64,000 nt of DNA from an uncultured Gemmatimonadaceae bacterium (GTDB lineage Bacteria > Gemmatimonadota > Gemmatimonadetes > Gemmatimonadales > Gemmatimonadaceae). The position numbers and the translations under genes are program-made. The stretch is from the NCBI GenBank assembly GCA_963817955.1, contig CAWFQK010000004.1, forward strand, positions 1,440,001 through 1,504,000, in the 5' to 3' direction. Numbering within the stretch: the stretch's first letter is position 1; the number at the start of each line of letters is the position of its first letter. A model generated the notes under the pieces. It had not been told where the DNA came from, did not search any database, and saw only the letters and a program-made list of their open reading frames with translations. This document shows, piece after piece, positions 1 to 64,000 of this stretch.

Positions 1-864
1 CAGGATGCGTGTCGTGACACTGCCAATGAGCATCCGTGCGACGAATCCGTGACCATGACTGCCTGTTGCGACGAGATCCGCGTTGACACTCGTGGCGAAC
101 GCGAGCAGTTCCGTTGCGGGGTCGCCCTGGAGCAGGATGCGTTGCACGACGACGTCGGAAGGAATACGAAGCTGCTCACGTATCTTCTCGAGCGCCTCGC
201 CGGCGTCCTGGCGATACGAAGAACCATGACCGTGCCAATCGTACAACGTGCTGTCACGCGGGGCCACGTGTGCCAGATAGATAGTCGCTTGCGGCGCCGC
301 CAGCTCAATGGCCAGTCGCGCGGCGCGCAGACTGGTTTCGCTGAAGTCAATCGCAACGACAATACGGTGCAAGGCGCTCGTCAGGCCATTCGTGACAGCG
401 AGGACGGGCACAGCAGAAACACGAATGAGCCGCAGCGCCGTCTCATCGCCGAACAGGCGGTCGATGACGCGGTGGCGACCGAGGCCGGCGACGACCATGG
501 CGGCGTTGCCGTCGTGTGCAACGCGTGCGATCGTCGAGGCCGGATCGCCATGATAGACCTCGACGTCCAGATTGGCGTCGGACCAAAGACGGTGCATCTG
601 CTCGCTGACGAGGCGTTTCTGGTCCGCGCGTCGCGCGGCCTCGACATCCGGCGAAACCGGGATGGCCGCGTCCGCAGTCACAATCGGCATCGGCCGAACG
701 ACGGATACCACCCGAAGGGCATCGTCACCGCCGGCAAACAGGCGGGCAGCGATCAATGCTGGATCTGACTGTTCGCGACCGTCCGTCGCGACAATCACCG
801 GGGCCGCCTTGTCAGCTCGGATGCCAAGTTCCGGACCAACCGATGTGGAGAGCGTCGTTGCCAT
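1..864 (-). CDS. Universal stress protein, tandem USP domains (3' end outside window)
   Basis: Absent from the ORF track because it has no stop in the window. Manual translation from ATG 864: MATTLSTSVG...PVIVATDGREQS...HRIVVAIDFSETS...ADLVATGSHGHGFVARMLIGSVTTRIL. GGAGG RBS at 874-878. Confidence 0.9.
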   Translation of the reverse strand, partial: MATTLSTSVGPELGIRADKAAPVIVATDGREQSDPALIAARLFAGGDDALRVVSVVRPMPIVTADAAIPVSPDVEAARRADQKRLVSEQMHRLWSDANLDVEVYHGDPASTIARVAHDGNAAMVVAGLGRHRVIDRLFGDETALRLIRVSAVPVLAVTNGLTSALHRIVVAIDFSETSLRAARLAIELAAPQATIYLAHVAPRDSTLYDWHGHGSSYRQDAGEALEKIREQLRIPSDVVVQRILLQGDPATELLAFATSVNADLVATGSHGHGFVARMLIGSVTTRIL

Positions 865-993
865 CGCGTCCAACCTCCTCGAGTCCTGCGATCTCACTCG
901 CTGCGCCGAAGTTGCTTTGTGTTGGACCTCGAGACCGTCAGCGAAGTTCCGCCTTCGTGTCCGAAGAGTCCAAGGAAGTGTCGGTGACCGTAC

Positions 994-1542
994 CTACGCC
1001 CTGACCTTGCGAATTCGTTCGCTGTATGCACGGGTGATGTCCATGGTCGTGACAATGCCGCACAAGCGACCGCAATCGATCACCAGGACGCCATGGGAGC
1101 CGGTATGGCGCATGAGAACGGCGGCTTCCTGCGCACTCGCCAGTGGCGAGAGGATGGGCGGACTCGAGCTCATCGCCTCTTCCACCGTATGCTCGGAGAG
1201 CATGTCCCACTCCGGCGTTTCGCTTGCGCGGAATCGCTCGACGACATCGCCACCCGCATCGTCCCACAGCTCAGTGAAGTACTCCACCGGAGGAAGCTCA
1301 TCCTCCATCGCATCTGGCTCATCCCAGACATCCGCGACGTCGCGCTCCGTTGGCACGCCGGGAGTTGCCGACGCAAACGCGATGAGCGACTGCGCCGAGA
1401 GCAATCCGACGACGCGATCCCCGTTCACGACGGGAAGCGCACTGACGCCGATGCTCGTGAGCAAATCCACGGCATCACGCAAAGACGCACCCGGGCCAAT
1501 CGTGACCGGAGCAGGGGTCATGAGATCGCCAAGCATCAGCAT
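994..1542 (-). CDS. CBS-domain pair protein with acidic insertion
   Basis: DLMTPAPVTI...ALPVVNGDRVVGLLS and EAMSSSPPIL...CGIVTTMDI CBS motifs flank a D/E-rich linker. Start moved to ATG 1542. Confidence 0.85.
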   Translation of the reverse strand: MLMLGDLMTPAPVTIGPGASLRDAVDLLTSIGVSALPVVNGDRVVGLLSAQSLIAFASATPGVPTERDVADVWDEPDAMEDELPPVEYFTELWDDAGGDVVERFRASETPEWDMLSEHTVEEAMSSSPPILSPLASAQEAAVLMRHTGSHGVLVIDCGRLCGIVTTMDITRAYSERIRKVRA

Positions 1543-1638
1543 ATTGCGAAGTTCAGAACTCACTGTCAGTTTAGGAGTCGGTGATCCCACGTCGGTATGT
1601 CAGGTATTCGCGGTCGGGAACAAGGAGGACGCCCGACG

Positions 1639-2643
1639 TCAGAAGAGTCGAACGCTGATGTATTTTTTCGGGTTTGTCTGGATATCGGCGATCAGTCCGC
1701 GCAATTGGACCAACAGCGAATCGGTCTGCCGGTACATCGACGGATTGTTGATGAACAGGCCCGCTGATCCCTGACCGCCATTGATCTTGGTGAGCACCGA
1801 GTCTCCGGTCGCCAGGAAGCTGTCGAGCCGGCCCTGCGATCGCGCGAACCGATCCGAGAGATCCCGCACCTGACTCGTCGTTCGCCGCAGCTCGCTTGCG
1901 GCAACCGAGAGATCCGCGACGATGCTGCGCATCTCTGGCGACGTCGTGGCAGAGTCGACCCGGTTCGCCGTGATTTCAACGGTGGCGGCAGCGCGGTTGA
2001 GCGACGCCACCGTCTTGCGAAGCTGACCCGAGAGCGTATCGAGATCCGACGCATGCACGCGCACGACGTTTGACATGTTGGATGACAACTCCGCCACATT
2101 GCGAATCGAGCTACGTAACTCGCGTGCCGCGGCTTCGTCGAACGCGACCTCGACCCGTCCAGCGACGCTCGCCATGTCGCCAGCGATCTGGCCGGCCACG
2201 GCCGTCAGTTTGCCAATGCCAGGCAGCGTAGCTCCAGGGAGCACGCGCTGGTCGCGACCTGGATCAGCGATGTCGCGCTGGACAGCAGCGTCACGAGGCA
2301 GTGCACCGCGCTCGATGACGGTCGCCTGCCAATCGCCGAACAGACTGGACTCGTTGATCAGCACCACGGGATCACCGGGAAGTTGTACTCTCGGATCGAG
2401 CTTCATACGGACGTTCACCCAGCCGTCCGGCGCGAGCTCGATCGCTTGGATGCGCCCGCCGATGACGCCGCGGATGACGACTGAGTTTCCCACGCGCGCA
2501 TTGCCGACGTCACGGAACTGCGCCACCACTTCACGCTGCCGCTGTCCGACATCCGCCTGTTTGATCCAGGCAAGGCTGCCGGCGAGCGCGAGCGCGACGA
2601 CGAGGACCACGATGCCGACCAACACGTCATGATTGCGCCTCAT
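1639..2643 (-). CDS. mlaD: MlaD/MCE-family lipid transport substrate-binding protein
   Basis: N-terminal TM, MCE domain (FRDVGNARVGNSVVIRGVIGGRI; NESSLFGD), helical tail ending GSAGLFINNPSMY...NPKKYISVRLF. Confidence 0.88.
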   Translation of the reverse strand: MRRNHDVLVGIVVLVVALALAGSLAWIKQADVGQRQREVVAQFRDVGNARVGNSVVIRGVIGGRIQAIELAPDGWVNVRMKLDPRVQLPGDPVVLINESSLFGDWQATVIERGALPRDAAVQRDIADPGRDQRVLPGATLPGIGKLTAVAGQIAGDMASVAGRVEVAFDEAAARELRSSIRNVAELSSNMSNVVRVHASDLDTLSGQLRKTVASLNRAAATVEITANRVDSATTSPEMRSIVADLSVAASELRRTTSQVRDLSDRFARSQGRLDSFLATGDSVLTKINGGQGSAGLFINNPSMYRQTDSLLVQLRGLIADIQTNPKKYISVRLF

Positions 2644-3488
2644 CGCGGCCCCTCACGTCCGAGCAGCCACGTCACTGCCCAGAACGCATCGAGCACGAGG
2701 ATGAGCACGGCTGAGATCACGACGGCAGACGTGGCCGCGCGTCCCACACCAACGGCACCGCCACGCGTGTCGAGCCCGCGCACGCACCCCACGAGCGTGA
2801 CAGCGAGACCGAAGCTCGCCGCCTTCACGAGTCCATACTGCACGTCGAACGTGAGGAAGAAGAGCCGCACGCCTTTCACGAACTCCGGCGTTGACAGATG
2901 CAGCAACAACACCGAGGCGACCCAGCCGGCGCCGATCCCTGCGATCATCGCCGCGGCGACGATGACCGGGAACATGACGACGCCGGCGACTACACGAGGC
3001 AATACGAGGTACGGCAGCGGATCGTAACCGAGCGTCTCGAGCGCGTCGATCTGCTCCGTGACCTTCATCGTTCCCAGCTCCGCGGCGATATTGGCGCCGA
3101 CACGGCCGGCGAGCGCGAGCCCGGTGAGCACCGGCGCCAGCTCCAGCGTGATCGTCTTCTCCACGAGCGTGCCAACGAAGTAGAGCGGCACCGCGCCCGT
3201 GAAGGAGTAGCTCGCAAGCAGCGCGAGCACGATACCGGTGAACAGCGCGATGTAGAGGGCGATGGGCATCGACGCGACCCCGAGCTTCCACGCTTGATCG
3301 AGCGATTGCGGCAGCCACGTCCGAATGTCACGTGCGGACGCAAAGGTCTCGGCGACGAATCTGGCGCGCCCGCCCAACGATGCGAGCAACTGCTGGGTCA
3401 CCGCACCGATACTGCCGACCGCGCGCACCAGAATGCGACCGGTGGAACGGGACGGACGTGAGTCGACGACCTGAGTGGAAATGGCCAT
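2640..3488 (-). CDS. mlaE: MlaE-family ABC permease
   Basis: ELAPVLTGLALAGRVGANIAAELGTMKVTEQIDALETLGYDP signature. 4-bp overlap with mlaD. Start ATG 3488. Confidence 0.93.
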   Translation of the reverse strand: MAISTQVVDSRPSRSTGRILVRAVGSIGAVTQQLLASLGGRARFVAETFASARDIRTWLPQSLDQAWKLGVASMPIALYIALFTGIVLALLASYSFTGAVPLYFVGTLVEKTITLELAPVLTGLALAGRVGANIAAELGTMKVTEQIDALETLGYDPLPYLVLPRVVAGVVMFPVIVAAAMIAGIGAGWVASVLLLHLSTPEFVKGVRLFFLTFDVQYGLVKAASFGLAVTLVGCVRGLDTRGGAVGVGRAATSAVVISAVLILVLDAFWAVTWLLGREGPR

Positions 3489-3739
3489 GCTGAGTCCCGG
3501 TGAACAGCTCGTGAATTTCAACGTAGATCGCGCACGAATGAATTCCGTCGGGGAAGCAAGCGCCGAACGCCAGTGATCGCCCGACGTCCTCTTCCCGTGA
3601 TCCGCGATCGCCACGGTGCTGGACGTTGGCAGTCCGGCCTGCGCGCGTGCGACAAAGGCGGACGACGCTCGGCAGAACGCCCGACGCCCCAGGGGCTCGC
3701 GGGCGGCCATGGTTCACTCGAGGCCACACAGGAGCGCGT

Positions 3740-4072
3740 ATGAGCGGCATCAATACGGGGTCGCGCGGCGACGCCAAGAGCCATTCGAGTATGGCCAACG
3801 AGCGCGCCGCTGACGCACTCGACGCATTGGCCAAGCGCTTTCCACCGGGGCACGGCAACCGCAAGCGAGTTGCCGCCTACCGCAATGCAGCAGAGTCGTT
3901 GCGAACGACCGAACATGACATCGTCGACCTCTGGAAGCGCGGCGACGGCCGGGCGCTGACGACGATCAGCGGCGTCACGCCGGCGATCGCGCAGATGCTC
4001 GCGGAGTTGATCGCATCGAAGCGATTGCTGTTGACCGACCCGGTCAGGGAGGACGAAGAGGACGACGTGTGA
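3740..4072 (+). CDS. Stand-alone helix-hairpin-helix protein (PolX N-terminal 8-kDa domain-like)
   Basis: AGGAG RBS then ATG 3740. NERAADAL...NRKRVAAYRNAAESL...LTTISGVTPAIAQMLAELIAS matches the PolX N-terminal domain pattern. Acidic tail. Confidence 0.7.
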   Translation: MSGINTGSRGDAKSHSSMANERAADALDALAKRFPPGHGNRKRVAAYRNAAESLRTTEHDIVDLWKRGDGRALTTISGVTPAIAQMLAELIASKRLLLTDPVREDEEDDV

Positions 4073-4173
4073 ACGCGCGCGCGGAGCGGCTGCACCGGCG
4101 GCGCGTTGCGCACGGCACGACGTAACGCATGCAATCTTCGAACGCACTACGCACCGACGTACCCACAGAGGAG

Positions 4174-4200
4174 AACGCCGGCGCGTTGCGCCGGCGTTTT
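4174..4200. terminator. Probable bidirectional intrinsic terminator
   Basis: AACGCCGGCGC-GTT-GCGCCGGCGTT stem ending in a T-run, between the convergent HhH and Hsp20 genes. Confidence 0.7.
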
Positions 4201-4222
4201 CCGCTGTCGTACCGGCTCGCCA

Positions 4223-4702
4223 TCATTTCACAGCGATCTCGATCTTCCGGCCTTTCGTTTTCGCCTCGGCCGTCTTGGGAAGATGCACCTTCAGCACTCC
4301 CTTCTCGAACTCAGCCGTGATCTTCGCGGCATCGACCGTCTTCGGCAGCGTGAATGACCGCTGGAACGATCCATAGGTCCGCTCGAAGAGATGGTACTTC
4401 TTTTCCTCCTCCTCCTTCTTCTCTTCGAACTTCTCACCGCGGAGCGTCAGAACGCCTTCCTCGACCGAGATATCGATGTCCTTGCGCTCCAGACCCGGCA
4501 ACTCCGCCGTGAGCGTCAGTTCGAGATCGGATTCGATGATGTCCGTCGGCGGCATCCAACCGATCGGCTGGGCGAAGAACTCGGTGTCGAATGGCGCACG
4601 GACATTTCCTTCGAACATCTTCCGCATCCGATTCTCGAGATCGTCGAGCATCGGGATGGGGCCGAGCACAGGAAATGTGCGGCGTGATTTGATGATTGCC
4701 AT
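4223..4702 (-). CDS. Hsp20/alpha-crystallin small heat shock protein
   Basis: AELPGL..DIDISVEEGVLTLRGEK...ERTYGSFQRSFTLP...AEFEKGVLKVHLPK, C-terminal IEI motif, GGAGG RBS. Confidence 0.96.
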   Translation of the reverse strand: MAIIKSRRTFPVLGPIPMLDDLENRMRKMFEGNVRAPFDTEFFAQPIGWMPPTDIIESDLELTLTAELPGLERKDIDISVEEGVLTLRGEKFEEKKEEEEKKYHLFERTYGSFQRSFTLPKTVDAAKITAEFEKGVLKVHLPKTAEAKTKGRKIEIAVK

Positions 4703-4962
4703 ACGTACCTCCTCGTGAGAAACGTGCGTCCGCTATCCGGTCAGCTGAGAGCAATTCGAAGCTACGCCGCGCCAAATGAGTGACAGTCAGCCCCACACCC
4801 CACGGTCGCGTGCAGAAGCCCGACTTCGGCCACCCGCTTTTCCTGACTGTGGCGCGGCGTCGATCCCAGACGTCAGGCGACATGGGACATGTCCGTCCGA
4901 TCCGCTCATTCAACATGTCGTGTGTCAATCATGAGAACATCGGTGGTCTGACTCGCGGCCCG

Positions 4963-4999
4963 TCGGGTATGTCCCGTGGTTTGTTCAGCGCGTTCCCGA
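4963..4999. promoter_or_regulatory. Tandem putative NarL-family regulator boxes
   Basis: TCGGG-TATGT-CCCGT (4963) and TCAGC-GCGTT-CCCGA (4985), 22 bp apart, in the divergent hsp20/aeRF1-like intergenic region. Confidence 0.55.
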
Positions 5000-5081
5000 C
5001 GAGTCCGTCGTCACTGCCCTGACTGCCCACGTCGCCCCTGATGCGTACCATTTGGCACGGTACCGTTACCACAGGATGCCC

Positions 5082-6194
5082 ATGCTGCTGAACCGCGTGC
5101 AACTCGGCGAACTCGCGGATCACCTCCGCCAGACGCCGACTCTCAGCGCCTACATCGACACGTCGAGCGACGACCCCGCTGCCCGAGCTGCATGGCTTAC
5201 CGAGGCCCGCAATGCCATCGACGGCCTGCGGGAGAAACTCGTCAGCCGCCCGCACGCCGAGCAACTGGCGTTCGACCGCGCGGCGAGCCGGCTGGAAATG
5301 CGCTTGCGCGGTCTGCGCAACGCGCACCGAGCACCGAGCTGGATGCTCATTGTTGCCGATGGCGACGTGCATCATTTCGGCGCACTCCCGACGCGACTGA
5401 AGACCGAGCTGCACTGGCAACTCGGGCCACGGCTGGGGCCATACGCGCAGCTGCTCAAACAGGAGCGGCCCGTGATCGTCACCCTCATCGACGCGAAGTC
5501 GGTGACCTTGTATCGATACTCCGACGGCACCGTCCGTACGCTGACGACCAAGCATGCGCTCCGGCGCGGCGGACATGCTGATCATATGGGCGATACACCG
5601 CGCCAACATTTCCACGGCGGTACGCGCGGCACGACCGCACACGATGAAGCGGAACGCGCCCACCGCGTCGCAGCACAACGGCTCCTCTCGCGTGCCTCGG
5701 AGGCGATCGTGGCTGCGGCAATCGACGACGCATGGATTGTCATTGGCGGCGCACGCGAACTACCGGCGCAACTCCGCGAGTTGCTCCCATACGCCGCGCG
5801 CGAACGATCAATCGCCCTTCCCGATGCATTGCGCAAGCTGCCTCGCCAGGCCATCGCGCAGGTTGCTCTGCGTGGGGCCGAGTTGCTACGCGCCGAACGG
5901 GACCGTGTCGCGGTGGAGCAGCTACTCGAGCAAACAGGTGCTCACGCGAACGGCGTCGTTGGTGCGGTCGCGACGCTCGACGCGCTCGAGCACGGCGCGG
6001 CGTCCGAGTTGCTGCTCACACCGGGGTTCATCGACGCCCATGGCATGGAAGCTGACCGCGCCATTGATCACGCCCTTGACGATGGGACAGCAATTGAGGT
6101 CGTCACCGGAGCGGCGGCGGCCGATCTCGACGCACGCGGCGGCGGCGTCGGAGCGGTGCTGCGGTTTGCCATGCACGCACCGGCTACGAGCTAG
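5082..6194 (+). CDS. Bacterial aeRF1-like protein (baeRF family; Balon/Rv2629-like candidate)
   Basis: LSAYID N-terminus, WQLGPRLGPY motif, C-terminal eRF1-domain-3 end GGVGAVLRF, no GGQ. AGGA RBS before ATG 5082. Confidence 0.75.
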   Translation: MLLNRVQLGELADHLRQTPTLSAYIDTSSDDPAARAAWLTEARNAIDGLREKLVSRPHAEQLAFDRAASRLEMRLRGLRNAHRAPSWMLIVADGDVHHFGALPTRLKTELHWQLGPRLGPYAQLLKQERPVIVTLIDAKSVTLYRYSDGTVRTLTTKHALRRGGHADHMGDTPRQHFHGGTRGTTAHDEAERAHRVAAQRLLSRASEAIVAAAIDDAWIVIGGARELPAQLRELLPYAARERSIALPDALRKLPRQAIAQVALRGAELLRAERDRVAVEQLLEQTGAHANGVVGAVATLDALEHGAASELLLTPGFIDAHGMEADRAIDHALDDGTAIEVVTGAAAADLDARGGGVGAVLRFAMHAPATS

Positions 6195-6816
6195 TCGCAC
6201 GCCGCTGCAAGTGCTTCAGGCGTACATGCTCTTCGCGTTCTCGCTCCTCGAGCGTATGCGTCACGCCGGCGATCTGCCCGATCAGCCGCGGTTCAACGCG
6301 TTCACGCAGCAGACGTAGCTGCTGCGACGTGGCCGCCACGGCGTCGGCGAGCCGCGCCACACGGAGCTCGTTCGGCGCCGCAGCAATCAACAATTCGGCC
6401 AACGTCTCGTAGGCATCGGCGGCACGAACTAGTTCCCGCTCGGTACTGCCAGGTGGCGTTCCGCGCGCATCGAGTGTACGTCGCACGCGCGACGTCGGGC
6501 TCACGTCCGCCACGGGGACACCCCAGATCTGCGCCGGTGTCACGTCCACTTCGATGTTGCTTGCTGGGCGACCGACCGCGCGCAATGCGTCGACGCCGCA
6601 CACCGACACCGCATCCAACAGCGCTCGCGCCGCCTCGTTCACGTGCTGGCCAATCTCGGCCCGCGTATTGATCGCGGGACGGGCAAGACGAAACAGATGG
6701 CCAACCAGCGCTTGCCGCTTCCGGCTCACGGCGTCCGCGCCCTTGCGCACACGTTCGAGCTGCGCCCGCGCCCGCAGCAGATTGCTGCGCGTCGGTGTGA
6801 GCCGGGTCAGGCTCAT
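6184..6816 (-). CDS. ntpD: V/A-type ATP synthase subunit D
   Basis: PTRSNLLR...KGADAVSRKRQAL, IWGVPV, LEEREREEHVRLK. ATG 6816 overlaps the subunit B stop. Confidence 0.92.
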   Translation of the reverse strand: MSLTRLTPTRSNLLRARAQLERVRKGADAVSRKRQALVGHLFRLARPAINTRAEIGQHVNEAARALLDAVSVCGVDALRAVGRPASNIEVDVTPAQIWGVPVADVSPTSRVRRTLDARGTPPGSTERELVRAADAYETLAELLIAAAPNELRVARLADAVAATSQQLRLLRERVEPRLIGQIAGVTHTLEEREREEHVRLKHLQRRATSS

Positions 6817-8192
6817 TGTGCGCCACGCGTGTTGTGCGCTACCCAGGTTGTTGGCTTGATCCGGCTCATCTCCTCGCGCGGCATGGATTCCAGCATCCGC
6901 CACCCTGCTTGAAGCGTATCATCGACCGTGCGGCGCTCGTGTTGCGTGATGAACTCTCGCTCGAACCGTTCCGAAAAGTCGGCAGCGCGGCGATCGGCCT
7001 CTGTGAGACCAGCCATGCCAACGACGGCCGCCATCGTCACGGCCTCGCGTCCGCGCGCGTACAGAGCATAGAGCTGATCCGAAACCTCGCGATGCTCCGG
7101 TCGCGTGTGCCCCGCGCCAATGCCGGCGCCCATGAGGCGCGACAGCGACGGCAGGACGTCAATCGGGGGGTCGATGTTACGTCGGAACAGATCGCGGCTG
7201 AGCACGATTTGTCCTTCTGTGATATAGCCGGTGAGATCGGGAATCGGGTGCGTGATGTCGTCGTCCGGCAGTGTCACGACCGGGATTTGGGTGATCGAGC
7301 CGGGACAACCCTGGATGAGCCCCGCACGCTCGAACAGGCTGGCGAGGTCGGTATACATGTAGCCCGGATAGCCGCGGCGACCGGGCACCTCGTCGCGTGC
7401 CGCACCCATCTCACGCAATGCTTCGCAATAGTGCGTGATGTCAGCCATCACGACGAGCACGTGCATGCCACATTCGAATGCGAGATATTCGGCCTCGGTC
7501 AACGCCACGCGCGGCGCGAGCAGCCGCTCCACGGGAGGATCGCTGGCCTGATTGAGGTAGAGAATCATCCGCTCGGAGTGCACCGCGTCGCCAAGTCGCG
7601 TGAGGAAGCTCGCCGTCTCGCGCGCCGTGATGCCCATGCCGACGAAGATCACGGCATACTCTTGTTCGCCAGGCGCACGCGCCCAACCAACGATCCGCGC
7701 GGCGAGGTCGAGCGCCGGCAAGCCAGGTCCGGCGAAAATCGGCAGCTTCTGGCCGCGCACCAGCGTGGTGAGACCGTCAATCGCCGACATACCCGTTTCG
7801 ATGAAGTCGCTGGGACGTGCCCGGCGAGCGGGATTGATCGCCGCGCCGGTGATGGGCCGCACCGCCTCGCCGATTGGCGGCGGCATATCGTCCGCCGGTG
7901 CACCGCTGCCGCTCAGCACGCGACCGAGCAGATCGCGTCCCACCACGGTTTGCGACACTTGCCCGGTGAGCATGATGTCTGTTGCCGCCGGCACCATGCC
8001 GATCATCTCCTGTTGCACATGCACAACCGTCTCGCGCTCGGACGTGTCGATGACCTGTCCGCGCCGCTCGGGCTGTCCCGGCGCGACAATGCGCACCCAC
8101 TCACCCGCCGCGACGCGGCGGGTGTGCTCGATGACGAGCAGTTGGCCGACCGCCGAGGCCGCGCCACGATAGGTGCGCGCGATCGTTGTCAT
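6813..8192 (-). CDS. ntpB: V/A-type ATP synthase subunit B
   Basis: TLVRGQKLPIF, PGRRGYPGYMYTDLA, DDITHPIPDLTGYITEGQI, PPIDVLPSLSRLM. Start ATG 8192. Confidence 0.97.
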   Translation of the reverse strand: MTTIARTYRGAASAVGQLLVIEHTRRVAAGEWVRIVAPGQPERRGQVIDTSERETVVHVQQEMIGMVPAATDIMLTGQVSQTVVGRDLLGRVLSGSGAPADDMPPPIGEAVRPITGAAINPARRARPSDFIETGMSAIDGLTTLVRGQKLPIFAGPGLPALDLAARIVGWARAPGEQEYAVIFVGMGITARETASFLTRLGDAVHSERMILYLNQASDPPVERLLAPRVALTEAEYLAFECGMHVLVVMADITHYCEALREMGAARDEVPGRRGYPGYMYTDLASLFERAGLIQGCPGSITQIPVVTLPDDDITHPIPDLTGYITEGQIVLSRDLFRRNIDPPIDVLPSLSRLMGAGIGAGHTRPEHREVSDQLYALYARGREAVTMAAVVGMAGLTEADRRAADFSERFEREFITQHERRTVDDTLQAGWRMLESMPREEMSRIKPTTWVAHNTRGAQ

Positions 8193-9934
8193 GCGGCGAT
8201 CACCGGCACCATGCGATCGAGGACCGCATCCGCGTCCGCGGCACGCGCGTCCAGCTCGGATGCCGGTCCATCCCGCATGGCCGTGAGCGCGACGCGAAGG
8301 TCGAGCAACGGAACCGCCGCGAGCGGCTGTCCCTGCGCAATGACCGCCGACGCGAGTGTGAACGCGCGCGCGCAACGCACCACGAGCGCATATGTCTTGT
8401 GCGGCGAGGAGGCGACATCATTCGGATCATAGGCGCTCTGCCTGAGTACGACGTCGCGCACGATCTCCGCGACCTCGATCGTCAGCCGATCGAGGTCGGC
8501 GAGCGCGCTCAACCCGACGAGCCCCGCGATTTCGCGCAGTTCCTGGTCCCGCTGCAGGAGCACCGATAGCTCCGCGCGCGACGCCGTCCAGTCAGAGCCG
8601 CCTTCGCGCGTAAACCACGACGCCGTTGCCTCGACGTAGAGGCTATAGCTCGTGCCCCAGTCCACCGCCGGAAAGTGCCGCTGGTGTGCAAGGCCTGCGT
8701 CGAGCGCCCAGAGCGCGCCCGTCACGCGCAGCGCTGCCTGAGTGACGGGCTCCGAGAAATCACCTCCGGGCGGCGAGATGGCGCTCACGATCGTCACCGC
8801 TCCCGGGCGACGATCAGCGCCGCACGGGGTGACACGACCGGCACGTTCGAGGAATGTGCCGAAGCGCGCCGACAACGAGGTGGGATACCCTTCTTCGCCG
8901 GGCATCTCCTGAAGCCGAGAACTGATCTCGCGAAGCGCCTCCGCCCAGCGCGAGATGCTGTCGATCATCAACGCCACTCGATATCCCATATCGCGGTAGT
9001 ACTCCGCGATCGTGACGCCGAGGTAGATCGATGCTTCGCGAGCCGCGACGGGCATGTTCGATGTGTTGGCGATGAGCACCGCCCGACTCATGACGGAGCG
9101 GCCCGTCGCCGGGTGGAGAAGTTTTGGAAACTCCTGCACGACCTCCGCCATCTCGTTTCCACGCTCGCCGCAACCGACGTACACGACGAGATCCGCATCA
9201 CCATACTTGGCGAGTGAATGTTCGACGACCGTCTTTCCAGTGCCAAACCCACCAGGCACCGCCGCACTGCCTCCTTCCGCAACGGGAAAGAGGAAGTCGA
9301 AGACGCGCTGGCCGGTGATGAACGGCCGGTCCGGTTGCAGTCGACGGGCGAACGGCCGCGCAATGCGCAACGGCCATTGGTGCGCCAGCCGTAACGGCGT
9401 GCCGCTCATCAACGCGCCGATCTGATCATCGACAGTGAAGGCGCCGCTCTCCAGGGCAGCGATGGTTCCATCCACGCCGGGCGGGACGAGCACGTGATGG
9501 CTGAAATCCTCCTGTTCCAGGACTACTCCGAGTTCGTCTCCCGGACGAACGACGTCGCCTGGTTGGGCAGTAGCGGTGAACGACCAGCGCGCGGTTGCAT
9601 CGAGCGTCGGCGCGGCGACACCGGCGGGAATGAAATCGCCAACGGAAGCGGCAAGCCGGTCGAGCGGTCTGCCGACGCCGTCAAGCAGGGATCCGAGCAG
9701 CCCCGGTCCGAGCTGCGCACTGAGCGGAGATCCCGTGCTGACGACAGGCTCGCCGAGCTGCAGGCCCGTGGTGTCTTCGAAAACCTGGAGCATTGCGATA
9801 TCGCCGCGAAGACGAATGACCTCGCCAAGCAACCGCCGCTCGCCGACGTACACGAGCTCGTACAACGCCGCGTTGCGCATTGGCTGCGCCTCGACGATCG
9901 CGCCCGCGACGCGCACGACGGAGGGCGAGGTCAC
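8189..9934 (-). CDS. ntpA: V/A-type ATP synthase catalytic subunit A
   Basis: P-loop GGFGTGKT, VGCGERGNEM, NTSNMPVAAREAS, PPGGDFSEPVTQ. GTG 9934 overlaps the subunit F stop. Confidence 0.97.
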   Translation of the reverse strand: MTSPSVVRVAGAIVEAQPMRNAALYELVYVGERRLLGEVIRLRGDIAMLQVFEDTTGLQLGEPVVSTGSPLSAQLGPGLLGSLLDGVGRPLDRLAASVGDFIPAGVAAPTLDATARWSFTATAQPGDVVRPGDELGVVLEQEDFSHHVLVPPGVDGTIAALESGAFTVDDQIGALMSGTPLRLAHQWPLRIARPFARRLQPDRPFITGQRVFDFLFPVAEGGSAAVPGGFGTGKTVVEHSLAKYGDADLVVYVGCGERGNEMAEVVQEFPKLLHPATGRSVMSRAVLIANTSNMPVAAREASIYLGVTIAEYYRDMGYRVALMIDSISRWAEALREISSRLQEMPGEEGYPTSLSARFGTFLERAGRVTPCGADRRPGAVTIVSAISPPGGDFSEPVTQAALRVTGALWALDAGLAHQRHFPAVDWGTSYSLYVEATASWFTREGGSDWTASRAELSVLLQRDQELREIAGLVGLSALADLDRLTIEVAEIVRDVVLRQSAYDPNDVASSPHKTYALVVRCARAFTLASAVIAQGQPLAAVPLLDLRVALTAMRDGPASELDARAADADAVLDRMVPVIAA

Positions 9935-10263
9935 TGCAACCTCACACGGTAACCGATGGCGCGCTGCAGCAGATCGAGGATTTCGCTTGATCTGCCTTCG
10001 GGCTCCGCCGACCAATCGGGCGTGTTCAACGACAGGAGAATGGGCGTGGACTGCCGCGCAAGCTTGCGGCGGATGAACTCCGGTAGTGCCTGCACGACGG
10101 CCGGCTCTGCCACAACGATGCCGAGGTCCTCGTGCTGCAGGACCTCGGCGAGGCGAGCCACAGCCTCCTCGCGCGACTCGGTCTCGATAACCGGAATACC
10201 GGCGAGTGCAAAACCGGTAATGAGCGGGAATTCGCCAACCGCCAGCACCCGCATGCGGCTCAT
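9931..10263 (-). CDS. ntpF: V/A-type ATP synthase subunit F
   Basis: MSRMRVLAVGEFPLITGFALAGI...LLQRAIGYRVRL. Real start ATG 10263 lies inside the longer track ORF. Confidence 0.9.
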   Translation of the reverse strand: MSRMRVLAVGEFPLITGFALAGIPVIETESREEAVARLAEVLQHEDLGIVVAEPAVVQALPEFIRRKLARQSTPILLSLNTPDWSAEPEGRSSEILDLLQRAIGYRVRLQ

Positions 10264-11276
10264 GGGGTGACGAGGCGACTGATGATCCGCTTTCGCGGTA
10301 CCTGAAGCGTGATGCCCCAAATGATGCGCGCCAGATCCTGCAGCTCGGCGCGCAGCCGCAGCACGTATTCGAGCACCACCGATAACGAAAGTGGGTTGAG
10401 GCGTACGGTGCGTCGCAATTCGCGCAGCATCGCCGTAAGCATGGCACTCTCGTGCTCCTCGCCCCCCGATTCGGGAACAATTGGCGCCAGCACGGTGCCG
10501 CCGAAAATGCGCGCCAGACGAGCGCGAGCCTCGCTGGGCGTGCGTGCTGCCAGATCGTGAAACACTTCGAGTGTGATCAACTCTCCGCCTGGAATGAACA
10601 GCGCGTCGCGATCGTGCTCGAGCGCGCCGCCTGACGCCGCAATCGCGATACGCGCATTCTCGCCGTCGATCTGTAGCCTCACATAGCCCTCGAGCGGCTC
10701 GCCCAGATGTGCGGCAGCATCCAACGTGCGCTCCGCGTACTCGCGATCGATCGCGAGTTGCACCAGGAAGAGATCGGGGTGCGCGCGCATCGCTTCGCCC
10801 ATCATGGCACGACCGTACGGGTTGCCCCAGGCACTCAGCGTCGCGGCGACATCCTGCAGCCGCGGCTGCTGCGCCAACTCCTCCAGCGCAGCCAGGGGTA
10901 GCGCGGGCGTCGGAAGGAGACCGAGCACTCGTTGATCCGCCGGTGCATGGGATGCCACACCCCGGTTGATCGCGCGCAGGTTGCGTCGGTCCTCGTCTTC
11001 GAACAGCGGCGCGAGCGCCTCGACCCGGTCGCCGCACCATGCCGTAATGATCGTCAGGCGATCGCCGGCCACGCGCCGCGTGTCACGCTCGAGCTGCGCC
11101 GACGTCGGCACACCGCGATCGGCCGCGTGAGCGTATGCCGTCCCATCGAGGGCTCGCACGAGCGCCGGTATGTCGTGCGACGCAGCGAGCCGTTCGAGCT
11201 CGACACGCCCCATCAGGCGCGACGAGAGGCCACGCACCCGTGCGATCACATCGTCCCAGCTCGCTGTCGATATCAT
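10260..11276 (-). CDS. ntpC: V/A-type ATP synthase subunit C (AC39/d-like)
   Basis: ARVRGLSSRL, DRRNLRAINRG, FIPGG, PLSLSVVLEYVLRLRAELQDLARIIWG. Start ATG 11276. Confidence 0.9.
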   Translation of the reverse strand: MISTASWDDVIARVRGLSSRLMGRVELERLAASHDIPALVRALDGTAYAHAADRGVPTSAQLERDTRRVAGDRLTIITAWCGDRVEALAPLFEDEDRRNLRAINRGVASHAPADQRVLGLLPTPALPLAALEELAQQPRLQDVAATLSAWGNPYGRAMMGEAMRAHPDLFLVQLAIDREYAERTLDAAAHLGEPLEGYVRLQIDGENARIAIAASGGALEHDRDALFIPGGELITLEVFHDLAARTPSEARARLARIFGGTVLAPIVPESGGEEHESAMLTAMLRELRRTVRLNPLSLSVVLEYVLRLRAELQDLARIIWGITLQVPRKRIISRLVTP

Positions 11277-11848
11277 CCGGCCTCCACCGCGCGACATACG
11301 TCGATCGCGATCTGCGGGCGATTGGCGTTCAGCCACGCGTCCACGGTGTCTTCGATGATCACGTGTCCGCCGTCTCCGATCAACGTGAAGCCGGGCGGCG
11401 CGTTCGGCGATTCAGTCTTCCGCCACTGCGGCGTACTATCGATCGCGGTTCCGGACGGTACACGGGCTTCGACGTCCGTCGTGGCGGCGAATGTCACAAG
11501 CTCGGCGAGCCGGCGATGCATCGTGTCGCCATTCGCGGCATCGGCAAACCGCGGTGCGAGGCGCCGCCGTGCGCGCGCGCATACGCGATCGACCAAGGCG
11601 TGCTGCGCCTGTAGGAGCGCACCGCGGGCTGCACGCCGGGCGTCGGCGATGGCGTTGGCTTGGCGACGCATGGTTTCCGCTTCGCACTCGGCCAACGCGG
11701 TCGCGGTGCGGATCTGCGCGCGCGCCTCGGCCGCGTGTGACATAGCCTGCGCCTGTGCGTCCGCGTCGCGACGCACCTGCTCGAGCTCCGCCTGTGCACG
11801 ATCGCCAAGTTCGGCCAGCAGGCGATCGAGGTGTGTATCGTCCGTCAC
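11273..11848 (-). CDS. ntpE: V/A-type ATP synthase subunit E
   Basis: N-terminal coiled coil, then GFTLIGDGGHVIIEDTVDAWL. Lies between K and C. Confidence 0.8.
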   Translation of the reverse strand: MTDDTHLDRLLAELGDRAQAELEQVRRDADAQAQAMSHAAEARAQIRTATALAECEAETMRRQANAIADARRAARGALLQAQHALVDRVCARARRRLAPRFADAANGDTMHRRLAELVTFAATTDVEARVPSGTAIDSTPQWRKTESPNAPPGFTLIGDGGHVIIEDTVDAWLNANRPQIAIDVCRAVEAG

Positions 11849-12073
11849 TCAGGCCCCTCCGCCCCGCAGCACGATCATGACGGCGACCACGAATCCAAGG
11901 ATGGCGACCGTCTCTGGAATGGCGATCATGATCACCACGGTGGTACTGATCTCCGGCTTCTCGGCGAGGGCGGCGGCGCTTGCCGCGCCGATGCGTGACT
12001 GCGCCCACGCAGTCGCCAACGCCGCCACACTCATGACGAGCGCGGCGCTGATCGGAACCCACAACACGGTCAT
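11849..12073 (-). CDS. ntpK: V/A-type ATP synthase proteolipid subunit K (single hairpin, 74 aa)
   Basis: AWAQSRIGAASAAALAEKPE...IAIPETVAILGFVVA with the conserved Glu. ATG 12073 overlaps the subunit I stop. Confidence 0.93.
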   Translation of the reverse strand: MTVLWVPISAALVMSVAALATAWAQSRIGAASAAALAEKPEISTTVVIMIAIPETVAILGFVVAVMIVLRGGGA

Positions 12074-13968
12074 GATGGTCCTTTCGCCGTCACGGCGTGC
12101 CGCGGCTGACGATGCTGAAAGGGCTGATACGCCCTGCCGCCGGGGCTGTAGAATTGTTTGAAGAACTCCACGTAATGCAGGCGCAGCGCGTGGATGGTCG
12201 GGCTGAACAGGCCCATCGCGAAATTCACGAGGTGAAAGAGCAACCCGAAGAGCACGCCGACGAGCGCACTCCCGAACATGCCGACCATGTCGTTGGCGAC
12301 ACTGGCCAGTAACACCGATGCGGTACCAAGTGCCATGATGCGGACGTAGGACAACACGCTGGACAACGTCGAGAAGAACTCGATGGGCGCAACGATCCCC
12401 TCCAGGAATAACAACACGGGGAATCCGATCAGGACCGTAATGCCCAGTGGACCAAAGAGCCGCGCCGGCAGTACGTCGACGGCGGAGAGCAGCGCGAGAA
12501 CGATCAACACCATCATGGCGAGCTGCACGGCGCGGCTCGTTGCGACGCGCGGCTTGCTGCGGGCTTGGAGCATGCTCAACACCAGTCCGAGCACGGTGTG
12601 CGCGACTCCGACCCCTACGGCCACGAGCACCGCGGCGACGATTGCGTTCTCGCGGTCGAACAACACTGGCCGCAGGCCGAGCCACCGGCGACCGAGATTC
12701 CCGAACAGCTCGCCGAACAGGACGCCGAAGATGATGGCGAAGACCGCCGCCGACAGCGCAATCCGCGCCACGGTATTCCACAACGATGGTGGCTTGGCGC
12801 GCCAGAGAAGAACCGACGCGATGGCCGCCAGCACGACGCCATAGCCGATGTCGCCCAGGATCAAGCCGAACAGCATCGGAAAGCCGACGGCGACGAAGGG
12901 CGTCGGGTCGATCGATCCGTACCGTGGGAGGGGCAGGAACGCTGTGAGTGTCTCGAACGGTCGAAAGAGCCTTGGATTTGAAAGCACGACGGGGGCATCG
13001 TCGCTACGCCATTCTCCCCGCGCCAGCTCCTCGAGCACGATGTCGCCGCCGAGCCGTTGCTCGAAGACGGCGCGCAAGCGAGGCATGTCGCGCTGCGGAA
13101 TCCATCCCTCGATCGCGAAGGCATGTCGTGTCGCCGCTGAGCATTCCGCCGCTGCTGCGCCCGTCAGCCGATCCTGCGTCGTCGCCGCGATCCGCTGCAA
13201 CTCCGCGCCTGCGTCGGCGGCGAGGCTCGCGCGTGCCTTCAGAACCTCGTCGGTGGCGTGTGGAATCTCGCCGAGGCGCTCGAGAATTCGCGGCGCTGCC
13301 TGCGTGAGTGACTGATCGGCATAGCCAGTCGGCAGCGGCACTTCGGCAATCTTCACGACGCCGAACGCATGATCCATCTTCTCCCGCGCCGCCGCAGGCA
13401 CGGCAATGAGCGCAGCCGTGTCGCCGTTGGGAAGCGTGCGCGCGGTGACGCTCACCTCCACATTGAGCTCGGCACGTAACGCATCGCTGAGTTTCTGCAC
13501 GCGGTCGCGATCGGCACCCGGGAGCGTCACGCCGTACACACGCAGATGCTGCGCGTCCGCGAGCTGGGCGATCAACGCGCGAAACGCTTCGAGGAAGTCC
13601 TGATAGCGGCTGAGCAGCGTACGTTCATCCTCCAGCGTCTGCCGCTGAACACGGAGACGCTCCGCCGAGAGGCGTACGCGACGGGCCCGCCGGGCCCAGC
13701 GGGCGAGTTGCGGGCGCTCAGTCGCCGTGAGCTCACCGGGTTGCTGCGCGATGCCAAGCAACTCCATGGCCGCCGTTGCGTCGGCAAGGATGCGCCGGAG
13801 TGCTCGTTGCTCTCGCTCGGCGCGGCGATCCCGGACGGCAGCTTCCAGACCGTCTTCCGAAGGGAGCTTATCGAGTTGGACGCGGCCGAAGTCCTGCAAT
13901 ACGTCCAGCGTTCCGGGCAAACGATCGCGTGGCCCAATGATCCGAATCCGCGACATGGGGAGAATCAT
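12070..13968 (-). CDS. ntpI: V/A-type ATP synthase subunit I
   Basis: FAIEGWIP, LPRYGSIDPT, FGLILGDIGYG, essential Arg in LSYVRIMALG, HALRLHYVEFFKQFY. Start ATG 13968. Confidence 0.96.
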   Translation of the reverse strand: MILPMSRIRIIGPRDRLPGTLDVLQDFGRVQLDKLPSEDGLEAAVRDRRAEREQRALRRILADATAAMELLGIAQQPGELTATERPQLARWARRARRVRLSAERLRVQRQTLEDERTLLSRYQDFLEAFRALIAQLADAQHLRVYGVTLPGADRDRVQKLSDALRAELNVEVSVTARTLPNGDTAALIAVPAAAREKMDHAFGVVKIAEVPLPTGYADQSLTQAAPRILERLGEIPHATDEVLKARASLAADAGAELQRIAATTQDRLTGAAAAECSAATRHAFAIEGWIPQRDMPRLRAVFEQRLGGDIVLEELARGEWRSDDAPVVLSNPRLFRPFETLTAFLPLPRYGSIDPTPFVAVGFPMLFGLILGDIGYGVVLAAIASVLLWRAKPPSLWNTVARIALSAAVFAIIFGVLFGELFGNLGRRWLGLRPVLFDRENAIVAAVLVAVGVGVAHTVLGLVLSMLQARSKPRVATSRAVQLAMMVLIVLALLSAVDVLPARLFGPLGITVLIGFPVLLFLEGIVAPIEFFSTLSSVLSYVRIMALGTASVLLASVANDMVGMFGSALVGVLFGLLFHLVNFAMGLFSPTIHALRLHYVEFFKQFYSPGGRAYQPFQHRQPRHAVTAKGPS

Positions 13969-14324
13969 GGGATCCTCGCCGCGGCGGCAAACCAAGGCGT
14001 GCGATCGCCAATATCATCAGCGAGGCGGTCGATGAGCGCGTCGGGGGCGTGGACGTAGCGCTCTGTTTGCGCCTCGAATGACGCCTGGACCTCGGCGACG
14101 GCCGCGGCGAGGCGCGCATCGAGCTCGCGCTGTCGCTCAGCGACGCAGTGCCGGATATCTTCGTCGGCCCGCAGTTCGCGTTCTGCAGCATCGGCTTGGG
14201 CGCGCACGACGACGGCGCGCATATCGGCGCGAGCCGCGTCGAGCGACTGCTGCCATCCGCGTTCGGCTTCGACGAGCCGAGCGACGCCGCCGTGGATCGT
14301 TCGTGGGCCTTTGTCGGTGTGCAT
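13965..14324 (-). CDS. Putative V/A-type ATP synthase subunit G/H (peripheral stalk)
   Basis: About 119-aa Ala/Glu/Arg coiled coil (VARLVEAER...) as first gene of the operon. Stop overlaps the ntpI ATG. Start uncertain. Confidence 0.65.
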   Translation of the reverse strand: MHTDKGPRTIHGGVARLVEAERGWQQSLDAARADMRAVVVRAQADAAERELRADEDIRHCVAERQRELDARLAAAVAEVQASFEAQTERYVHAPDALIDRLADDIGDRTPWFAAAARIP

Positions 14325-14414
14325 GAACGGCAGTTTCGAGCACGCGTCGCGCACCCGGCGACGCTTACGTCTGATGCGCTCGTGAACGGTACGTTCGTGA
14401 GTATTGCGAGCCAC

Positions 14415-14538
14415 CGGGAAACCGCCTGATTGCCGTCGGCGACTCCCTGACCGCTAATTGTGTCAGCGATTCCCCTATCTGGCTTGACCACGAAAACCGC
14501 AAGAGGAGAAACCACACCAAACAGGAGCGATTCCCCTA
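14415..14538. promoter_or_regulatory. Cluster of putative regulator boxes upstream of the V-ATPase operon
   Basis: CGGGA-AACCG-CCTGA (14415), TCGGC-GACTC-CCTGA (14436), TCAGC-GATTC-CCCTA (14463), GGAGC-GATTC-CCCTA (14524). Exact 13-bp repeat AGCGATTCCCCTA at 14465 and 14526. Confidence 0.62.
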
Positions 14539-14618
14539 CTGGCCGCCAAGATTGGATAACCGACATTAGGTGGCAGGTTGACGAAGGGTCGACCGTCTAT
14601 TTCGTGTCAGGAGGATCT

Positions 14619-14828
14619 ATGGGTGGGGCACCAGTAGTAATTGCCCTTGTAGGACTCGTCATTCCGATCACACTCCTGCTTGCGGCGCTCGTCTTTGATG
14701 TCGTCGTTATGGTGTGGGCGTTGTTCCGGTGGTGGAATGATTCGCTGAGTCCCCGTGTCGTTGGGGTGCTCCGCGTAGTGGCCGGGCGGTATCGTCGCGC
14801 CCAACCCCTAGCGAGCGTCCCCTACTAA
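14619..14828 (+). CDS. Small membrane protein (69 aa), unknown function
   Basis: GGAGG RBS at 14610-14614, ATG 14619, long hydrophobic N-terminus and basic tail. Confidence 0.6.
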   Translation: MGGAPVVIALVGLVIPITLLLAALVFDVVVMVWALFRWWNDSLSPRVVGVLRVVAGRYRRAQPLASVPY

Positions 14829-14944
14829 CTAAGGGACTTGTTGTTTGGGTCGCGGCAAACGCCCGACGGCCGCCCCAGGGTGCACCTGATGCCGAGAGCG
14901 CTGTAGCACCGATACCATCCGGCGCAACGCCCTCGGCTCTAGGC

Positions 14945-15113
14945 ATGCCCAACCTCGAGCTGGCCTTGATGACCAGCCTTCTACTCGGAATTCGTCACGC
15001 CACCGTCCCGGACCACATCGGGCGTCGTCAGCATGCCCTTCGGGATCTATCTCACCTGGAAGATTGACTCCGGCAATGGCCTATTCACCGGCCGGCGGCC
15101 GTGTTCGCCGTGA
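14945..15113 (+). pseudogene. Internally deleted high-affinity nickel transporter (NiCoT/UreH-like) remnant
   Basis: ATG 14945 gives MPNLELALMTSLLLGIRHATVPDHI (RHAxDxDH-type motif). From 15021, in another frame, GVVSMPFGIYLTWKIDSGNGLFTG...stop resembles the family C-terminus. Confidence 0.65.
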
Positions 15114-15160
15114 GCCGGCGGCTTGCTACTACTATAGGAAAGAGTGGCGGTCAAATACCC

Positions 15161-15175
15161 CCGGTATTTCCCCTA
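15161..15175. promoter_or_regulatory. Putative regulator box upstream of the ccm operon
   Basis: CCGGT-ATTTC-CCCTA, with a CCTGA half-site 22 bp after the CCCTA half-site. Confidence 0.45.
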
Positions 15176-15277
15176 CAGGCCGGCCCCGCGCACCTGACAG
15201 ATTCTCACCCCCCTCGGACATAGGTTCGGCCGCATAACGCAGTTGCAGCCGTTCTTCCGTGGCTTGCGGAGTACAGG

Positions 15278-16009
15278 ATGCCAGCCCTTCCCAGTTCCGT
15301 CGCAGGATCCGCCGACGCGGGATGCGCGATCGATCTGCACGAAATCGCGCAACGTCTCGGGCACTCCTGGGCATTGCGCGGAGTAACGCTCGAAATACCC
15401 CCCGGTGAACTCGTAGCGATCGTTGGGCACAACGGCAGCGGCAAGACGACGCTGCTACGTGTCATCGCGACGGCCTTGCGCGCCACACGCGGACGGGGGA
15501 CGGTCTTTGGTCACGACCTGCGGCGCGACGCGAACGCCGTGCGCGGGATCAGCTCCATGTTGACGTACGGCGCCGGTCTATACGGCGACCTGAGTGCCGT
15601 GGAAAATCTCACGTTCGCGCAGCGCATGGCCGGCGAGCCACTCGACATGACCGTGCTGCGCCAAGTCCTCGACCACGTGGGTCTTGCCAAGGCGGCGGAT
15701 GCACGCGTGAGAACGTTCTCGTCCGGCATGCAACGCCGCGCCTCTCTCGCGCGGCTATTTCTGCGGCCAACGCCGCTCGTGCTGCTCGACGAACCTTACA
15801 ATAGCCTTGATCCGGGCGGCGGACGCCTTGTCGACGAGCTGTTGCTCGGGGTGCGGGCTCGCCAGGGTGTCGGCCTGGTGGTCCTCCACGATCTCGACCG
15901 AAGCGGCGTCGCCTTTGATCGCATAGTGGAATTGCGACAGGGACGCGTGGTGCTGGTGGAACAGCGTACCGCGGAGCCTCTTGTCCAGCGCGTCCTGGCG
16001 CGGGCATGA
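15278..16009 (+). CDS. ccmA: Cytochrome c maturation ABC ATPase CcmA
   Basis: Walker A GHNGSGKTT, signature FSSGMQRR, Walker B LLDEP. First gene of the ccm cluster. Confidence 0.93.
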   Translation: MPALPSSVAGSADAGCAIDLHEIAQRLGHSWALRGVTLEIPPGELVAIVGHNGSGKTTLLRVIATALRATRGRGTVFGHDLRRDANAVRGISSMLTYGAGLYGDLSAVENLTFAQRMAGEPLDMTVLRQVLDHVGLAKAADARVRTFSSGMQRRASLARLFLRPTPLVLLDEPYNSLDPGGGRLVDELLLGVRARQGVGLVVLHDLDRSGVAFDRIVELRQGRVVLVEQRTAEPLVQRVLARA

Positions 16010-16698
16010 GTATGTCGCTTATGCGAGAGTTGGGGCGGGCCCGCGCCATGGCTTGGAAGGATCTTCGGACCGAGCGGCGCTCTGCCGCCAACTTCAGCGG
16101 CGTGTTGTTCCTTGCGCTTCTCATGTTGCTGCTGTTCGGTTTTGCCCTCGGACCCGACGCGCAGGCCCTGCGCGACACGGCGGGCGGTATCATCTGGCTA
16201 TCGATCCTGTTCAGCGGGGTGCTGGCGTTCAACCGCTCCTACCAGATCGAACTGGACGACGGTGCGTTCGAGACGCTCCTGCTGTATCCCGGCGCACGAT
16301 GGCCGATTTTCATCGGCAAGCTCACGGCGAACCTGGCGTTCGTGCTCGCGGTTGAACTCGTGGTCGTGCCGCTTGCGGCGGTGCTCTTTCACGTCAACAT
16401 GACGAACGCCGTCCCGCAGCTCGCCGCGGTCCTGCTGCTCGGCACCTTCGGATTTGTGACGCTCGGCACCTTCTACGCCGCGGTCGCCAGTCGCACGCGT
16501 GCCCGCGAAGTGCTACTGCCTCTGCTACTCCTGCCCATGCTCGTCCCGGTGCTCATCGCCGCCGCGAAGGCGACGTCAGCGCTGACGAGCGGCGACATCA
16601 TGGGCGATATGCGTTCTTGGGTCAGTCTATTACTGGCCTTCGACCTGATCTTCTTCACCGCGTCGCTCGCGGTATACGACGTCGTCATCGCTGGATGA
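16006..16698 (+). CDS. ccmB: Heme exporter protein CcmB
   Basis: WKDLRTERRS, ELDDGAFETLLL, REVLLPLLLLP, about six TM segments. Confidence 0.94.
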   Translation: MSMSLMRELGRARAMAWKDLRTERRSAANFSGVLFLALLMLLLFGFALGPDAQALRDTAGGIIWLSILFSGVLAFNRSYQIELDDGAFETLLLYPGARWPIFIGKLTANLAFVLAVELVVVPLAAVLFHVNMTNAVPQLAAVLLLGTFGFVTLGTFYAAVASRTRAREVLLPLLLLPMLVPVLIAAAKATSALTSGDIMGDMRSWVSLLLAFDLIFFTASLAVYDVVIAG

Positions 16699-16723
16699 CC
16701 CAACGGGAACAGAGGGGAGATTC

Positions 16724-17479
16724 ATGACACGGGATTTCGCAGTCCAACTCGAGGGCGATCCGGTCGCCGTCGCGGAGCCGCGATGGCTCATGCCGTTAGG
16801 CATTTTTGCGCTCCTCGCGATGGCGGCGGCACAGGCCTACGGCGTCATCACGTCGCCGCCCGATCGTGACATGGGCAACCTGCAGAAGATCATGTACGTC
16901 CACGTGCCCGCGGCGGAGACGGCGTTCCTCTGCTTCTTCATCGTGCTGGTGGAAAGCGTCCGCTACCTCTGGACCTCCGCCGAGCGCCACGACCTGATCG
17001 CCGCTGCCGCCGCCGAGACGGGCGCCGTGCTCACCGCGCTCACATTGATGCTCGGCTCCATTTGGGGTCGCCCAACATGGGGCGTGTGGTGGACCTGGGA
17101 CGCACGCCTGACGTCGACGGCGGTGCTGCTTGTCGTGTTCGTTGGCTATCTCGTGCTGCGCGCCGTCACCGATGATCCCGAGCGCCGGGCCAAGTGGAGT
17201 GCCGCCATCGGCATCCTCGGCGCACTGAACGTACCGATCGTCTACATGTCCGTAAAATGGTGGCGCACGCTGCACCAGATGTCGTCCACGCCAAGCACGC
17301 TGTCGCCGGCGTACGTCATGAGTCTTCGTCTCACCCGCGTCGCGGCAATGCTCGTTGCCATCTACTTTGTCGCACGCCGTTACTACACCGCTCGTCTCGA
17401 ACGCGACAACGAGCAGGCCGCCGATTCCGCGGCGCTTGCCGGCGTCGAAGCCGAGGTTCTGGAGGAGAGTCATGTCTGA
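16724..17479 (+). CDS. ccmC: Heme exporter protein CcmC
   Basis: IMYVHVP, WWD domain WGRPTWGVWWTWDARLT, WWRTLHQ. Confidence 0.96.
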   Translation: MTRDFAVQLEGDPVAVAEPRWLMPLGIFALLAMAAAQAYGVITSPPDRDMGNLQKIMYVHVPAAETAFLCFFIVLVESVRYLWTSAERHDLIAAAAAETGAVLTALTLMLGSIWGRPTWGVWWTWDARLTSTAVLLVVFVGYLVLRAVTDDPERRAKWSAAIGILGALNVPIVYMSVKWWRTLHQMSSTPSTLSPAYVMSLRLTRVAAMLVAIYFVARRYYTARLERDNEQAADSAALAGVEAEVLEESHV

Positions 17480-17603
17480 GATGCCCTACGTCGTCGCCGC
17501 CTACGCGGTCACCTGGGTGGTGATCCTCGGATACGCTGGATACCTGGCGGCGCGCACGCGCCAGGCGAAGCGGCTGGCCGGCCATCATTCCAACGGGGGC
17601 TGA
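17472..17603 (+). CDS. ccmD: Heme exporter protein CcmD (43 aa)
   Basis: MSEMPYVVAAYAVTWVVILGYAGYL plus basic tail, GGAGG RBS, between ccmC and ccmE. Confidence 0.82.
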   Translation: MSEMPYVVAAYAVTWVVILGYAGYLAARTRQAKRLAGHHSNGG

Positions 17604-17606
17604 GCC

Positions 17607-18062
17607 ATGGCGACGAAGACGCGCAAGCGTATCGCGCAGGTCGGCGCCCTGGTAGTAGTTCTCGGGACGTTCGGCTGGCTGCTCTACGGCGGCATCGGCA
17701 ATAACCTGGTGTACTTCCTCACGCCGGGTGAGCTGCTTGCCAAAGGCACCGCGGCAATGGACGTGCCGGTGCGCCTCGGCGGACAGATCGTACCGGGATC
17801 GGTCACATGGAACGCGCAGACACTCGATCTTCGCTTCCGCGTCACCGACGGCACGAAGGAAGTGTCGGTACGCTCAACGGGCGCTCCGCCGCAGATGTTC
17901 CGTCCCGGAATCGGCGTCATCGTGGAAGGACGGTACGATCGCAGCGGATTGTTCCAGGCGACCACGCTCATGGTGCGCCACTCGAACGAGTACCATCCAC
18001 CCGCCGCCGGCCATTCGCCGAAGGAAGTGTACAAGACGCTGATCAAGGGGAACGCCTCATGA
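17607..18062 (+). CDS. ccmE: Heme chaperone CcmE
   Basis: NLVYFLTP, VRLGG, PPQMFRPG..VIVEG, heme-binding HxxxY (HSNEY). Confidence 0.95.
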   Translation: MATKTRKRIAQVGALVVVLGTFGWLLYGGIGNNLVYFLTPGELLAKGTAAMDVPVRLGGQIVPGSVTWNAQTLDLRFRVTDGTKEVSVRSTGAPPQMFRPGIGVIVEGRYDRSGLFQATTLMVRHSNEYHPPAAGHSPKEVYKTLIKGNAS

Positions 18063-20095
18063 TCAGTCTCATTGGGCAGAGCGCGCTGCAGGTGGCGCTC
18101 GCGATCTCCGTGCTCGGCATCATCGCGCTGCTCGCCGGCGGCAAGAAGGGGTCGCCGTCGATGCTCAGCGCCGGGTATGCTGCGGTCTACAGCAGCTTCG
18201 CGCTCGTCTGCGTGTCCACGATGGGAATGCTCGTCGCACTCGTCACGCATGACTTCAGCGTATCGTACGTGGCGCAAGTCGGAAGCCGCTCGACGCCGTT
18301 GTTCTTCACGATCATTTCCCTCTGGAGCGCACTCGAAGGCTCAATCCTCTTCTGGGGATTCTTGCTGTTCGGCTGCGCCGCACTCGCCGTACGTCTGCAC
18401 CGTAACGAACCCGGCCAGACCCTGCGCTATGCCGCCGCAACGTTGCTCGCGATCGGCGTGTTCTTTCTCATCCTGCTCATCGGCCCGGCGAATCCGTTCC
18501 ATCTCATCAGCCCGACGCCGGCTGACGGACCGGGTCCCAACCCCCTGTTGCAGAATCACCCGCTGATGGCGGTGCACCCACCGCTCCTCTATCTGGGGTA
18601 CGTCCTGTTTTCGGTGCCCTTCGCCTTGGCGGTCGGCGCCATGGTCTCCGGTGAAGTCGCGACGGATGGCTGGGTGCGCAGCGCGAAAGTGTGGACCGTG
18701 GCGGCGTGGATGTTTCTCTCTGCCGCGATCATTGCAGGCATGTGGTGGTCCTACGAAGTCCTCGGCTGGGGCGGCTATTGGGCGTGGGATCCCGTCGAGA
18801 ACGCGTCGTTCATGCCTTGGCTCACCGCGACCGCTTTTCTGCACTCCATTCTCGTGCAGGAACGACGCAAGATGCTGCGCGTCTGGAACCTCAACCTCAT
18901 CGTGGTGACGTTCGTGCTCACCGTGCTGGGCACGTTCCTTACCCGCAGCGGCATCCTGTCATCGGTGCACGCGTTCACGCAGGGAACCATCGGATACTAC
19001 TTCCTGGCGTTCATCGCGGTCGTGTTGGTGGGTTCGCTGGCACTCGTCGCCGGTTACGCGCCCGAGCTGCGCCAGCGCGGCTCGCTCGAGGACGTAGTCT
19101 CGCGAGAGACAGCATTCCTCTTTGCCAACCTCCTACTCAGCGTCATCACCTTCACGGTGTTGCTCGGCACGTTGTTCCCACTGGTCGCCGAGGCCATGCG
19201 CGGCATCAAGGTGTCCGTTGGAGCACCGTTCTTCAATCGCATGACCCTGCCGGTGATCATGGCCGTCATCTTCCTGCTCGGTGTCGGCCCGGGGCTACCA
19301 TGGCGGCGCACCGATCGGACGAAGCTCCGGGCTCAGATGCGCGGACCCGCCGTCGCAGGCGTGATTGTGGCGGTCATCGCACTCGTGGTGGGAGCGCGCG
19401 ACGTGTACGCAGTCCTCGCGTTCTCGCTCGGCGCGTTCGCTATGGTGACCAATCTTCAGGAATTCTGGATTGGCACGCGAGCGCGCATGCGTGCGCACGG
19501 TGAGCACGCGTTCACCGCGCTCGTTCGACTCACGGCCGCCAACCGACAGCGCTACGGCGGCTACATCGCCCACATCGGCGTGCTGGCCGCGGTCATTGGC
19601 ATCGCTGCGTCTTCCTCGTTCAAGACGGAGCGCGAGATCACGCTGACACCCGGTCAGACAGTGACGGTCGGTGGGCACGTGCTGCGTCTCGATAAGGTGT
19701 GGGGTCGCCAGGACGCCGGTCGCACGTCGATCGGCGCCGACATCTCGCTGTTGAACGATGGTCGTGTGATTGGCCATCTCGAGCCGCAACAACACTTTTT
19801 CGAATCCTCAGAACAACCGATTCCCACGCCGGCAGTCCGCAGCAATGCGCTGCACGACGTGTACGTCAATCTGATGGCCTTCAAGGAAGACGGATCGTCG
19901 GCGACGATTCGTGTGCTCATTGAGCCACTGGTGGCGTGGATCTGGGCGGGCGGTGGAATCGTGTGTCTGGGTGCGCTCGTTGGCTTGTGGCCCCGCAAGA
20001 AGCGGGTAGCACCCGAAGCGGTCGTGGCCCAAGCCCCAGCTCGCGCGGGCAGTCGGGCCAGTGCGGCAAATGTGCCGGCCGAGGTGGCGCCATGA
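18059..20095 (+). CDS. ccmF: Cytochrome c heme lyase CcmF
   Basis: HPPLLYLGY, WSYEVLGWGGYWAWDPVEN, LTRSGILSSVHAF. ATG 18059 overlaps the ccmE stop. Confidence 0.97.
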   Translation: MISLIGQSALQVALAISVLGIIALLAGGKKGSPSMLSAGYAAVYSSFALVCVSTMGMLVALVTHDFSVSYVAQVGSRSTPLFFTIISLWSALEGSILFWGFLLFGCAALAVRLHRNEPGQTLRYAAATLLAIGVFFLILLIGPANPFHLISPTPADGPGPNPLLQNHPLMAVHPPLLYLGYVLFSVPFALAVGAMVSGEVATDGWVRSAKVWTVAAWMFLSAAIIAGMWWSYEVLGWGGYWAWDPVENASFMPWLTATAFLHSILVQERRKMLRVWNLNLIVVTFVLTVLGTFLTRSGILSSVHAFTQGTIGYYFLAFIAVVLVGSLALVAGYAPELRQRGSLEDVVSRETAFLFANLLLSVITFTVLLGTLFPLVAEAMRGIKVSVGAPFFNRMTLPVIMAVIFLLGVGPGLPWRRTDRTKLRAQMRGPAVAGVIVAVIALVVGARDVYAVLAFSLGAFAMVTNLQEFWIGTRARMRAHGEHAFTALVRLTAANRQRYGGYIAHIGVLAAVIGIAASSSFKTEREITLTPGQTVTVGGHVLRLDKVWGRQDAGRTSIGADISLLNDGRVIGHLEPQQHFFESSEQPIPTPAVRSNALHDVYVNLMAFKEDGSSATIRVLIEPLVAWIWAGGGIVCLGALVGLWPRKKRVAPEAVVAQAPARAGSRASAANVPAEVAP

Positions 20096-20688
20096 GATGG
20101 AAACCTGCGGTCGCCGCGGCAGCGTTGGCAATTCCGGCCATCGCGTTGTTCGGTTTCGGTCTGACACGCGACCCTGGGGCGATTCCATCGCCACTTCCCG
20201 GGCGTGCCGCACCAACGTTCGTGCTTCCCGCATTCACGAGCGGCGAGCCGACGGAAACGCATCCCGGAAACATCCCGCAGGTGGACACGGTGCGGCTCGC
20301 CGCGCTGCGTGGGGATGTCGTCGTGCTGAACTTCTATGCATCGTGGTGCCTCGCCTGCCGCGACGAGCACTCGGTGCTCTCTCGAGTGGCGTCGCGGTAT
20401 GTCGGTAGCGACGTGCACTTCAATGGCGTGATCTACAACGACCAACCCGGCGCCGCGTTGCAGTGGCTGAAGGAAATGGGGCCGCTGCCGTATCCATCAC
20501 TTGTCGATCCGGGCTCGCATACGGCAATCGATTACGGTCTGTACGGCGTGCCTGAGACGTTCTTCATCGATCGCAACGGCCAAGTCGCGGATAAGCACGT
20601 TGGTCCGGTAACGGACAGCGTGCTCGTTGCCGAGATCGAGCGCCTGCGTGCGCAGCCGAAAACGGCCGCGAAGGCAGGCGCCCAATGA
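20092..20688 (+). CDS. ccmG: Thiol:disulfide oxidoreductase CcmG/DsbE
   Basis: TM anchor, LNFYASWCLAC, YGVPETFFID. ATG 20092. Confidence 0.93.
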   Translation: MRWKPAVAAAALAIPAIALFGFGLTRDPGAIPSPLPGRAAPTFVLPAFTSGEPTETHPGNIPQVDTVRLAALRGDVVVLNFYASWCLACRDEHSVLSRVASRYVGSDVHFNGVIYNDQPGAALQWLKEMGPLPYPSLVDPGSHTAIDYGLYGVPETFFIDRNGQVADKHVGPVTDSVLVAEIERLRAQPKTAAKAGAQ

Positions 20689-21143
20689 TCAGCGCTCGCC
20701 TGCCTCGCCTGTTCGGCATCCTGGTGACAGTCGCGTTTTCCACGGCCTCCCTCGGCGCGCTGCATGCGCTGCCCGCCCAGCAGCCGCCGCTCGCTCCGGC
20801 CGCCGCCGCGGAATCAACCCTTGATGCGCGCACGCGCGCCGTCGCTTCGGATCTGCGGTGTCCGGTATGCCAAGGACTTTCCATCCAGGACTCGCCATCG
20901 GAACTCGCGCAGCAGATGCGCGATCTGGTGAAGCAGCAACTCGACTCCGGCCGCTCGCCCGCTCAGATCAAGGACTACTTCGTCGGCCGATATGGTGAGT
21001 GGATTCTCATGGCACCGGAAGCGCACGGCTTCAACTGGCTGGTGTATCTCCTTCCATTTCTTGTGCTCGGATTCGGCGGATGGATCTTGTTGGTGGCACT
21101 CCGGCGATGGACGGTGAGCAAGGACGTCGATGCCAATCCGTAG
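20685..21143 (+). CDS. ccmH: Cytochrome c biogenesis protein CcmH
   Basis: LRCPVCQ, YFVGRYGEWIL, C-terminal TM. Confidence 0.95.
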   Translation: MISARLPRLFGILVTVAFSTASLGALHALPAQQPPLAPAAAAESTLDARTRAVASDLRCPVCQGLSIQDSPSELAQQMRDLVKQQLDSGRSPAQIKDYFVGRYGEWILMAPEAHGFNWLVYLLPFLVLGFGGWILLVALRRWTVSKDVDANP

Positions 21144-21174
21144 ACGTTAGCATTGTGGATCGAAGCTGATGTGG

Positions 21175-21206
21175 GAACGGCACACCATCTCGGTGTGCCG
21201 TTCTTT
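21175..21206 (+). terminator. Intrinsic terminator after ccmH
   Basis: Perfect 12-bp stem GAACGGCACACC-ATCTC-GGTGTGCCGTTC followed by TTT. Confidence 0.75.
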
Positions 21207-21212
21207 GCATGC

Positions 21213-21292
21213 ACAGGAAACGAGACATGGGATACGAGACACGGGGCACGGGACACGAGATGCCTGTCGTCCTGAGCGAAGCGAAGGATCTC
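21213..21292. repeat. Heptamer tandem array plus half of a REP-like palindromic element
   Basis: ACAGGAA ACGAGAC ATGGGAT ACGAGAC ACGGGGC ACGGGAC ACGAGAT (21213-21261), then TGTCGTCCTGAGCGAAGCGAAGGATCTC (21265-21292). Confidence 0.7.
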
Positions 21293-21342
21293 TGTGACCG
21301 GCTGGCTTGACGAGGACCTTCGGCAGAATACGCGCGCCCCTG

Positions 21343-21357
21343 TCATGAAACACCTGA
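21343..21357. promoter_or_regulatory. Putative regulator box upstream of the lipoprotein cytochrome
   Basis: TCATG-AAACA-CCTGA. A further GATTC-CCTGA half-site at 21480-21489. Confidence 0.45.
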
Positions 21358-21507
21358 CTGTGTTCGGGCACCGAGCCGACTGGAGACGCGCGAGGGGGGC
21401 GCGATACTGATTCCACACACAGGCGTGTGGGGCAGTTGATGAACCGGCTTGGAACGGTCTGCGCGAGATCCGTGAGACCGATTCCCTGAATCTTGGGAGA
21501 GAGATAT

Positions 21508-22962
21508 ATGTCACGCCGTATTACTCGAGTCGCGCAATTCGGCGCACTCCTCGCTGCGTCGGTCGCGATCGCCGCATGCGTGAATGACAATGTGGTATAT
21601 CGCGACCGGGCGCTGACCGTATCGGCACCACCCGCGGGGGCTGGCTTCGTCGGCTACACCGACACGGCGACCAAGCAGACCGCCTGTGGCAATTGTCACG
21701 TCGAGCAGCAAGCGAAGTGGGCGACCACGAAGCACGCCAGCGCGTGGGCAGACCTGCAGGCCAGCGGCCATTCGAGCAGTGCCTGCGAATCTTGCCATGC
21801 AGTGAGTAACCTGGGCAATGGAGTCGCCGACTCGAACGTCGCGTACGCCGCCACGAAGGACACTCGGTATACCGACGTTCAGTGCGAGAACTGCCACGGT
21901 CCTGGCCAGCAACACGTATCGACTCCGGCTATCACAAACCGGCCGCTCGCGTCGATCCAGGTGGACACGGGGACGAAGGACATCAACGGCTGCGGCCAGT
22001 GCCACACTGGTACGCACGAGCCGTTCGTGGACGAATGGAAGCAGACGTTCGCGCAGGGACACGCGCACCTCGAAGCGCACGCGCTCACGAGCACCGATCC
22101 CACGTGCGTGACCTGTCACACCGGTCAGGGCGCGCTCCTCAAGTTCAACGTCAACACTGCGTATAAGGAGAAGGATCAGATCACGACGAACCCGGTGGCG
22201 ATCACCTGCGCCGTGTGTCACGATCCGCACGCAGCGACAGTCGGCAAACAGCTGCGCTTCGCCATTGACACTCCCGATCCGACGCGGAATCTGTGCATGC
22301 AGTGCCACAATCGCGATTCGGGCCCGAATCCAACCTCATCGCGTGGACCGATGACTCCGGAGACGGCGACGTTGCTCGGTACCGCCGGCTGGTGGCCGCC
22401 GAACCTCACGCTTGTCGACACGTCCGCCATTCTCGCGACGCACGGCTCGAGCTCGAACACCAGATTGTGCGCTACGTGCCACGTGGTCAGAACTGCGGTC
22501 AACGATCCGAAGACTGGCAGCTTCGTATTCCAGGCGACCGGACACAACTTTGCCGCAATTCCCTGCTTGGACGCGAACGGCAAGCCGACGACTGGTGACT
22601 GTGCCATCTCCCAGCGAACCTTCACGGCGTGTGCCGGCAGCGGTTGCCATGCATCGGACGTCGTCGGCCGGTCGCTGTATATCACCGACAGCCTACGCAT
22701 CGCGGCGCTCGAGACGACGCTGAGCGGCCAACTGGGCAAGGCTCCGGCGAGTTCGCTTAACTACACGAGCACCACGCTCACAACGGCTAAGGGTGCGACA
22801 TGGAATCTGCAGGTCGCACAGAAACCAGGCGCATGGATCCACAATCCATTCCTGATTGAGGCGCTCCTCACGGCCTCGATCAAGCAGATGACGCTGGACT
22901 ACGGGATCGCACCGAGCACCAGCATCTCACTCGACAACATTCTGCGTCGGCGGATTCGGTAA
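21508..22962 (+). CDS. Lipoprotein multiheme cytochrome c (8 CxxCH + 1 CX4CH)
   Basis: Lipobox IAAC. Motifs CGNCH, CESCH, CENCH, CGQCH, CVTCH, CAVCH, CMQCH, CATCH and CAGSGCH. C-terminal helical region with WIHNP. ATG 21508 after GGAGA. Confidence 0.92.
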   Translation: MSRRITRVAQFGALLAASVAIAACVNDNVVYRDRALTVSAPPAGAGFVGYTDTATKQTACGNCHVEQQAKWATTKHASAWADLQASGHSSSACESCHAVSNLGNGVADSNVAYAATKDTRYTDVQCENCHGPGQQHVSTPAITNRPLASIQVDTGTKDINGCGQCHTGTHEPFVDEWKQTFAQGHAHLEAHALTSTDPTCVTCHTGQGALLKFNVNTAYKEKDQITTNPVAITCAVCHDPHAATVGKQLRFAIDTPDPTRNLCMQCHNRDSGPNPTSSRGPMTPETATLLGTAGWWPPNLTLVDTSAILATHGSSSNTRLCATCHVVRTAVNDPKTGSFVFQATGHNFAAIPCLDANGKPTTGDCAISQRTFTACAGSGCHASDVVGRSLYITDSLRIAALETTLSGQLGKAPASSLNYTSTTLTTAKGATWNLQVAQKPGAWIHNPFLIEALLTASIKQMTLDYGIAPSTSISLDNILRRRIR

Positions 22963-22992
22963 CCGACGGGCGGTAGGTTGGATCAGCACGGG

Positions 22993-23037
22993 ACGTACGC
23001 GGGCCGGAGGTTACCAAACCTTCGGCCCGTGGTACGT
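22993..23037 (+). terminator. Strong hairpin after the lipoprotein cytochrome gene
   Basis: GCGGGCCGGAGGTT-ACCA-AACCTTCGGCCCGT (two G-U pairs), extended by ACGTAC/GTACGT. No U-tract, so it may be an mRNA-stabilising stem. Confidence 0.45.
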
Positions 23038-23350
23038 AGAGGACCGTTGGATGGCATACGCCGTTCGCGACAACCCCAGCCCGTGTGTGTCCGTCCGATG
23101 CCGATGGCCACCGTCCGTGATCCCGCACACGCCGCACAGAGTTCTCCGATGACGTCGCGCACCCACACGGTGTTATGTACATCTGCGAATATGGCGGGCG
23201 CTACTCTGGCGCCCACGCGCGACGGTCCCGCAGCCATTACAAGGCGACCGCCATCAGCGCGTTCCCTTTGCACCTGGCGGTCAGGTGATCGTGACACGAT
23301 ATATTGCGCGGGCACGCTCGATAGGCGCTGATCTTTGGGCCGCCTCGGCG

Positions 23351-24718
23351 ATGCTGGCATTCATCTTCGCGCTGCTCGCGGCGGCCGCGCCATTGTGGGC
23401 GCAGGGGCCGCGGCTGGTAGCATCACGCGGCGGCGTGCAGTGCCAGAAGTGCCACGCCAACCATGAGTTTCTGGTGGGCAAAGCAAGAACGGAGCGAGGC
23501 GACTCGGCGCTGTATGTGCCAGACACGCTCCTGCGCGACTCGCGCCATGCAAAACTCAGTTGCGCCGACTGCCACCCTGGCTATGACAAAGGGTATCCGC
23601 ACAACGCGACTGTCGTGGCCGTGCCCTGTCAAAGCTGCCACGAGAAGGAAGGCCTGGCATGGGCACGCTCGATCCATGCGCCGAACGCCAAGACTGTCGG
23701 CGACGCTCCGACGTGCGTGAGTTGCCACACGCAGCACCACGTGCTCGGCGTCGAGGACCCTCGCTCGCCCACGTACGCGCTGAACGTGGCCAAGACGTGC
23801 GGAAAGTGCCACAGTGACCGCCGAATCATCGGCACGTACTTCACGAAGGCGAAGGATGCGCAGGCGCGAACGGCAGTGGCGGAGTACTACAAGACGGTTC
23901 ATGGCATAGCGAGCACCAAGTCCGGCCTGGTGGTATCTGCGACGTGCAACGACTGTCATGACGCACATCTCATCCTTCCGCCCGATTCGTCCGAGTCCAC
24001 CATCAATCGCGCGCACGTGGCGGCAACGTGCGGCGCGTGCCACGCCGGTGTGCTCGCAACCTTCGACTCGTCTTCGCATGGGCGGGCGTTCGCCTCGGGC
24101 AAGAAGACCAACACCGGTCACGCGGCGCCGGTGTGCATCGACTGCCACGCTGGACACAAGATCGTGGCCGCTCGCGACTCGGTGTGGTTTCGGGGCGTAG
24201 TGGCCGAGTGCGGCTCATGTCACGAACGACTGACCAAGACTTACTTCGAGACATACCACGGCCAGGTGACTGAGCTTGGCTTTGGGCTCACGGCCAAGTG
24301 CAGTGATTGCCATACCGCGCACTCAATGCTCCCACCCACCGATCCACGGTCGTCGGTGAACGCGGCCAACCTCGTAGCGACGTGCAGCAAGTGCCACGCG
24401 GGCGCGAATGCCAAGTTCGTGCAGTACATGCCGCACGGCGATCCACAGAATCGCGCGAAGAACCCCGGGCTGTTCTGGGTCTGGTTGTTCATGACGTCGC
24501 TCCTGGTGGGAGTATTCTCGTTCTTCGGCCTCCACACATTCCTGTGGCTGATGCGCCTGACATTGGATCGGCTGCACGGGGGCGGTGCGGCCAAGCCTCC
24601 GGTAGCAGAGCCCGTGACGGAGAGTGGTGAGGAGCATGCCGGTGTTCGCGCACCAGAAACAACAATCGCCGGCACGAGGCGCGAGCCTATCGGGCCCGGA
24701 ACTCGGGAGAAGCAATGA
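23351..24718 (+). CDS. 11-heme periplasmic cytochrome c with C-terminal TM (CbcL-like c domain)
   Basis: Signal peptide APLWA-Q, 11 CxxCH, end CSKCHAGANAKFVQYMPH...FMTSLLVGVFSFFGLHTFLW resembles the CbcL junction. Start may be GTG 23285. Confidence 0.9.
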   Translation: MLAFIFALLAAAAPLWAQGPRLVASRGGVQCQKCHANHEFLVGKARTERGDSALYVPDTLLRDSRHAKLSCADCHPGYDKGYPHNATVVAVPCQSCHEKEGLAWARSIHAPNAKTVGDAPTCVSCHTQHHVLGVEDPRSPTYALNVAKTCGKCHSDRRIIGTYFTKAKDAQARTAVAEYYKTVHGIASTKSGLVVSATCNDCHDAHLILPPDSSESTINRAHVAATCGACHAGVLATFDSSSHGRAFASGKKTNTGHAAPVCIDCHAGHKIVAARDSVWFRGVVAECGSCHERLTKTYFETYHGQVTELGFGLTAKCSDCHTAHSMLPPTDPRSSVNAANLVATCSKCHAGANAKFVQYMPHGDPQNRAKNPGLFWVWLFMTSLLVGVFSFFGLHTFLWLMRLTLDRLHGGGAAKPPVAEPVTESGEEHAGVRAPETTIAGTRREPIGPGTREKQ

Positions 24719-25626
24719 GCAACGAGCCGTTCGTTACGGCGGCGACGGCGATTCCCGTCTCCGTGAGAGGTACCGAGGCCAAACCACTGGCTGTATCCGA
24801 CCAGGGCGCTGGGCCGTACATCCGCCGCTTCGGAGCGGTGGAGCGTACGACGCATGCGCTCGTGATGGTCTCGTTCTTCGGCCTCGTAATCACGGGCGTG
24901 CCCCTGCGCTTCGCATCTGCGCCCTGGGCCGTACCGCTCATGCAGTTCCTGGGGGGCGCAGCCGCAGCAGCGGTTCTGCACCGGTTTTGCGCCGTGATCA
25001 CGTTCGGTTACTTCGGGCTGCATCTGGGCATGGTCGTCAAGAATTTCATGCGCGCCGAGAGCAAGTTGTCGATCTTCTGGGGCCCTCGCTCAATGGTGCC
25101 GCAGCCGAAGGACATTCGAGACGTCATCGGCATGTTCCGCTGGTTCATCCGCGGCGGAGTCCGTCCGAAGTTCGACCGCTACAGTTACATGGAAAAGTTC
25201 GACTATTGGGCCGTGTTCTGGGGTGTCGGAATCATCGGCGGTTCAGGCCTGCTGCTCTGGTTCCCGACATTCTTCTCGCATGTTCTGCCCGGGTGGGCGT
25301 TCAACGTTGCGACGATCGTTCACGGCGACGAAGCACTGCTCGCGCTTGGCTTCATCTTCACGATCCATTTCTTCAACGTTCACTTCCGACCCGAGAAATT
25401 CCCGATCGACCTGGTGATCTTTACCGGCCGCGCACGGGCGGAGTACTTCGAGGAAGAGCATCCGCTGGAATACGAGCGAGAACTGCACTCCGGCCGGTTG
25501 GCCGCATTGCAGACATCGGCCCCATCGCGATCGACGTACCTCTGGTCGATGGCGTTCGGATTCGCGGCCCTTGCGCTGGGCGTGTTCCTGGTTGGCCTGG
25601 TCATCTACGCAGTGTTGAGAGGATGA
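24715..25626 (+). CDS. Di-heme cytochrome b (FdnI/HydC-type; CbcL-like b domain)
   Basis: THALVMVSF, LHRFCA, YMEKFDYWAVFWG, IVHGDEALLALGFIFTIHFFNVHFRPEKFPID. Own RBS and ATGA overlap. Confidence 0.92.
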   Translation: MSNEPFVTAATAIPVSVRGTEAKPLAVSDQGAGPYIRRFGAVERTTHALVMVSFFGLVITGVPLRFASAPWAVPLMQFLGGAAAAAVLHRFCAVITFGYFGLHLGMVVKNFMRAESKLSIFWGPRSMVPQPKDIRDVIGMFRWFIRGGVRPKFDRYSYMEKFDYWAVFWGVGIIGGSGLLLWFPTFFSHVLPGWAFNVATIVHGDEALLALGFIFTIHFFNVHFRPEKFPIDLVIFTGRARAEYFEEEHPLEYERELHSGRLAALQTSAPSRSTYLWSMAFGFAALALGVFLVGLVIYAVLRG

Positions 25627-27095
25627 ACGCGTTTCGGCGCGGCGTAGCCGGCGGCCTGTTCGTCAGGCTCGCCCGCGCCGTTGCCGTCGGCTTGCTCGTT
25701 GGCATCAGCGGAAGCGCACTCACGAGCTGTTCTTCCAGCGCGCCGCCGCCTCGAGCGACGCGCGACACCACGGCGCATGTCGCAGTGTTGCAGGGCAGCG
25801 ACCGGGACGCGCCCACGCGTGTGCTGAGCACCGAATGTACGGATTGCCATCCGCATACGCATGACGCCGTGCTCGGCCGCGGCCCGTCAGCATCAGCACG
25901 GTGTGGCGCGTGCCACGCGTCCGTCCACGACACGATCCAGGCGCTGTACGCTGGCCTGACGCGCCGCGCCGCAGTGCGGCCCGATCCCATGTTCGTGGCG
26001 CGCGTTCAGTGCGCCGAGTGCCATTCTGATACGACGCTGGCCATGCGTGCCGGCGCCGCGCGACTGGCAGCCGTCGATCGCGCGTGTACGAGCTGTCACG
26101 GCCCCAAGTTCGTGGGCATGCTCCCGCGATGGAGCACGGGAATGCAGTGGCGTACCCGCGCCGTATCGGAATACGTGAATCGTGCTGCGGCCGACCCGCG
26201 GCTCACCACGGCCCCATCTGCCCGCGCACGCATCCAGGCTGCGAAACAGACAGTGATCCTGGTGACGACCGCCGGCGCTCTGCACAACGTGCGCGGTGCC
26301 GATGCCCTGCTCCGTAGCGCACTCGATAGCGCAGCGGCCGCGTACACCGGCCCCGGCCTGGCCGTGCCGGAGCGTCCGACGCTCGGTCCCGATCCCGCAC
26401 GCGTCTCGTGTGTCGGGTGCCACTATGGCATAGAGGGCGCTCGCGATTCTGTGTTCGGTCAGCCCTTCGATCACAGTGCGCATGTGTTGCGTGGCAACGT
26501 GGCATGCAATGCATGCCATAGCGCTGTCGACTATATCGTGCCCGGCAAGCACGAGGTGGACAAACGACACGGCAGGACGATGGTCACGCCTGCGTCGTGC
26601 AACGCATGCCACCACAATGCGACGTCCGCCGTGGCGTGCAGCACGTGTCACGCGGGCGATGCGCGGCTCGCACGCGCAATCCGCGTGGCAATGCCGCTGC
26701 GCCTCCGCCCGCCGAACGCGCCGACGTCTCGCGACGTGGCGTTCGAGCATCGTGACCATGCGAAGGTAGAGTGCGCGAGCTGCCATACCGCGCGCACGGC
26801 GGTGCGCACCACCGCGGCGTGCGCGACCTGTCATCAGACCCATCATGTCGCGGTAGCGCAGTGCATGAAGTGCCATGGGTCGGACATGCACGCGGCGCAC
26901 AAGGCTGCGGACCACCTGGCGTGCACCAATTGCCACGCCCGCGAGACCCTGGCACTGCTCACCCCCGACCGCAGCTTCTGCGTGAGCTGCCACGCGGATC
27001 GCGCCGCACACAAGGGCGGCCGCGAGTGCTCGGCGTGTCACATGCAAAGCACGCCGTCAGAGCTGCGCAAGAGAATTCTCAGCGGAACGCGCTGA
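25623..27095 (+). CDS. Lipoprotein 14-heme cytochrome c
   Basis: ATG 25623 overlaps the cytochrome b stop. Lipobox LTSC, 14 CxxCH, internal helical segment with GALHN. Confidence 0.92.
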   Translation: MNAFRRGVAGGLFVRLARAVAVGLLVGISGSALTSCSSSAPPPRATRDTTAHVAVLQGSDRDAPTRVLSTECTDCHPHTHDAVLGRGPSASARCGACHASVHDTIQALYAGLTRRAAVRPDPMFVARVQCAECHSDTTLAMRAGAARLAAVDRACTSCHGPKFVGMLPRWSTGMQWRTRAVSEYVNRAAADPRLTTAPSARARIQAAKQTVILVTTAGALHNVRGADALLRSALDSAAAAYTGPGLAVPERPTLGPDPARVSCVGCHYGIEGARDSVFGQPFDHSAHVLRGNVACNACHSAVDYIVPGKHEVDKRHGRTMVTPASCNACHHNATSAVACSTCHAGDARLARAIRVAMPLRLRPPNAPTSRDVAFEHRDHAKVECASCHTARTAVRTTAACATCHQTHHVAVAQCMKCHGSDMHAAHKAADHLACTNCHARETLALLTPDRSFCVSCHADRAAHKGGRECSACHMQSTPSELRKRILSGTR

Positions 27096-27105
27096 TCGCG
27101 GGCAC

Positions 27106-28899
27106 ATGGGACTATTCTCCAAGGATCTCGTTCTCCTGCATCCGCCGTCAGTCTACGACTTCCGGCGGAACGGCACGTTGTTCGGCCCAATCAGCGACGT
27201 CATTCCATCCACGCCGGTGTTCGAGATGTATCCGATGGGTTTCACCACCATCGCCGCGCATCTCGAGAACGCGGGCTTCAACGTGGAGATCGTCAACATC
27301 GCGTACCGGATGTTGTCGGACGCCACATACGACGCCGAAGCTGCGATTGCCGCCTTGCATCCGCGCATCTTCGGCATTGATCTCCACTGGCTGCCGCACG
27401 CGCATGGCGCGCTGGAACTGGCGCGCATCGTCAAGAAGCACCACCCTGGGACGCCCGTCGTCATGGGCGGCCTGTCCGCGTCGTACTTCCACGAGGAGCT
27501 CGTCCGGTATCCCTGGGTCGATTACGTACTGCGCGGCGACTCGACTGAGGAGCCGATCCTCCAGCTGATGCAGGCGCTGCAAAGCGGCGACCCACCGACG
27601 GCGGTGCCGAACCTCACGTGGATCGACGCGCGCGGAGAGGTGGTGGTGAACCCGCTCACCCACGTGCCGGACGACATCGACGACATCGCCATCCCGAATT
27701 ACCGGTACGCGATTCGGTCGGTCTTCAAGTACGCGAGTCTGGCGAACGTCATTCCCTTCGTCGATTGGATGAGCTATCCGATAACCGGGCTCCTGACGTC
27801 GCGAGGGTGTTCGTTGGACTGCTCCATCTGTGGCGGGTCGCGGAGCGCGTACCGCACCATGTGCAACCGCCGGCGGCCGGCATTCCGCTCGCCGGAAGCC
27901 CTGATCCGCGACATCCGGCAGATCCGGGAATTCAGCGACGCGCCGATCATCCTGCTGAACGATATCCGCCATGGCGGCCGGGCCTATAGCGAACGTTTCC
28001 TCGATTTGCTGGAGCGCGAGCGCGCGCCGAACGAGATCATCTTCGAGTTGTTCTGGCCGGCGGACGACGCGTTCTTCGAGCGTGTCGCCCGAGCGTCGCC
28101 GCGGTTCAGCCTCGAGATGACGCCGGAGAGTCCAGACGAGGGGCTGCGACGCATCAACGGCAAGTTTGCGTGCACGAACGCGGAGATCGAGGACACCGTG
28201 GCGGCTGCGCTTCGCCATGGCGTGAATCGGATTGACATCTTCTTCATGGTCGGTATCCCCCGCCAGACCTATCTGCAGGCGGTCGGCGCCGTCGACTACT
28301 GCCGCGAGCTACTCGAGAAGTTCGCCGGTGACCACCGCCTGGCATTCTTCGTAGCTCCTCTCGGCCCGTTCCTCGATCCGGCGAGCCGGGCATTCGAGCA
28401 TCCAGAACAGTTCGGCTATCGACTCATTCACCGCACGCTCGAAGAGCATAGACGCGCGCTCACATCGCCGAGCTGGAAATACCTGCTGAACTATGAGATG
28501 GAGACGATGAGCCGTGACGACATCGTGGATGCGACGTACGAGTCGGCGCTACGGCTTGCTCGGCTCAAGCGCGACTACGGCTATATGGACGACGCCACGT
28601 GCGCCGAGCTCTCGGCGCGCATCGAGGCATCGCGCCACGCAATCGCCGAGGTGGACTGCATTCTCGCTCTGCCAGAAGGCGAGAACCGCGAGGATCGCCT
28701 CGCAGCCGTGCGCGCACGTTTCGCGGACTTGCCCGCGCAGACGGTGGCCGTGAAGCAGGAGCTCTTGCGCTGGCCAACCCCCGGGGGGTTCGCCAGCTCG
28801 GTGCGGCTGGCGCAGCTGGGCGCGCGGCTCATGCGCACAGAAGTCTATCTGTTCTCGAAGCGTGTGCGGCGGCTGTGGGCCGCACACGCCGATCCGTGA
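27106..28899 (+). CDS. Cobalamin-binding radical SAM protein (TIGR04190/Ta0216-like from recall)
   Basis: N-terminus DLVLLHPPSVYDFR...FEMYPMG, B12-domain GIDLHWLPHAHG / VMGGLSAS, CxxxCxxC in RGCSLDCSIC. Confidence 0.88.
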   Translation: MGLFSKDLVLLHPPSVYDFRRNGTLFGPISDVIPSTPVFEMYPMGFTTIAAHLENAGFNVEIVNIAYRMLSDATYDAEAAIAALHPRIFGIDLHWLPHAHGALELARIVKKHHPGTPVVMGGLSASYFHEELVRYPWVDYVLRGDSTEEPILQLMQALQSGDPPTAVPNLTWIDARGEVVVNPLTHVPDDIDDIAIPNYRYAIRSVFKYASLANVIPFVDWMSYPITGLLTSRGCSLDCSICGGSRSAYRTMCNRRRPAFRSPEALIRDIRQIREFSDAPIILLNDIRHGGRAYSERFLDLLERERAPNEIIFELFWPADDAFFERVARASPRFSLEMTPESPDEGLRRINGKFACTNAEIEDTVAAALRHGVNRIDIFFMVGIPRQTYLQAVGAVDYCRELLEKFAGDHRLAFFVAPLGPFLDPASRAFEHPEQFGYRLIHRTLEEHRRALTSPSWKYLLNYEMETMSRDDIVDATYESALRLARLKRDYGYMDDATCAELSARIEASRHAIAEVDCILALPEGENREDRLAAVRARFADLPAQTVAVKQELLRWPTPGGFASSVRLAQLGARLMRTEVYLFSKRVRRLWAAHADP

Positions 28900-28903
28900 A
28901 CCT

Positions 28904-30916
28904 CTAACCTCCTACATGCGCCACCACTGCCGCCTTTGCGTTCCCCATCGGCGGCACTTTGTGGCACGACTCGCACGCACGACCAGGCTTGTGGTTCGTC
29001 TGCGCTACGTGGCACGTCGTGCACACCTGCCGCGACCAGTGATCCACGGCTGGCACTGACTTGTGACACTGAACGCACGCGACGTGATCGGTCGCCTTGT
29101 GCTTTGCCAGTGAGCCGCCACGATGACAGCTGAGGCATGCCGCCTGGGGCTGGTGGTGCTGCGCATGGCAGTTGTCGCAGTTCAGCGCACGCGCGCTCAT
29201 GGCCGGCGCCGTGTGGCACGCGCTGCATGCGACCTTGGCGGCGAGATGGGAGGCGTGCGTGAAGTCACCAGCGGGCGCGTGCAGCGTGTCGACCGGAACG
29301 CCCCCTGGGCCGGCATGGCACTGCGCACAGTTGCGCGCCTGCGCCTGCACGGACGGATGGTGGCACGCGTCGCAACTCGCCGCTGACTTGATCGTCGTGC
29401 CGCCGTGATCGGCGAATGACGTGTGACAGCCACTGCACTGGAGCCCGGCACGCAACACATGCTGCGAGTGATCGAACGACCGGCCGTCCAAGATGCCGCG
29501 CTGCTGCTCCACGCCCATGTGGCACTGCAGACATTCGTTATCGCTCACCGGCGGCCCCAGATTCACCACCGGCATGCGATACGACAGGTGCGTGTCGTCC
29601 GCCGCTTGGCGCACGAGCTCGAGCGAGCTCCGCAGCAACCCGTCGGCGTAGCTGATATTGTGCACGCCTTTGCCCGCGCGCACGAGCGCAATGTTCTCCG
29701 CCGCCATTCCGAGCAGGCTGTCGGCGACGGCGCGCTGGTTCAACGGCAACGCCACCGCCGCAGCGCGCGCTTGCTGCATGACAGGCTCCACCAGATTCAG
29801 CTTCCGATCCATCGCGCGCTGCCAGCTCGGAAGCATGTTTGCGTAGCGGACGCCGTGGCAAGACAGACAGGCGGACTCGTTCGCGACCTGCACCGTGCCG
29901 TGACCGGGCTTTCGAGACGCGTCGTTGTGGCATCCCACGCAGGAGACGCGGGCCTTGTACATCGAGCTCGGCCCCTTCTGCGTGAGATGTCCGCCGGTCC
30001 CGGCGTAGAGCTTCTGCTGCGCGACATGCGTGTTCTGATGGCAGCTCTTGCAGTCCAGCTCCACCGTGGTCGAGACGGAAATGATCCGGTGATCGATCCC
30101 GGTGTGGCATTGGACACACGCGATGTTCTCCTGCCCCACGTGCACTTTGTGCAGCATGGGCGAGTCCGTGATGCGCGCCAGTCGAGCGGGTTCGTTGTGG
30201 CAGGTGACACACCGGGCCGCATCCACGTTACCGGTGCCCTGGGTGACTTCGTTGTGGCATGACAGGCAGTCGATCCGATCCTTGACGTACTGCGGATGAT
30301 CGACGACGAAGCCCTCTTTGGAGTTGACCCGCGGCGGCGCGGGATGGCAGCCGGTGCAGGTGGCAAGCGGCTGGCCGTTGGGACGCCCCTTGAAGTGGCA
30401 GAGGACACAGGTGTTCTCGGTGACGGCAATGTGCGAGCCCTGCACGATCTGCGAGTGACAACTGGTGCAGTGCAGCTCAATGCCGCGACGCACCTGCCCG
30501 AGGTGACGTGTATGGTCAAAGCGTACTCCTTTGTAATCCACCTGCCCCTCGATGAGCCGCGTCGAGTGGCAGCCCGAACGGAGGCACGCCGCGTCATCCA
30601 TCTTCGCCCAGGGGCGAGTGTTGGCAGTACCAGTGAAGTACTTCACCACCATGTTCGCGGCCTGCACCTTGGTCATCGCCTCGGCTTTGATGCCCGGGGC
30701 GATGTGGCACTTGATACAGGCCACATCGCGATGCGTCGACTTCGTCCACGAGTCATGGTACGGCTTCATGATGTGGCAGCTACCGCAGAACCACGGTTGG
30801 CTGGACACCTGAACGAACGCGGTTGTGCTGACAGCAAGCAGGATGATGCCGAGGATGACTACAGGAACCGCGATGCGCGCAGCTCGCGACACCCGCCTAC
30901 GGGCTGTGGGCGACAT
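28904..30916 (-). CDS. Membrane-anchored 22-heme cytochrome c with NapC/NrfH-like N-terminus
   Basis: N-terminal TM, first motif CGSCHIM (CxxCHxM), 21 CxxCH plus CLRSGCH, internal GKGVHN helical segment. Confidence 0.92.
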   Translation of the reverse strand: MSPTARRRVSRAARIAVPVVILGIILLAVSTTAFVQVSSQPWFCGSCHIMKPYHDSWTKSTHRDVACIKCHIAPGIKAEAMTKVQAANMVVKYFTGTANTRPWAKMDDAACLRSGCHSTRLIEGQVDYKGVRFDHTRHLGQVRRGIELHCTSCHSQIVQGSHIAVTENTCVLCHFKGRPNGQPLATCTGCHPAPPRVNSKEGFVVDHPQYVKDRIDCLSCHNEVTQGTGNVDAARCVTCHNEPARLARITDSPMLHKVHVGQENIACVQCHTGIDHRIISVSTTVELDCKSCHQNTHVAQQKLYAGTGGHLTQKGPSSMYKARVSCVGCHNDASRKPGHGTVQVANESACLSCHGVRYANMLPSWQRAMDRKLNLVEPVMQQARAAAVALPLNQRAVADSLLGMAAENIALVRAGKGVHNISYADGLLRSSLELVRQAADDTHLSYRMPVVNLGPPVSDNECLQCHMGVEQQRGILDGRSFDHSQHVLRAGLQCSGCHTSFADHGGTTIKSAASCDACHHPSVQAQARNCAQCHAGPGGVPVDTLHAPAGDFTHASHLAAKVACSACHTAPAMSARALNCDNCHAQHHQPQAACLSCHRGGSLAKHKATDHVACVQCHKSVPAVDHWSRQVCTTCHVAQTNHKPGRACESCHKVPPMGNAKAAVVAHVGG

Positions 30917-30919
30917 CGG

Positions 30920-32218
30920 TTATGGCTCCTCGTTCCCGGCGCCGCGGCGAAGCGCTCGCAGCGTGAGCCACGCCAGCGCGACCGCCGCCAACGAGAGGAA
31001 CCATACGGGGAGCAGCAGCAGCTTGTGCTCCAACAGCACCTCCTCGCTTGCGGCCGACATGCGATCGAGCTCGATCGATGCCGCGCTCACGCGACTCTCC
31101 TGGTTCTCAACGCGCTCGAGATCGAGCCCGTGCTGCACCTGTGCGATCTGTAGGTAGTCAGTGAGTGCCGACTGGTAACGGAAGCGCGCGTCGCTCGTGC
31201 GCTGCCCCGAAACCGCAAGACGGTCCACGGCGCGCTCGGCCGACCGCAGGTCCGAGGTCGCCTGCATCATGCGACGCTGCAGGTCTACACCGACCTGGTG
31301 TAGCTTCGTGTCGCGAGCGTGGCACCGGTCGCACATCGCGGAGATGCTGTCGTCAGCAATACGCTGCGTGCCGTGGTTCCCGTGGCACGCCAGGCACCCT
31401 TGGATCCGCCCCGCGCGCGTGGCGGGCCCGTGCGGCCCAGCATTGAATGCCTGTGCCACGAGCTGGTGGCAACTGCCGCAGACGCTCGACACCTCGGTGC
31501 GCGTGGGCGGCAGCGCCGAATGCGCACCGTGGCAAGCTACGCACGTTGGGGCGGCAAAGTCCCGCTTCTCGAACAATGTCTTGCCGTGCGCGCTGTTGCG
31601 GAACTGGTCGAGCTGGTCGGTACGCAAGTTGTACTTCTGCATCAGCCGCGTGTTGGCATGGCAGTGCCCGCACGTGGTTGGGATGTTGGTCGGATACACG
31701 CGACTGCGCGCATCGTACGGCGGATAGATGATGTGCGTGCCATGACAATCGGTGCACGTTGGTGCATCGACGTTGTTCCCCGCGAACAGAAGCTGCCCGT
31801 GGCGGCTGGTGCGGAACTCCGCGAGCTGGCCGGTGGGCAACCCATACTCGCGCATCCTATTTGGATCAGAGTGGCATGAGCCGCACAGCCGTGCAACAGC
31901 TACCTTGTTCAGCGCGCCGGTGAAGCCGTTGCCGTGCGCCGCGGGAAGGAGGCGTGCAGAAGGATCGCCGCCGTGGCAGTCGACACAGCGCACGCCGTGC
32001 TCAGAGTGCACGCCGACGTCGGCGGCCTCCCGTTGGGCCGCGTGACAGACCAGGCAATTATTGCCCGCGTTCGCCTCGGGCGTCTGCCAAACCGTAGTCG
32101 GTGCCGGGACCGCCGCCGCTGTGTGCATGGCCTGAGGCGCGGCTTGTGCCGGCACGAGGCTCGCGGCAAGCACGAGAGCGGTAGCGCCAAGGAGGCGAGT
32201 GATCGTGGCGCGCATCAT
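30920..32218 (-). CDS. 9-heme cytochrome c with C-terminal membrane anchor
   Basis: ATG 32218 overlaps the cytochrome b stop. Signal peptide, 9 CxxCH, coiled coil and C-terminal TM. Confidence 0.92.
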   Translation of the reverse strand: MMRATITRLLGATALVLAASLVPAQAAPQAMHTAAAVPAPTTVWQTPEANAGNNCLVCHAAQREAADVGVHSEHGVRCVDCHGGDPSARLLPAAHGNGFTGALNKVAVARLCGSCHSDPNRMREYGLPTGQLAEFRTSRHGQLLFAGNNVDAPTCTDCHGTHIIYPPYDARSRVYPTNIPTTCGHCHANTRLMQKYNLRTDQLDQFRNSAHGKTLFEKRDFAAPTCVACHGAHSALPPTRTEVSSVCGSCHQLVAQAFNAGPHGPATRAGRIQGCLACHGNHGTQRIADDSISAMCDRCHARDTKLHQVGVDLQRRMMQATSDLRSAERAVDRLAVSGQRTSDARFRYQSALTDYLQIAQVQHGLDLERVENQESRVSAASIELDRMSAASEEVLLEHKLLLLPVWFLSLAAVALAWLTLRALRRGAGNEEP

Positions 32219-33450
32219 CGTGACGTTGGAGCGGCAACGACCGTGTCGACGGGCGCCGCCGGCGTATATACCGGAGTGAGCTCGCTGGCAGTGGAGACGG
32301 AGCGCAGATGCCACCCCGCGGCCCACGCCAACGCGAAGCCGAAGAAGAACGCGAAACCAAAACCCGCAACGAGCGGATGGCGTCGCAGTTGCCGGTCAGG
32401 AGCACGATCGAACACGGGAAGAACCACGAGCGCGACACCCAGCAGTACGAACACGCCGAAGCCCCATGCGCCGAGATAATGAAGCAGCGCGCGTGAGACG
32501 TCGGCAACGAACCACGTGGCATGCAACGCCGTGGGCGGATGGGCCGGGTCGGCCGGAGGAGCGATTTCGCGCGGCCACAGCACGGCAGCCGTGACTACGA
32601 CGGCGACGACGAGCACGCCCACGCTCATGGAGCGCAAGAGGTGGTGCGGGAAGAATGGCACGCCCTCGCGATCACGATCTGCCGCTGGTGTCACGCCATC
32701 GCGCACCACAGGCGCGAGGCCGTGCTTGCGCAGCAGCGTGAAGTGCAGCATCAGGAGCCCGAGCGCGGCCCACGGCAGCAGAATCACGTGGATCGCGAAG
32801 AACCGGCTCAGCGTAGCGCCCGAAACCAGCGGATCGCCGCGAAGCAGTTCGGCCAGCCAGCCACCAATGAGCGGCACGCGACTGATGACATCCACACCCT
32901 GCGTGGTGGTCCAGTACGCCCACTGGTCCCACGGCAGCAGATAACCGGTGGCGCCAAATCCCAATATGACGAGTAGCAGCAGCAGTCCGACGAGCCAGTT
33001 CGTCTCGCGCGGTGGCTTGTACGCGCGGCCGAAGAACACGCGCGCCATGTGCGCCAGCACGGCCACGACGATCAGGTTCGCACTCCACCGATGCAGATCG
33101 CGCATCAGCCATCCGAACGAAATGCCGGAGACGATGTGCTGAATGCTCTGGTACGCCTCTTCGGCCGATGGCCGGTAGTAGAACGAGAGGAGCACCCCCG
33201 TGGCGACGAGAATGATGAACAGCAGGTACGTGACTCCGCCGAACGCCTGGCGCCAGCCGACGTGGCGCGGAACCCGGTTGGCCAAGGCTTTACGAAATGC
33301 CTCGCCAATTGGTAGTTGGGTGTCGATGGGGCCATAGAGCAGGCCCACGAAGCGCAGCAGCCCGAGCAGGCTTGCATCGGTGCTCGCCTTGATGTCGGGC
33401 CAAAGACGCTGAGTCCAAATCCGAGCGATGCCGCTTTCGGAGTCTGCCAT
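32215..33450 (-). CDS. Cytochrome b of Rieske/cytb family (fused b6+IV type), PEWY motif degenerate
   Basis: RDLHRWSAN...HMARVFF, RETNWLVG, GYLLPWDQ, RFFAIH-x14-H. The expected PEWY position reads ATWF. Confidence 0.92.
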   Translation of the reverse strand: MADSESGIARIWTQRLWPDIKASTDASLLGLLRFVGLLYGPIDTQLPIGEAFRKALANRVPRHVGWRQAFGGVTYLLFIILVATGVLLSFYYRPSAEEAYQSIQHIVSGISFGWLMRDLHRWSANLIVVAVLAHMARVFFGRAYKPPRETNWLVGLLLLLVILGFGATGYLLPWDQWAYWTTTQGVDVISRVPLIGGWLAELLRGDPLVSGATLSRFFAIHVILLPWAALGLLMLHFTLLRKHGLAPVVRDGVTPAADRDREGVPFFPHHLLRSMSVGVLVVAVVVTAAVLWPREIAPPADPAHPPTALHATWFVADVSRALLHYLGAWGFGVFVLLGVALVVLPVFDRAPDRQLRRHPLVAGFGFAFFFGFALAWAAGWHLRSVSTASELTPVYTPAAPVDTVVAAPTSR

Positions 33451-33451
33451 G

Positions 33452-33922
33452 TCAGGGCCTCCCTACGTAGACGGCGCCATCGCGCACGAACGTGGAGTAA
33501 CGCTTCAGCGGCACCGTCGTGAGCCCGCGTACCACGTTGCCGTGCAGATCGTAGACGAGGTAGCCGCAGGCGGAGGCTACGCGCATCGACGTGGCATCCC
33601 AGTGCAAGATGCAGCCGTCGTTCGGCGCCGTGCCCTGGAGCGCCGTGTAGGTGGTCGAGTCCGCGCGAACCACAAGAATCACCTGGTCCCCCCAGCGAAC
33701 AATGCGGCTGCTTCCTACGGGCAGGCTCGTCTCAGGTGCCACGCGGAACGCGGGCTGGAGTTCGGGGAGCTGGAGCTGTTCGGGCGGCAGCAGGTAGACG
33801 AAGACGGCGAGGAGCGCGCCCATCAACATGAGTGAGAGAACTCCGCCGAGCAGGTATTCACCAAAGCCCGGCGTCCATGTCCGGGACGCAGGGATCGGCT
33901 CGGTTGTGTCAGGCATCACCAC
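33452..33922 (-). CDS. Rieske-fold protein lacking [2Fe-2S] ligands
   Basis: TM anchor, then YTALQGTAPNDGCILHWD...VASACGYLVYDLHGNVVRG...PL, aligning without gaps to Rieske boxes CxHxGC and CPCHG. Directly upstream of cytochrome b. GGAGG RBS. Confidence 0.85.
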   Translation of the reverse strand: MVMPDTTEPIPASRTWTPGFGEYLLGGVLSLMLMGALLAVFVYLLPPEQLQLPELQPAFRVAPETSLPVGSSRIVRWGDQVILVVRADSTTYTALQGTAPNDGCILHWDATSMRVASACGYLVYDLHGNVVRGLTTVPLKRYSTFVRDGAVYVGRP

Positions 33923-34065
33923 TGGTCAGCCTCCGTTCTCGCTGATGTGCAACTGCGCTGCTTCCGCATAGCCAATCGTGCGATCGCTGGTGGTAGGTCG
34001 CTTGCGCGACGACATGACCAACCCGGCGACTGCTGTAACTCAGCGGTTTCCGGCCGCGTAGTCTG

Positions 34066-34124
34066 TCAGCGAAAACCAGAATCGCTGTCGGGAGTTAGCG
34101 TGCGGGTGGGAAGGCATGCTCCTA
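34066..34124. promoter_or_regulatory. Three 22-bp-phased putative regulator boxes upstream of the pseudo-Rieske operon
   Basis: TCAGC-GAAAA-CCAGA (34066), TCGGG half-site (34088), GAAGG-CATGC-TCCTA (34110). Confidence 0.5.
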
Positions 34125-34167
34125 CGTCATGCGCGAGAGCACATCCAACGGAAGATCATCGTGAGCG

Positions 34168-35751
34168 TTACTTCGAGAGCGGATCGGTGATGTGGCAGGT
34201 CAGGCACATGATCTTGTTACGGGCTGACATCCGACTCGCGTCGAAATTCTGTCCGTGCGGGTTCACCTTCAACCCGGTGCTTGCATGACAGCGCAGGCAA
34301 TCACGCTGCTGGTGACAGGTGGTGCAGCCGGTCATTCCTTGCCGCGCTGCTTGACCATGCTGTAGGAGCCAGAGCGGCTGCCCGGTGTGCACGGCACCTG
34401 TACGTGCTCCGCTCACGGTAATATTCGTCTTTTCATGGCACGAACGACAGAACGTCTCGGTGCGATGACAGGACGTACAGTTCTGGTCTTGCCCATACGC
34501 CACCGCCGCGTGCCGAGCAACGAAGTCGAGCGCATGATAGCGCTTGGAACCAGACCCCTCGTGACAGGTGGTACATTGGCGCTGCTCGTGACATCCCAGA
34601 CAGTCTAGCCGGCCGCTCGCTGCCGTCGACTTGTGCTGCGTCGCGAATCCCGCGGGATGCACTTTCGAGCCGGACCCCTCGTGACACGTCGCACATTGGC
34701 GCTGCTCGTGACATCCCAGGCAATCGACACGACCGCTCGCTGCCACCGACTTGTGCTGCATCGCGAATCCCAGAGGATGCGCCTTCACCAAAATCGTATC
34801 CCCGTGCGTCGCGCCGCGCGCGGGTAACCGAGCAAACGTCAGTCCGGTGTCAACACGCGCGACTCGCAACACGACACCCGGCGCCACTCCCGGCGCCGGC
34901 ATCGGAAGCCGTGCGATGACTGCGGCCGCGTTTGACCCTCTGTGACAGGACTGACAGCTCGGCTGCGTGTGGCAGTTGGCACAGCCCTCCGCTTGCTTTG
35001 ACGCAATGGTTCCGTGGTCGGCAGACCATGTCTCGCTCCGATGATTCACCGGGGTTGAATACGAGGCAGCTTTCCCCTTCATCAACTGAGCCACCCGCGA
35101 GTCGCTTCCCAACGCGCCGATCGCGGGAACGCGCGCCGCGTTCGGATGGCAGCGCGCGCAGCTCTCGCGAGCATGACACGTGGCGCAGCGCTCGACATCC
35201 GCGCTGGTTCGCGGCGCGTGCGCTGAGGCAAAATCCGCGCGTCCGTGCGATGTGGGTTTCGGGAAGGTCGCGATCGCGCTCGCGGGCAATGCGCGCGCCT
35301 CTGTTAGCGGGACATGGCACGTCTTGCATATCGCACTCTCTGCAAGATGTTCCGGTGCCTCATGGCAAGAGAGGCATACAGTGGGCGCTGCGCGCCGCAC
35401 CTGCATCCAACCCGCCTGCTTGTTTTCGGCATGACAACTCTGACACACTGCCGACGTTCCCTTCGCCTGGGGGTCCCGCGGATGCTCAACGTGTGCAAAC
35501 CGCAGGTTCGTCGGCTGCGGGGTGGCGCCCGACCATGTCGTGACCGCCACATCCCGGCCGTTATGGCACTGGGCGCACGTACTAGGCGCGGGCATCGCCG
35601 TGGTCGCGTCACCCGAGAGAATGCCCGCGTGGCACCCCGCGCAGTCCGGAAAGAGCTTCGCATGTTGCGCGTGCGGAAATCCCGATGACCGCTGCGCGTG
35701 CAAGGCCCCTGTCGACAGAAGCGCGATACCCAGCCAAGCGCCGATTCTCAT
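34168..35751 (-). CDS. 18-heme periplasmic cytochrome c (porin partner)
   Basis: Signal peptide ALHA-Q, 18 CxxCH, six paired CxxCH-x4/5-CxxCH modules. 4-bp overlap with the porin gene. Confidence 0.93.
   Translation of the reverse strand: MRIGAWLGIALLSTGALHAQRSSGFPHAQHAKLFPDCAGCHAGILSGDATTAMPAPSTCAQCHNGRDVAVTTWSGATPQPTNLRFAHVEHPRDPQAKGTSAVCQSCHAENKQAGWMQVRRAAPTVCLSCHEAPEHLAESAICKTCHVPLTEARALPASAIATFPKPTSHGRADFASAHAPRTSADVERCATCHARESCARCHPNAARVPAIGALGSDSRVAQLMKGKAASYSTPVNHRSETWSADHGTIASKQAEGCANCHTQPSCQSCHRGSNAAAVIARLPMPAPGVAPGVVLRVARVDTGLTFARLPARGATHGDTILVKAHPLGFAMQHKSVAASGRVDCLGCHEQRQCATCHEGSGSKVHPAGFATQHKSTAASGRLDCLGCHEQRQCTTCHEGSGSKRYHALDFVARHAAVAYGQDQNCTSCHRTETFCRSCHEKTNITVSGARTGAVHTGQPLWLLQHGQAARQGMTGCTTCHQQRDCLRCHASTGLKVNPHGQNFDASRMSARNKIMCLTCHITDPLSK
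34541..34780 (-). repeat. 120-bp intragenic tandem duplication (two-heme module)
   Basis: HPLGFAMQHKSVAASGRVDCLGCHEQRQCATCHEGSGSKV versus HPAGFATQHKSTAASGRLDCLGCHEQRQCTTCHEGSGSKR. The repeat is visible at DNA level with period 120. Confidence 0.93.
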
Positions 35752-37214
35752 TGGATCCTCAATGCGCCGGGGCTACCAAGCGTCCACTCGAGCCGCACCG
35801 TGCCGCGCCGTTGATTCCAATTCACTAACTGTGGCGCGTCGCTGCCTGTGTGATGATACAGCAGCATATCGGCTACGAGGCGCAAATCGGGGAACAGGCG
35901 CACCGCAGCCTCTCCGCCTCCACCGACCACCCGGCCCGAACCGATCTGGAATTCATAGATGTTCTGAAAGGCCAATCCGTGGAGTGCGAGCGACAGGCCA
36001 TCGCTTGGCGCCCAACGCAGCGCAACGTCTTCATCGCTGGTCGACGCGCCGAAATCGATATCGGCGTTGTAGCTCCCCTGGACCGACCATGCGTTGGACG
36101 CCCGGAAGGAGCCGGTTGCGCCAACGCGCCAGCCGCTCGCGCGGAGCGGCAGGAACGCGACGCCACTCTGCGTGTCATCGTACGACCGTCGCCCGCCCGA
36201 TGCACCCAGGCTCACGCGAGCATCGCTGCTCGCCCAATCCAGGTTGCCGGAGACTTCTTTGTAGCCCACGGGAGCAAATGCGCCCCAGATCGTCCAGAGA
36301 TCGAAGTAGGGCGCGTAATGGCGTGCCTCGATCCGCGCCGTCGCCGATCGCGGCAGCACGAAGCGGAGCGCCAGAGAGAGATCGTTGAAGGTGCCGGTCG
36401 CCAGGTCGCGCGTGAGCTCGCCCGACAACGTGCTCTTCCCGGCATGCAGTTCGCCATCGGCGGCGACCCGCTCGGAATAGAGTCCGGCGCGATCTCGACG
36501 GATCTCGCGTTGGTACTGCACGCGGAACGCGCCGAGTGCATTGGGACGAAGCTGCGCCGTTGCCCCGATCACGTACGCACCATCGGTCGGCGGAAGATCT
36601 TCGACTGGCGCGAGCACACTAGCGTCGAGCGGTCGATTGAGCCCAGACACGAGGGTGCCACCACCATACACTTCGGCAGATACGCTACTCATCGGCCGCA
36701 GGAGCACCGATCCACCATCGAAGTTGAAGACGCCGAGCGACGAGGTGATCCACTGGCGGCCAAGCCTCGCACGCGCTCGGGAGCGGTCCATCTCGATGTA
36801 GGCATCGAGCGCATCGAACGTCTGCGTCGCTTGTGGCCACAGGTCGCGCGCATCGCCCGCTGCTCCGCGCGCCCGCAGTTGCGCGTGCACGCTGATTCCC
36901 TCACCGAAGCCCCAGCCCGTGACGTCAAGATCCTGGGTCATGGCGACGAGGGCGTTCCTGGACGCTGACCGAAGGAACGTGCAGTACTGGTTCAGCGCAT
37001 CGCATCGCGCGAGTATGCCGGACGTCGTGCGGCGATATACGCCGTACGCCGAATCCGTCGATGCATAGGCAATGCTATCGAGCACGAGCGGCTGCAGCTC
37101 GATGTATTGAGCCGAGCTGGCCCCCCTGATGACGACGCCCTGCGCCGCCGCCCTGCTCGCCGTCACGGCAACGAGGGCGGCCGTGAGGGCGATTCCTGCA
37201 ATATGGCGCCTCAT
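35748..37214 (-). CDS. Putative outer-membrane beta-barrel porin of a porin-cytochrome pair
   Basis: Signal peptide, many amphipathic strands with aromatic girdle (RARLGRQWI, FRVQYQRE, WSVQGSY, TVRLEWTL). Translationally coupled to the 18-heme cytochrome. Confidence 0.78.
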   Translation of the reverse strand: MRRHIAGIALTAALVAVTASRAAAQGVVIRGASSAQYIELQPLVLDSIAYASTDSAYGVYRRTTSGILARCDALNQYCTFLRSASRNALVAMTQDLDVTGWGFGEGISVHAQLRARGAAGDARDLWPQATQTFDALDAYIEMDRSRARARLGRQWITSSLGVFNFDGGSVLLRPMSSVSAEVYGGGTLVSGLNRPLDASVLAPVEDLPPTDGAYVIGATAQLRPNALGAFRVQYQREIRRDRAGLYSERVAADGELHAGKSTLSGELTRDLATGTFNDLSLALRFVLPRSATARIEARHYAPYFDLWTIWGAFAPVGYKEVSGNLDWASSDARVSLGASGGRRSYDDTQSGVAFLPLRASGWRVGATGSFRASNAWSVQGSYNADIDFGASTSDEDVALRWAPSDGLSLALHGLAFQNIYEFQIGSGRVVGGGGEAAVRLFPDLRLVADMLLYHHTGSDAPQLVNWNQRRGTVRLEWTLGSPGALRIQ

Positions 37215-37293
37215 CGTACAGCTCAGTTCATGAGAAAACAGGTCGCGCAGTCGCTTACGGTGTCATAATCGCCAACCGGGGGTCGCCGCTCAG

Positions 37294-37436
37294 TCGGTAA
37301 GCACCCGCGCCCGTGTCGGGGCGATTGCGACAGCACGCCGCCCCCTTTCCCCCTTTCCACAGCGGCGCGTACGAAGTGTCGGGCAATGTCCGCATGCTGT
37401 CAGGACGGCCGGACGTCGGCGTAGGCGAATCGCGAA
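37294..37436. promoter_or_regulatory. Putative regulator boxes upstream of the porin-cytochrome operon
   Basis: TCGGT-AAGCA-CCCGC (37294), TCGGG-GCGAT-TGCGA (37316), TCGGG-CAATG-TCCGC (37379), TCAGG half-site (37400). Spacings of 21-22 bp. Confidence 0.45.
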
Positions 37437-37475
37437 GGGGAGTGACGTCGGCGGCAGTTACGAGGCTGGGAGATG

Positions 37476-37511
37476 CGCAATGGGGCTGCGGATTTCCGCA
37501 GCCCCATTGCG
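37476..37511. terminator. Perfect 16-bp hairpin downstream of the Spy-like gene
   Basis: CGCAATGGGGCTGCGG-ATTT-CCGCAGCCCCATTGCG. Weak U-tract. Confidence 0.6.
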
Positions 37512-37537
37512 TGGTCGGTCGCAAACGCCGCCGGGTC

Positions 37538-38002
37538 TCACCCAGGCTGGCCGGCGCGCCGCCGGAGCAGGCGACGAACCGCCACCACATTCTTGTCGAA
37601 CGTCGTCTGCTGCTCTGGCGTCAGCACGCTGCGCAGGTCGGTCAACGCCAGGCGGACATTCTTCACGCCCTCGCGCCGAACCGCAACCAACTCACGGCGC
37701 GCGGCGTGTGCAGCCGCTGTGTCTTTTGCCTGACGCGCCGCACGAAGCTTGGCAGCGATCGGCTTCGCCGATTCTGCGAGCTCCTTGAATTTCGGTGAGT
37801 ACTTGGCCGACACGAGGCCAAGGTCTGCTCGTTCGGTGTCAGTCAACACGATGCCACGCAGCGAGACACGGACGACGCGCGCTACGAATGGACGCTGCGC
37901 GGCCTGCTGGGATGTGGTGGTCTGGGCACCGCCCTGTGCGGCAGCGATGCTCACGGTGGTTAGCGTGAGCGCGGCGGCGAGGAGGAGAGGCGTACGGCGC
38001 AT
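37538..38002 (-). CDS. Spy/CpxP-family periplasmic protein
   Basis: Signal peptide, LTDTE and VLTPEQQTTFD (LTxxQ) motifs, all-helical. ATG 38002. Confidence 0.75.
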   Translation of the reverse strand: MRRTPLLLAAALTLTTVSIAAAQGGAQTTTSQQAAQRPFVARVVRVSLRGIVLTDTERADLGLVSAKYSPKFKELAESAKPIAAKLRAARQAKDTAAAHAARRELVAVRREGVKNVRLALTDLRSVLTPEQQTTFDKNVVAVRRLLRRRAGQPG

Positions 38003-38147
38003 GTGGAATCCCAATTGTCTGGTATGTGAGCGCGTGTCGCACGCACTCCACACACCAGACGTTGGGTAGTGGGCTGGCGTTAAGGCTGCTGTAGAAGCTT
38101 CAAGGGAATTCCGATCCGCGCATCAGACCAATCGGAACCGATATCAG

Positions 38148-38600
38148 CTACTTGGTGCCCACGGCACTCTTGGGCTTTGGCGTCTGCGTTGGTGCGTCAG
38201 GATTGTGCAGCGCACGCATGGCGCTGTCCGACAGCATCGGCGTCACACCGTTGCGACCGGCGATCTCTTTGGACGCGCTGTCAGCCAGCGCCTTATTATG
38301 AAGCTTCTGGGCGACCATGTAGATGCCGAAGTACGGTGCAGCGTCACTCGGCGCCGCCGCTGCGGCCGTGCGGTACTCCTTGAGCGCAGACTCGAACGCG
38401 CCCGTGCGGAACTCCGCGTTGCCCTTGTCCAGCGCATTGCGCGCGGCTTCCGGCAATGCATCACGCACAGCAGACCTGCCGGTGGACGCCGACGTCGCGA
38501 CCAGCGGTTGCTTGGGCGGGTTCTGTGAACGCGAACAGGCGAGCAGGCCGGCGACCGCAGCCAGCACGACGGGAAACAAGCGCGGCGAAGAGACAAGCAT
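38148..38600 (-). CDS. TPR-containing lipoprotein
   Basis: Lipobox LLAC, TPR LDKGNAEFRTGAFESALKEYRTA...PYFG. ATG 38600. Confidence 0.72.
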   Translation of the reverse strand: MLVSSPRLFPVVLAAVAGLLACSRSQNPPKQPLVATSASTGRSAVRDALPEAARNALDKGNAEFRTGAFESALKEYRTAAAAAPSDAAPYFGIYMVAQKLHNKALADSASKEIAGRNGVTPMLSDSAMRALHNPDAPTQTPKPKSAVGTK

Positions 38601-38695
38601 GGCGGACCTCAGTGTCGGAAATGGAGAACCAAACGACACACCCAGTATCCCGTCTCGGAGAGTCAATCACAATCGCCGGAACGCCACGTTCCACG

Positions 38696-38710
38696 TCAGG
38701 CAACGCCTCA
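38696..38710. promoter_or_regulatory. Putative regulator box upstream of the hydrogenase operon
   Basis: TCAGG-CAACG-CCTCA in the divergent intergenic region. Confidence 0.5.
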
Positions 38711-38867
38711 CGGCAGTGTCCGAAAACATGCCTTCGCAAATCAGTCTTATGCGTCTACTGGGCGGTGCCCATCGCAACAATTGTACACGGCACGCGTGAA
38801 CGCCGTAGCCAGCCTCGCACACCCTTTAGGTGGTGCGGCAATCCACGCCCAGTCAGGAGTCCGTTCC

Positions 38868-40058
38868 GTGCTTACTCCGCATCCGGTCGCGTGGTCGGAC
38901 GACGAGTCGCTCGCAACGCACCTCGAACATCGCGGCATCACTCGACGCGATTTCCTCGAGTTCTGCGGGCAGATGGCCGCCGTCCTGGGTCTCTCGACCA
39001 TCGCTGTGCCGCGCATCGCCGAGGCGATGGAGACCCTTCGCCGTCCCAGTGTGATCTGGCTGCAGTTGCAGGAGTGTACTGGATGTGTCGAAAGCGTGCT
39101 CCGGACGTCGGATCCGACGATCGGCGATCTCGTGCTCGACGTCATCTCGCTCGACTATCAGCATACGCTCATGGCCGCTGCGGGCACGGCGGCGGAGAAA
39201 GCGCTGACCGCCGCGCGAACGGCGAACGCCGGGAAGTATCTGCTCGTCGTCACGGGCTCGGTGCCGACGAATGCCAACGGAATGTATACGATGATCGGCG
39301 GGCAGACCGCGCGCTCGATTCTCGAAGCGACGGCCAAGGACGCCGCGGCGGTGATCGCTCTCGGCGCGTGCGCACACTGGGGCAGCGTGCAAGCGTCCAA
39401 GCCGAACCCCACGGGAGCCGTCGGCGTGTCGGAGATCGTCCGCGACAAACCGGTCGTCAACATTGCCGGCTGCCCGCCGATTGCCGATGTCGTGACCGCA
39501 ACGATCGTGCACTATCTCACATTCAATCGGCTGCCGGCGCTCGACTTCGACGGGCGGCCACGGTTCGCCTATCAGAACCGCATTCACGACCAGTGCTCCA
39601 AACGGGCGCACTACGACGCGGGCCAGTTCGTGCAAGCGTTCGATGACGAGGGCGCGCGTAAGGGCTACTGCCTCTACGAAGTCGGGTGCAAAGGTCCAGC
39701 GACTTTCTCGCCCTGCCCGATCTTCATGTGGAACTCGCGCACGAGTTGGCCGATTGGGGCGGGACATCCATGCATCGGCTGTACGGAACGGAACTTCTGG
39801 GACACCATGACACCGTTCTACAACCGACTGCCGAACATTGCGGGCATCGGCGTGGAACACACGGCCGACATCGTTGGCGTTTCGCTCGCGGCCGGCGCGC
39901 TGGCGGGCGTCGCCGCGCACGCCGCGGCCACGGGCATCTACCAGATCCAGACACGCCGCAAGCAGGTCACGCACGAAATCCCGAGTGCTGCCGCGCCGAA
40001 CGGCGCGTACGTGTCGCCCGAGGAATCCAAACAGCCGGCGCACCGGGGAGAGGAATGA
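38868..40058 (+). CDS. hyaA: Group 1 [NiFe] hydrogenase small subunit
   Basis: Tat motif TRRDFL, ECTGC, GCPP, HDQC, CLYEVGCKGP, WPIGAGHPCIGC, C-terminal TM. AGGAG then GTG 38868. Confidence 0.96.
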   Translation: MLTPHPVAWSDDESLATHLEHRGITRRDFLEFCGQMAAVLGLSTIAVPRIAEAMETLRRPSVIWLQLQECTGCVESVLRTSDPTIGDLVLDVISLDYQHTLMAAAGTAAEKALTAARTANAGKYLLVVTGSVPTNANGMYTMIGGQTARSILEATAKDAAAVIALGACAHWGSVQASKPNPTGAVGVSEIVRDKPVVNIAGCPPIADVVTATIVHYLTFNRLPALDFDGRPRFAYQNRIHDQCSKRAHYDAGQFVQAFDDEGARKGYCLYEVGCKGPATFSPCPIFMWNSRTSWPIGAGHPCIGCTERNFWDTMTPFYNRLPNIAGIGVEHTADIVGVSLAAGALAGVAAHAAATGIYQIQTRRKQVTHEIPSAAAPNGAYVSPEESKQPAHRGEE

Positions 40059-40060
40059 CC

Positions 40061-41773
40061 ATGGCCAAGACAAGAATTGTGGTCGATCCCATCACGCGCA
40101 TCGAAGGCCACCTGCGCATCGAAGCGCAGACCGAGGCTGGCAAGATCACCAGCGCCTGGGCATCGGCAACGCAGTTCCGCGGGATCGAGATGATTCTGCA
40201 GGGCCGCGATCCACGTGACGCTTGGGCGTTCGCGCAGCGCATTTGCGGCGTCTGCACCGTGGTCCACGCGGTCGCCTCATGTCGCGCCGTCGAGGACGCG
40301 CTGGATATTCGCATCCCGGCGAACGCCAACACGATTCGCAATCTCGTTCTCGGAATGCAGTTCGTGCAGGACCACGTCATTCACTTCTATCACCTGCACG
40401 CACTCGACTGGGTGGACGTCGTGAGCGCGCTCTCGGCCAACCCCACGAAGGCGGCACAGATTGCCGCGTCGCTATCACCCTGGCCGAACAACTCGGCTAC
40501 GCACTTCAAAGAAGTGCAGGACCGCGTAAAGAAATTCGTCGGCTCTGGTCAACTCGGCATCTTCACGAACGGCTATTGGGGCCATCCGGCGTATAAGCTC
40601 CCGCCCGAAGTCAACCTCATCGCGGTCACGCACTATCTGGAAGCACTCGACTGGCAGCGCGACATCATTCGGCTCCACGCCATCTTCGGCGGCAAGAACC
40701 CGCACCCCAATTTTCTCGTTGGCGGCATGGCCTCGGCCATCAATCTCGATGAAGACGCGACGATCAACAGCGCGCGTCTCGCAGACGTGCAGGGGATGAT
40801 CACGCGGGCGCAACGGTTCGTTGAGCAGGTGTATTGGCCGGACCTCGTCGCGATTGCGGGCTACTACAAGGACTGGGCAGCGATCGGCGGCGGCGTCGGG
40901 AATTATCTCGCCGTCGGCGAGTTCCCCGAAACCGACATTCGCGACCTCAACTCGCTGTACTTCCCGCGCGGTGTGATCATGAACAAGGATCTCACCAAGG
41001 TCCATCCGTACGATCACACTGGCGTCTCCGAGTTCATCCACAGCTCGTGGTACGACTATGGGAAGGGCGACGTGGGCCTGCACCCGTACGAGGGCGAGAC
41101 GAACCCGAAGTACACCGGGCCCGACGCGCCCTGGACGTATCTGCAGGATTCCACGAAGTACTCGTGGATGAAGGCCCCGCGCTACAACGGCCACCCGATG
41201 GAAGTCGGACCACTGGCCCGTGTGCTGGTCGCCTACGCCTCGGGACACAAGGAAGTCCAAGCGATGGCGAATGACACGTTGAAAGCGCTCAATGCGCCCC
41301 CGACTGCGCTCTTCTCCACGCTCGGCCGCACGGCCGCACGCGGTATTGAGACGGTGCTCATCGCGCGCCGGCTCAGCACCTGGTACGATACGCTCGTCAA
41401 CCGCATCAAGGCCGGCGACGTGGCGACGTTCGCGCCGGCGAAGTTCGATCCTTCGACCTGGCCGGCCAAGTCGCGCGGCTACGGCGCACTCGACGCGCCC
41501 CGTGGGGCCCTCGGCCACTGGGTCGAGATCGAAAATCACAAGATCACACGGTACCAGTGCGTGGTGCCGACGACGTGGAACGCCTCGCCCCGCGACGCGC
41601 AGGGGCAGGTTGGACCGTACGAAGCGGCGCTCACGGACAACCACCCGCTGGCAATCCCCGATCAGCCGATCGAGATTCTGCGCACGATTCACTCGTTCGA
41701 TCCCTGCATCGCCTGCGGCGTGCACGTGCTCGACGCCACGGGCAAGGAGATCGGGGAGGTCACGGTGCAATGA
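40061..41773 (+). CDS. hyaB: Group 1 [NiFe] hydrogenase large subunit
   Basis: DPITRIEGH, L1 QRICGVCTVVH, L2 SFDPCIACGVH plus a cleavable C-terminal tail. Confidence 0.97.
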   Translation: MAKTRIVVDPITRIEGHLRIEAQTEAGKITSAWASATQFRGIEMILQGRDPRDAWAFAQRICGVCTVVHAVASCRAVEDALDIRIPANANTIRNLVLGMQFVQDHVIHFYHLHALDWVDVVSALSANPTKAAQIAASLSPWPNNSATHFKEVQDRVKKFVGSGQLGIFTNGYWGHPAYKLPPEVNLIAVTHYLEALDWQRDIIRLHAIFGGKNPHPNFLVGGMASAINLDEDATINSARLADVQGMITRAQRFVEQVYWPDLVAIAGYYKDWAAIGGGVGNYLAVGEFPETDIRDLNSLYFPRGVIMNKDLTKVHPYDHTGVSEFIHSSWYDYGKGDVGLHPYEGETNPKYTGPDAPWTYLQDSTKYSWMKAPRYNGHPMEVGPLARVLVAYASGHKEVQAMANDTLKALNAPPTALFSTLGRTAARGIETVLIARRLSTWYDTLVNRIKAGDVATFAPAKFDPSTWPAKSRGYGALDAPRGALGHWVEIENHKITRYQCVVPTTWNASPRDAQGQVGPYEAALTDNHPLAIPDQPIEILRTIHSFDPCIACGVHVLDATGKEIGEVTVQ

Positions 41774-42549
41774 GCACCCTCACTCCGCAGGATCTCGATC
41801 GCGAGCCACATTGGAAATCGCCTGATGACCGGCGGATGTCCACGACGTTCGAGGAGGCCATTCCCCAGGGCCTGTCCGAACACCGCTGGGTCTACCTGTG
41901 GCACTGGCCGCTTCGCGCCATGCACTGGATTGCCGCTGCCTCGATCGTTGTCCTCATCCTGACCGGCTTCTACATCGGCCGGCCGTACTTCATGTCCACC
42001 ACCGCCCAGTCGTCATTCACACTGCAGTGGGTACGCCTGGTGCACTTCATCGCTGCCGGTGTGTTGATTGCCACCGCGATCGTACGCACGTATTGGTTGT
42101 TTGCCGGCAACCGGTTCGAGCGGCTGCCGGCGCTCTTTCCGGTGCGGCCGCGCGACTGGCGCAATCTCGTACGGATGGTGCAGTACTACCTGCTCATCCA
42201 TCCAAAGCGCGCGCCGCGCTACCTCGGACACAACCCGCTGCAGCAGACGTTCTACACCTTCACGTACTTTGTGGCGGCACTGATGGTCCTGACCGGATTC
42301 ATTCTCATTGGACAGGCGAATCCCGGCGGCGTACTGATGCATACGTTTGGTCGCCTCGCTCCGGTGCTCGGCGGCATGCAGATGGTCCGCGTCATCCATC
42401 ATGTGGCCACGTGGTACTTCCCGATTTTCATCATCTTCCATGTCTATCTGGCCATTCGTGCAGACCTGCTGGAGCGCAGCGGAACGATGTCGTCTATGGT
42501 GAGCGGCGGGCGCTTCGTGCCCGTCGAGGAGCAGTATGCAGATGGTTGA
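41770..42549 (+). CDS. hyaC: Hydrogenase b-type cytochrome subunit
   Basis: PLRAMHW, VRLVHF, YLGHNPLQ, IHHVATW..FHVYLAIRAD. ATG 41770. Confidence 0.94.
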   Translation: MSTLTPQDLDREPHWKSPDDRRMSTTFEEAIPQGLSEHRWVYLWHWPLRAMHWIAAASIVVLILTGFYIGRPYFMSTTAQSSFTLQWVRLVHFIAAGVLIATAIVRTYWLFAGNRFERLPALFPVRPRDWRNLVRMVQYYLLIHPKRAPRYLGHNPLQQTFYTFTYFVAALMVLTGFILIGQANPGGVLMHTFGRLAPVLGGMQMVRVIHHVATWYFPIFIIFHVYLAIRADLLERSGTMSSMVSGGRFVPVEEQYADG

Positions 42550-43054
42550 AGAACTGGTATCGGGCCTCGACGTCGTCATGGGCGTCGGGAACCCGCTCAT
42601 GGGCGACGACGGGCTCGGGATTGCCGCCGTCGCCGCGTTGCGTACGCGGTGGATGGATTCGACAAAGTTGGTCATCGTGGATGGCGGTACGTGGGGAATG
42701 AATCTGCTCCCCCTCATCGAGGGGGCGCGCCGGCTCATGATCATCGACGCGATCGATCGCGGCCTCCCGCCCGGCGCGCGGATCGAGCTCGAACGTGAGG
42801 AGATCCCGCGGTATCTCGGTCTCAAGCTGTCACCGCATCAGCTCGACCTGCGCGAAGTTCTGGCGCTCGCCGAGTTGCGCGGCACGCTGCCTGAGGAGAC
42901 GATCGCCATCGGCGTGCAGCCGGATCGCGTGGAATTGTCGCTCGAGCTCTCGCCCGTCGTTGCGGCGAAACTGCCCGGGCTCCTGAGCGACATCGAGGAG
43001 CAGCTCGTACGCTGGGGACACCGGCCTGTGGACACGCGCGTGATTCATGCATGA
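42536..43054 (+). CDS. hyaD: Hydrogenase maturation endopeptidase
   Basis: GVGNPLMGDDGLG, VDGGT, IDAID, SPHQ. Confidence 0.95.
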   Translation: MQMVEELVSGLDVVMGVGNPLMGDDGLGIAAVAALRTRWMDSTKLVIVDGGTWGMNLLPLIEGARRLMIIDAIDRGLPPGARIELEREEIPRYLGLKLSPHQLDLREVLALAELRGTLPEETIAIGVQPDRVELSLELSPVVAAKLPGLLSDIEEQLVRWGHRPVDTRVIHA

Positions 43055-43307
43055 GATGGGTGTCGCGATGGAGATCTGCCGCATTGCCGAAGCACGCGTC
43101 GGCACCGAATCCGCGGCGTTCGTCACGCGGTTGGCGGTAACGATAGGCGACGAGGCGGGCGTCGAGCCGTCAAGCCTCGAGTTCTGTCTCGACGCGCTTC
43201 TGGCACAGCCGCCGTTCGGCGGCGCCACGGCGCAGATCATCTCAACGACGGGTGACACTCTTCGTTTGGACTACTTGGAGATCGACGATGACCGTGAGAG
43301 TGATTGA
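43047..43307 (+). CDS. hypA: Nickel metallochaperone HypA, short form without zinc domain
   Basis: MHE Ni motif, IGDEAGVEPSSLEF, terminal GDTLRLDYLEI. Only 86 aa, no CxxC pairs. Confidence 0.88.
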   Translation: MHEMGVAMEICRIAEARVGTESAAFVTRLAVTIGDEAGVEPSSLEFCLDALLAQPPFGGATAQIISTTGDTLRLDYLEIDDDRESD

Positions 43308-43977
43308 CATTCGCGAGCGCGTCATGGAGCAGAACGACCGGATCGCCGCGCTCGTCCGGCAACGTCTCGACGATTCGGGCGTTCCGGCGCTCAACCTCAT
43401 GTCGTCACCCGGTGCCGGCAAGACGTCGTTGCTCGAACGCACGCTCGCCGATCAGGGATCGCTGCTTCGCATCGCGACCGTCGTGGGAGACGTGCAGACT
43501 CAGAATGACGCCGACCGTCTCGCACGGCACACCGATCGCCTGGTGCAAGCTGTGGTCACGGGCGGGGCCTGCCATCTCGACGCGCGTCAGGTGATGGCGG
43601 CGCTCGATGCCATCGACCTGTACGACGTCGACCTGCTGTTCATCGAGAACGTCGGCAATCTCGTCTGCCCGGCGAGCTGGCAGCTGGGCGAAAGCGCGAA
43701 CGTCGTACTCTTTGCCGTCACCGAGGGCGAAGACAAGCCGCTCAAGTATCCGAAGATGTTTCAGAAGTCGCACTACGCGCTCATCACAAAGACCGACTTG
43801 CTGCCGTACCTCGACTTCGACGTCGATCGTGCGATCGGGTACCTACGTGACGTCAACCCAAATATCGATGTCATCCTGACCTCATCGCGCACAGGCGAGG
43901 GGCTCCACGATTGGTACACGCTGCTCCACCGGCATGTTCACGGCGCACGCCATGTGGAACCCGAAGTAGTCGCGTGA
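43288..43977 (+). CDS. hypB: Hydrogenase nickel-insertion GTPase HypB
   Basis: SSPGAGKT, GACHLDA, ENVGNLVCP, EGEDKPLKYP, TKTDL. ATG 43288. Confidence 0.96.
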   Translation: MTVRVIDIRERVMEQNDRIAALVRQRLDDSGVPALNLMSSPGAGKTSLLERTLADQGSLLRIATVVGDVQTQNDADRLARHTDRLVQAVVTGGACHLDARQVMAALDAIDLYDVDLLFIENVGNLVCPASWQLGESANVVLFAVTEGEDKPLKYPKMFQKSHYALITKTDLLPYLDFDVDRAIGYLRDVNPNIDVILTSSRTGEGLHDWYTLLHRHVHGARHVEPEVVA

Positions 43978-46322
43978 TCGCATCTGCGAACCATTCTCGC
44001 TATCGCGTGCATGTCACGGGCGTCGTGCAGGGTGTCGGCTTCAGGCCCTTCGTCCACCGTCTGGCGAATCGGCACGGGTTGGCGGGATGGGTCCGTAACG
44101 AATCAGGCAACGTTGAGATCGTCGTCGCTGGTGCGCCGACCGATGTAAGTGCCTTTCTGGCCGACTTGGCCGGGGAAGCGCCGCCGCTTGCCCGAATCGA
44201 TCGTATCGACACGGAACCGGCTCCGTCGGCCACTGGGCCCGTCACCGGAGACGGTGAAGCCGACGACGTTGCGTTCAGAATTCTGGCAAGCGTATCGGTT
44301 GAAGGACGACGGCAGCCCGTGCCCGCCGATGTTGCTCTCTGTGCGGCGTGCGAGCGCGAACTCTTCGACCCCAGGGACCGCCGCGTCCGGTATCCGTTCA
44401 TCACCTGCACCGATTGTGGCCCGCGCTTCACGCTCATCGAGGCGTTGCCTTACGACCGCGAGCGCACCGCGATGCGCCGCTTCACACAGTGCCCCGCGTG
44501 CCAGGCCGAGTATCTCGCGCCGCACGACCGCCGGTATCACAGCGAAACGAACAGCTGTCCCGTCTGTGGTCCGCTGCTCTGGGCGCGTCTTCCCGGCGCG
44601 CCGACCACGCGACCGGCGGCGGATGACCCATGTATCCGCTCGTCGCTCAGCCTCGCTGCCGCGACGCTGCGCGGCGGCGGCATTGTCGCCATTCGCGGTG
44701 TCGGCGGTTTTCATCTCGCGGTGGACGCCACGAACGACGGCGCCGTACGACGCTTGCGCGAGCGCAAACATCGGGAAGCGAAACCGCTCGCCGTCATGGT
44801 TCGCACCATCGAGGAGGCCGCTGCGATCGCTCGGATCGGTGCAGGCGAGGCCGACCTCCTGACGAGCCCGGAACGTCCGGTGGTGCTCCTGCCGTGCCGC
44901 CGTGATGCGATGATCGCCCCCTCGGTTGCGCCCGGACTCGCGACGATCGGCGTCATGCTCGCCTATACCCCGCTGCACCATCTACTGATTGCCGGCATAG
45001 AGCGGCCGCTGGTGATGACGAGCGGTAATCGCAGCGAAGAACCAATTGCCGCGTCGATCACCGACGCGGCAGCTCGACTCGACGATATTGCCGACCTGTT
45101 TCTGCTGCACGATCGCGAGATCGAATCGCCGATGGACGACAGTGTCGTACGCGTGCAGGGCGACCGCACGATGATGATCCGCCGCGCCCGCGGTTATGCG
45201 CCGCTTCCAATCAAGTTGCCAGCCTCGACACCGCTGCCCATCCTCGCCGTTGGCGGCCATCTCAAGAACACATTCACGCTGGCGGTTGGCGACGAAGCAT
45301 TCGTCAGCCCGCATCTTGGCGATCTCGACGGGCTCGAGACGCTCGATCATTTTCGGACCACACTCGATCGGTACTCCCGCCTCTTTCGCGTCATTCCGAA
45401 AGTGGTCGTGCGCGATCTTCATTCCGGATACTTGAGCTCCCGGATTGCCGATGACTTGGACGCCGAGCATCGTATCCTGGTGCAGCATCATCATGCGCAC
45501 ATCGCAGCCGTCCTCGGCGAACACAAACACGACGGCCGGGTCATTGGCGTGGCATTCGATGGCACGGGCGCCGGGGACGATGGTACAGTGTGGGGCGCCG
45601 AGTTCTTGTCGGCGACGCAAGCACACTTCTCGCGCGTCGCGCACCTGCGATGTGCGCCGCTTCCCGGCGGCGACCTCGCGGTTCGTTCACCCTGGCGATC
45701 GGCACTTGGCTACCTCTCCCTTGAACCGAGCCTGGCAGCGTCATTCGCCTGCGCCTTCCATGGAGTCGACGAACGTGAACGTCGGGCAGCCGAGCACCAA
45801 CTCCGTCGACATCTCAATTGTCCGCTGGCGTCGTCCATGGGACGGTTGTTCGACGCGGCTGCGGCTATTCTCGGAGTATGCAGGTACGCGCGTTTCGAGG
45901 GTGACGCCGCCATGCAACTCGAAGCGCTCGCCGGATCATCGAATGAACGTCTACTGCCCTTCCCCATCACCCGGGATGCCGCTGGGGACTTGCAGCTCGA
46001 TCCCTTGCCCTTGCTCGACGCGCTCGCCTGCGGGCTTCGCCGCGGAGTCTCCCTGGCGTCGCTCGCCGCTGCATTTCACGAATCGGTGGCCGCCGCCACG
46101 GCAGCCCTCACCGCGGACCTTTGCGACCTGACCGGCGTCGCCGTCGTTGCTCTTGGTGGCGGCGTGTTCCAGAACGCGCGGCTGGGTGCGTCGCTACGCT
46201 CCCGCCTCGCAGACAAGGGCCTCACGGTCCTGATGCCCACGTTGCTGCCCGCCAACGATGGCGGGCTCAGTTACGGACAAGCAGTCACCGCGACGGCAAT
46301 CCTCCGCGAACGCGGCGAGTAG
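43974..46322 (+). CDS. hypF: Carbamoyltransferase HypF
   Basis: GVVQGVGFRPF, two zinc fingers, QHHHAH, PANDGGLSYGQ. GTG 43974. Confidence 0.96.
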   Translation: MIASANHSRYRVHVTGVVQGVGFRPFVHRLANRHGLAGWVRNESGNVEIVVAGAPTDVSAFLADLAGEAPPLARIDRIDTEPAPSATGPVTGDGEADDVAFRILASVSVEGRRQPVPADVALCAACERELFDPRDRRVRYPFITCTDCGPRFTLIEALPYDRERTAMRRFTQCPACQAEYLAPHDRRYHSETNSCPVCGPLLWARLPGAPTTRPAADDPCIRSSLSLAAATLRGGGIVAIRGVGGFHLAVDATNDGAVRRLRERKHREAKPLAVMVRTIEEAAAIARIGAGEADLLTSPERPVVLLPCRRDAMIAPSVAPGLATIGVMLAYTPLHHLLIAGIERPLVMTSGNRSEEPIAASITDAAARLDDIADLFLLHDREIESPMDDSVVRVQGDRTMMIRRARGYAPLPIKLPASTPLPILAVGGHLKNTFTLAVGDEAFVSPHLGDLDGLETLDHFRTTLDRYSRLFRVIPKVVVRDLHSGYLSSRIADDLDAEHRILVQHHHAHIAAVLGEHKHDGRVIGVAFDGTGAGDDGTVWGAEFLSATQAHFSRVAHLRCAPLPGGDLAVRSPWRSALGYLSLEPSLAASFACAFHGVDERERRAAEHQLRRHLNCPLASSMGRLFDAAAAILGVCRYARFEGDAAMQLEALAGSSNERLLPFPITRDAAGDLQLDPLPLLDALACGLRRGVSLASLAAAFHESVAAATAALTADLCDLTGVAVVALGGGVFQNARLGASLRSRLADKGLTVLMPTLLPANDGGLSYGQAVTATAILRERGE

Positions 46323-46349
46323 TCGCATCTACCGACCAGGAGGCGTCAC

Positions 46350-46643
46350 ATGTGTTTGGGCATTCCGGGTAGAATCGTCGAGATCCGGACGGATCGGGAC
46401 CTCCTCATGGGTACAGTCGATTTTGGCGGTGTCCGACGCGATGCGTGCCTTGCGTATGTCGCGGACGACATCCACGTCGGCGACTACGCCATCGTCCACG
46501 TGGGTTTCGCGATCGCGAAAGTCGACGAAGCCGAAGCGCAGCGCACCTTCGCCGTGCTGCGCGAGATGAGCCAGCTCGACGAGATGGAATGGGTGACCGA
46601 GGCAATCCCCGCCGACGCGCCCACGTCGGGGCCACCTTCATGA
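46350..46643 (+). CDS. hypC: Hydrogenase chaperone HypC
   Basis: MCLGIPG, VHVGFAI, GGAGG RBS. Confidence 0.96.
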
Positions 46644-47770
46644 AATACCTCACTGAGTATCGCGACGGAACCATCGGTCGCGCCATCGCGGAGCGCATTC
46701 GGCAAACGGCAACGCGGCGGTGGACCTTGATGGAGCTATGCGGGGGACAGACGCACACGATCGTGCGCCAGGGCATCGATGAGCTGCTCGACGGCGTCGT
46801 CGAAATGATTCATGGTCCGGGGTGTCCAGTGTGCGTGACGCCGCTGGAACAGATCGATCGGGCCGTCCACCTTGCGGCACAATCGGGCGTGATCTTCACG
46901 TCGTTCGGCGACATGCTGCGCGTGCCCGGAAGCGACCGCGACCTGCTCCAGGTGCGCGCCCGCGGCGGAACCGTGCGCATCGTGTACTCGCCGCTCGACG
47001 CCGTGACGCTGGCAATCAAGAACCCGGACAAGCAGGTGGTGTTCTTCGCCGTCGGGTTCGAGACGACGGCTCCCGCGAACGCCATGGCCGTCTGGCGCGC
47101 CGCGCAGCTTGGCGTGCGCAACTTTAGCATGCTCGTATCGCACGTCACGGTACCGCCGGCGATGTTGGCGATTATCGACGCCCCCGACAATCGCGTGCAG
47201 GGATTCCTTGCGGCGGGGCACGTGTGCACGGTCATGGGATGGGAAGAGTACGAGCCGATCGCGGCCAAGTACCACGTCCCGATCGTCGTCACGGGGTTCG
47301 AACCGATCGACTTGCTCGAGGGAATTTGGCTCGCGGTACGGCAGCTCGAAGGGAACCAGGCGTTCGTCGAGAATCAATACGTGCGCTCGGTGAAGCGTGA
47401 GGGCAACGCGGCAGCTCGCGATCTCGTGTCTACGGTCTTTCGGCTCGCCGACCGGAAGTGGCGCGGCATTGGAGAAATACCCGCAAGTGGACTGGCACTG
47501 CGCGACGAATACGCCGATTTCGACGCCGAGCGTCGCTTCGCACTTGATGACATCGTGACGAATGAACCGATGGAGTGCCGCGCCGGCGACGTGCTCCGCG
47601 GTCGAATCAAACCCTACGAATGTTCGATGTTCGGCACGGCGTGCACGCCCGAGCGCCCGATGGGCGCGCCGATGGTGTCGACCGAAGGCGCATGCGCGGC
47701 ATACTTCAACTACGGGCGCAGTCGCCCAGTCACGGCTGCGGGCGCGACGGCAGCAAAGGAGGGAGCATGA
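46640..47770 (+). CDS. hypD: Hydrogenase maturation protein HypD
   Basis: [31 protein letters not shown] 46640. Confidence 0.96.
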
Positions 47771-48828
47771 GCACCGCGACAACGTCGAACGGATTCACCT
47801 GTCCCGTGGGCGCGACGGCGCACGACTGTGTCGTACTCGGCCACGGGTCGGGGGGCAAGTTGAGTGCGGCCCTGCTCCAACACTACTTCCTTCCGCACTT
47901 CAAGAGTCCCGTGCTACGGCGCTTGGGCGATGGCGCTGTGGTGAACGCGGGGTCGGTCAATGTCGTGCTCTCCACTGACACGTTCGTCGTGAGTCCGCTC
48001 GAGTTTCCGGGAGGCAATATCGGATCGCTCGCAGTGAACGGCACCGTGAACGACCTGGCCATGATGGGTGCGCGACCGTACTACCTCACGGCTGGTTTCA
48101 TCATTGAGGAAGGATTGCCGCTCGAACAACTCGATCGCATCGTCCGGTCCATGGCGGACGCGGCGCGTATCGCGGGCGTCCAGATCGTGGCCGGCGATAC
48201 GAAAGTCGTGGAACGCGGCAAAGGCGATGGCTTGTTCATCAACACCACCGGTCTCGGCATGGCCGATTCGGAGTTTGCTCCGTCACCTGACGCAGTGAAG
48301 GCAGGCGACGTCGTACTCGTCTCCGGTCCAATCGGCGTGCACGGCATGACGATCCTGTCGACGCGTGAGGGACTGGAGTTCGAGGCCGATCTCGCGAGCG
48401 ACACGGTCTGCCTCTATCCGCTTGTGCAAGCGCTCAGCCGGGCGACCGGCGGCGCGGTGTCGGCTATGCGCGATCCAACCCGCGGGGGCGTGGCGAGCGC
48501 CATCAACGAGATCGCAGCCACCTCGCGCATTGGCGTGCTGCTCGACGAAGCGTCCATGCCCATTCCACCGGCCGTCGCCGGCGCCTGCGAAATGCTCGGC
48601 TTGGATCCTCTGTATGTGGCCAATGAGGGCAATTTCGTAGCGTTCGTGCCGCCGCAGCACGCCGATGCCGCACTCACCGCGTTGCGGAATCATCCCCTTG
48701 GGCGCCACGCGGCGCGGATCGGCACCGCGGTGAATGAGCACCCGGGTATCGTCGCCATGCGCACTGGGCTCGGAGGCACACGCATCGTCGATCTGCTGCC
48801 TGGAGACCAGCTTCCGCGAATCTGCTGA
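47767..48828 (+). CDS. hypE: Carbamoyl dehydratase HypE
   Basis: [20 protein letters not shown]-terminal PRIC. ATG 47767. Confidence 0.97.
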
Positions 48829-48962
48829 ACCCGCGATCTCATTCGGCAAGGGTTTGCCGCACACTACGCGCCTTGCGGCCTGACTGTCGTCGATCTCCCG
48901 GACGGTAACTTGGGATTCCGGACCGGTAATGATCGGTCCGGTGGTTCTGACCGGAGTGTGTG

Positions 48963-49874
48963 ATGTTCACGAACTTTCTCGTCCCGCTCGACGGATCACC
49001 GCTCGCCGAGCAGGCGTTGCCGACGGCGGTATCGTTGGTGAAACAACGCCATGGCCGCCTCGAGTTGGCAGTCGTACACGAACCGGTTCCGTTCGATGGG
49101 CTGGAGGACGCGCCGTGGAACTCCATGAGCGAGTCCATGCAGGACCGCTATGTCACGGACCGTGCGGAGCAGCTTCGGACCGCATGTGAGGGCGTGGTGG
49201 GCTGCGCGCTCCTGCACGGCAACGCCGCTGATGAGATCTGCCGGCGAGCGTGCGATGTCGGCGCGGACATGATCGTCATGAGTTCCCATGCCCGCACTGG
49301 CTTGACACGCGCGCTCGCCGGCAGCGTCGCCGATGCAGTGATCCGTCAGGCGGGTCTCCCCGTCCTCCTGCTCCGCCAGCCTCAGGACGATCGCCCGGCA
49401 CACGCACCGCCGCTGGAATTCAAGAAGATTCTCGTGCCGGTGGACGATTCCGCGGAGTCCCGCGGCATCTTCGAAGCGGCCGCCGCCGTCGCCCGCCCGG
49501 GTATGACTGAACTCGTGATCCTGCGCGTCGTGCCGCCGGTGCACATCATGATGGACGCCACGTTCCCGTATGGGTACGTGTCCGGTCCGCCGGACGAAGA
49601 TGCGACGACACAACGCGTCGCCGACGCGGACCAGGAGATCGCCGGCGCCGCGATGGATCTCACGCAGCGGTCCGCATGCGCCGTGGATCGTCACGTCGTG
49701 GTGGCGGAACGCGCCGGCGCCGCCATTCTCGATTTCGCGCGGAAACATGACGTCGATCTGATCGCCATGACCACGCATGGCCGCGGCGCGTCGCGCATGT
49801 TCATCGGTAGCGTGGCCGACGCAGTGCTTCGCGGCGGTGACGTGCCAATGTTGCTGCTCAGACCGAAGGGCTAA
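48963..49874 (+). CDS. Universal stress protein, tandem USP domains
   Basis: LVPLDGS...MSSHARTG...GSVAD and ILVPVDDS...MTTHGRG...GSVAD. Confidence 0.93.
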   Translation: MFTNFLVPLDGSPLAEQALPTAVSLVKQRHGRLELAVVHEPVPFDGLEDAPWNSMSESMQDRYVTDRAEQLRTACEGVVGCALLHGNAADEICRRACDVGADMIVMSSHARTGLTRALAGSVADAVIRQAGLPVLLLRQPQDDRPAHAPPLEFKKILVPVDDSAESRGIFEAAAAVARPGMTELVILRVVPPVHIMMDATFPYGYVSGPPDEDATTQRVADADQEIAGAAMDLTQRSACAVDRHVVVAERAGAAILDFARKHDVDLIAMTTHGRGASRMFIGSVADAVLRGGDVPMLLLRPKG

Positions 49875-50035
49875 GCGGGACACGGGTGGAACTCGAAACT
49901 CGTCGACCGGTGGGCCGACTGCTACGGAGCAGCCAGCGACATCCAGCCAGAATAGAGCCCGGAGCCCAATCCCCGCCTCACGATCGGTACGAGAAAGCAT
50001 GCATGCTCGACAACGCGAAGCCGTGTCCCTTATCC

Positions 50036-50692
50036 CTACGCGATCACGGCGAGGTCGTCCTCGACCATACTCACGCCAGGCGCGCCCCACGCAGCGGCTT
50101 CGGCATCCTTCCGCTCGGTGAACGAGTGCACCGTGCCGCGAAGTGTGACCTTTCCTTCATGCGTTTCGACTCTGATGTTCTTGGCGTCGAGCTCTGCATG
50201 ACGCTTGAGTGCGGTCTCGACACGCGCCTTGATGTCCGACGTCGTAACACGCGGTGTCAGCTTGACGACGTTTGTCACGCCCTTGACGCCGGTCAAGTAC
50301 CGGACGGCGCGCTCGGCGGCAATGCGCTGGTACTGCCACTCGACCTCGCCCTCGAGCCAGATCCATCCGCCCTGGACGCGAGCCTTCACCGCGGGCACCG
50401 GCACTTCCACGTCCCAATCGAGCGCGTTGGCCGCCGCGTGAGCGATCTCGGTATCCGTCCTCGTGGTCGATGACGGAATTTTCACATGGATATCCTCGGC
50501 GATGGCGCGAATGCCGGCGACACGTTCAGTCGCCTTCAAGGCGGCGAATCGCTTGGCGAAGCTCTCGACCTCGCCAGACAATGTGACCACCGCGTCATTG
50601 ACCGCCACACCAATCTCGGCCTGGCCAACAGCAGGATCCCACTTCAGCTCATCCATGATGTCGCGCTGGAGCATGGAGTCGGTCTTGAACAT
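50036..50692 (-). CDS. Triple BON-domain (OsmY-like) protein
   Basis: Three BON repeats (VTLSGEV, IWLEGEV, VTLRGTV...APGVSMVEDDL). No signal peptide. Confidence 0.93.
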   Translation of the reverse strand: MFKTDSMLQRDIMDELKWDPAVGQAEIGVAVNDAVVTLSGEVESFAKRFAALKATERVAGIRAIAEDIHVKIPSSTTRTDTEIAHAAANALDWDVEVPVPAVKARVQGGWIWLEGEVEWQYQRIAAERAVRYLTGVKGVTNVVKLTPRVTTSDIKARVETALKRHAELDAKNIRVETHEGKVTLRGTVHSFTERKDAEAAAWGAPGVSMVEDDLAVIA

Positions 50693-50766
50693 ACGTCCCC
50701 CTGATGCAGTATGGGTCGATCATCCCCGAGCATTACCAATGTCGATGCGCCCCTCGCACCTGGTCA

Positions 50767-50803
50767 TCAGGCAAGCCTTGGCGGACGGTAGGATTCTCTC
50801 CGG
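50767..50803. promoter_or_regulatory. Tandem putative regulator boxes between the BON and CBS genes
   Basis: TCAGG-CAAGC-CTTGG (50767) and TAGGA-TTCTC-TCCGG (50789), 22 bp apart. Confidence 0.45.
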
Positions 50804-50897
50804 CGTGATTCACCCCACTCGCCGACAGACGCGTTCCACACGGGTTCTAGCTTGAGAACGAACGGCGCATGACGCGCCGCAACCCGGGAGTAGCGCC

Positions 50898-51341
50898 ATG
50901 CTCATCAAGGACATCATGACCCTCAGCCCAGTCGCGACGGTACTCGACGACTCGGTGATGCAGGCGGCGGAGATGATGCACGATTGGGATGTCGGTCTGT
51001 TGCCGGTCGTCGAGAGCCAGATCCACAAACGCTTGCTCGGTGTGATCTCCGACCGCGACATCGTCGTACGCTGCATCGCCGCTGGACAGTCAGCCTTCTG
51101 CCGGGTCGCTGATCACATGACGAAAGCGCCCATCGCGACGGTGTACGCGGAGGCCAGTGTCGACCAGGCCATCGACACGATGAAACGCAGGAAGGTTCGC
51201 CGCCTGCCGGTGGTCGACGAGAACGAAGTCGTCGTCGGGATGATCACGCAAGCAGACATCGCGCGCCACGTCGCTCCGCAGACCGTGGGCGAACTTCTGC
51301 AGACGATCTCCGAGCCGGTGGAGACGGAAGCGCGGGTTTGA
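50898..51341 (+). CDS. CBS-domain protein (Hrp1/Rv2626c-like)
   Basis: IKDIMT, VGLLPVV, GVISDRDIVVRC, VRRLPVVD..GMITQADI. Confidence 0.92.
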   Translation: MLIKDIMTLSPVATVLDDSVMQAAEMMHDWDVGLLPVVESQIHKRLLGVISDRDIVVRCIAAGQSAFCRVADHMTKAPIATVYAEASVDQAIDTMKRRKVRRLPVVDENEVVVGMITQADIARHVAPQTVGELLQTISEPVETEARV

Positions 51342-51359
51342 GGGTTTCTCGCCCTTCCC

Positions 51360-52601
51360 TCAGTACGGCACGTCCACCCCCGAGACCACGCGCCACGTAT
51401 CCCGCGCGATGAGTAGTTCCTCATCAGTTGGAATGACCCAGAGTTCCGTGCGGGAACCCTCCCGGTCGATCCGCGCTTCTGTCCCGCACGTTGCGGCGTT
51501 CTTCTCCGGGTCGAGCTGAATCCCCAGCCACTCGAGGCCGCCGAGGATTCTCGCCCGCACATCCGGTGAGTTCTCGCCGATCCCGCCGGCGAGAACGATG
51601 GCATCCGCTCCATTCATTGCCGCGAGATACGCGCCGATGTACTTCTTCACGCGATAGGCAAAGACGTTGATCGCCAGACGCGCGCGACGATCGGCGTGCT
51701 CCGACTCCTCGGCGAGCAGCTCACGCATGTCCGCCGTGAGGCCAGAAATGCCGAGCAGGCCGGATTGCTTGTTCAGCATGGCGTCGATGTCGCGGAGCGT
51801 CATCCCCTCCTTGATCGAGACAAAATCCAGGATCGCCGGATCGAGGTCGCCGGATCGTGTGCCCATCACGAGTCCTTCCAGCGGCGTGAACCCCATCGAC
51901 GTGTCGATCGAATCGCCTCCGACGATGGCGCATGCCGACGCCCCGTTGCCGAGGTGCAGCGTGATGATCTTCGTCTCCTCGCGCGACCGTTTCGTCAGCT
52001 GCCGGTACCGGTACGCGATGTACCGGTGTGATGTGCCGTGAAAGCCGTACCGGCGCACTCCGTACCGGCGATAGAACTGATACGGAACCGCGTACACGTA
52101 CGCGGTATCAGGCAGGCTGTGGTGAAACGCTGTGTCGAACACGGCGACTTGCGGCACGCCAGCGCCGAGCACGGCGCGCGCGGCCGCGATGCCACGGAGA
52201 TTGTGCGGGTTGTGCAGCGGCGCGAGATCGATGAGGTCCTCGACCCCGCGCCACACCTCGTCGTCCACCCGCATCGAATGCGTGAAGCGCTCACCGCCAT
52301 GCACCACGCGATGCCCCACTGCCTCGATCTCGCCGGCGCGTGTGATCGGCACGCCAGACTCGGCGCTCGTCAGCCACTCGATGACGTACTCGACGGCATG
52401 CGCGTGGTCGCGAAGCTGCACGCTCGTCTTGATTGGTCTCCGACCTTCCGCCGAGAGCGCGACGATGGCCTCGCCGCCGATGCGCTCCACCTGACCGCGC
52501 GCCAGCCGCCGGTCGCGGGCTTGGGCGATCGACGCCTCGTCGGTGTCAATGAGCTGGAACTTGAGTGTGGACGAGCCGACGTTGAGAACGAGAATGTGCA
52601 C
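51360..52601 (-). CDS. ackA: Acetate kinase
   Basis: [54 protein letters not shown]. Start GTG 52601, or TTG 52649. Confidence 0.97.
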
Positions 52602-52604
52602 GGG

Positions 52605-52653
52605 CGATGGACGATGGGGGACGAACAGCGAACAATGACCAACGAGCAACGAG
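52605..52653. repeat. Degenerate heptamer tandem array at the ackA 5' end
   Basis: CGATGGA CGATGGG GGACGAA CAGCGAA CAATGAC CAACGAG CAACGAG. Confidence 0.55.
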
Positions 52654-52659
52654 TCTCCA

Positions 52660-52833
52660 TCAATATGTCATCCCACGGCAACCTGTGCCCCATCGACTGA
52701 ATGCCGCAGGCCCGATGCGGCGCACCCGGCCCGCGAGCGGGCGCGTTCCGCCCCATTCGGCGATGTCCACCGTATCGCCCATTGCGATCCGCACCGCATC
52801 CGTCGTCAGGACGTCGGCGATGACCTCGATCAT
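52660..52833 (-). pseudogene. Fragment of a HlyD/membrane-fusion (efflux adaptor) gene
   Basis: IEVIADVLTTDAVRIAMGDTVDIAEWGGTRPLAGRVRRIGPAAFS resembles an internal beta-barrel segment of HlyD-family adaptors. Only 57 codons. Confidence 0.62.
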
Positions 52834-53735
52834 GTTGTGATGACAGGTGGCGGAACAACCAGCACGGGACATGGCCCCTCGTGCAAGACGCCAGTCAGGG
52901 TGCTGCCGAGCAACGCGGCGGCCAGCGCGCTGCTGCCGCGACGCCCGAGAACGATCATGTCCGCATCGATTGCCTTTGCCGTCTCCGCGATGACCTCGGC
53001 CGGCTTGCCATACGAGACTGCTGCCGCGACGTTCGCGCCCACCATACCGGCTGCCACGAGCTCGTTGAGCCACCGCACGCCATCGCGAGCCAGTTCGTCG
53101 CGAATCTCCTGCTCGGCCGCGGCATCCGTTCCCGCATGCGCGTATGACATCGAAGCGATGTGGCTATACACCGCGTTCGACAGCACATGGAGCAGCGTGA
53201 TGTCGGCGCCGAAATGCTGTGCCAGCTTCGATGCGGTGGCCAAGAGGGACGGCGTGATGCTCGCGTCTTCCACCGGGACCAGCAGCTTCCGAACGCGCCC
53301 AGGACGCGGTTTCGCCATGATCAGCACGGGCACCGCCGCATTGCGCACGAGGCGATCGGCGGTCGTGCCCAGCCAGCTGCCGCCGCCCTTTCGTTCACCA
53401 TGCTGGCCGACGACGATCACGTCGGCAGTCACATCGCGCGCCAACTCGCCGAGTACTTCGTACGGCGCGCCCACGCGTGTCTCCGTGCGGATCGGTGACG
53501 CACTGAGAAACGTCGTCACGTCGGCGAACTGGCTCGCGGCGTAGGTTTCGGCGGCGCCGATCATGTCGCTGCGCGACGGCAGCTTGGCTGCGGCGAACGT
53601 GGGCGTGTGCGGTACGTCGATCACATGCGCGAGAATCAACTCGGCATCAGGCGCGACGTACTGCGCAATCCACTTCGCCGCGTCGATTGCCGGCTCGCTG
53701 AAGTCCATTCCGATGAGCACCCGGTTCCATGTCAT
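52830..53735 (-). CDS. Universal stress protein, tandem USP domains
   Basis: VLIGMDFS...VGQHG...LGTTAD and LLVPVE...LGRRG...LGST...PCPVLVVP. ATG 53735. Confidence 0.92.
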   Translation of the reverse strand: MTWNRVLIGMDFSEPAIDAAKWIAQYVAPDAELILAHVIDVPHTPTFAAAKLPSRSDMIGAAETYAASQFADVTTFLSASPIRTETRVGAPYEVLGELARDVTADVIVVGQHGERKGGGSWLGTTADRLVRNAAVPVLIMAKPRPGRVRKLLVPVEDASITPSLLATASKLAQHFGADITLLHVLSNAVYSHIASMSYAHAGTDAAAEQEIRDELARDGVRWLNELVAAGMVGANVAAAVSYGKPAEVIAETAKAIDADMIVLGRRGSSALAAALLGSTLTGVLHEGPCPVLVVPPPVITT

Positions 53736-53869
53736 GGGCCTACCCTCGTTGATGGGTGAGGACGGCGGTGGCGGACGGGTCCATTGCCGGACGGCCCACA
53801 CGACCGCACCAGACCACGAACATGCGCGATGGCGCGCGGCGCGTCTGTCCGTGCTTCGGCGGCCTGCGG

Positions 53870-53884
53870 TCAGGGAAGCCCGGT
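53870..53884. promoter_or_regulatory. Putative regulator box upstream of USP
   Basis: TCAGG-GAAGC-CCGGT. Confidence 0.45.
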
Positions 53885-53917
53885 GTTGTCCTACTGCCGG
53901 AGCCCAATCGCCGCGGG

Positions 53918-54373
53918 TCAGCCCCCGCTGGTCGCCATTCGGCCGGTGATCTCGTCGGCGAAGATGCGGAATACGCTTGTCCGGTGTGGCGTCGCGTCGC
54001 TGGCTGTCATGGCCTCAGCGTCGATTTCGCGCAGCAAGTCGAGCGCGCGTTCGTACGCCTCCCTATCCCTGTCTCCGCCACCTGGCTCGAGAAAATACAG
54101 CGTGCCGTGCGCCACGACGCTGCGCCAGTCGAAACGCCCCTCGATCTCGTCGACTTGGAACGCCACCCAGGGATGGTGCCGGACAGCAACGAGTTTGGTG
54201 CCTGGCGACGTGCGCCCGTAGATGCAGCCTTCGGCGAACACGTACGAGATCGGTTCCACATCCACACGGTCATGGAAGCTGAACGCCAGTCGTCCAATAT
54301 GATGTCGCTCCAGCAGCGCCACGCACTCGCCACGCGAGAGATCGCTGAACTCGGGTCGATTGGTGCGAGCCAT
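53918..54373 (-). CDS. Pyridoxamine 5'-phosphate oxidase-like flavin-binding protein
   Basis: LSRGECVALL..GRLA, GTKL, VAFQVDE...WRSVVAHG, ITGR. Confidence 0.9.
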   Translation of the reverse strand: MARTNRPEFSDLSRGECVALLERHHIGRLAFSFHDRVDVEPISYVFAEGCIYGRTSPGTKLVAVRHHPWVAFQVDEIEGRFDWRSVVAHGTLYFLEPGGGDRDREAYERALDLLREIDAEAMTASDATPHRTSVFRIFADEITGRMATSGG

Positions 54374-54385
54374 GTTGCCTCCACG

Positions 54386-56218
54386 TCATATTGTGGACCG
54401 CGTCGCCGTCGGAATCGAAAACAAGAATGTCGCGCCCTGTCCGGGAATGCTCTCCAGCCAGATCGTGCCCCCATGCGCTTCGACCATCCCCTTGGCGATG
54501 GACAATCCAAGACCGGTACCACGGATGCGCGCCGCATCAGATGATTGCCAATATCGCTCGAACACCCGCATCTGATGTTCCGGCGCGACGCCAGGGCCAG
54601 TGTCGCGTACGCTGAACACCACCTGTCCGTCACGCGGCTCCGCGCCGATCGTGATCTGGCCGCCGCTGGGCGTGAACTTCAACGCGTTTCGCACGAGGTT
54701 CCCTAATACCTGCACGATCCGCGCGCTGTCGGCCATCACGAGCGGTAAGTTCGTCGGCAATCGCTGCGCAAGACTAACGCCGTGTTGCATCGCTTCCACT
54801 TCGAACATGTGCCACGTCTGCAGCACGAGTTGCGCCGGTTCACTCGGCCACGCTTCCACCGACAGACGCCCTTGCTCCAAGCTCGCTTCGTCGAGAAGAT
54901 CCTGAATCAAGCGGTTCGTCCACGCCGCTGACTCGCGAATCGTCGTCAACAATTCGTGGCGAGCCTGCTCGGAGGTCGGTGGGTTCTCGTCGAGTGCACG
55001 TGCGCACATGGAGATGGCAGTGATCGGATTGCGCAGGTCGTGCGACACGACACCAAGCACCTCTTCGCGTGCGCGGTTCGCGCGCTGCGCCACCGCATAG
55101 AGGCGCGCGTTCTCCAGCATCGTCGCGGCCGAGCCGGCGAACTTCTCGGCAAGGACGCGCGTTTCCGCCGACAGCGAACGCCGCGCGTTCACGGCGATCA
55201 ACGTCAACGCTCCAAGCATCTGGTCGCCGGCAACGAGCGGAACGATCAGGAGAGCGCGCGCGCCGAGCGCCGTCCACGCGGCAATCGCGCCAGCCTCTTC
55301 ATTGCCCTCGAGCCATGACGCGTCCACGGCCACGACCTGCTCGGCGCGACGGCGACGGATGACGTCAATGACGGGCGAGGGAGAATCCCACGAGAGCGGC
55401 GCAATGGCCAACTGCTGCATGGCCGCCGAGAGCGACTCACGATGCCGCCGCCCAACCATCCGTCGCAGGCCTCCGTTGCTCGTCACTACATCGACGAATG
55501 CCGCGTCGGCAAGGCGAGGCACGGCGAGATCGACCACCGCTTGCAGGGTGGCGTCGAAGTCAAGCGACTGTGCGAGGGCCGCCGATGTTTCGGCCATGAA
55601 CCGCTCGTCCTCCTCCGTGCGCTTGCGCTCCGTGACGTCACGGAGGACGACGGTGAACAGCATGCCCTGTTCGGTGACGAGTTTGGAGATCGACGCCTCG
55701 GCGGGGAACTCCGTCCCGTCGGCTCGCAAACCGAATATCTCGCGCCGTTCAGCCATGCGGCGTGCGCTCTCGGCCGCACGCGCGAAATGCTCCATGTGCA
55801 ATTCGTGCGCGGCGCGATACCGCGGCGGGAGCAGCAGCGCGAGATGGCGACCCACGACGTCCCCGGCCGCGTGGCCAAAAATCTGCTCGGCGCCATGGTT
55901 GAAGTGCACGACAGTCTGGTCGTGATCCACCGTAATGATGGCGTCGGCCGCGATGGCGAGAATGCCTGAGAACTTCGCCTCGGACGCGCGGAGCGCGCTG
56001 TCAGCACGCTCCTGTTCCGCCATCAAACGCTCGAACGAGTGCTGCCGCGCAAGCAGCAACACCAGCGTGGCCCCGACAATCAGGAGCGCGGCGAGCCGCA
56101 GCCAAGGCCGCGGGCCGCCTGACGAGAGCTCCCATAAGGTGATGCTGATCGGAACGAGTAGCGTTACGACCGAAAGCCACAGCGCGGAGCGAATTCTTTG
56201 GGAGTAGGCGACGGGCAT
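54386..56218 (-). CDS. Sensor histidine kinase, 2TM-PAS(FixL-like)-GAF-HisKA-HATPase
   Basis: PAS FNHGAEQIFG...LLPPRYRAAH...GLRADGTEFP, GAF, H-box SHDLRNP, NALKFT, DTGPG, GTGLGL. Confidence 0.93.
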   Translation of the reverse strand: MPVAYSQRIRSALWLSVVTLLVPISITLWELSSGGPRPWLRLAALLIVGATLVLLLARQHSFERLMAEQERADSALRASEAKFSGILAIAADAIITVDHDQTVVHFNHGAEQIFGHAAGDVVGRHLALLLPPRYRAAHELHMEHFARAAESARRMAERREIFGLRADGTEFPAEASISKLVTEQGMLFTVVLRDVTERKRTEEDERFMAETSAALAQSLDFDATLQAVVDLAVPRLADAAFVDVVTSNGGLRRMVGRRHRESLSAAMQQLAIAPLSWDSPSPVIDVIRRRRAEQVVAVDASWLEGNEEAGAIAAWTALGARALLIVPLVAGDQMLGALTLIAVNARRSLSAETRVLAEKFAGSAATMLENARLYAVAQRANRAREEVLGVVSHDLRNPITAISMCARALDENPPTSEQARHELLTTIRESAAWTNRLIQDLLDEASLEQGRLSVEAWPSEPAQLVLQTWHMFEVEAMQHGVSLAQRLPTNLPLVMADSARIVQVLGNLVRNALKFTPSGGQITIGAEPRDGQVVFSVRDTGPGVAPEHQMRVFERYWQSSDAARIRGTGLGLSIAKGMVEAHGGTIWLESIPGQGATFLFSIPTATRSTI

Positions 56219-56256
56219 AGGTCCGCGGTCAGGCCCGCGCCGGTCTCCCGAGTCGG

Positions 56257-56919
56257 TCAGACTTCGGCGAGGAGACCGAGCTTCAAGGCGAATTGAACAT
56301 AGTCCGAGCGGTGGGCCAATCCAAGCTTTTCCTGGATTCGCTGCTTGTAAGTATCAACCGTTTTTGGACTTATGAACAGCCGCTCGCCTATCTCCGGGGC
56401 CGAATAGCCCTGCGCCACCAAACGAAGTACGTCGCGCTCGCGCTGCGTCAGCTTATCGAAGCGCTCGCGCTCGCTCTGCGCGGGATCCTTCTTCGTGAGG
56501 TTCTTCGCGAGCACGCGCGCTGCCGCGGGACGGACGTAAACGTCGCCGTGGGCTACGGCACGCACGGCATCGACCAATTCGCGGTCTGCTGCGCTCTTCA
56601 CGAGGTAGCCGGCAGCACCGGCTTCCATCAGCGGTACCAGATAATCCTCTTCGGCATGCATCGTCAGAATGAGGACTCTGGCCGAAAGGCCTTTCTGAAC
56701 GATCTCCTTGGTCGCAGCGGTGCCGTCAACATCCGGCATCGAAAGATCCATAACAACGACATCCGGGTTGAATCGCTCCGCGAGCGCCACGGCTTCACGA
56801 CCGGTCTTCGCTTCTCCGATCACTTCAATGTCCTTCGCGACGCCAAGGACGGCTTTCAGTCCGGCGCGCACCACGGCGTGGTCATCGGCCAGCACGACTT
56901 GAATACGATCTCCTAACAT
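56257..56919 (-). CDS. NarL/NreC-family response regulator
   Basis: LADDH, VVMDLSMP, GYLVK, HTH LTQRE...ISPKTVDTYK. Confidence 0.96.
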   Translation of the reverse strand: MLGDRIQVVLADDHAVVRAGLKAVLGVAKDIEVIGEAKTGREAVALAERFNPDVVVMDLSMPDVDGTAATKEIVQKGLSARVLILTMHAEEDYLVPLMEAGAAGYLVKSAADRELVDAVRAVAHGDVYVRPAAARVLAKNLTKKDPAQSERERFDKLTQRERDVLRLVAQGYSAPEIGERLFISPKTVDTYKQRIQEKLGLAHRSDYVQFALKLGLLAEV

Positions 56920-56929
56920 GACAATCCCC

Positions 56930-58009
56930 CTATCGGTTGCGGTCCGGTGCCGGCGTCAATGGAATCGAGGCGACTACCGCGGTGCCGCCGCCTTCCGCCG
57001 TTCTGACTTCCAGCCAACCGTCGATGAGCGCAACGCGCTCGCGCATCGACAGGAGCCCCATGCCATGACGATCCCGTTCGACGCTCTCAAGGTCGAACCC
57101 GCGGCCATCATCGAGCACTTCGAGCCGCGCCAAGGTGGGGTCGACGGAAACGGTGACGTGGATATGCTGTGGCGCGGCATGTCGCACGGCGTTCCGTACT
57201 GCTTCCTGCGCTACACGGTAGAGCACCGCAGCGACCGCCTGCGGGAGTTCACCCGCCGCCGCTGCAGCGTTGACGTCCACGTCGATGCCAGTACCGTGCG
57301 ATGCGTCGCGCGACAGCTTGCGCAATGCGGCCACAAGGCCGAGATCGTCGAGAACACGAGGATGCACGGTTTGCGCCAGAGTCCGTACCTCCTCGGTAAG
57401 TTCTTCCGCCGCATCCCGCGCATCGGCTAGGCGCTTGGCGAGCACCGGGTCGGTCGAGTCTCGCGCGGCAGAAGAAATCTGCAACAACAGCGCTGCCAGA
57501 CGCTGCGCTGTCGAATCGTGCAGTTCGCGCGCTAACGCAGCGCGCTCACGGTCGCCAACCTCGATCACTTCCGTAGCCAGATTCCGCATGCGCGCGCGGT
57601 CCGAGGCCAGCCCATCGAGCAGAATATTGAACATCGCGCCGATCCGCAACACTTCGCGGTCAGCCACGTTCGATTGATCGACACGAGCGCCGAAGTCGCC
57701 GTGCCACACGCGCGATGCCGCATCCTCGAGATCGCGAATGGGCCTGAGGGCCACCAGCACGAGCAAGGAATGCAGCACAACCGAGCATGCCGCAGCCACG
57801 ATGCAAATGGTGGTGGTGTGCACCGACGACACAGCAAAAGCCACGAGCGTTGCCACGACGATCAAATTCGCGCCGACGAGCTTGGCAAGCAGCGGCACGC
57901 GTAGCGCAGCGAGACGCATGGCGCGCCTGGACGCGTTGGAGCGCGTCTCTCCGCGAAGCAGCGGTACGATCTGAGGCACGATCTCTGGCTTCAGAATCAC
58001 GAACGACAT
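56930..58009 (-). CDS. HisKA_3 (NarX/NreB-type) histidine kinase with TM hairpin and HAMP
   Basis: Two TMs, HAMP, ERAALARELHD, YRVAQEAVRN, DDGRGF, GMGL. Confidence 0.94.
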   Translation of the reverse strand: MSFVILKPEIVPQIVPLLRGETRSNASRRAMRLAALRVPLLAKLVGANLIVVATLVAFAVSSVHTTTICIVAAACSVVLHSLLVLVALRPIRDLEDAASRVWHGDFGARVDQSNVADREVLRIGAMFNILLDGLASDRARMRNLATEVIEVGDRERAALARELHDSTAQRLAALLLQISSAARDSTDPVLAKRLADARDAAEELTEEVRTLAQTVHPRVLDDLGLVAALRKLSRDASHGTGIDVDVNAAAAAGELPQAVAAVLYRVAQEAVRNAVRHAAPQHIHVTVSVDPTLARLEVLDDGRGFDLESVERDRHGMGLLSMRERVALIDGWLEVRTAEGGGTAVVASIPLTPAPDRNR

Positions 58010-58146
58010 GGCCCTGCCCGCGTGGAACGACGATCGACCTTGTCTCAGACCCGTGCCATCGCACGATCCGGCAAATGGCGCCGGTTTGCTAAGGGATCAT
58101 ATGATTGCACAACCCTTTGCTCTGTCGGGCGCTGGTGGAAAAGCCG

Positions 58147-58183
58147 ACGGGGAACCCCTGAGTATTTCTCAGGAATTCCCCGA
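58147..58183. promoter_or_regulatory. Tandem regulator boxes upstream of the two-component operon (possible autoregulation)
   Basis: ACGGG-GAACC-CCTGA (58147) and TCAGG-AATTC-CCCGA (58169), 22 bp apart, together a 13/15 inverted repeat. Confidence 0.68.
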
Positions 58184-58215
58184 CAAACCTTCCCTTCCTA
58201 CTGCTTACGGCCTGC

Positions 58216-58848
58216 TTACGGCTTGACGATCGCCGTTGCAACCGACCGACCACCAATCATCAATTCGAAGTTCACCTTGACTTCGTCACCAGTCTTCAAA
58301 CGTCCGAAGATCGCCGTGGGTGGCTGGATTCCAAAGTCGGTCATCTTGACTGGAATGCTGCCAATCGCCTTCACGCTGCCATCGGGCATCCGTGTGGCGA
58401 TCACGTCCATCGTCACCTCGTTCACCTTCCCAGCAATCGCGAGCTTGCCGATCGTGTGCAGCGTGAACGCATCCTTCGATTCGCCCGGCGCTGCCTCGAA
58501 TGTACCGAGGATGTAGCTGATTTCCGGCGAGCCATCGACTTTCAGCGCCTTGTAGACGTTGCCATCCATCCCGCCGTGGTCGCACTTCAGGCTCTTCACC
58601 GGAATCTTCACTTCCACTCGCTTCAACGTCTTGGGCGCGGTCGCGCCGAACTGGGCAATGGCGGCCTTGTCAACATCGACACTGGCGTCGAGAGTCGTGG
58701 CTTTGCAGCTCCAGGAGTGAAGGTTCGATGTACCGTCGATCCAGAGCTTGCTGTCAGCGGCAACTGCAATACGGGCAATATCTTGAGCGCGTGCCGTAGT
58801 CGCGACAAGGGCGAGAAGCGCGACAGTGGCTAATTGAGTTCTGGTCAT
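58216..58848 (-). CDS. YceI-family periplasmic lipid/polyisoprenoid-binding protein
   Basis: Signal peptide ARA-Q, IDGTSNLHSW, GKLAIAG, MTDFGIQPP...GDEVKVNF. GGAGG then ATG 58848. Confidence 0.9.
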   Translation of the reverse strand: MTRTQLATVALLALVATTARAQDIARIAVAADSKLWIDGTSNLHSWSCKATTLDASVDVDKAAIAQFGATAPKTLKRVEVKIPVKSLKCDHGGMDGNVYKALKVDGSPEISYILGTFEAAPGESKDAFTLHTIGKLAIAGKVNEVTMDVIATRMPDGSVKAIGSIPVKMTDFGIQPPTAIFGRLKTGDEVKVNFELMIGGRSVATAIVKP

Positions 58849-58970
58849 CCTTCCTCCGTCGAGAACGCGATGGCTGTCTGTGCCGGTCGGCACGCAGGTG
58901 GTCCATCGAACTGGAGGCAAGCTAGGTCTTGGCGAGAAGTGCTTCTGTCAGGAGGATGAATGAATGGCGG

Positions 58971-59031
58971 TAGGGACAATTCGGCTCCCTAGTAGCACAA
59001 TCACCGCCAATCGAAGTCAGGGATTCCCCGT
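58971..59031. promoter_or_regulatory. Putative regulator boxes upstream of the yceI-like gene
   Basis: TCAGG-GATTC-CCCGT (59017) and a TAGGG half-site (58971). Confidence 0.55.
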
Positions 59032-59071
59032 GTCGCGCCTCGCCTCGATCTCGACAACTATCGGCTCATGA

Positions 59072-60262
59072 TCACCGCCCCGCCGTGACCACGGCCACTC
59101 CCATCGCGATCGCGAGCATCGCCCCAACGAAGCCTGAGACGCCTAGCCAGTGCGCGCGCTCCCAGAACATCCCCCCCACTGGCCCCGCGACGCTCGCGCC
59201 GATGTAGTAGAAAAACAGGTATAACGCCGATGCCTGCGCCTTTGCCTGCTCGGCGCGGAGACCCACCCAACTGCTCGCCACTGAGTGACCGGCAAAAAAT
59301 CCAAACGTGACCACCGCGATGCCCACGACGACGAGCGGCAACGGTCGCATGAGTGTCAGGGCAATCCCGCCGAACATTAGGGCGACCATCAGCGATAACA
59401 TGCGTCCCCTTCCCGCGCGATCGGCAAGCGATCCGATCCACGCCGACGCGAAGATACCAACGAGATACACGACAAAGATCAGTCCAACCGCCGCTTGGCT
59501 GAGTGAGTACGGCGGTTCGAGGAGATGATATGTGGCGTAGTTGTATGTCGTGACAAACGCGCCCATGAGCAGAAAGCCGATCGCATAGAGGGCCACCAGA
59601 TTCGGGTGCCGGAGTTGCTCGGCGTACGTACGCGCCAATGCGCGCACGCGGAGCGGGCGCGACACGAAGTGCCGCGATGGGGGCAGCGTGCGCCAGAAAA
59701 TGGTCGCGGCGACGAGACCGAGCACACCGATCGCCGCGACGGCGACGCGCCACGAGAACAGGTCAGTCAGCAGCGCCGTCAGCAGTCGCCCGATCATGCC
59801 GCCCAAGCCGTTGCCGCCAATGGCCAAACCCATCGCCAGGCCGATGGAGCCCGGATGGACTTCCTCCGCGAGGTAGGCCATCGAGATGGCCGGCAGGCCG
59901 GCAAACGTGATTCCCGCCAGCGCGCGAATGACCAGGAAGAGGTGCCAATGCCCGACAAACGCCGACAGAACCGTCAGGACTGCCGATGCGAACAGCGACG
60001 CCACCATCATCGACTTGCGGCCGCGCACCTCGGAGATCGCTCCCGCCACGATCATCGCCGGCGCGAGCAGCCCGGTCGTCAATGACAGCGACAGGCTGCT
60101 CTGTGCGGCGTTCACGTGAAAGTCGCGCGCGAACACCGGCATGAGCGGCTGCACGCAATAGAGCAGCGAGAAGGTCGCGAAGCCGGCCGAGAAGAGCGCG
60201 AGGTTGGTGCGACGGAACTCCGGCGTTCCGTGATGGATGTAGGTGTCGTCGCGCTGGGGCAC
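59072..60262 (-). CDS. MFS transporter, YnfM-like
   Basis: GFATFSLLYCVQPLMP, SEVRGRK, AYLAEE, QASALYLFFYY, about 12 TMs. Start uncertain (60262-60310). Confidence 0.9.
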   Translation of the reverse strand: MPQRDDTYIHHGTPEFRRTNLALFSAGFATFSLLYCVQPLMPVFARDFHVNAAQSSLSLSLTTGLLAPAMIVAGAISEVRGRKSMMVASLFASAVLTVLSAFVGHWHLFLVIRALAGITFAGLPAISMAYLAEEVHPGSIGLAMGLAIGGNGLGGMIGRLLTALLTDLFSWRVAVAAIGVLGLVAATIFWRTLPPSRHFVSRPLRVRALARTYAEQLRHPNLVALYAIGFLLMGAFVTTYNYATYHLLEPPYSLSQAAVGLIFVVYLVGIFASAWIGSLADRAGRGRMLSLMVALMFGGIALTLMRPLPLVVVGIAVVTFGFFAGHSVASSWVGLRAEQAKAQASALYLFFYYIGASVAGPVGGMFWERAHWLGVSGFVGAMLAIAMGVAVVTAGR

Positions 60263-60319
60263 GCTAGGCAAAATAACGTGCACCGGAACGCGACGGACCC
60301 TTACTCCCAACCCTCCCCG

Positions 60320-62821
60320 TCAGCGTCCAATTCCAGCCCGTATGACGCCGAGTTGCTCCGGAGTGCCACTGAACAAACCCTCCGGGTATCGCGTGTACTG
60401 CAGCATCTGCGCGTAGATCCCGGCCTGGTCGTACACATTCAATCCCAGCCCGGCGAGGTATTGCAGCCGCAGATTGCGGTCGTGATTGATCTGCGCGTCC
60501 GCCAGCCATGGCCGGAGCATTGGCTCGTTGCCGGCGAACGTAGCAAAGAGCTGCGTGGCCGAGTTGAAACCAATCTCCCGCAACGACTGGGCGACGGTCG
60601 CATATTCCGGACGCGTCAGCCGTTGTTCGATATCGTCGACGTCGATCTTCATCGGGCCGAGCTGGCCGACCACCACGAGGTCGTACCCGCCACCATTGTT
60701 CGTATTGCCAAAGATGACGCCATTCGGGAACGCCTGAAAGAACGTCGCGACTTCGCTCTTCACCGCTTCCGTGTTGCTCTCGTAGAGCTGCACGAACAGC
60801 GTGACGACGCCGCCCGGGTTCAGGTGATCCTTCACGACGTCGAAGAACTCCTTGGTGTACAGGGTTGCCGCGCCCTTCACCCAGGGGTCGAGCGGATCGG
60901 AGGTCACCGCGTCGAATTTCTGTTTCGTGGTCAGAATGAAGTGGCGCGCATCGTCGATCTCCACGGTCACTTTCGGATTCGTCACGACGTTGTAGTTGTG
61001 CGCGCCAAAATATTTCGAAACAACCTTTGGAACGAGCGGCTCGATCTCGGCGATCGTCTCGTGCTCCACGGCAGGGCTGATACTCACGGCACCGGCCGTC
61101 ACGCCCGCGCCACACCCGATCACCAGCACCGACCGCGCGTGTACAGGCAAGAGCGTCGTCAGATGGCCGAGCATGCGCTGCAGCCGCATGTCTTGCGGCT
61201 CACTCGACGCTTGGACCTTGCCCGCATTGTGATAGTTGAGCACACCATTGCTGAGCTGCGAGACCGCAACCGACGAGTTCATGCCCTCGCCCACGTAAAT
61301 GAAGTCGTGTTCGTTTGTCAGCCGGCTCGCGAACCAGCGGCCGTAGCCGACGAGCAGCGGCGGAACGGGCGGCACCGACCGCATGCACAAGACAGCGACC
61401 ACGACGGCCACCACCCCATACACGGCACCTCTGAGACGCCCGCGCACGAGTACGCCCGCCGCCGGCGTGTTCGCCGCGACAATGGGGAGAAACGCGATGA
61501 TCGCGCTGATCGCAGCCGTCGCGATCAGAATGCGCTGCGCCTGTTGTGTGCCTAACCACGCAATGATCAACAGGCTGCCGCACAACGCCCCCACGATGCC
61601 GCCAATGGTGTTCGCGGCGTACACCGTCCCCACGAGCCGTCCCGGGTCCTTCTCCCCGCGACCGACCGCGGACAGGGCCAGGGGAAAGCTCGCACCCCAC
61701 AGCAGCGCCGCCGGCAGCACCACCCAGAGGCATCGCACGAGATCCATCTGAAAGGTGAAGGTCGGACTGATCGACAAACTGGGATTCACCGGCCAGTACG
61801 GGAGGAAGCGAGTCATGGAGTACGCGGCCCAAGCAATGGCGGCCGTCAACAGGAGTTGACAGATGCCGAGCGCCGTCTTGGGGTCTTTCAATGATCTCGA
61901 AAGCAGGGAACCGGCGCTGCTGCCAATGCCGAGCCCGACGAGGAACGCGGCGAGAATGAGCGAGAATGTGTACGTCGTCGCTCCGAGCAAGAGTGACAAC
62001 AGACGCGTCCACACCGCTTCGGCGGCAAGCGCCGTCGCGCCCGACAAGGCGATCGTGACGTAGACCGGCCACGTGCCGCGCGGAATCAACTGCCGCGGCT
62101 CGTCCGACCGATCGTCGTCCACCACGGTGTGCGCCGTCACACCGGCCAGCGCCAGACTCGCCAGCGCGACGGCGACGTCGATCGCCACGGCGACATACGT
62201 CGCGACCGACATGTCGTGAACGCGCAGCAGATAGAATCCGGCGAACAAGCAGCCGAACACCGCGCCGGCGATGTTGCTGCCGTAGAAGAAGCCAAGCCAG
62301 GAGACGCCCTCCTGCGTCGTCTCCACCCAGCGCGCAATGGCCGGCAGCGTGGCGCCCATCAGCAGGGTTGGCGGCAGGAGACAGAGCGCGCAGAAGAGTC
62401 CACGCACGAACAATCCACTCATGCCATGCACGGCGATCGCGAAGTACAACCCGCCCGCGTATGGCATGCCCCACAACACGAGCAGGCCAAAGGCGGCGAT
62501 CGCCGCTTCGAGCGCCGCGTAGACGCGCAGCGGATGCCGTTGGCGCGACACGTACTTGGCCAGCAATGCGCTGCCGAGACACATGCCGCCCATGAACGTC
62601 CCGAGCAGCACACCGAGCGAGATCGCCGAGGAGCCAATGATGAGACTCAACAACTGGAACCACACGATCTCGTAAATCAGCGCCGCACATCCGCTGCCGA
62701 TGAACAACAGCACGAGCGCGGGTAGATAGCGATGCGCAATGGGAGACGACACCGTTGCGACGGGCGCTCCGGACGTGGTGTACGCTTGGGTACGGCGAGG
62801 ATTCTTGGTCGTAGACGACAC
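60320..62821 (-). CDS. Fused membrane domain/spermidine synthase-like protein
   Basis: SGCAALIYEIVW, LMGATLP, YAANTIG repeats, then Rossmann fold VLVIGCGAGVT, EIEP, DDARHF, HLNPGG. Confidence 0.9.
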   Translation of the reverse strand: MSSTTKNPRRTQAYTTSGAPVATVSSPIAHRYLPALVLLFIGSGCAALIYEIVWFQLLSLIIGSSAISLGVLLGTFMGGMCLGSALLAKYVSRQRHPLRVYAALEAAIAAFGLLVLWGMPYAGGLYFAIAVHGMSGLFVRGLFCALCLLPPTLLMGATLPAIARWVETTQEGVSWLGFFYGSNIAGAVFGCLFAGFYLLRVHDMSVATYVAVAIDVAVALASLALAGVTAHTVVDDDRSDEPRQLIPRGTWPVYVTIALSGATALAAEAVWTRLLSLLLGATTYTFSLILAAFLVGLGIGSSAGSLLSRSLKDPKTALGICQLLLTAAIAWAAYSMTRFLPYWPVNPSLSISPTFTFQMDLVRCLWVVLPAALLWGASFPLALSAVGRGEKDPGRLVGTVYAANTIGGIVGALCGSLLIIAWLGTQQAQRILIATAAISAIIAFLPIVAANTPAAGVLVRGRLRGAVYGVVAVVVAVLCMRSVPPVPPLLVGYGRWFASRLTNEHDFIYVGEGMNSSVAVSQLSNGVLNYHNAGKVQASSEPQDMRLQRMLGHLTTLLPVHARSVLVIGCGAGVTAGAVSISPAVEHETIAEIEPLVPKVVSKYFGAHNYNVVTNPKVTVEIDDARHFILTTKQKFDAVTSDPLDPWVKGAATLYTKEFFDVVKDHLNPGGVVTLFVQLYESNTEAVKSEVATFFQAFPNGVIFGNTNNGGGYDLVVVGQLGPMKIDVDDIEQRLTRPEYATVAQSLREIGFNSATQLFATFAGNEPMLRPWLADAQINHDRNLRLQYLAGLGLNVYDQAGIYAQMLQYTRYPEGLFSGTPEQLGVIRAGIGR

Positions 62822-62882
62822 GGCTCGGATGGGACGAAGGAGGATGATGCCGGCTGCGGGAGGGAGGCAGACGGTATGTTAA

Positions 62883-64000
<1,118 letters not shown>

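Follow-up and report, generated by a model that had tools for sequence, protein, structure and literature searches.

We analysed a 64-kb stretch of the genome of a soil Gemmatimonadaceae bacterium (hereafter the window; 1.4% of the genome), in which a recurring palindrome precedes an operon for an uncharacterised two-component system. The operon and the elements upstream of it are arranged as follows.

58169..58183, no strand: strongest site of the genome (24.1 bits, matrix score), distal member of a tandem pair before the kinase-regulator operon
58147..58161, no strand: second site of the pair (14.5 bits, matrix score), 22 bp from 58169
58123..58129, minus strand: half-site CCCGACA, in phase with the 58147 site and lying 22 bp downstream of it, kept in the closest relatives (sequence, alignment of 17 promoters)
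58096..58101, minus strand: TATGAT, a −10-like hexamer 21 nt past the half-site, with a putative promoter role (sequence, alignment)
56933..58009, minus strand: histidine kinase with HisKA_3 and HATPase_c, two close membrane helices and a HAMP-like linker (Pfam, hydropathy); proposed cognate sensor
56260..56919, minus strand: response regulator of 220 aa, REC plus GerE/LuxR-type HTH (Pfam Response_reg 7.8e-27, GerE 1.3e-18); proposed binder of the palindrome
54389..56218, minus strand: second kinase of the operon, with a membrane anchor, PAS, GAF, HisKA and HATPase_c (Pfam, hydropathy)
53921..54373, minus strand: pyridoxamine-5′-phosphate-oxidase-like protein, last gene of the regulator operon (Pfam Pyridox_ox_2 8.9e-21)

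The regulator has the N-terminal receiver and C-terminal GerE/LuxR HTH that define the NarL/FixJ class in Pfam, and the HisKA_3 kinase expected to adjoin such a regulator (HisKA_3 1.3e-11, plus HATPase_c) is encoded 13 bp upstream. Against NCBIfam, the regulator missed every equivalog cut-off. The hydropathy windows of the kinase lie at about residues 33-57 and 60-74, and its HAMP match is weak (E 0.011). The Pyridox_ox_2 gene is syntenic with the regulator in all six relatives examined.

The original prediction gave the palindrome as TCRGG-N5-CCYKA, and all the sequences that it quoted are present where it placed them. As written, this pattern is not significant, having one exact match (58169-58183, on both strands) against 0.78 ± 1.17 in shuffles, 29 of 100 of which reach one. 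The related pattern TCRGG-N5-CCYGA gave 21 matches with at most one mismatch (10.75 ± 3.29 shuffled) and 168 with at most two (131 ± 10.8 shuffled), and neither count was reached in 100 shuffles. A matrix made from sites in related genomes, for which a window-derived matrix served as the seed, has the consensus GTCRGGGAWTCCCYGAC (74 distinct sites). The GGG and CCC triplets of this consensus are separated by A-W-T alone, and the central A-W-T is among the best-conserved positions.

In the 4.53-Mb genome, of which noncoding DNA makes up 0.73 Mb by the split of a crude in-house gene caller, the relatives' matrix finds 33 noncoding and 30 coding matches of at least 12 bits, counts that are partly circular because the matrix was seeded from the window and scores its own source loci. 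The window-only matrix is the cleaner test. At 14 bits the seed matrix finds 23 noncoding and 13 coding matches, as against 6.8 and 41 for column-permuted controls. Since 30 matches of at least 12 bits are coding, the score alone is no proof of function. Eight of the 33 noncoding matches lie inside the window and 25 elsewhere in the genome. The predicted enrichment over background was thus seen with both shuffles and permuted matrices, and these data speak strongly for a non-random motif.

Might the palindromes be structural or selfish DNA or RNA, such as REP-like repeats or terminator hairpins, or chance occurrences in GC-rich DNA? The genome is rich in REP-like palindromes and tandem arrays, and a single terminator-like match, lying antisense to the genes, overlaps 58148-58160. 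Moreover, when the 24 positions listed in the original prediction were scored with the relatives' matrix, only about ten fitted the real motif. Seven are strong, with at least 12 bits (14436, 14463, 21343, 38696, 58147, 58169 and 59017), and three are moderate (4963, 53870 and 4985); four are weak, at 2.7-4.9 bits (3570, 15161, 34066 and 34088), and the other ten fall below 0 bits and are indistinguishable from background (938, 960, 982, 3548, 34110, 37294, 37316, 38100, 50767 and 50789). A good site at 1600-1614 was missing from that list. A hairpin, however, is unlikely because mirror-image positions do not covary: columns 7/17 are symmetric in 44 cases against 65 expected, and mirror-image columns are symmetric no oftener than chance. 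The highly conserved centre is the opposite of a hairpin loop, and the sites lie upstream of genes, where their position is kept at orthologous promoters while the flanks diverge. For the core sites, the covariation, position-conservation and enrichment tests led us to reject a structural or chance origin, which we regard as extremely improbable. The results support the view that the motif acts like a protein operator.

The 22-bp spacing that had been proposed for the palindrome holds at 58147/58169, 4963/4985 and 1578/1600 and generally across relatives, whereas the sites at 14436/14463 are 27 bp apart. A second site stands 22 bp from 32 of the 146 strong sites and 23 bp from a further 11 (43 together), and most other offsets have 0-2, which bears out the expected peak at 21-23 bp. 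Counting half-sites as partners, 59 of the 300 oriented contexts have one at +22/+23. The tandem pair before the regulator operon is conserved in relatives, and a 22-bp pair also lies outside the window, on another contig (C9:208769/208791). A similar layout is known from Mycobacterium tuberculosis, in which the DevR boxes described by Chauhan et al. 2011 (PMC3177182) are tandem and helically phased, with primary and degenerate secondary boxes at −42.5 and −63.5. The 22-bp phasing supports, by analogy with this account of DevR (PMC3177182), a cooperative mode of tandem binding.

Which protein might bind these sites? Besides the genome's strongest pair, which stands before its own operon, three features point to the regulator at 56260-56919. 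First, 43 of 70 related loci have a site of at least 12 bits ahead of the orthologous kinase-regulator operon by the window-only matrix (4.5 when shuffled), and 58 of 70 have one by the partly circular relatives' matrix (1.6 in shuffles); these loci are kin and not independent samples. Second, the sites in relatives concentrate in two zones upstream of the regulator, at 1.1-1.5 kb (before the kinase gene) and at 2.0-2.4 kb (before the YceI gene), and in 60-kb stretches from six relatives none of the 14 sites of at least 15 bits is more than 7 kb from the regulator gene. Third, 79 of 80 orthologous loci encode exactly the same recognition helix, ISPKTVDTYKQR, beside the conserved core of the motif. 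Because conserved sites stand before its own operon and its recognition helix is invariant, this NarL/FixJ-type regulator is the best candidate binder on the evidence of association.

A different factor might nevertheless bind a real operator, for example the hybrid kinase-REC-GerE protein encoded on contig C8 (56151-59225) or a factor that a domain search cannot recognise. The C8 protein is 43% identical to the regulator over REC-GerE and similar in its recognition helix, with SPKTVETYRSR where the regulator has SPKTVDTYKQR, and its own gene is preceded by a candidate site; paralogues such as these are inseparable by association alone. Yet it is the operon of the stand-alone regulator that the strongest and best-conserved sites precede (43-58 of the 70 loci), sites cluster less than 7 kb from it in all six relatives examined, and the conserved core holds no other DNA-binding domain, nor did Pfam find another one within the 64-kb window. 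We therefore judge binding by another factor to be distinctly unlikely.

The sites with which the regulator might act on other genes of the window are listed below (matrix scores).

59017..59031, no strand: 17.1 bits, upstream of the YceI-like gene 58219-58920 (minus strand)
53870..53884, no strand: moderate site of 8.8 bits, upstream of the USP gene 52833-53801 (minus strand)
38696..38710, no strand: 13.6 bits, ahead of the NiFe hydrogenase small-subunit gene that opens the hyd/hyp cluster 38781-48828 (plus strand)
21343..21357, no strand: 12.2 bits, upstream of the multihaem cytochrome gene 21493-22962 (plus strand), with a CCGAC half-site 22 bp downstream
14436..14477, no strand: two sites (17.3 and 18.6 bits) just upstream of the V-type ATPase lead gene (operon 6187-14414, minus strand; Pfam)
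4963..5022, no strand: three in-phase weak or moderate sites at 4963 (10.3 bits), 4985 (6.5 bits) and 5008, spaced 22 and 23 bp, between the Hsp20 gene 4226-4702 (minus strand) and the eRF1-like ORF 5082-6194 (plus strand)
1578..1614, no strand: site 1600 (15.0 bits) and weak partner 1578 (6.4 bits), upstream of the CBS-domain gene 997-1590 (minus strand)

We scored 19 promoter regions of the window, taking at least 8.8 bits as a credible site. Eight have one, namely those of the regulator operon, YceI, the V-ATPase operon, the multihaem cytochrome, the NiFe hydrogenase, the USP, the CBS protein and the Hsp20/eRF1-like pair. The other 11 have none, among them ccm, the cytochrome bc-like operon, the 35751-37214 operon, LTXXQ, BON/CBS, AckA and the USP gene at 48960. 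The palindrome had been described as standing upstream of most operons, as the operator of the regulator, and as uniting the whole island in one regulon. The first of these was overstated; of the rest, the operator-like nature of the motif and the regulator as its best candidate binder stand, but the island is not united by the motif, nor is the regulon confined to it.

Several of these sites recur in relatives, where at most about 0.26 sites of at least 8 bits are expected by chance per 560-bp region. Sites of at least 8 bits occur upstream of the V-ATPase lead gene in four of five loci, the multihaem cytochrome in seven of nine, and the hydrogenase in five of six (at −165 to −203). Relatives also carry sites equivalent to 59017, about 2.0-2.4 kb upstream of the regulator, and one related stretch (G020) has a 10.4-bit site in the same USP gap. 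Conservation is poor for Hsp20 (3 of 11 loci) and the eRF1-like ORF (4 of 17 loci), and for BON 6 of 14 related loci carry sites, against none in the genome studied here. Pyruvate:ferredoxin oxidoreductase genes and a further multihaem cytochrome are among the candidate targets elsewhere in this genome.

Would the bound regulator activate or repress? We looked for a sigma-70 consensus promoter and found none, and the −10 assignment is a guess, as is, in consequence, activation rather than repression. That the regulator binds the sites mainly as a repressor or roadblock would agree with this result, with the closeness of 14436/14463 to the V-ATPase lead gene, whose annotated start they precede by only 29-56 bp, and with the fact that autoregulated repressors are common. 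Most sites, however, lie 76-203 bp upstream of start codons, and the last member of the in-phase arrays is a weak half-site with TAnnnT about 21 nt beyond it, which is the class II activation geometry of DevR (PMC3177182). In the 17 aligned promoters, the nine closest sequences all have TAnnnT at the place of the 58096-58101 hexamer, and in 16 of 44 promoters the distance from the last strong site to TAnnnT is +53/+54. We consider a mainly repressing role unlikely, and activation by the regulator the better reading.

The comparison with DevR/DosR extends beyond spacing. In both, a NarL-family regulator is encoded with a HisKA_3 kinase, and the predicted gene content, which includes USPs, Hsp20, a CBS protein and a PNPOx-like protein (Pfam), resembles the DevR regulon. 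Of the dormancy-type genes, one USP has a moderate site of 8.8 bits, two other USP genes have none, and the Hsp20 region has weak, poorly conserved sites. The kinases differ. DosS and DosT are soluble GAF-GAF haem kinases, whereas the HisKA_3 kinase here has two membrane helices and no GAF, and the second kinase has PAS and GAF but HisKA instead of HisKA_3. As with DevR, one conserved primary box is accompanied by degenerate secondary boxes, and the 21-bp interval there corresponds to 22-23 bp here (PMC3177182). The Dev box half-site, given there as G4G5G6A7C8T9 (GGGACT; Chauhan et al. 2011, PMC3177182), differs from the GTCRGGGAWTCCCYGAC consensus. Among solved structures, DevR (3c3w) ranks only fifth for the regulator (113.8 bits), behind VraR (146.9 bits) and NarL, and none of the top 25 NCBIfam models is DevR; we therefore rejected the regulator as a DevR orthologue. 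Orthology with NreC or DosR was unsupported in every test run (solved-structure ranking, NCBIfam). Thus, in a different phylum, Gemmatimonadota, the layout resembles that of DevR/DosR, while the motif, the regulator and the sensor kinase differ.

Three other systems share some of these features. In oxygen-responsive staphylococcal NreBC, a NarL-family regulator binds a GC-rich palindrome and activates anaerobic respiration genes (PMC8139620, PMC5694512), and NreB is a cytoplasmic PAS/iron-sulfur kinase (PMC8139620). Some metagenomic homologues of our regulator are automatically labelled 'NreC'; unlike NreB, the HisKA_3 kinase sits in the membrane, and Pfam found no PAS in it and no nitrate or nitrite reductase (nar, nir) genes in the 64-kb window. 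The NreC site, TAGGG-N4-CCCTA, resembles the TAGGGGAWTCCCCTA variant of more distant relatives; the spacing here would be N5 and not N4. LiaSR/VraSR provides the best full-length structural homologue (VraR), the LiaR DNA-binding domain scoring 38.8 bits, and its intramembrane-sensing kinases share the two membrane helices, short loop, weak HAMP-like linker and HisKA_3, as well as an operon that is autoregulated (putatively so here). All scores, however, are far under the family cut-offs (LiaS, residues 69-351, 84.8 bits against 450), Pfam found no LiaF-like gene among the neighbours, which are YceI-like and PNPOx-like, and the predicted targets belong to energy metabolism and the stress response rather than to the cell envelope. 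The DNA-binding domain alone recalls EvgA of E. coli, whose recognition helix is the closest among solved structures (ISNKTVSTYKSRLMEKL versus ISPKTVDTYKQRIQEKL), in a match of only 38 bits over 63 residues; the partner kinase type and biology differ, and the EvgA operator is AT-rich, unlike GTCRGGGAWTCCCYGAC.

On balance, we think it probable that the NarL/FixJ-type regulator at 56260-56919 has GTCRGGGAWTCCCYGAC as its DNA operator and works through it, by a DevR-like tandem mechanism, on the proposed target set. The membrane-embedded kinase at 56933-58009, which has no extracytoplasmic domain, would sense a membrane-linked signal, probably lost respiratory energy or oxygen, and phosphorylate the regulator. 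From the palindromic site and the GerE-type HTH we infer that a regulator dimer would occupy the well-conserved primary site, and the 22-23 bp spacing, by analogy with DevR, suggests that further dimers may bind cooperatively. The last weak site would then lie near −43 relative to the −10-like hexamer, where the bound regulator may activate RNA polymerase. The targets in the window would be the regulator's own operon (autoregulation), the YceI-like gene, the V-type ATPase operon, the multihaem cytochrome, the NiFe hydrogenase/hyp cluster, the USP and the CBS-protein gene, with the Hsp20/eRF1-like pair a less certain member. In this soil bacterium, the 17-base palindrome thus marks promoters that an uncharacterised two-component regulator most likely activates.

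Does a single operator unite the genes of this window? According to the original prediction, a GC-rich palindrome, TCRGG-N5-CCYKA, recurs there at 24 sites, often paired 22 bp apart, as the operator of a response regulator. The surrounding genome comprises 4.53 Mb in 9 contigs, and Pfam annotation marks the window as an island of stress and energy genes:

6187-14414, minus strand: complete V-type ATPase operon
38781-48828: NiFe hydrogenase and hyp maturation genes
53921-54373, minus strand: PNPOx-like (pyridoxamine-5'-phosphate-oxidase-like) gene, regulatory operon
54389-56218, minus strand: PAS-GAF-HisKA kinase, regulatory operon
56260-56919, minus strand: REC-GerE response regulator (the regulator), regulatory operon
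56933-58009, minus strand: HisKA_3 kinase, regulatory operon
Elsewhere in the window: three USP genes, two CBS-domain proteins, Hsp20, a BON protein, acetate kinase, ccmABCEFGH and a cytochrome bc-like operon

The stretch 21493-37214 encodes at least seven multihaem c-type cytochromes, some with MtrC/MtrF-like domains, together with a cytochrome b561, a cytochrome bc-like operon, a B12-binding radical SAM enzyme and a full ccm system, and, judged by gene content, looks like an extracellular or periplasmic electron-transfer cluster. The ORF at 5082-6194 (plus strand), divergent from Hsp20, is eRF1-like ('baeRF family 10', 26.3 bits, slightly below the 27.1 cut-off); a paralogue lies on another contig (C8:18539-19576), and 13 of 30 congeners have a homologue.

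The sequences quoted for the palindrome were each found at their predicted positions. Its pattern was too strict to be informative, with one match (58169-58183), a number equalled by 29 of 100 shuffles. The form TCRGG-N5-CCYGA, with one mismatch allowed, gave 21 matches against 10.75 +/- 3.29 in shuffles, none of which (0/100) reached 21; two mismatches gave 168 against 131 +/- 10.8. We built a palindromic 23-column matrix (M0) from ten of the better predicted sites. At 14 bits it matched 23 noncoding and 13 coding positions genome-wide, whereas twenty column-permuted palindromic control matrices averaged 6.8 and 41.2, respectively (noncoding DNA being 0.73 of the 4.53 Mb by crude in-house gene calls). 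The proposed enrichment thus holds against both shuffled sequence and permuted matrices. A second matrix (MR), from 74 distinct sites in relatives' loci (consensus CTGTCGGGGAATCCCCGACAG, 18.6 bits), gave 33 noncoding and 30 coding matches of at least 12 bits in the whole genome; the window, 1.4% of the genome, holds 8 of the former and none of the latter. A matrix iterated from M0 on this genome (M1) drifted to an AT-rich centre and was used for no count, only to choose loci for inspection of their Pfam neighbours. Palindromic EM on 'intergenic' DNA was dropped because it settled on a codon-periodic signal, some gaps being unannotated genes, and exact dyad enumeration found REP-like repeats and not the degenerate motif.

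Might the palindrome be something other than a protein-binding site? An RNA hairpin would pair its mirror-image columns, and their Watson-Crick symmetry was no commoner than independent halves predict; columns 7/17 were symmetric less often than predicted (44 versus 65.2). Since the central A-W-T is also among the best-conserved positions of the motif, we rejected the hairpin; both features fit a protein that reads each half-site. A terminator was likewise rejected: the sole terminator-like match, at 58148-58160, lies on the strand opposite to the genes and is no more than shuffles would yield. A REP-like repeat was rejected too, as the REP-like palindromes and tandem arrays of this genome are different sequences. 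Such palindromes, unrelated to the motif, are plentiful (e.g., C4:1413370 and C6:111538): there are 69 noncoding and 11 coding copies of ATCCT-N11-AGGAT, 68 and 1 of CTGCA-N7-TGCAG, and 129 and 44 of CCGCC-N5-GGCGG. A tandem unit of about 20 bp also mimics the motif in part.

Scored with MR, the 24 predicted sites fall into four classes:

Strong (7/24): 14436, 14463, 21343, 38696, 58147, 58169, 59017
Moderate (3/24): 4963, 53870, 4985
Weak (4/24): 3570, 15161, 34066, 34088
Below 0 bits (10/24): 938, 960, 982, 3548, 34110, 37294, 37316, 38100, 50767, 50789

The site list therefore captured a real operator motif, in its seven strong and three moderate members, and overcounted the sites about twofold. 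The pair 34066/34088 may represent weak in-phase half-sites. A good site of 15.0 bits at 1600-1614 had been overlooked; it stands upstream of the CBS gene at 997-1590 and is paired, at 22 bp, with a weak site at 1578. Of the window's 19 scored promoter regions, 8 contain a site of at least 8.8 bits and 11 lack one. The motif thus marks roughly one third to two fifths of the transcription units on the island; that it lies upstream of most operons and unites the island was not upheld. The lead gene of the cytochrome bc-like operon has only matches of 2.7-5.0 bits, both in the window and in its one relative.

The tandem arrangement at two helical turns proved real, with a peak at 22-23 bp both in this genome and across relatives. 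Site pairs in the noncoding DNA of this genome peak at 22 bp (1578/1600, 4963/4985, 58147/58169 and C9:208769/208791), and a site at 5008 lies 23 bp after 4985; unrelated tandem arrays account for the counts at 17-20 bp. Pooling the 32 strong sites of this genome with 114 in relatives' loci (146 in total), we counted partners of at least 4 bits: 32 sites had one at 22 bp and 11 at 23 bp, numbers that overstate the independent events because the relatives are kin. Most other offsets gave 0-2, and lesser counts at 12, 14, 34, 36-37 and 44-46 bp are due to arrays of three sites in related loci. Of 300 oriented contexts, 59 have a right half-site at +22/+23 and 26 at -22/-23, with nearly all other offsets at 3 or fewer; kinship inflates these numbers as well. 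The phasing is thus real and reaches degenerate partners. Genome-wide half-site periodicity was swamped by 17- and 21-bp tandem arrays, and gave no support for half-site-only arrays beyond 34064/34086, 58145/58167 and C9:208771/208793. Noncoding arrays, some of 21-bp and others of 17-bp units, occur on contig C4 at 659172, 1204437, 767052 and 1120437.

The sites are also conserved. We collected 80 loci encoding regulator orthologues (71-95% identity, all Gemmatimonadota) and scanned 2.6 kb before the regulator in the 70 whose upstream DNA extended to 1.5 kb or more. With M0, which was derived from the window only and owes nothing to these loci, 43 of 70 had an upstream site of at least 12 bits, against 4.5 in block-shuffled sequence. 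At the same threshold MR found sites in 58 of 70 loci (shuffles, 1.6) and 85 sites in all (shuffles, 1.7), counts that are partly circular because MR came from the same loci. The sites concentrate 1.1-1.5 kb and 2.0-2.4 kb upstream of the regulator, positions that precede the HisKA_3 kinase and YceI-like genes. The 60-kb stretches examined around the regulator in six relatives contain 14 sites of at least 15 bits, every one within 7 kb of the regulator gene. More distant relatives keep the core GGGGAWTCCCC and change the outer bases from GTCR to GTAG; of the 80 loci, 79 encode the same recognition helix in the regulator, ISPKTVDTYKQR.

Target promoters were compared by asking for a site of at least 8 bits upstream of each orthologue, with this genome's own locus included in the counts and a chance rate of at most about 0.26 per 560-bp region. 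Upstream sites were present in 5 of 6 loci for the hydrogenase (at -165 to -203), 7 of 9 for the multihaem cytochrome, 4 of 5 for the V-ATPase lead gene, 3 of 11 for Hsp20, 4 of 17 for the eRF1-like gene, and 6 of 14 for BON, for which this genome has none.

Which protein reads the motif? The original prediction chose the product of 56260-56919, and two features make it the likely regulator. First, its GerE HTH is the sole DNA-binding domain that Pfam found in the window. Second, conserved sites stand before its own operon, the usual signature of a regulator's own operator. Judged by its sequence, it is an unclassified NarL/FixJ-family member: it reached none of the NCBIfam equivalog cut-offs (best MctR, 167.5 bits versus 300; NarL, 154 versus 250), its best solved relatives are, in order, VraR, NarL and DevR, and its DNA-binding domain is about equally far from those of LiaR, EvgA, EsrB, VraR and DosR (36-39 bits). 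Metagenomic homologues bear generic or automatic names only. The HisKA_3 kinase has two close membrane helices and a HAMP-like linker without a recognisable sensor domain, and its layout is that of an intramembrane-sensing kinase. The second kinase (54389-56218) is a membrane-anchored PAS-GAF protein of HisKA rather than HisKA_3 type within the operon of a NarL-type regulator; no regulator of its own type was found nearby. Another candidate site precedes a stand-alone receiver gene at C4:1090800-1091270. In four congeners (G005, G015, G019 and G020; e.g., loci L152-L155), the regulator has a second paralogue (about 70-73% identity), which lies 25-100 kb away from the first and near the Hsp20 homologue.

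In the kinase-operon promoter, a conserved half-site, CCCGACA (58123-58129), lies 22 bp past two strong sites and is followed 21 nt later by a TAnnnT hexamer (58096-58101). Among 44 non-redundant promoters from orthologous loci, 16 have TAnnnT 53-54 bp past the last strong site, measured from its centre. If the hexamer is a -10 element, the sites would be centred near -87, -65 and -43; a sigma-70 consensus scan returned no promoter in 57950-59100 or 14300-14560. Excerpts of a report on DevR (PMC3177182) describe a conserved primary box that recruits the regulator cooperatively to degenerate, helically phased boxes at -63.5 and -42.5, and insertions of 5 or 15 bp that abolish secondary-box binding and sharply reduce promoter activity. 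Because the kinase-operon layout mirrors that of DevR, we propose cooperative class II-type activation: we infer that the phosphorylated regulator would bind the tandem sites cooperatively and activate transcription from them.

This resemblance to the DevR/DosR regulon covers promoter architecture and, in part, gene content, whereas the motif, regulator orthology and sensor type all speak against membership. The NreC box probably resembles the motif variant of the more distant relatives. The system is not NreBC, because its kinase is membrane-bound without a PAS domain and the window has no nar or nir targets. NreC too is reported to bind a GC-rich palindrome (PMC8139620, PMC5694512). To LiaSR/VraSR, the kinase-regulator pair is alike in architecture only.

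Relative to its relatives, the island (window 1-53800) is accessory and patchy. Among 30 congeners, the hydrogenase small subunit occurs in 5, the multihaem cytochrome at 21508-22959 in 8, Hsp20 in 10, the V-ATPase lead gene in 4 and the cytochrome bc-like lead gene in 1. Synteny in all six relatives examined is limited to one block, made up of YceI, kinase, regulator, kinase and PNPOx-like gene; in four of the six, a USP gene follows the PNPOx-like gene. In three relatives (L157, L203 and L204), multihaem cytochrome and BON homologues contain single in-frame TAG or TGA stops, and may be pseudogenes, assembly errors or two genes.

High-scoring noncoding candidate sites also occur elsewhere in the genome. 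Their neighbours, taken from a list that the drifted M1 had generated, are two genes for pyruvate:ferredoxin oxidoreductase, a multihaem cytochrome (beside a 22-bp pair of sites), RidA-like and OsmC genes, and two gene pairs, PAS kinase/beta-eliminating lyase and cold-shock protein/Ser-Thr kinase. The functions of these genes and of the targets in the window point to oxygen or energy limitation.

The motif and its likely regulator would form a new, uncharacterised regulon of a familiar kind, governed by a NarL-family two-component system through phased tandem operators, in a phylum that is widespread in soil and little studied. Our literature searches found nothing on the motif with a bacterial regulator, nor on Gemmatimonadota regulons. 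The operator, the candidate regulator and a first target list offer a testable handle on the control of hydrogenase, multihaem cytochromes and V-type ATPase, and scans for the motif can yield predicted members of the regulon across hundreds of uncultured genomes. The system is also a case of convergence with DevR in promoter architecture, with a different motif and sensor. We speculate, tentatively and with more doubt than conviction, that it is a Gemmatimonadaceae DosR-like survival programme, independent of that of actinobacteria. Its intramembrane-sensing kinase would read membrane energisation or quinone redox state, not haem-bound oxygen, and the phased tandem operators would turn on hydrogen oxidation, V-type ATPase, pyruvate:ferredoxin oxidoreductase, stress proteins and multihaem cytochromes for alternative electron transfer. 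A core of YceI, the two kinases, the regulator and the PNPOx-like gene would recruit differing accessory operons in each species. If this is true, these abundant soil bacteria would thereby persist in anoxic or energy-poor microsites.

Follow-up and report, generated by a model that had tools for sequence, protein, structure and literature searches.

Can a bacterium of the Gemmatimonadota, a common soil phylum, pass respiratory electrons through a wire across its envelope, a capacity hardly recognised in this group? The question is raised by a cluster of multiheme cytochrome genes in a 64-kb stretch of a Gemmatimonadaceae genome (the window), for which an earlier interpretation from the letters alone (the sequence-only reading) had proposed a complete conduit for extracellular electron transfer. 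We consider it fairly probable that this locus specifies a porin-cytochrome conduit for electrons across the envelope, of a type peculiar to Gemmatimonadota. To our knowledge, the cultured members of the phylum are aerobes, which counts against this reading.

Gene content and heme motifs

The cluster and its flanks consist of the following features:

15278-21143, + strand: System I cytochrome c maturation genes ccmA, ccmB, ccmC, ccmE, ccmF, a thioredoxin-like ccmG candidate and ccmH (Pfam)
21508-22962, + strand: c9lipo, nine-heme OcwA/NrfA-like lipoprotein cytochrome (open reading frame 21493-22962; 8 CxxCH and 1 CxxxxCH)
23285-24718, + strand: c11, 11-heme cytochrome (11 CxxCH) with N-terminal signal/anchor and C-terminal transmembrane helix (hydrophobic 12-42 and 394-424)
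24715-25626, + strand: FdnI/cytochrome b561-like b-type cytochrome, accessory quinone interface 1 (PF01292, 31.9 bits; cutoff 30.1)
25623-27095, + strand: c14, 14-heme cytochrome (14 CxxCH in the frame ending at 27095), lipobox-like N-terminus …ALTSC
27106-28899, + strand: B12-binding radical-SAM protein (TIGR04190, 682.9 bits; cutoff 500), beginning 10 nt past c14
28904-30916, - strand: c22, 22-motif cytochrome (21 CxxCH and 1 CxxxxCH) with N-terminal transmembrane helix and NapC/NirT/NrfH-like head (PF03264, 37.7 bits; cutoff 24.1)
30920-32218, - strand: c9, nine-heme cytochrome c subunit of the bc-type module (open reading frame 30920-32326; 9 CxxCH), signal peptide and C-terminal transmembrane helix
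32215-33450, - strand: cytochrome b of the bc/b6 type with a fused subunit-IV-like half; accessory quinone interface 2 (PF00033, 170.5 bits)
33452-33922, - strand: Rieske-fold membrane subunit without the four [2Fe-2S] ligands (b6f iron-sulfur subunit, 27.8 bits only; no Pfam match)
34168-35751, - strand: c18, putative 18-heme periplasmic cytochrome (18 CxxCH) with Sec signal (motifs, synteny, complex prediction)
34553-34771, no strand: 120-bp tandem duplication within the c18 gene (TRF: period 120, 1.8 copies, 87% matches)
35748-37214, - strand: predicted outer-membrane beta-barrel of 488 aa, the porin component (AlphaFold model, Foldseek, synteny)
38148-38600 (start approximate), - strand: small lipoprotein-like open reading frame, weak TPR match, lipobox-like …GLLAC
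38781-42549 (internal starts approximate), + strand: membrane-bound uptake [NiFe]-hydrogenase, small, large and cytochrome b subunits (profile matches)

The six cytochrome frames carry 81 CxxCH and 2 CxxxxCH motifs, which agrees with the gene-by-gene counts and the total of about 83 heme sites given earlier. All six reading frames of the window together contain 89 CxxCH, and the density in the cytochrome frames is far above chance expectation. A CxxCK motif is absent from all six cytochromes. The two b-type cytochromes, the barrel, the ccm genes and the hydrogenase of the sequence-only reading were recovered as well, together with a Rieske-fold gene missing from its list. The genes inside each strand block overlap or lie 1-10 nt apart: the stop of c11 overlaps the start of the b561-like gene by 4 nt, the stop of the latter is overlapped by the ATG of c14 at 25623, and the likely start of c9 (Met37) forms an ATGA overlap with the cytochrome b stop. 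The orientation of the gene block is inverted with respect to L009, one of the related loci. The frame at 27106-28899 was ruled out as a barrel candidate by its TIGR04190 score; this radical-SAM gene, with a homolog near the barrel in only one of 80 related loci (L009), probably stands outside the conduit.

The ccm genes (matching ABC_tran, CcmB, Cytochrom_C_asm, CcmE, CcmF_C, AhpC-TSA/Redoxin and CcmH) are context that supplies heme attachment; ccmF lies within the locus in 30 of the 80 related loci. The hydrogenase scores 444.7 bits on TIGR00391, 782 bits on PF00374 and 174.2 bits on TIGR02125 (cutoff 121.5), its small subunit carries an RRxFL twin-arginine motif, and hyp maturation genes reach to 48828. 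The earlier proposal of electron flow from H2 via quinone to an extracellular acceptor is consistent with this neighbour, but no more than 22 of 80 loci contain the large subunit (16 among the 36 whose flanks are complete), and the link is suggestive only. Other genes of the window encode two tandem-USP proteins, BON, CBS and HSP20 proteins, an acetate kinase and a PAS-GAF histidine kinase.

A conserved four-gene core

Species genomes contain 412 related stretches, and the best 80 of these, nearly all from Gemmatimonadota MAGs, share a recurrent core: a nine-heme lipoprotein, an anchored 17-24-heme cytochrome with a NapC/NirT head, the unannotated barrel, and a 16-18-heme periplasmic cytochrome. 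In 70 of 70 loci the gene immediately after the barrel is a c18 homolog; the gene immediately before it is c22/c14-like in 55 of 69, and in 57 of 65 c9lipo is encoded on the same strand at most 5 kb upstream. The 4-nt overlap of c18 start and barrel stop in the window is likewise seen in 19 of 65 loci. This synteny is strong although the barrels are only 38-61% identical to that of the window. Of the 80 loci, 11 have the bc-type module near the barrel and 6 have the b561 type: the conserved conduit is the four-gene core, and both b-type modules are accessory.

The barrel protein starts with a signal-peptide-like segment and matches no family of Pfam or NCBIfam. Its AlphaFold model is all-beta (mean pLDDT 81.1, pTM 0.69, about 22 strands of at least 10 residues), and the Foldseek PDB matches, among those listed, are outer-membrane or cell-envelope beta-barrel proteins, including large-lumen FimD/PapC ushers (TMq 0.44-0.47) and MtrB (6r2q_B, E 1.5e-7, TMq 0.43). 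Among its 275 homologs a Pfam domain is present in none of the 120 listed, and the family counts 300 representatives at E<=1e-3; it is an unannotated Gemmatimonadota family.

The N-terminal part of c18 resembles the 16-heme HmcA (1h29, E 3.1e-11). Homologs carry 16 motifs in 60 of 65 cases, and the two extra motifs in the window come from the 120-bp tandem duplication. A complex of barrel and c18, modelled, as were all folds, without hemes, is predicted with a median ipSAE of 0.73 over three runs (0.77, 0.73 and 0.72); the highest of three controls is 0.00. Among solved complexes 116 of 157 reach the same mark, as against 2 of 215 among mismatched pairs, counts that are only rough because our own alignments were used; the result may also reflect likeness to MtrAB rather than binding of this pair, since the comparable complex 6R2Q is already solved. 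The runs share at least 80% of contacts, with partner pLDDT of at least 71. In the predicted complex c18 residues 366-519 contact barrel residues spread over 30 to 470, so placed that the C-terminal third of c18 would insert in the barrel; the contacts predicted with the least error are those between the invariant LWTIWGAF loop of the barrel (302-318) and a conserved c18 segment (466-474) that includes the invariant A468, A469 and R470. The prediction and the invariant gene pair agree with the porin-cytochrome pairing on which the sequence-only reading depends. The small frame at 38148-38600 (TPR_11, 20.5 bits, under cutoff) has a homolog near the pair in 42 of 80 loci.

The fourth core protein, c9lipo, is the candidate outermost (terminal) cytochrome. 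Its 8+1 motifs recur in 53 of 57 complete homologs, and the cysteine past the hydrophobic N-terminus is invariant in 45 of 45 aligned homologs. All 45 have D or E at +2 to +5 from this lipidated cysteine (the window's protein reads C-V-N-D-N, with one acidic residue only), which resembles the Bacteroidetes surface-export signal as described in the text of PMC5080379. The protein shows c554/NrfA-type signatures (Pfam PF13435) and a heme-free C-terminal helical region (model helices 384-465). Its sequence match in the PDB is 6i5b_A (E 5.9e-7, over about 85 residues only), and Foldseek returns only 6qvm_A and 6i5b_A/B at E<=1e-3 (TM 0.39-0.42, 19-20% identity). OcwA, the protein of 6I5B, is described in the text of PMC6703420 as a characterised surface terminal reductase with nine hemes and a C-terminal three-helix bundle, which also reduces nitrite and hydroxylamine. 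The next-best fold matches are NrfA nitrite reductases (weak, E 0.06-0.6); octaheme nitrite reductase and HAO belong to the same fold family with weak scores (E 0.06-0.8 with NrfA). The earlier statement that no catalytic reductase is present holds insofar as CxxCK is lacking and no molybdoenzyme or other known terminal reductase is found among the recurrent neighbour families of the 80 related neighbourhoods (best of 412), but it is too strong, as c9lipo groups structurally with OcwA and NrfA-type cytochromes.

This grouping bears on an explanation that we regard as unlikely, namely a periplasmic respiratory network for a soluble substrate. Here c9lipo would be an NrfA/OcwA-family enzyme that faces the periplasm and acts, e.g., on oxyanions of nitrogen or sulfur; the barrel would serve as an ordinary porin or as a channel for the substrate, and the long cytochromes would store electrons. 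Lipoproteins face the periplasm by default, and only seven invariant or near-invariant non-motif histidines are available as distal ligands for nine c9lipo hemes, so that some hemes may have open or non-His coordination. An enzyme of this kind is conceivable because NrfA follows next in the fold search and OcwA accepts nitrite and hydroxylamine (text of PMC6703420). The missing CxxCK argues against such a network, as do the invariant barrel-c18 pairing (70/70), the predicted interface, which extends over almost the entire barrel chain and would be superfluous in a simple diffusion porin, and the acidic residues in 45 of 45 homologs, with their likeness to the export signal described in PMC5080379.

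Quinone interfaces and direction of electron flow

On the quinone side, c22 is a candidate quinol dehydrogenase with an attached periplasmic wire, judged from its sequence: it scores 50.2 bits on NrfH TIGR03153 (under cutoff) and matches PDB NrfH 2j7a_C at E 1.9e-5. Of 42 family members, 41 have a hydrophobic segment ahead of the first heme, and the NapC/NirT head is found in five of six tested upstream homologs from other clades (three above cutoff) and in L009. The accessory cytochromes are related to other members of the cluster, c14 to the C-terminal ~400 aa of c22 (33% identity, E 1e-57) and c11 to c9 (28% identity, E 3e-23). The b561-like protein reaches 36.4 bits on the formate dehydrogenase gamma model TIGR01583, under cutoff.

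The bc-type module combines c9, a cytochrome b that aligns with both His pairs of cytochrome b6 (7r0w_I, 187.7 bits), and the Rieske-like subunit. Aligned with the canonical Rieske proteins of loci L061, L075 and L077, the subunits of the window and of L009 have all four [2Fe-2S] ligands replaced; the ligands are lacking in 120 of 120 Rieske-like homologs compared, with the other two cysteines retained. The nine cytochrome b homologs of other loci all have PEWYF, where the window has ATWFV (PEWY to ATWF), and the heme ci-binding cysteine of cytochrome b6 has no counterpart in the 7r0w_I alignment. By these residues the module has a degenerate Qo site, with a ligand-less Rieske protein and no PEWY.

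We propose that c22 would oxidise quinol at the inner membrane through its membrane-anchored NapC/NirT-like head and pass electrons along a wire of about 18 further hemes. In the window's genome, c11 with the b561-type cytochrome and c14 may provide one accessory input, and the Rieske-like subunit with cytochrome b and c9 a second. The heme wires would carry electrons across the periplasm to c18, whose C-terminal third would sit inside the 488-aa outer-membrane barrel, and exit would occur via the nine-heme OcwA-like c9lipo to an extracellular or surface-bound acceptor, e.g. humics or oxides of Fe(III) or Mn(IV). H2 could load the quinone pool through the adjoining uptake hydrogenase, which has a cytochrome b subunit of its own. 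The conduit probably runs outward from quinol. The proposal of a complete conduit retains, in silico, the representation of all envelope layers, the predicted barrel-c18 binding and the synteny; we infer its function, the localisation of the proteins, the surface exposure of c9lipo, the order of carriers, the direction and the acceptor.

Inward flow appears doubtful to us; the same conduit would then take up electrons from a partner cell, minerals or extracellular Fe(II) or Mn(II) and deliver them to quinone or to periplasmic acceptors, as has been proposed for MtoAB/PioAB and PCC3/PCC4. In principle, quinone interfaces of the NapC/NirT and b types can work in either direction, and a cytochrome b with both b hemes and without Qo machinery could pass electrons from periplasmic hemes to quinone at Qi. 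Porin-cytochrome systems work both ways; the main text of PMC5566968 proposes PCC3 and PCC4 as systems of metal oxidisers. The structures most similar to c9lipo belong to terminal reductases of iron reducers, and the genes beside the cluster encode an H2-uptake hydrogenase, an acetate kinase and stress proteins, not carbon fixation or oxidases; both points favour the outward direction and neither is decisive.

It is quite improbable that the ccm genes, cytochromes, bc-type complex and hydrogenase are independent anaerobic-respiration modules sharing a low-oxygen genomic island, as the other stress and anaerobiosis genes of the window (two tandem-USP, BON, CBS, HSP20, acetate kinase, PAS-GAF histidine kinase), the rarity of the b561 (6/80) and bc (11/80) modules beside the barrel and the inversion relative to L009 might suggest, given the strong synteny of the four-gene core across barrels of 38-61% identity, the tight within-strand spacing and the predicted binding of barrel and c18.

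Comparison with known systems

The proposed trans-envelope conduit shares with MtrCAB and CymA of Shewanella an inner-membrane NapC/NirT-type quinol dehydrogenase, a predicted in-barrel periplasmic multiheme cytochrome and an outermost lipoprotein cytochrome. The claim that the architecture is not MtrCAB stands: the window's proteins score 17.9-53.9 bits on DmsE/MtrA TIGR03508 (cutoff 192.2) and 27.6-29.9 bits on OmcA/MtrC TIGR03507 (cutoff 209.3). Here, in contrast, the barrel has about 22 long strands and no Pfam family, the cytochrome predicted to sit in it carries 16-18 hemes, the candidate quinol dehydrogenase continues into a long heme wire within one protein, and the lipoprotein is OcwA/NrfA-like, not MtrC-like. 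Models of the Geobacter Ext system also stay below threshold; cytochrome b scores 223.1 bits on ExtP (cutoff 290), no better than on generic cytochrome b6 (221 bits), and the ExtM, ExtS and ExtQ matches are weak (cutoffs 800, 100 and 150). Geobacter CbcL joins a multiheme c domain to an FdnI/HydC-like b-type domain, a design, rather than a sequence, that c11 and the b561-like protein resemble in split form.

Like bc1/b6f-type complexes, the bc-type module has a b6-like cytochrome b, a Rieske-fold protein and an anchored c subunit in one operon, but without [2Fe-2S] ligands, PEWY or the heme ci cysteine; multiheme acceptors for Rieske/cytochrome b complexes were proposed earlier (text of PMC5317091). 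OcwA of Thermincola potens (6I5B) and the S-layer undecaheme cytochrome of Carboxydothermus ferrireducens (6QVM) are the only strong fold matches of c9lipo, which shares with OcwA nine heme motifs and the heme-free C-terminal helical region. Both come from Gram-positive cell walls, whereas c9lipo is a distant diderm lipoprotein beside a barrel, with one CxxxxCH motif.

PCC3 and PCC4 (He et al. 2017) also combine a porin, periplasmic and outer multiheme cytochromes, very many hemes and a b-type inner-membrane protein. According to the main text of PMC5566968, PCC4 has 4-, 5- and 10-heme cytochromes and no extracellular cytochrome, and PCC3 has porins whose strands number as many as 42, together with a membrane protein of ~300 aa in which the motif WX3HX13H occurs twice. 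In these published features the cluster matches neither, with heme counts of 9, 11, 14, 22, 9 and 18 and a b561-like protein in which H-x13-H occurs once and W-x3-H is absent. "Gemmatimon" does not appear anywhere in the paper's main text.

We found no characterised extracellular electron transfer in Gemmatimonadota or Gemmatimonadetes in searches of the literature on porin-cytochrome systems, multiheme proteins or EET, in line with the earlier remark that the lineage is not known for it; that remark nevertheless needs amending, as a 2026 survey already figured PCC clusters in a Gemmatimonadota MAG. The PCCs of SAW209 (family GWC2-71-9, supplementary table S3) contain cytochrome b and Fe-S subunit genes (petB/petC; FEMS Microbiol Ecol 2026, PMC13264449), an arrangement that probably corresponds to loci L057, L059, L061 and L075-L078. 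The report is survey-level and concerns one MAG; its text does not analyse the barrel family, the OcwA-like lipoprotein, the phylum-wide synteny or the ligand-less Rieske protein. The locus is best read as a new kind of porin-cytochrome conduit, with a similar cluster already figured in that one MAG.

Gene content of the cytochrome cluster

The G+C content of the window is about 64%, and genes were therefore picked by length, codon-position G+C and family matches. The genes at issue are as follows.

15278-21143: ccmA, ccmB, ccmC, ccmE, ccmF, a thioredoxin-like gene and ccmH
21493-22962 (+): frame of c9lipo, a nine-heme lipoprotein (8 CxxCH, 1 CxxxxCH)
23285-24718 (+): c11, cytochrome with 11 heme motifs
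24715-25626 (+): b561, FdnI/cytochrome b561-like protein (Pfam and NCBIfam)
frame end at 27095 (+): c14, cytochrome with 14 heme motifs
28904-30916 (-): c22, long cytochrome (21 CxxCH, 1 CxxxxCH)
30920-32326 (-): frame of c9, cytochrome with 9 heme motifs
32215-33450 (-): cytochrome b of bc/b6 type (Pfam and NCBIfam)
33452-33922 (-): Rieske-like subunit
34168-35751 (-): c18, cytochrome with 18 heme motifs
35748-37214 (-): barrel, predicted outer-membrane beta-barrel of 488 aa
38781-42549: small subunit, large subunit and cytochrome b of a [NiFe]-hydrogenase, with hyp genes beyond

The six cytochrome ORFs encode 81 CxxCH and 2 CxxxxCH motifs, that is 83 heme sites; a six-frame count gives 89 CxxCH motifs for the whole window, these 81 included. 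The motif counts per gene given by the sequence-only reading are exact on recount, and the flanks, a ccm operon and an H2-uptake hydrogenase, are as it had described them. The hydrogenase is of the membrane-bound uptake type (TIGR00391, 444.7 versus 179.5; PF00374, 782 bits; TIGR02125, 174.2 versus 121.5), and its small subunit carries the twin-arginine motif RRDFLEF.

The minus strand reads barrel, c18, Rieske-like subunit, cytochrome b, c9 and c22. The barrel stop overlaps the c18 start by 4 nt, as does the cytochrome b stop the c9 start; the Rieske-like gene is 1 nt from cytochrome b and c9 is 3 nt from c22, leaving the 246 nt between c18 and the Rieske-like gene as the sole real gap. On the plus strand, c9lipo is followed after 323 nt by c11, b561 and c14 with 4-nt overlaps, and 10 nt on by a radical-SAM gene. 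A scan of 21000-39000 for promoters (2 promoter-like sites versus 2.6 expected) and terminators (14 versus 9.2 +/- 3.6) is uninformative; Rfam gathering and tRNA scans of the window gave no matches.

Lipobox-like N-termini are found in c9lipo and c14, signal-peptide-like N-termini in c18 and the barrel. Cytochrome c22 has a single N-terminal hydrophobic helix with the heme motifs directly after it, and c9 and c11 each combine an N-terminal signal with a C-terminal hydrophobic helix. Two pairs are paralogous: c14 corresponds to the C-terminal ~400 residues of c22 (33% identity, E = 1e-57), and c11 to c9 (28% identity, E = 3e-23). The window thus contains two inner-membrane modules built on the same plan, in each of which a b-type membrane protein is joined by two cytochromes, an anchored one with 9 or 11 hemes and a long one with 14 or 22.

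The surroundings hold several further genes. A V/A-type ATPase operon (6184-13995, minus strand; subunits D, A/B, C/AC39, E and I by Pfam) lies upstream of the ccm genes. At 4223-4702 and 48960-56218 we find HSP20, two tandem-USP proteins, a triple-BON protein, a CBS pair, an acetate kinase, a pyridoxamine-oxidase-like protein and a PAS-GAF histidine kinase; stress and low-oxygen genes of this type around respiratory genes suggest a hypoxia-response island. A 380-aa ORF (5052-6194) has a sub-threshold match to baeRF_family10 (bacterial eRF1-like family 10; 26.2 bits versus a cutoff of 27.1), and an 833-aa ORF (60320-62821), adjoining an MFS transporter gene (59072-60310), contains a spermidine-synthase-like domain and a membrane region with weak likeness to MFS.

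The barrel, its cytochrome partner and the nine-heme lipoprotein

The barrel has 275 homologs at E ≤ 1e-3 (8000 candidates scored), and an exhaustive profile-free search yields 300 cluster representatives at E ≤ 1e-3. None of the 120 homologs listed (of 275) has a Pfam domain, and the seven with NCBI names among these 120 are all called 'hypothetical protein' and stem from Gemmatimonadota or Gemmatimonadaceae MAGs. The barrel matches no Pfam family at E ≤ 0.01, and a profile search of its alignment against the PDB returns Porin D only (E = 0.099 or worse), which leaves it outside the MtrB/PioB family; in the ESM Atlas it falls into unnamed Gemmatimonadota clusters only, the nearest named clusters being generic barrels at 0.92. 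The AlphaFold model, built from a 37-sequence alignment, is all-beta with ~22 strands of at least 10 residues (mean pLDDT 81.1, pTM 0.69). All PDB matches listed by Foldseek are membrane beta-barrel proteins, among them FimD/PapC ushers (TMq 0.44-0.47), TonB-dependent receptors, AlgE and porins; MtrB (6r2q_B) is found at rank 12 (E = 1.5e-7, TMq 0.43), a generic match. The most conserved peptide of the family is LWTIWGAF, within an invariant loop at residues 302-318. A second ORF tried as a barrel, at 27106-28899, is a B12-binding radical-SAM protein (TIGR04190, 682.9 bits) and was rejected.

A scan of species-representative genomes with the barrel alignment gave 412 stretches with a relative, the best 80 of which were retained. 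By title, 74 of these loci belong to Gemmatimonad* taxa and one to Longimicrobiales; five are labelled 'bacterium' only. A strict GC3-based ORF filter recovered too few genes (barrel in 63 of 80 loci, c18 in 35), and synteny was therefore counted by tblastn of the window proteins.

Table. Synteny of window genes in the best 80 of 412 barrel loci
c18 homolog directly downstream of barrel: 70/70 (loci with at least 1.5 kb downstream)
c22/c14-like gene directly upstream of barrel: 55/69 (loci with at least 2 kb upstream)
c9lipo at most 5 kb upstream of barrel, same strand: 57/65
ccmF in locus: 30/80; 16/36 with full 10-kb flanks
hydrogenase large subunit in locus: 22/80; 16/36 with full 10-kb flanks
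bc-type cytochrome b in locus: 11/80
b561-type cytochrome in locus: 6/80
radical-SAM gene in locus: 1/80

With its all-beta model and its fold matches, the barrel gene stands beside the gene of a periplasmic multiheme cytochrome (signal-like N-terminus, 18 motifs) in 70 of 70 loci, the gene arrangement of a porin-cytochrome complex. The second most conserved partner is c9lipo. At least two MAGs have a barrel-c18 locus twice in the same assembly (L020 and L027 in one, L012 and L049 in the other), hence the module can exist as paralogous copies. A small ORF (38148-38600), lipoprotein-like and weakly matched by TPR, lies beside the barrel-c18 pair in 42 of 80 loci; in the window, an LTXXQ (Spy/CpxP-like) periplasmic protein (37538-38005) is encoded between this ORF and the barrel. 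Both could be assembly or stress factors for the conduit.

One related locus, L009, carries the whole gene set of the window: on one strand ccmF, ccmH, c9lipo, barrel, c18, Rieske-like subunit, cytochrome b, c9 and c22, then on the other strand the radical-SAM gene and c14. It follows from this order that the stretch between c9lipo and the hydrogenase side is inverted in the window relative to L009. The c11-to-barrel block (22962-37500 in the window, 9900-21383 in L009) is inverted, and c9lipo of L009 lies 91 nt upstream of the barrel. Inverted repeats are absent from the ends at the inferred breakpoints; the longest pairs obtained reflect c14/c22 paralogy and heme-motif codons. The radical-SAM gene (27106-28899, TIGR04190 family) converges on c22 in the window, adjoins c14 in L009 and is absent from the other 79 loci.

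The complex of mature barrel (residues 26-488) and mature c18 (21-527) was predicted without hemes from our own alignments. Three runs give ipSAE values of 0.77, 0.73 and 0.72 (median 0.73), compared with 0.00 for the best of three controls; at least 80% of contacts agree between runs, and partner pLDDT is at least 71. Among solved complexes, 116 of 157 pass the ipSAE mark applied, as do 2 of 215 mismatched pairs, counts that are only rough because own alignments were used. As the MtrAB complex is already solved, the result may partly reflect likeness to MtrAB. Residues 366-519 of c18 contact barrel residues distributed between positions 30 and 470, a pattern that a chain passing through the lumen would give, and the contacts of lowest predicted error join the invariant barrel loop to the conserved c18 segment 466-474 with its invariant A468, A469 and R470. 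The model supports binding of c18 to the barrel, short of a demonstration. Homologs of c18 have 16 heme motifs in 60 of the 65 loci with complete barrel and c18 ORFs; the 18 motifs of the window protein result from a 120-bp tandem duplication (34553-34771; 1.8 copies, 87% matches) that adds a two-heme unit.

The c9lipo family is large, with 2312 proteins at E ≤ 1e-5 (8000 candidates), and its named members among the 120 listed have generic names only. The pattern of 8 CxxCH and 1 CxxxxCH recurs in 53 of the 57 homologs that are complete. Among solved structures, OcwA (6i5b_A, E = 5.9e-7) is nearest to c9lipo in sequence, and PF13435 is matched with 26.6 bits. The heme-free model from 45 sequences (pLDDT 78.1, pTM 0.77) has long C-terminal helices at 384-465. 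Foldseek against the PDB yields three matches only at E ≤ 1e-3, namely OcwA (6i5b_A and 6i5b_B) and 6qvm_A, the S-layer undecaheme cytochrome of Carboxydothermus ferrireducens; the likeness to OcwA is distant (E = 4.9e-6, TM 0.42, 19% identity). OcwA is described as a nine-heme cell-surface terminal reductase akin to NrfA, c554 and MccA with a C-terminal three-helix bundle (PMC6703420). The lipobox-like cysteine is kept in 45 of 45 aligned c9lipo sequences, and all 45 have D or E at positions +2 to +5 after it. The consensus C-[VT]-[DS]-E-K resembles the lipoprotein export signal of Bacteroidetes, two acidic residues behind a polar or positive one (PMC5080379). We note that the window protein itself reads C-V-N-D-N, with one acidic residue, and treat the acidic residues as a weak lead to a putative surface-export signal.

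Quinone-side modules and the degenerate bc-type complex

The N-terminal region of c22 belongs to the NapC/NirT family (PF03264, 37.7 bits versus a cutoff of 24.1, residues 17-103; hydrophobic segment 8-40). Its score against the NrfH equivalog model (50.2 versus a cutoff of 134.2) is low, hence membership in NapC/NirT/NrfH holds at the domain level only. From the related loci, 42 upstream c22-like proteins were recovered, mostly with 17-18 hemes, and 41 of them have a hydrophobic segment ahead of the first heme. The NapC/NirT Pfam model is matched by five of six tested c22-like proteins of other clades (three above cutoff) and also by that of L009.

The bc-type module consists of the Rieske-like subunit, cytochrome b and c9. 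Cytochrome b (PF00033, 170.5 bits) has a b6-like half of good conservation: against 7r0w_I it scores 187.7 bits, with the His pairs of hemes bL and bH both aligned. The Rieske-fold subunit fails the Pfam Rieske model: in alignment with the canonical subunits of loci L061, L075 and L077, where the ligands are kept, its four [2Fe-2S] ligand positions are occupied by A, N, S and G, and the other two cysteines are retained. The same ligands (CxH…CxxH) are missing, with the two other cysteines retained, in all 120 homologs fetched, the best 120 of 154 at E ≤ 1e-3 among 274 candidates. The label 'ubiquinol-cytochrome c reductase iron-sulfur subunit', which some databases attach to these proteins, is probably wrong for this clade. 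The PEWY motif of the Qo site is likewise not found in cytochrome b, which reads ATWFV in the window and STWLV in L009; PEWYF is present in nine of nine other loci. The ligand-less Rieske fold and the PEWY-less cytochrome b are paired in the window (33452-33922 and 32215-33450) and in L009 (13151-14831).

With the four Rieske ligands and PEWY absent, a canonical Q-cycle bc complex is rejected for the clade of the window. The module may handle quinol by the b hemes and the Qi side only; alternatively, a heme of c9 may replace the cluster as first acceptor. A literature search turned up no described precedent for a complex of this kind. The pair would represent a natural bc-type complex without canonical Qo chemistry and could inform the long debate over quinol oxidation at the Qo site. 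In two other loci, L022 (14682-16190) and L029 (13882-15390), the bc-type cytochrome b has a C-terminal CxxCH extension resembling a fused monoheme cytochrome c; the window protein has none.

Proposed route of electrons and comparison with known systems

We classify the locus as a probable porin-cytochrome conduit that combines a barrel family without annotation with an OcwA-type lipoprotein and is conserved across Gemmatimonadota; the clade of the window adds an unusual cluster-less bc-type module. The extracellular electron transfer conduit proposed by the sequence-only reading is largely borne out in silico, with corrections: the ORF at 27106-28899 is a radical-SAM protein, and the bc-type module is degenerate. 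The analysis shows the component genes with their motifs and domains, a gene order kept between loci, and predictions for the barrel and for its interface with c18; from these we infer a path from quinol via c22, c18 and the barrel to c9lipo. The quinone pool would be loaded by, among others, the adjacent hydrogenase via its cytochrome b. The NapC/NirT head of c22 would oxidise quinol, and electrons would travel along c22 (and c14) as far as c18 and cross the barrel to reach c9lipo at the surface; the b561 and bc-type modules would provide further quinone interfaces in the genome of the window.

The direction of flow is not readable from sequence, and we consider an outward-running conduit the probable case, with some reserve. 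The same parts could serve a conduit running inward; beside them stands a hydrogenase of the uptake type, and we regard this direction as improbable. Just as improbable is a periplasmic network for a soluble substrate. OcwA also reduces nitrite and hydroxylamine (PMC6703420), and NrfA nitrite reductases are the next fold matches of c9lipo (E = 0.06-0.6); the CxxCK motif of the NrfA catalytic heme is absent from all six cytochromes, and in an ORF-family census of the best 80 of 412 loci, indicative rather than complete because the ORF filter was strict and some genes were missed, the neighbours that recur include neither a molybdoenzyme nor any other recognised terminal reductase. Recurrent families without a name resolve into CcmE, CcmH, Rieske, a zinc-ribbon protein, a sigma-54 activator, USP/CBS proteins and the like. 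That unrelated modules are merely co-located, as the rarity of the b561 and bc-type modules in the loci might suggest, stands against the gene order kept around the barrel and is the least probable reading.

Gemmatimonadota are a common soil phylum regarded as aerobic heterotrophs. Our joint reading, offered tentatively and with more doubt than conviction, is that they possess a phylum-wide, unannotated class of conduit, in which an OcwA/NrfA-type lipoprotein, whose family is known from iron-reducing Gram-positives, works together with a new barrel family in extracellular mineral or humic respiration with H2 or organic donors when O2 is gone. A bc-type complex without Rieske cluster and PEWY glutamate, that is, a quinol:multiheme-cytochrome oxidoreductase without a bifurcating Qo site, would feed the conduit in one clade. 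If true, a widespread soil and sediment phylum gains an anaerobic life by mineral or humic respiration, possibly H2-driven, and a link arises between the OcwA-type surface reductases of Gram-positives and a porin-cytochrome system of diderms. The conduit would escape current marker sets, because the barrel has no Pfam or NCBIfam family and the cytochromes carry generic annotations only. For metagenomes, the motif LWTIWG[AV]F, invariant in the barrel, together with the fixed gene order offers a simple finder.

In the sources consulted, no characterisation of this conduit was found, and there is one probable sighting at survey level. This closest precedent is a 2026 cave-metagenome paper, in which the porin-cytochrome clusters of MAG SAW209, placed in Gemmatimonadota by supplementary table S3, include petB/petC (PMC13264449). 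A 2018 survey tabulates one CbcL-type and two ImcH homologs for Gemmatimonadetes (PMC6295460); otherwise, the texts on Gemmatimonadota MAGs contain generic mentions of Cyc2-like genes or of multiheme proteins and their counts only.

Among known systems, the proposed conduit would work like MtrCAB with CymA, and family membership is absent. The MtrA/DmsE model TIGR03508 (cutoff 192.2) gives 17.9 bits for c18, 46.3 for c9lipo, 53.9 for c11, 47.3 for c22 and 40.4 for c9, and the OmcA/MtrC model TIGR03507 (cutoff 209.3) gives 27.6 for c9lipo and 29.9 for c22. With these scores far below cutoff and a barrel without family, the earlier statement that the architecture is not MtrCAB holds. The Geobacter Ext equivalogs of NCBIfam also remain below cutoff (ExtP 223.1 versus 290, ExtM 24.0 versus 800, ExtS 15.6 versus 100, ExtQ 19.4 versus 150). 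PCC4, as described by He et al. (2017, PMC5566968), comprises a porin and three periplasmic cytochromes of 4, 5 and 10 hemes with no extracellular cytochrome, and is set apart by this description from the heme counts of 9, 11, 14, 22, 9 and 18 found here. PCC3 is described there with a membrane protein of ~300 aa, five helices and two WX3HX13H motifs; the b561-like protein (303 aa) has one H-x13-H (H89/H103), one H-x14-H and no W-x3-H, and is likewise set apart. The hosts named are mostly Proteobacteria plus Planctomycetes, and 'Gemmatimon' does not occur in the main text (PMC5566968). The general design is common to PCC3, PCC4 and the present cluster (PMC5566968). Cytochromes c18 and c22, with 29.3 and 30.5 amino acids per heme, lie inside the range of 22-39 of the PCC3 cytochromes, which are interpreted as conductive 'molecular wires' (He et al., PMC5566968).

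Follow-up and report, generated by a model that had tools for sequence, protein, structure and literature searches.

A Rieske protein that can no longer hold its cluster, in a Gemmatimonadota cytochrome b complex that probably links quinones to a heme chain without the textbook Q cycle

A Rieske-fold protein that has lost the means to bind an iron-sulfur cluster is encoded, together with a cytochrome b and two large multiheme cytochromes c, in a 64,000-nucleotide stretch of DNA (the window) from an uncultured Gemmatimonadaceae bacterium, and the complex of these proteins probably links quinones to a heme chain without a textbook Q cycle. The Rieske cluster is taken to be the single indispensable part of cytochrome bc complexes. 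Our main reading, to which we give a probability of roughly 0.45, is a non-bifurcating link that would run from an n-side quinone site through the two b hemes to a chain of c hemes, with the Rieske protein in a structural role. The genes and motifs of the proposed complex are these:

33452..33922, minus strand: cluster-less Rieske-fold subunit, 156 aa, with no Fe-S ligands and no Tat motif
33611..33628, minus strand: former box 1 of the Rieske-fold subunit, APNDGC, residues 99-104 (family consensus APTDGC)
33560..33574, minus strand: former box 2, SACGY, residues 117-121 (family consensus SPCSY)
33515..33526, minus strand: GLTT, residues 133-136, replacing the GPxP loop of the Rieske-fold subunit
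32215..33450, minus strand: long cytochrome b, 411 aa, its N half resembling b6 and its C half subunit IV in one fused chain
32509..32520, minus strand: ATWF of cytochrome b, residues 311-314, in place of PEWY (family S/T/A-T/S-W-I/V)
32629..32730, minus strand: n-side (Qi-like) segment of cytochrome b, R241 to S274, in which R241 and R273 persist, residue 274 is no longer Asp and H270 is new
30920..32218, minus strand: 9-heme cytochrome c with an N-terminal signal-like segment, a helical stalk and a C-terminal TM anchor
28904..30916, minus strand: 21-heme cytochrome c with a NapC/NirT (NrfH-like) membrane-anchored head

An earlier note on this DNA had pointed out the altered motifs, and all of its statements on the boxes, GLTT, the twin-arginine (RR) motif, the Cys spacing, the heme His, GYLLPWDQ and ATWF hold on re-reading. 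The Rieske-fold subunit is modelled with one TM helix (residues 20-44), the RR motif that would precede it is absent, and 14 residues lie between C104 and C119. Alignment with Chlorobaculum PetC (8HN2; E 1.5e-12) places TAPTDGC opposite ICTHLGC and SPCS opposite CPCH, from which it follows that all four ligand residues have been exchanged and that both Cys of the disulfide pair persist. The Rieske fold that the note had assumed for the reading frame at 33452-33922 is borne out by structure comparison, with an rmsd of 1.3 Å to 8HN2 over 96 columns. A Pfam search with the window protein alone returned no Rieske match, so the family and structure searches were needed for its identity; Rieske_2 is matched by 79 of 92 family members at E <= 0.1.

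The losses extend through the family. Among the best 120 of 154 Rieske homologs, none has C or H at any cluster-ligand position, all keep the Cys spacing of 14 (the disulfide itself is predicted), and 118 have just two Cys. The RR motif occurs in none of these 120, as against 59 of 68 full-length four-ligand relatives. In the same best 120 of 154, the D102 position is acidic in 119, S117 is conserved in 119, the TT loop is conserved too, and a His lies one position beyond the box-2 ligand site in 5. Judged from these alignments, ligand loss in the window protein is neither chance nor private decay. One protein, P0137, which sits on a 1-kb contig, has four Cys and no His. A weak search for longer, fused Rieske forms among 7999 candidates of 369-2000 aa (lengths of 274-368 aa fell outside its range) found none.

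The window cytochrome b retains the heme ligands H120, H134, H221 and H236 and the GYLLPWDQ motif; its b6-like N half matches cytochrome b6 at E 2.9e-54, and A69 aligns with Cys35, the site of the heme ci Cys. Its family was compared in 181 rows, comprising overlapping sets of 120 database and 61 genome-derived proteins. The four heme His are present in 120/120 and 61/61 of these, the deepest branch included, and their flanking Gly are likewise invariant (181/181). ATWF aligns with PEWY of bc1 and of b6f subunit IV; P or E is found at the PEWY positions in none of the 181 rows, P[ED]W[YF] or a Pro variant is absent and only the Trp of the motif is kept, whereas PEWY or PEWF stands in 28 of the 31 unrelated-family cytochromes b that these loci also encode. 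The coupled loss of ligands, Tat signal and PEWY proposed in the earlier note is thus family-wide.

Further changes at the Qo site involve W177, T181, E/Q184, D317, S319 and R320. The conserved Gly of WGA is replaced by T in 165/181 rows, and bulkier residues at that position block quinone binding (PMC7908018). Position 184 is E, Q or D in 178/181, D317 is also conserved in the main clade, Arg is found at 320 or 324, never both, in 179/181, and Y170 is kept in 118/120 database proteins. These new polar residues of the main clade are not obviously needed by a dead pocket, a point against a plain two-heme wire. The deepest branch has VLWF or ALGL at the PEWY site and lacks E184 and D317 (3/3 rows reaching the site), and one of its members is without even the Trp. 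By the alignment, the Qo replacement is not fixed across the family, and E184/D317 was rejected as a universal new catalytic set since the deepest branch lacks both.

On the n-side, R241 is invariant (181/181) and aligns with Arg207 of b6, which is part of the n-side proton path (PMC7908018); the deepest branch retains R241, H270 and R273. The Qi Asp position is D or E in 0/181 rows, and the position of b6 Asp20 is K54 in the window protein. Rhodobacter tolerates loss of the Qi Asp alone (PMC5001787). Loss of these b6/Qi acids leaves the n-side proton donor in doubt and speaks against the two-heme wire.

The earlier note had taken both the cluster His and PEWY to be required for bifurcation. 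For PEWY this was too strict, as Glu272 mutants stay active and natural variants of PEWY exist (Kao & Hunte, PMC4122944). PEWY not being an absolute requirement, loss of the cluster is the decisive fact. With ligands in none of the best 120 of 154 homologs, classical bifurcation appears to be precluded in its known form because the cluster is missing, which supports the note's view of a non-bifurcating complex.

Rieske is followed by cytochrome b in 48/48 loci, and the 9-heme and 21-heme genes come next in 43/43 loci long enough to show them, which supports a fixed linkage to multihemes. In the window the start of the 9-heme gene overlaps the cytochrome b stop (ATGA), and promoter- or terminator-like sites were not found within 33400-34400. 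The 21-heme head has an N-terminal anchor, matches the NrfH model at E 2.6e-13 (below cut-off) and has CxxCHxM at heme 1 and K83, both invariant (59/59), with no acid at 89-90 (Q/M89, V90). An NrfH-type quinol site comprises a Lys and an acidic residue; the distal Asp of NrfH, which we take to be the D89 position, has no acidic counterpart in the 21-heme head. A swap of His and Met at residue 95 of the 9-heme protein was considered as a concerted change and rejected: among canonical-type 9-heme copies (n=26), 12 have M, 8 have H, 2 both and 4 neither. The surrounding genes are rich in further cytochromes:

34168..35751, minus strand: 18-heme cytochrome c, upstream neighbour
35748..37214, minus strand: 488-aa secreted protein, candidate outer-membrane beta-barrel
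21493..22962, plus strand: 8-heme cytochrome c (homolog in 28/48 related loci)
23285..25626, plus strand: 11-heme cytochrome c and FdnI/HydC-type cytochrome b, CbcL-like by architecture
25623..27095, plus strand: 14-heme cytochrome c
27106..28899, plus strand: B12-binding radical SAM protein (TIGR04190, above cut-off; in 18/48 related loci)

The 488-aa protein has no match in Pfam or NCBIfam; its nearest Pfam-bearing Atlas clusters are barrels (0.92, with 162-166 shared features), which is a lead only. Of the CbcL-like pair, the 11-heme member occurs in 36 and the FdnI/HydC-type member in 35 of the 48 related loci. The nearby pair could do the same job as the two-heme wire, and to that extent counts against it.

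A model of the Rieske protein, cytochrome b and 9-heme subunit scored 0.66, versus 0.21 for the best of 3 controls, with contact agreement between runs of at least 90% and partner pLDDT of at least 81; the mark it passes, reached by 116/157 solved complexes and 2/215 mismatched pairs, holds only roughly here. The pass may partly mirror likeness to the position of the c1/f anchor in solved complexes. In the model the 9-heme subunit meets cytochrome b through its stalk and TM anchor, and these contacts are confined to the ab loop and helix E. The Rieske tip, empty of its cluster, rests on the 9-heme domain, near heme 7. A structural role for the Rieske fold, as the note had supposed, fits the model and is supported by it. 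The "direct" wiring of b hemes to c hemes does not fare as well: residues 175-190 and 305-325 of cytochrome b (Qo) lie outside the confident interface with the 9-heme subunit, in a heme-free model of a single copy of Rieske, cytochrome b and the 9-heme subunit. Fusions of cytochrome b to the 9-heme protein were rejected as contact evidence because they are unreliable; one (L044) is without the last TM helix and still has a signal peptide, and the other (G258) spans a masked gap.

The main reading can be put together as follows. The cluster-less Rieske protein, cytochrome b and the 9-heme and 21-heme cytochromes c would form a membrane complex of four subunits in which bifurcation at Qo has been given up, the Qo site presumably being dead. 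Cytochrome b would be no more than a wire of two hemes that spans the membrane and joins a cytoplasmic (Qi) quinone site, which would still turn over, to periplasmic c hemes. The Rieske protein would be a disulfide-stabilised structural adaptor holding in place the 9-heme cytochrome, which in the model binds both cytochrome b and Rieske. A c heme would have to lie near enough to heme bL, and the likeliest site is the NrfH-like head of the 21-heme subunit, because it is at the membrane surface. That head is also found in intact operons and for this reason would not compensate for the loss. Inward flow, from a periplasmic donor to menaquinone with uptake of cytoplasmic protons, would build proton-motive force and, combined with quinol oxidation at the NrfH-like head, would close a redox loop. 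In the outward direction, proton-motive force would be consumed in driving electrons to low-potential outside acceptors. We lean slightly to the inward or redox-loop form, because it is energy-conserving.

The cluster-less Rieske protein and this cytochrome b co-occur in the identical 31 of 301 Gemmatimonadota genomes, each forming one clade, and the 301 yielded no intermediate in which either the ligands or PEWY had gone and the other remained. Such a patchy distribution, and the two canonical Rieske/cytochrome b pairs elsewhere in the source genome, might be expected from simple decay of a redundant bc operon. That explanation is scarcely credible: the clade is old and single, frames are open and substitutions identical across 28 genera-level matches in several families (a tally that includes weak matches), and dN/dS in the closest pairs is 0.05-0.33, far below 1 and equal to that of the 9-heme control. 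Decay is largely refuted by this purifying selection. The canonical pairs, which the note had missed, invite another explanation, that of an asymmetric dimer or supercomplex in which a canonical pair gives the sole working Qo site, and the degenerate half a further branch through bH and Qi as well as an outlet by way of the multihemes. A second cytochrome b lies within 25 kb on the same contig in 22 of the 31 carriers (also missed earlier), the nearby pair having a four-ligand Rieske and PEWY/PDWY in the 12 read, and inter-monomer bL-bL transfer is known (PMC7908018). However, the canonical neighbours come from separate clades and have their own cytochromes c, the pair is unlinked in 7/31 genomes, the source genome among them, linkage may merely reflect a respiratory island, and two drafts, G269 (93% complete) and G191 (96%), have no PF00033 match besides the cytochrome b of the cluster-less family. 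We regard such a partnership as unlikely.

About as unlikely is that Rieske and cytochrome b act as a scaffold only, anchoring multihemes whose NrfH-like head oxidises quinol, much as proposed for Acidocella (PMC10715153). The CxxCHxM and invariant Lys of the head, its sub-threshold NrfH match, the loss of the canonical acid from both quinone sites of cytochrome b, and modelled contacts that run through TM helices and stalk would all suit a scaffold. It accounts poorly for the invariance of the heme His and their Gly, when Acidocella has lost the bH ligands, and for R241, H270 and R273 conserved clade-wide, and the head is without a counterpart of the NrfH distal Asp. A remodelled Qo site, where periplasmic quinol oxidation still bifurcates with a c heme as first acceptor and E184/D317/R320 as catalytic set, would make sense of the new polar residues of the main clade, of Y170, of the Arg 320/324 swap and of the modelled meeting of the Rieske tip with the 9-heme subunit near heme 7. 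It is rendered quite improbable by the deepest branch, with E184 and D317 missing and one member lacking the Trp, by the crowding of the pocket by T181 and W177, by a model without a confident c-heme contact at Qo, and by the dependence of known bifurcation on a mobile cluster. Very improbable, finally, is a single metal ion held at the Rieske tip by C104, C119 and D102, with no disulfide and a redox or gating role: the conserved acid, S117 and TT loop would agree with it, whereas the Cys spacing is exactly that of the disulfide, 118 of the best 120 of 154 homologs have just these two Cys, and loss of the Tat signal is consistent with cofactor-free export.

The wire of two b hemes remains our preferred reading. 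A bolder proposal, which we consider doubtful, is of an energy-conserving bc-type complex without any iron-sulfur centre, in which c hemes replace the Rieske cluster. Either a c heme would be first acceptor at a rebuilt Qo (heme-based bifurcation), or a self-contained redox loop, in which the b hemes would deliver electrons to quinone on the n-side and the NrfH-like head would oxidise quinol, would feed a 30-heme wire to the cell surface.

Comparisons with known systems point to the likely origin of the complex. It resembles b6f-type ("green") complexes (Chlorobaculum tepidum PetC 8HN2, b6 and subunit IV) in its Rieske fold, four-His b6-like N half, Arg207 equivalent, Rieske-cytochrome b-cytochrome c gene order and, as modelled, a c-subunit anchor at helix E. 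Unlike them, the window family is without Fe-S ligands, Tat motif, PEWY and the CxGG Cys of heme ci, cytochrome b is a single 411-aa chain instead of split b and subunit IV, and 30 c hemes are carried by two dedicated subunits. Intact Rieske-cytochrome b-9-heme-20-heme operons occur elsewhere in the phylum, in classes other than this one (G009, G006). These have the same gene order, and no homologs of the window multihemes are nearer than their 9-heme and NrfH-headed cytochromes (246-262 and 425-446 bits), which share indels and a C-terminal motif with the window proteins; the intact operons differ in having four ligands and the RR motif, and G009 has PEWY. In the cytochrome b tree G009 sits on a very long branch, for which reason its placement as sister was set aside, and the bootstrap of the Rieske tree did not settle. 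The best reading is that the four-subunit complex descended from a normal Rieske/cytochrome b-multiheme complex.

Each half of the altered pair has a precedent, in the ligand-less Rieske of Acidocella and in cytochromes b with S[A/G]WF. The deranged bc1 of Acidocella, missed by the earlier note, has a Rieske protein without three or four ligands that keeps the disulfide Cys pair, as in the window family, and stays in the bc operon; its cytochrome b has lost the bH His ligands, its partner is a normal cytochrome c1, and the complex was interpreted as either non-functional or structural in the original study (Degli Esposti et al. 2023, PMC10715153). The window family, by contrast, has all four His without exception, has lost PEWY and is partnered by multihemes rather than by a monoheme c1; the two ligand-less Rieske proteins are most likely convergent, since Acidocella belongs to a different phylum and its complex is of bc1 type. 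In cytochrome b subfamily L the PEWY site reads S[A/G]WF (Dibrova et al. 2017, PMC5600118), which the STW[IV] of the window family resembles, a likeness of motif alone. Geobacter Cbc6/ExtMNOPQS (GSU2935-2930), which clusters Rieske, cytochrome b and 10-12-heme cytochromes near a porin gene (PMC2825233, PMC5877670), is described as having no known role (PMC13591261). ExtP is the best NCBIfam match of the window cytochrome b (223 bits, cut-off 290), the ExtQ model gives 19 of 150 bits, below cut-off, and the window multihemes match ExtM weakly (24 bits). ExtP differs in that it is for the most part a short protein bearing CLGG (heme ci), its subunit IV being a chain apart, and ExtO, known here by annotation alone, is annotated as an Fe-S protein, unlike the ligand-less window Rieske. 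Functional analogues are CbcL and CbcBA of Geobacter, FdnI/HydC-type diheme anchors and QrcABCD, which join menaquinone to periplasmic multihemes without bifurcation, although their membrane subunits are unrelated to those of the window and include neither a Rieske fold nor a counterpart of subunit IV. Respiration of low-potential acceptors uses CbcL and CbcBA (bioRxiv 10.1101/2021.04.15.440034, PMC13591261), and Qrc is reported to be an electrogenic cytochrome c:menaquinone oxidoreductase. A literature search, mostly blind to subscription papers, found no paper on the cluster-less Rieske/cytochrome b family.

About one in ten of the Gemmatimonadota genomes searched keep the complex, the b hemes and the Rieske scaffold, minus the cluster, the export signal and PEWY, and these bacteria thereby offer a natural test of what a cytochrome b can do without bifurcation. 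Simple diheme anchors have been proposed as the starting point of bc complexes (Dibrova et al., PMC5600118), and the cluster-less lineage tests that proposal run in reverse. Automatic labels such as "ubiquinol-cytochrome c reductase iron-sulfur subunit" and "nitrite reductase small subunit" give a wrong picture of the respiratory capacity of these bacteria, which are abundant and uncultured. The complex suggests that extracellular electron transfer has, in their inner membrane, an entry point not described before.

The minus-strand operon opens with two coupled genes, followed by a 9-heme and then a 21-heme cytochrome (residue numbers are those of the window proteins):

33452-33922, minus strand: Rieske-fold ORF, 156 aa, with APNDGC, SACGY and GLTT
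32215-33450, minus strand: cytochrome b, starting one base past the Rieske ORF, its stop overlapping the start of the 9-heme cytochrome

The earlier note described boxes 1 and 2 of the Rieske protein as replaced and PEWY, the Qo motif of cytochrome b, as lost with them, and this observation is correct: APNDGC, SACGY and GLTT are all present in 33452-33922, and ATWF (32509-32520) aligns with PEWY. The Rieske fold for which it wanted evidence is recovered by a profile of 92 family members, whose match to Chlorobaculum PetC (8HN2; E 1.5e-12) aligns the two boxes with CTHLGC and CPCH of that protein. An AlphaFold model of the window protein (mean pLDDT 88.5) superimposes on 8HN2 with an rmsd of 1.3 Å over 96 columns. 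The names of homologs and the loci agree on a Gemmatimonadota placement.

A Rieske protein search gave 154 matches among 274 candidates. Among the best 120 of these 154, Cys and His are absent from every ligand position, a Cys pair spaced by 14 residues is universal, and the RR motif is missing throughout, versus its presence in 59 of 68 full-length four-ligand relatives. Cytochrome b directly follows the Rieske gene in all 48 genome loci (from 78 candidate stretches; 47 titled Gemmatimonadota, one Steroidobacteraceae), 47 times as a labelled gene and once, at L044, in the same frame as the 9-heme gene; the 9-heme and 21-heme genes come next in 43/43 loci long enough to show both. The L044 frame (L044:1835-4174), from which the last TM helix is absent, is a deletion or an assembly error. 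The operon of the Steroidobacteraceae MAG (L032) lies on a 7-kb contig of low coverage, has its nearest copies in Gemmatimonadales, and represents mis-binning or transfer.

Among 301 evenly drawn genomes, the Rieske family is found in 31 at E <= 6.5e-53 (next tier 1e-19) and the adjoining matching cytochrome b in the same 31 at E <= 7.6e-177 (next tier 7e-86), with neither occurring alone. The co-variation of ligand loss and PEWY loss that the note wanted tested is one inherited event rather than many independent co-losses, since the family members group in a single clade for either gene (cytochrome b, 28 of 61 tree rows, support 100/100; Rieske, 24 of 82, support 100/99, bootstrap unsettled), and the order of losses is not readable.

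For cytochrome b, 120 database proteins and 61 genome-derived family rows (overlapping sets, 181 together) were aligned with 31 cytochromes b outside the family, encoded at the same loci, leaving out rows below 300 aa (truncated or frameshifted, e.g. L034, L040, L041, L043). The heme ligands H120, H134, H221 and H236 are kept in 181/181. P or E occurs at the motif positions in none of the 181 (STWI 70, STWV 45, others), and the other 31 read PEWY (27), PEWF (1) or APWY (3). At the glycine position of WGA, where bulk prevents quinone binding (PMC7908018), T181 is found in 165/181 and A in 28 of the 31 others. Further altered Qo positions are W177, D317 and S319; position 184 is E, Q or D in 178/181, and Arg stands at 320 or 324, never at both, in 179/181. 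On the n side, R241, which aligns with Arg207 of b6, is invariant, R273 is retained, and H270 is new (111/120 database proteins, 56/61 genome-derived rows); the heme ci Cys position is A69. The Qi Asp position is never acidic, and the lack of an evident acidic proton donor (b6 Asp20 aligns with K54) speaks against a working Qi site; Rhodobacter tolerates loss of the Qi Asp alone (PMC5001787). In the deepest branch, represented by 10 loci (from 135 stretches) on metagenome contigs, the motif is VLWF in two rows and ALGL in one, and E184 and D317 are missing, while the His ligands, R241, H270 and R273 are retained; these three rows suggest drift on the Qo side against conservation on the n side.

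Cytochrome b (12-388) and the Rieske protein (16-156) were modelled by ESMFold2 with the 9-heme protein as partner, without hemes, dimer or 21-heme subunit. The complex scores 0.66 against 0.21 for the best control, on a calibration that is approximate for three chains (116/157 solved complexes and 2/215 mismatched pairs reach the mark); three runs share at least 90% of contacts, with partner pLDDT of at least 81, and the three subunits are predicted to assemble. In the model the 9-heme TM anchor (~395-423) packs against helix E (268-298) of cytochrome b and the Rieske TM helix, the place of the c1/f anchor, so that known structures may account for part of the high score. The confident interface includes the Rieske tip (102-105, 118-121, 133-136) and the 9-heme segment at heme 7 (250-253), which may touch one another, the listed best pairs being all TM contacts; the Qo segments of cytochrome b lie outside it.

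An operon of the same order (Rieske, cytochrome b, 9-heme, 20-heme cytochrome) in genome G009 has an intact Rieske protein (CPHKGC...CPCH, RR motif) and PEWY. That of genome G006 resembles it, its cytochrome b frame being broken, and the multihemes of both are the closest homologs of those in the window, with indels in common. The NrfH-like head of the large cytochrome (CxxCHxM, K83) occurs in intact and degenerate operons alike. Such an intact operon suggests itself as the putative ancestral state; the cytochrome b tree does not support sisterhood of the G009 protein to the degenerate clade (branch 3.4). The G009 cytochrome b (L068:7416-8543), with PEWY and an intact Rieske, has GRLLPW in place of GYLLPW, Lys at the WGA glycine position and a very long branch. 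Long cytochromes b with APWY (L104, L105, L085; genomes G049, G296) lie next to four-ligand Rieske proteins and 7-8-heme cytochromes. A separate Rieske lineage (P0139, P0143, P0144, P0150, P0170, P0216, P0225, P0235), mostly about 216 aa long, extended at the N-terminus and with a longer box 1, has its box-1 His replaced repeatedly (CSYTEEC, CTFMDNC, CTYAEDC; P0225 also has CPCC) and is a second case of ligand change. Two single sequences, each on a 1-kb contig, are P0137, with all four Cys and neither of the two His (CPRTGC / CPCD), which branches weakly beside the cluster-less clade, and P0236, with no Cys whatever.

The surrounding island holds 81 c-heme motifs, the operon's own included, in six proteins (8, 11, 14, 21, 9, 18), and further encodes an FdnI-type cytochrome b and the following:

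6184-14596, minus strand: A/V-type ATPase operon, subunits D, B, A and I by Pfam, adjoining the ccm genes and multiheme island
15224-20688, plus strand: cytochrome c maturation genes (CcmA, B, C, F, thioredoxin-like protein), immediately upstream of the multiheme cluster
27106-28899, plus strand: TIGR04190 B12 radical SAM gene, part of the multiheme island at 18/48 loci
34168-37214, minus strand: 18-heme cytochrome (counted above) and unclassified 488-aa probable beta-barrel, a pair found again in 16/48 loci
38781-48828, plus strand: [NiFe] hydrogenase operon, including hyp genes and a cytochrome b of its own

This setting would fit electron transfer of an anaerobic or extracellular kind. Present in the vicinity of no more than 3/48 loci, the hydrogenase is no fixed partner of the degenerate operon. 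The TIGR04190 gene falls into two diverged forms, at about 42% and 62% identity, and possibly encodes a heme- or protein-modifying enzyme. The 488-aa protein, a lead only, is a probable outer-membrane barrel, and its pair with the 18-heme cytochrome may be an undescribed porin-cytochrome conduit.

With cluster site and PEWY absent, b-heme ligation intact, multiheme partners fixed and selection purifying, we favor, at a probability of about 0.45, a complex in which non-bifurcating electron transfer would connect a quinone site on the n side with the c-heme chain, the Rieske protein being structural. Decay of the operon, against which the earlier note had proposed a dN/dS check, is rejected with near certainty: by Nei-Gojobori (loci plus window, pairs with dS 0.05-1.5) the medians are 0.31 for Rieske (maximum 0.73; 1163/1176 pairs) and 0.27 for cytochrome b (938/946), versus 0.34 in the 9-heme control (910/946). 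These values, well under 1, are probably inflated by saturation in GC-rich DNA; in the eight closest pairs the values are 0.08-0.23 and 0.05-0.33, and the window Rieske differs from its closest locus by dN 0.20 and dS 1.04.

That the degenerate pair is the partner of a canonical complex is unlikely. Two intact Rieske/cytochrome b-c pairs (C2:950889-952959 and C4:814580-816731) are encoded elsewhere in the source genome, in which the window is C4:1440001-1504000. A second cytochrome b lies no more than 25 kb away on that contig in 22 of the 31 carriers (four-ligand Rieske and PEWY/PDWY being read in 12 of these) and elsewhere in 7, yet no PF00033 match besides the degenerate gene occurs in the remaining two, G269 (93% complete) and G191 (96%); such partnership is therefore possible but not obligatory. 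A role as scaffold for an NrfH-type quinol dehydrogenase has a similarly low chance. Rebuilt heme-based bifurcation at Qo is somewhat less probable, and another metal bound at the Rieske tip would be very surprising.

The degenerate complex is made of the parts of Q-cycle complexes but fails their cluster ligands, Tat motif and Qo motif. An Acidocella Rieske likewise lacks ligands and keeps the disulfide Cys, but there the cytochrome b is bH-less and the c1 normal (PMC10715153). Other reports describe cytochrome b subfamily L, including Gmet_0539, with an S[A/G]WF motif, and a tree in which the one Gemmatimonadota leaf noted is a PEWY protein (both PMC5600118); Glu272, the PEWY Glu, as not essential (Kao & Hunte, PMC4122944); and Geobacter Cbc6 as a gene cluster that combines Rieske, cytochrome b and multiheme proteins and has no known role (PMC2825233, PMC5877670, PMC13591261), with general context in PMC5317091 and PMC6295460. 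No account of the present family was found in a literature search that covers few subscription papers. New here are the deep-branch contrast of Qo and n sides, the Arg 320/324 swap, the two genomes lacking a second cytochrome b, and the model of three chains. The degenerate gene pair is real and conserved, with a mechanism that is proposed, and it would surprise a bioenergetics specialist.
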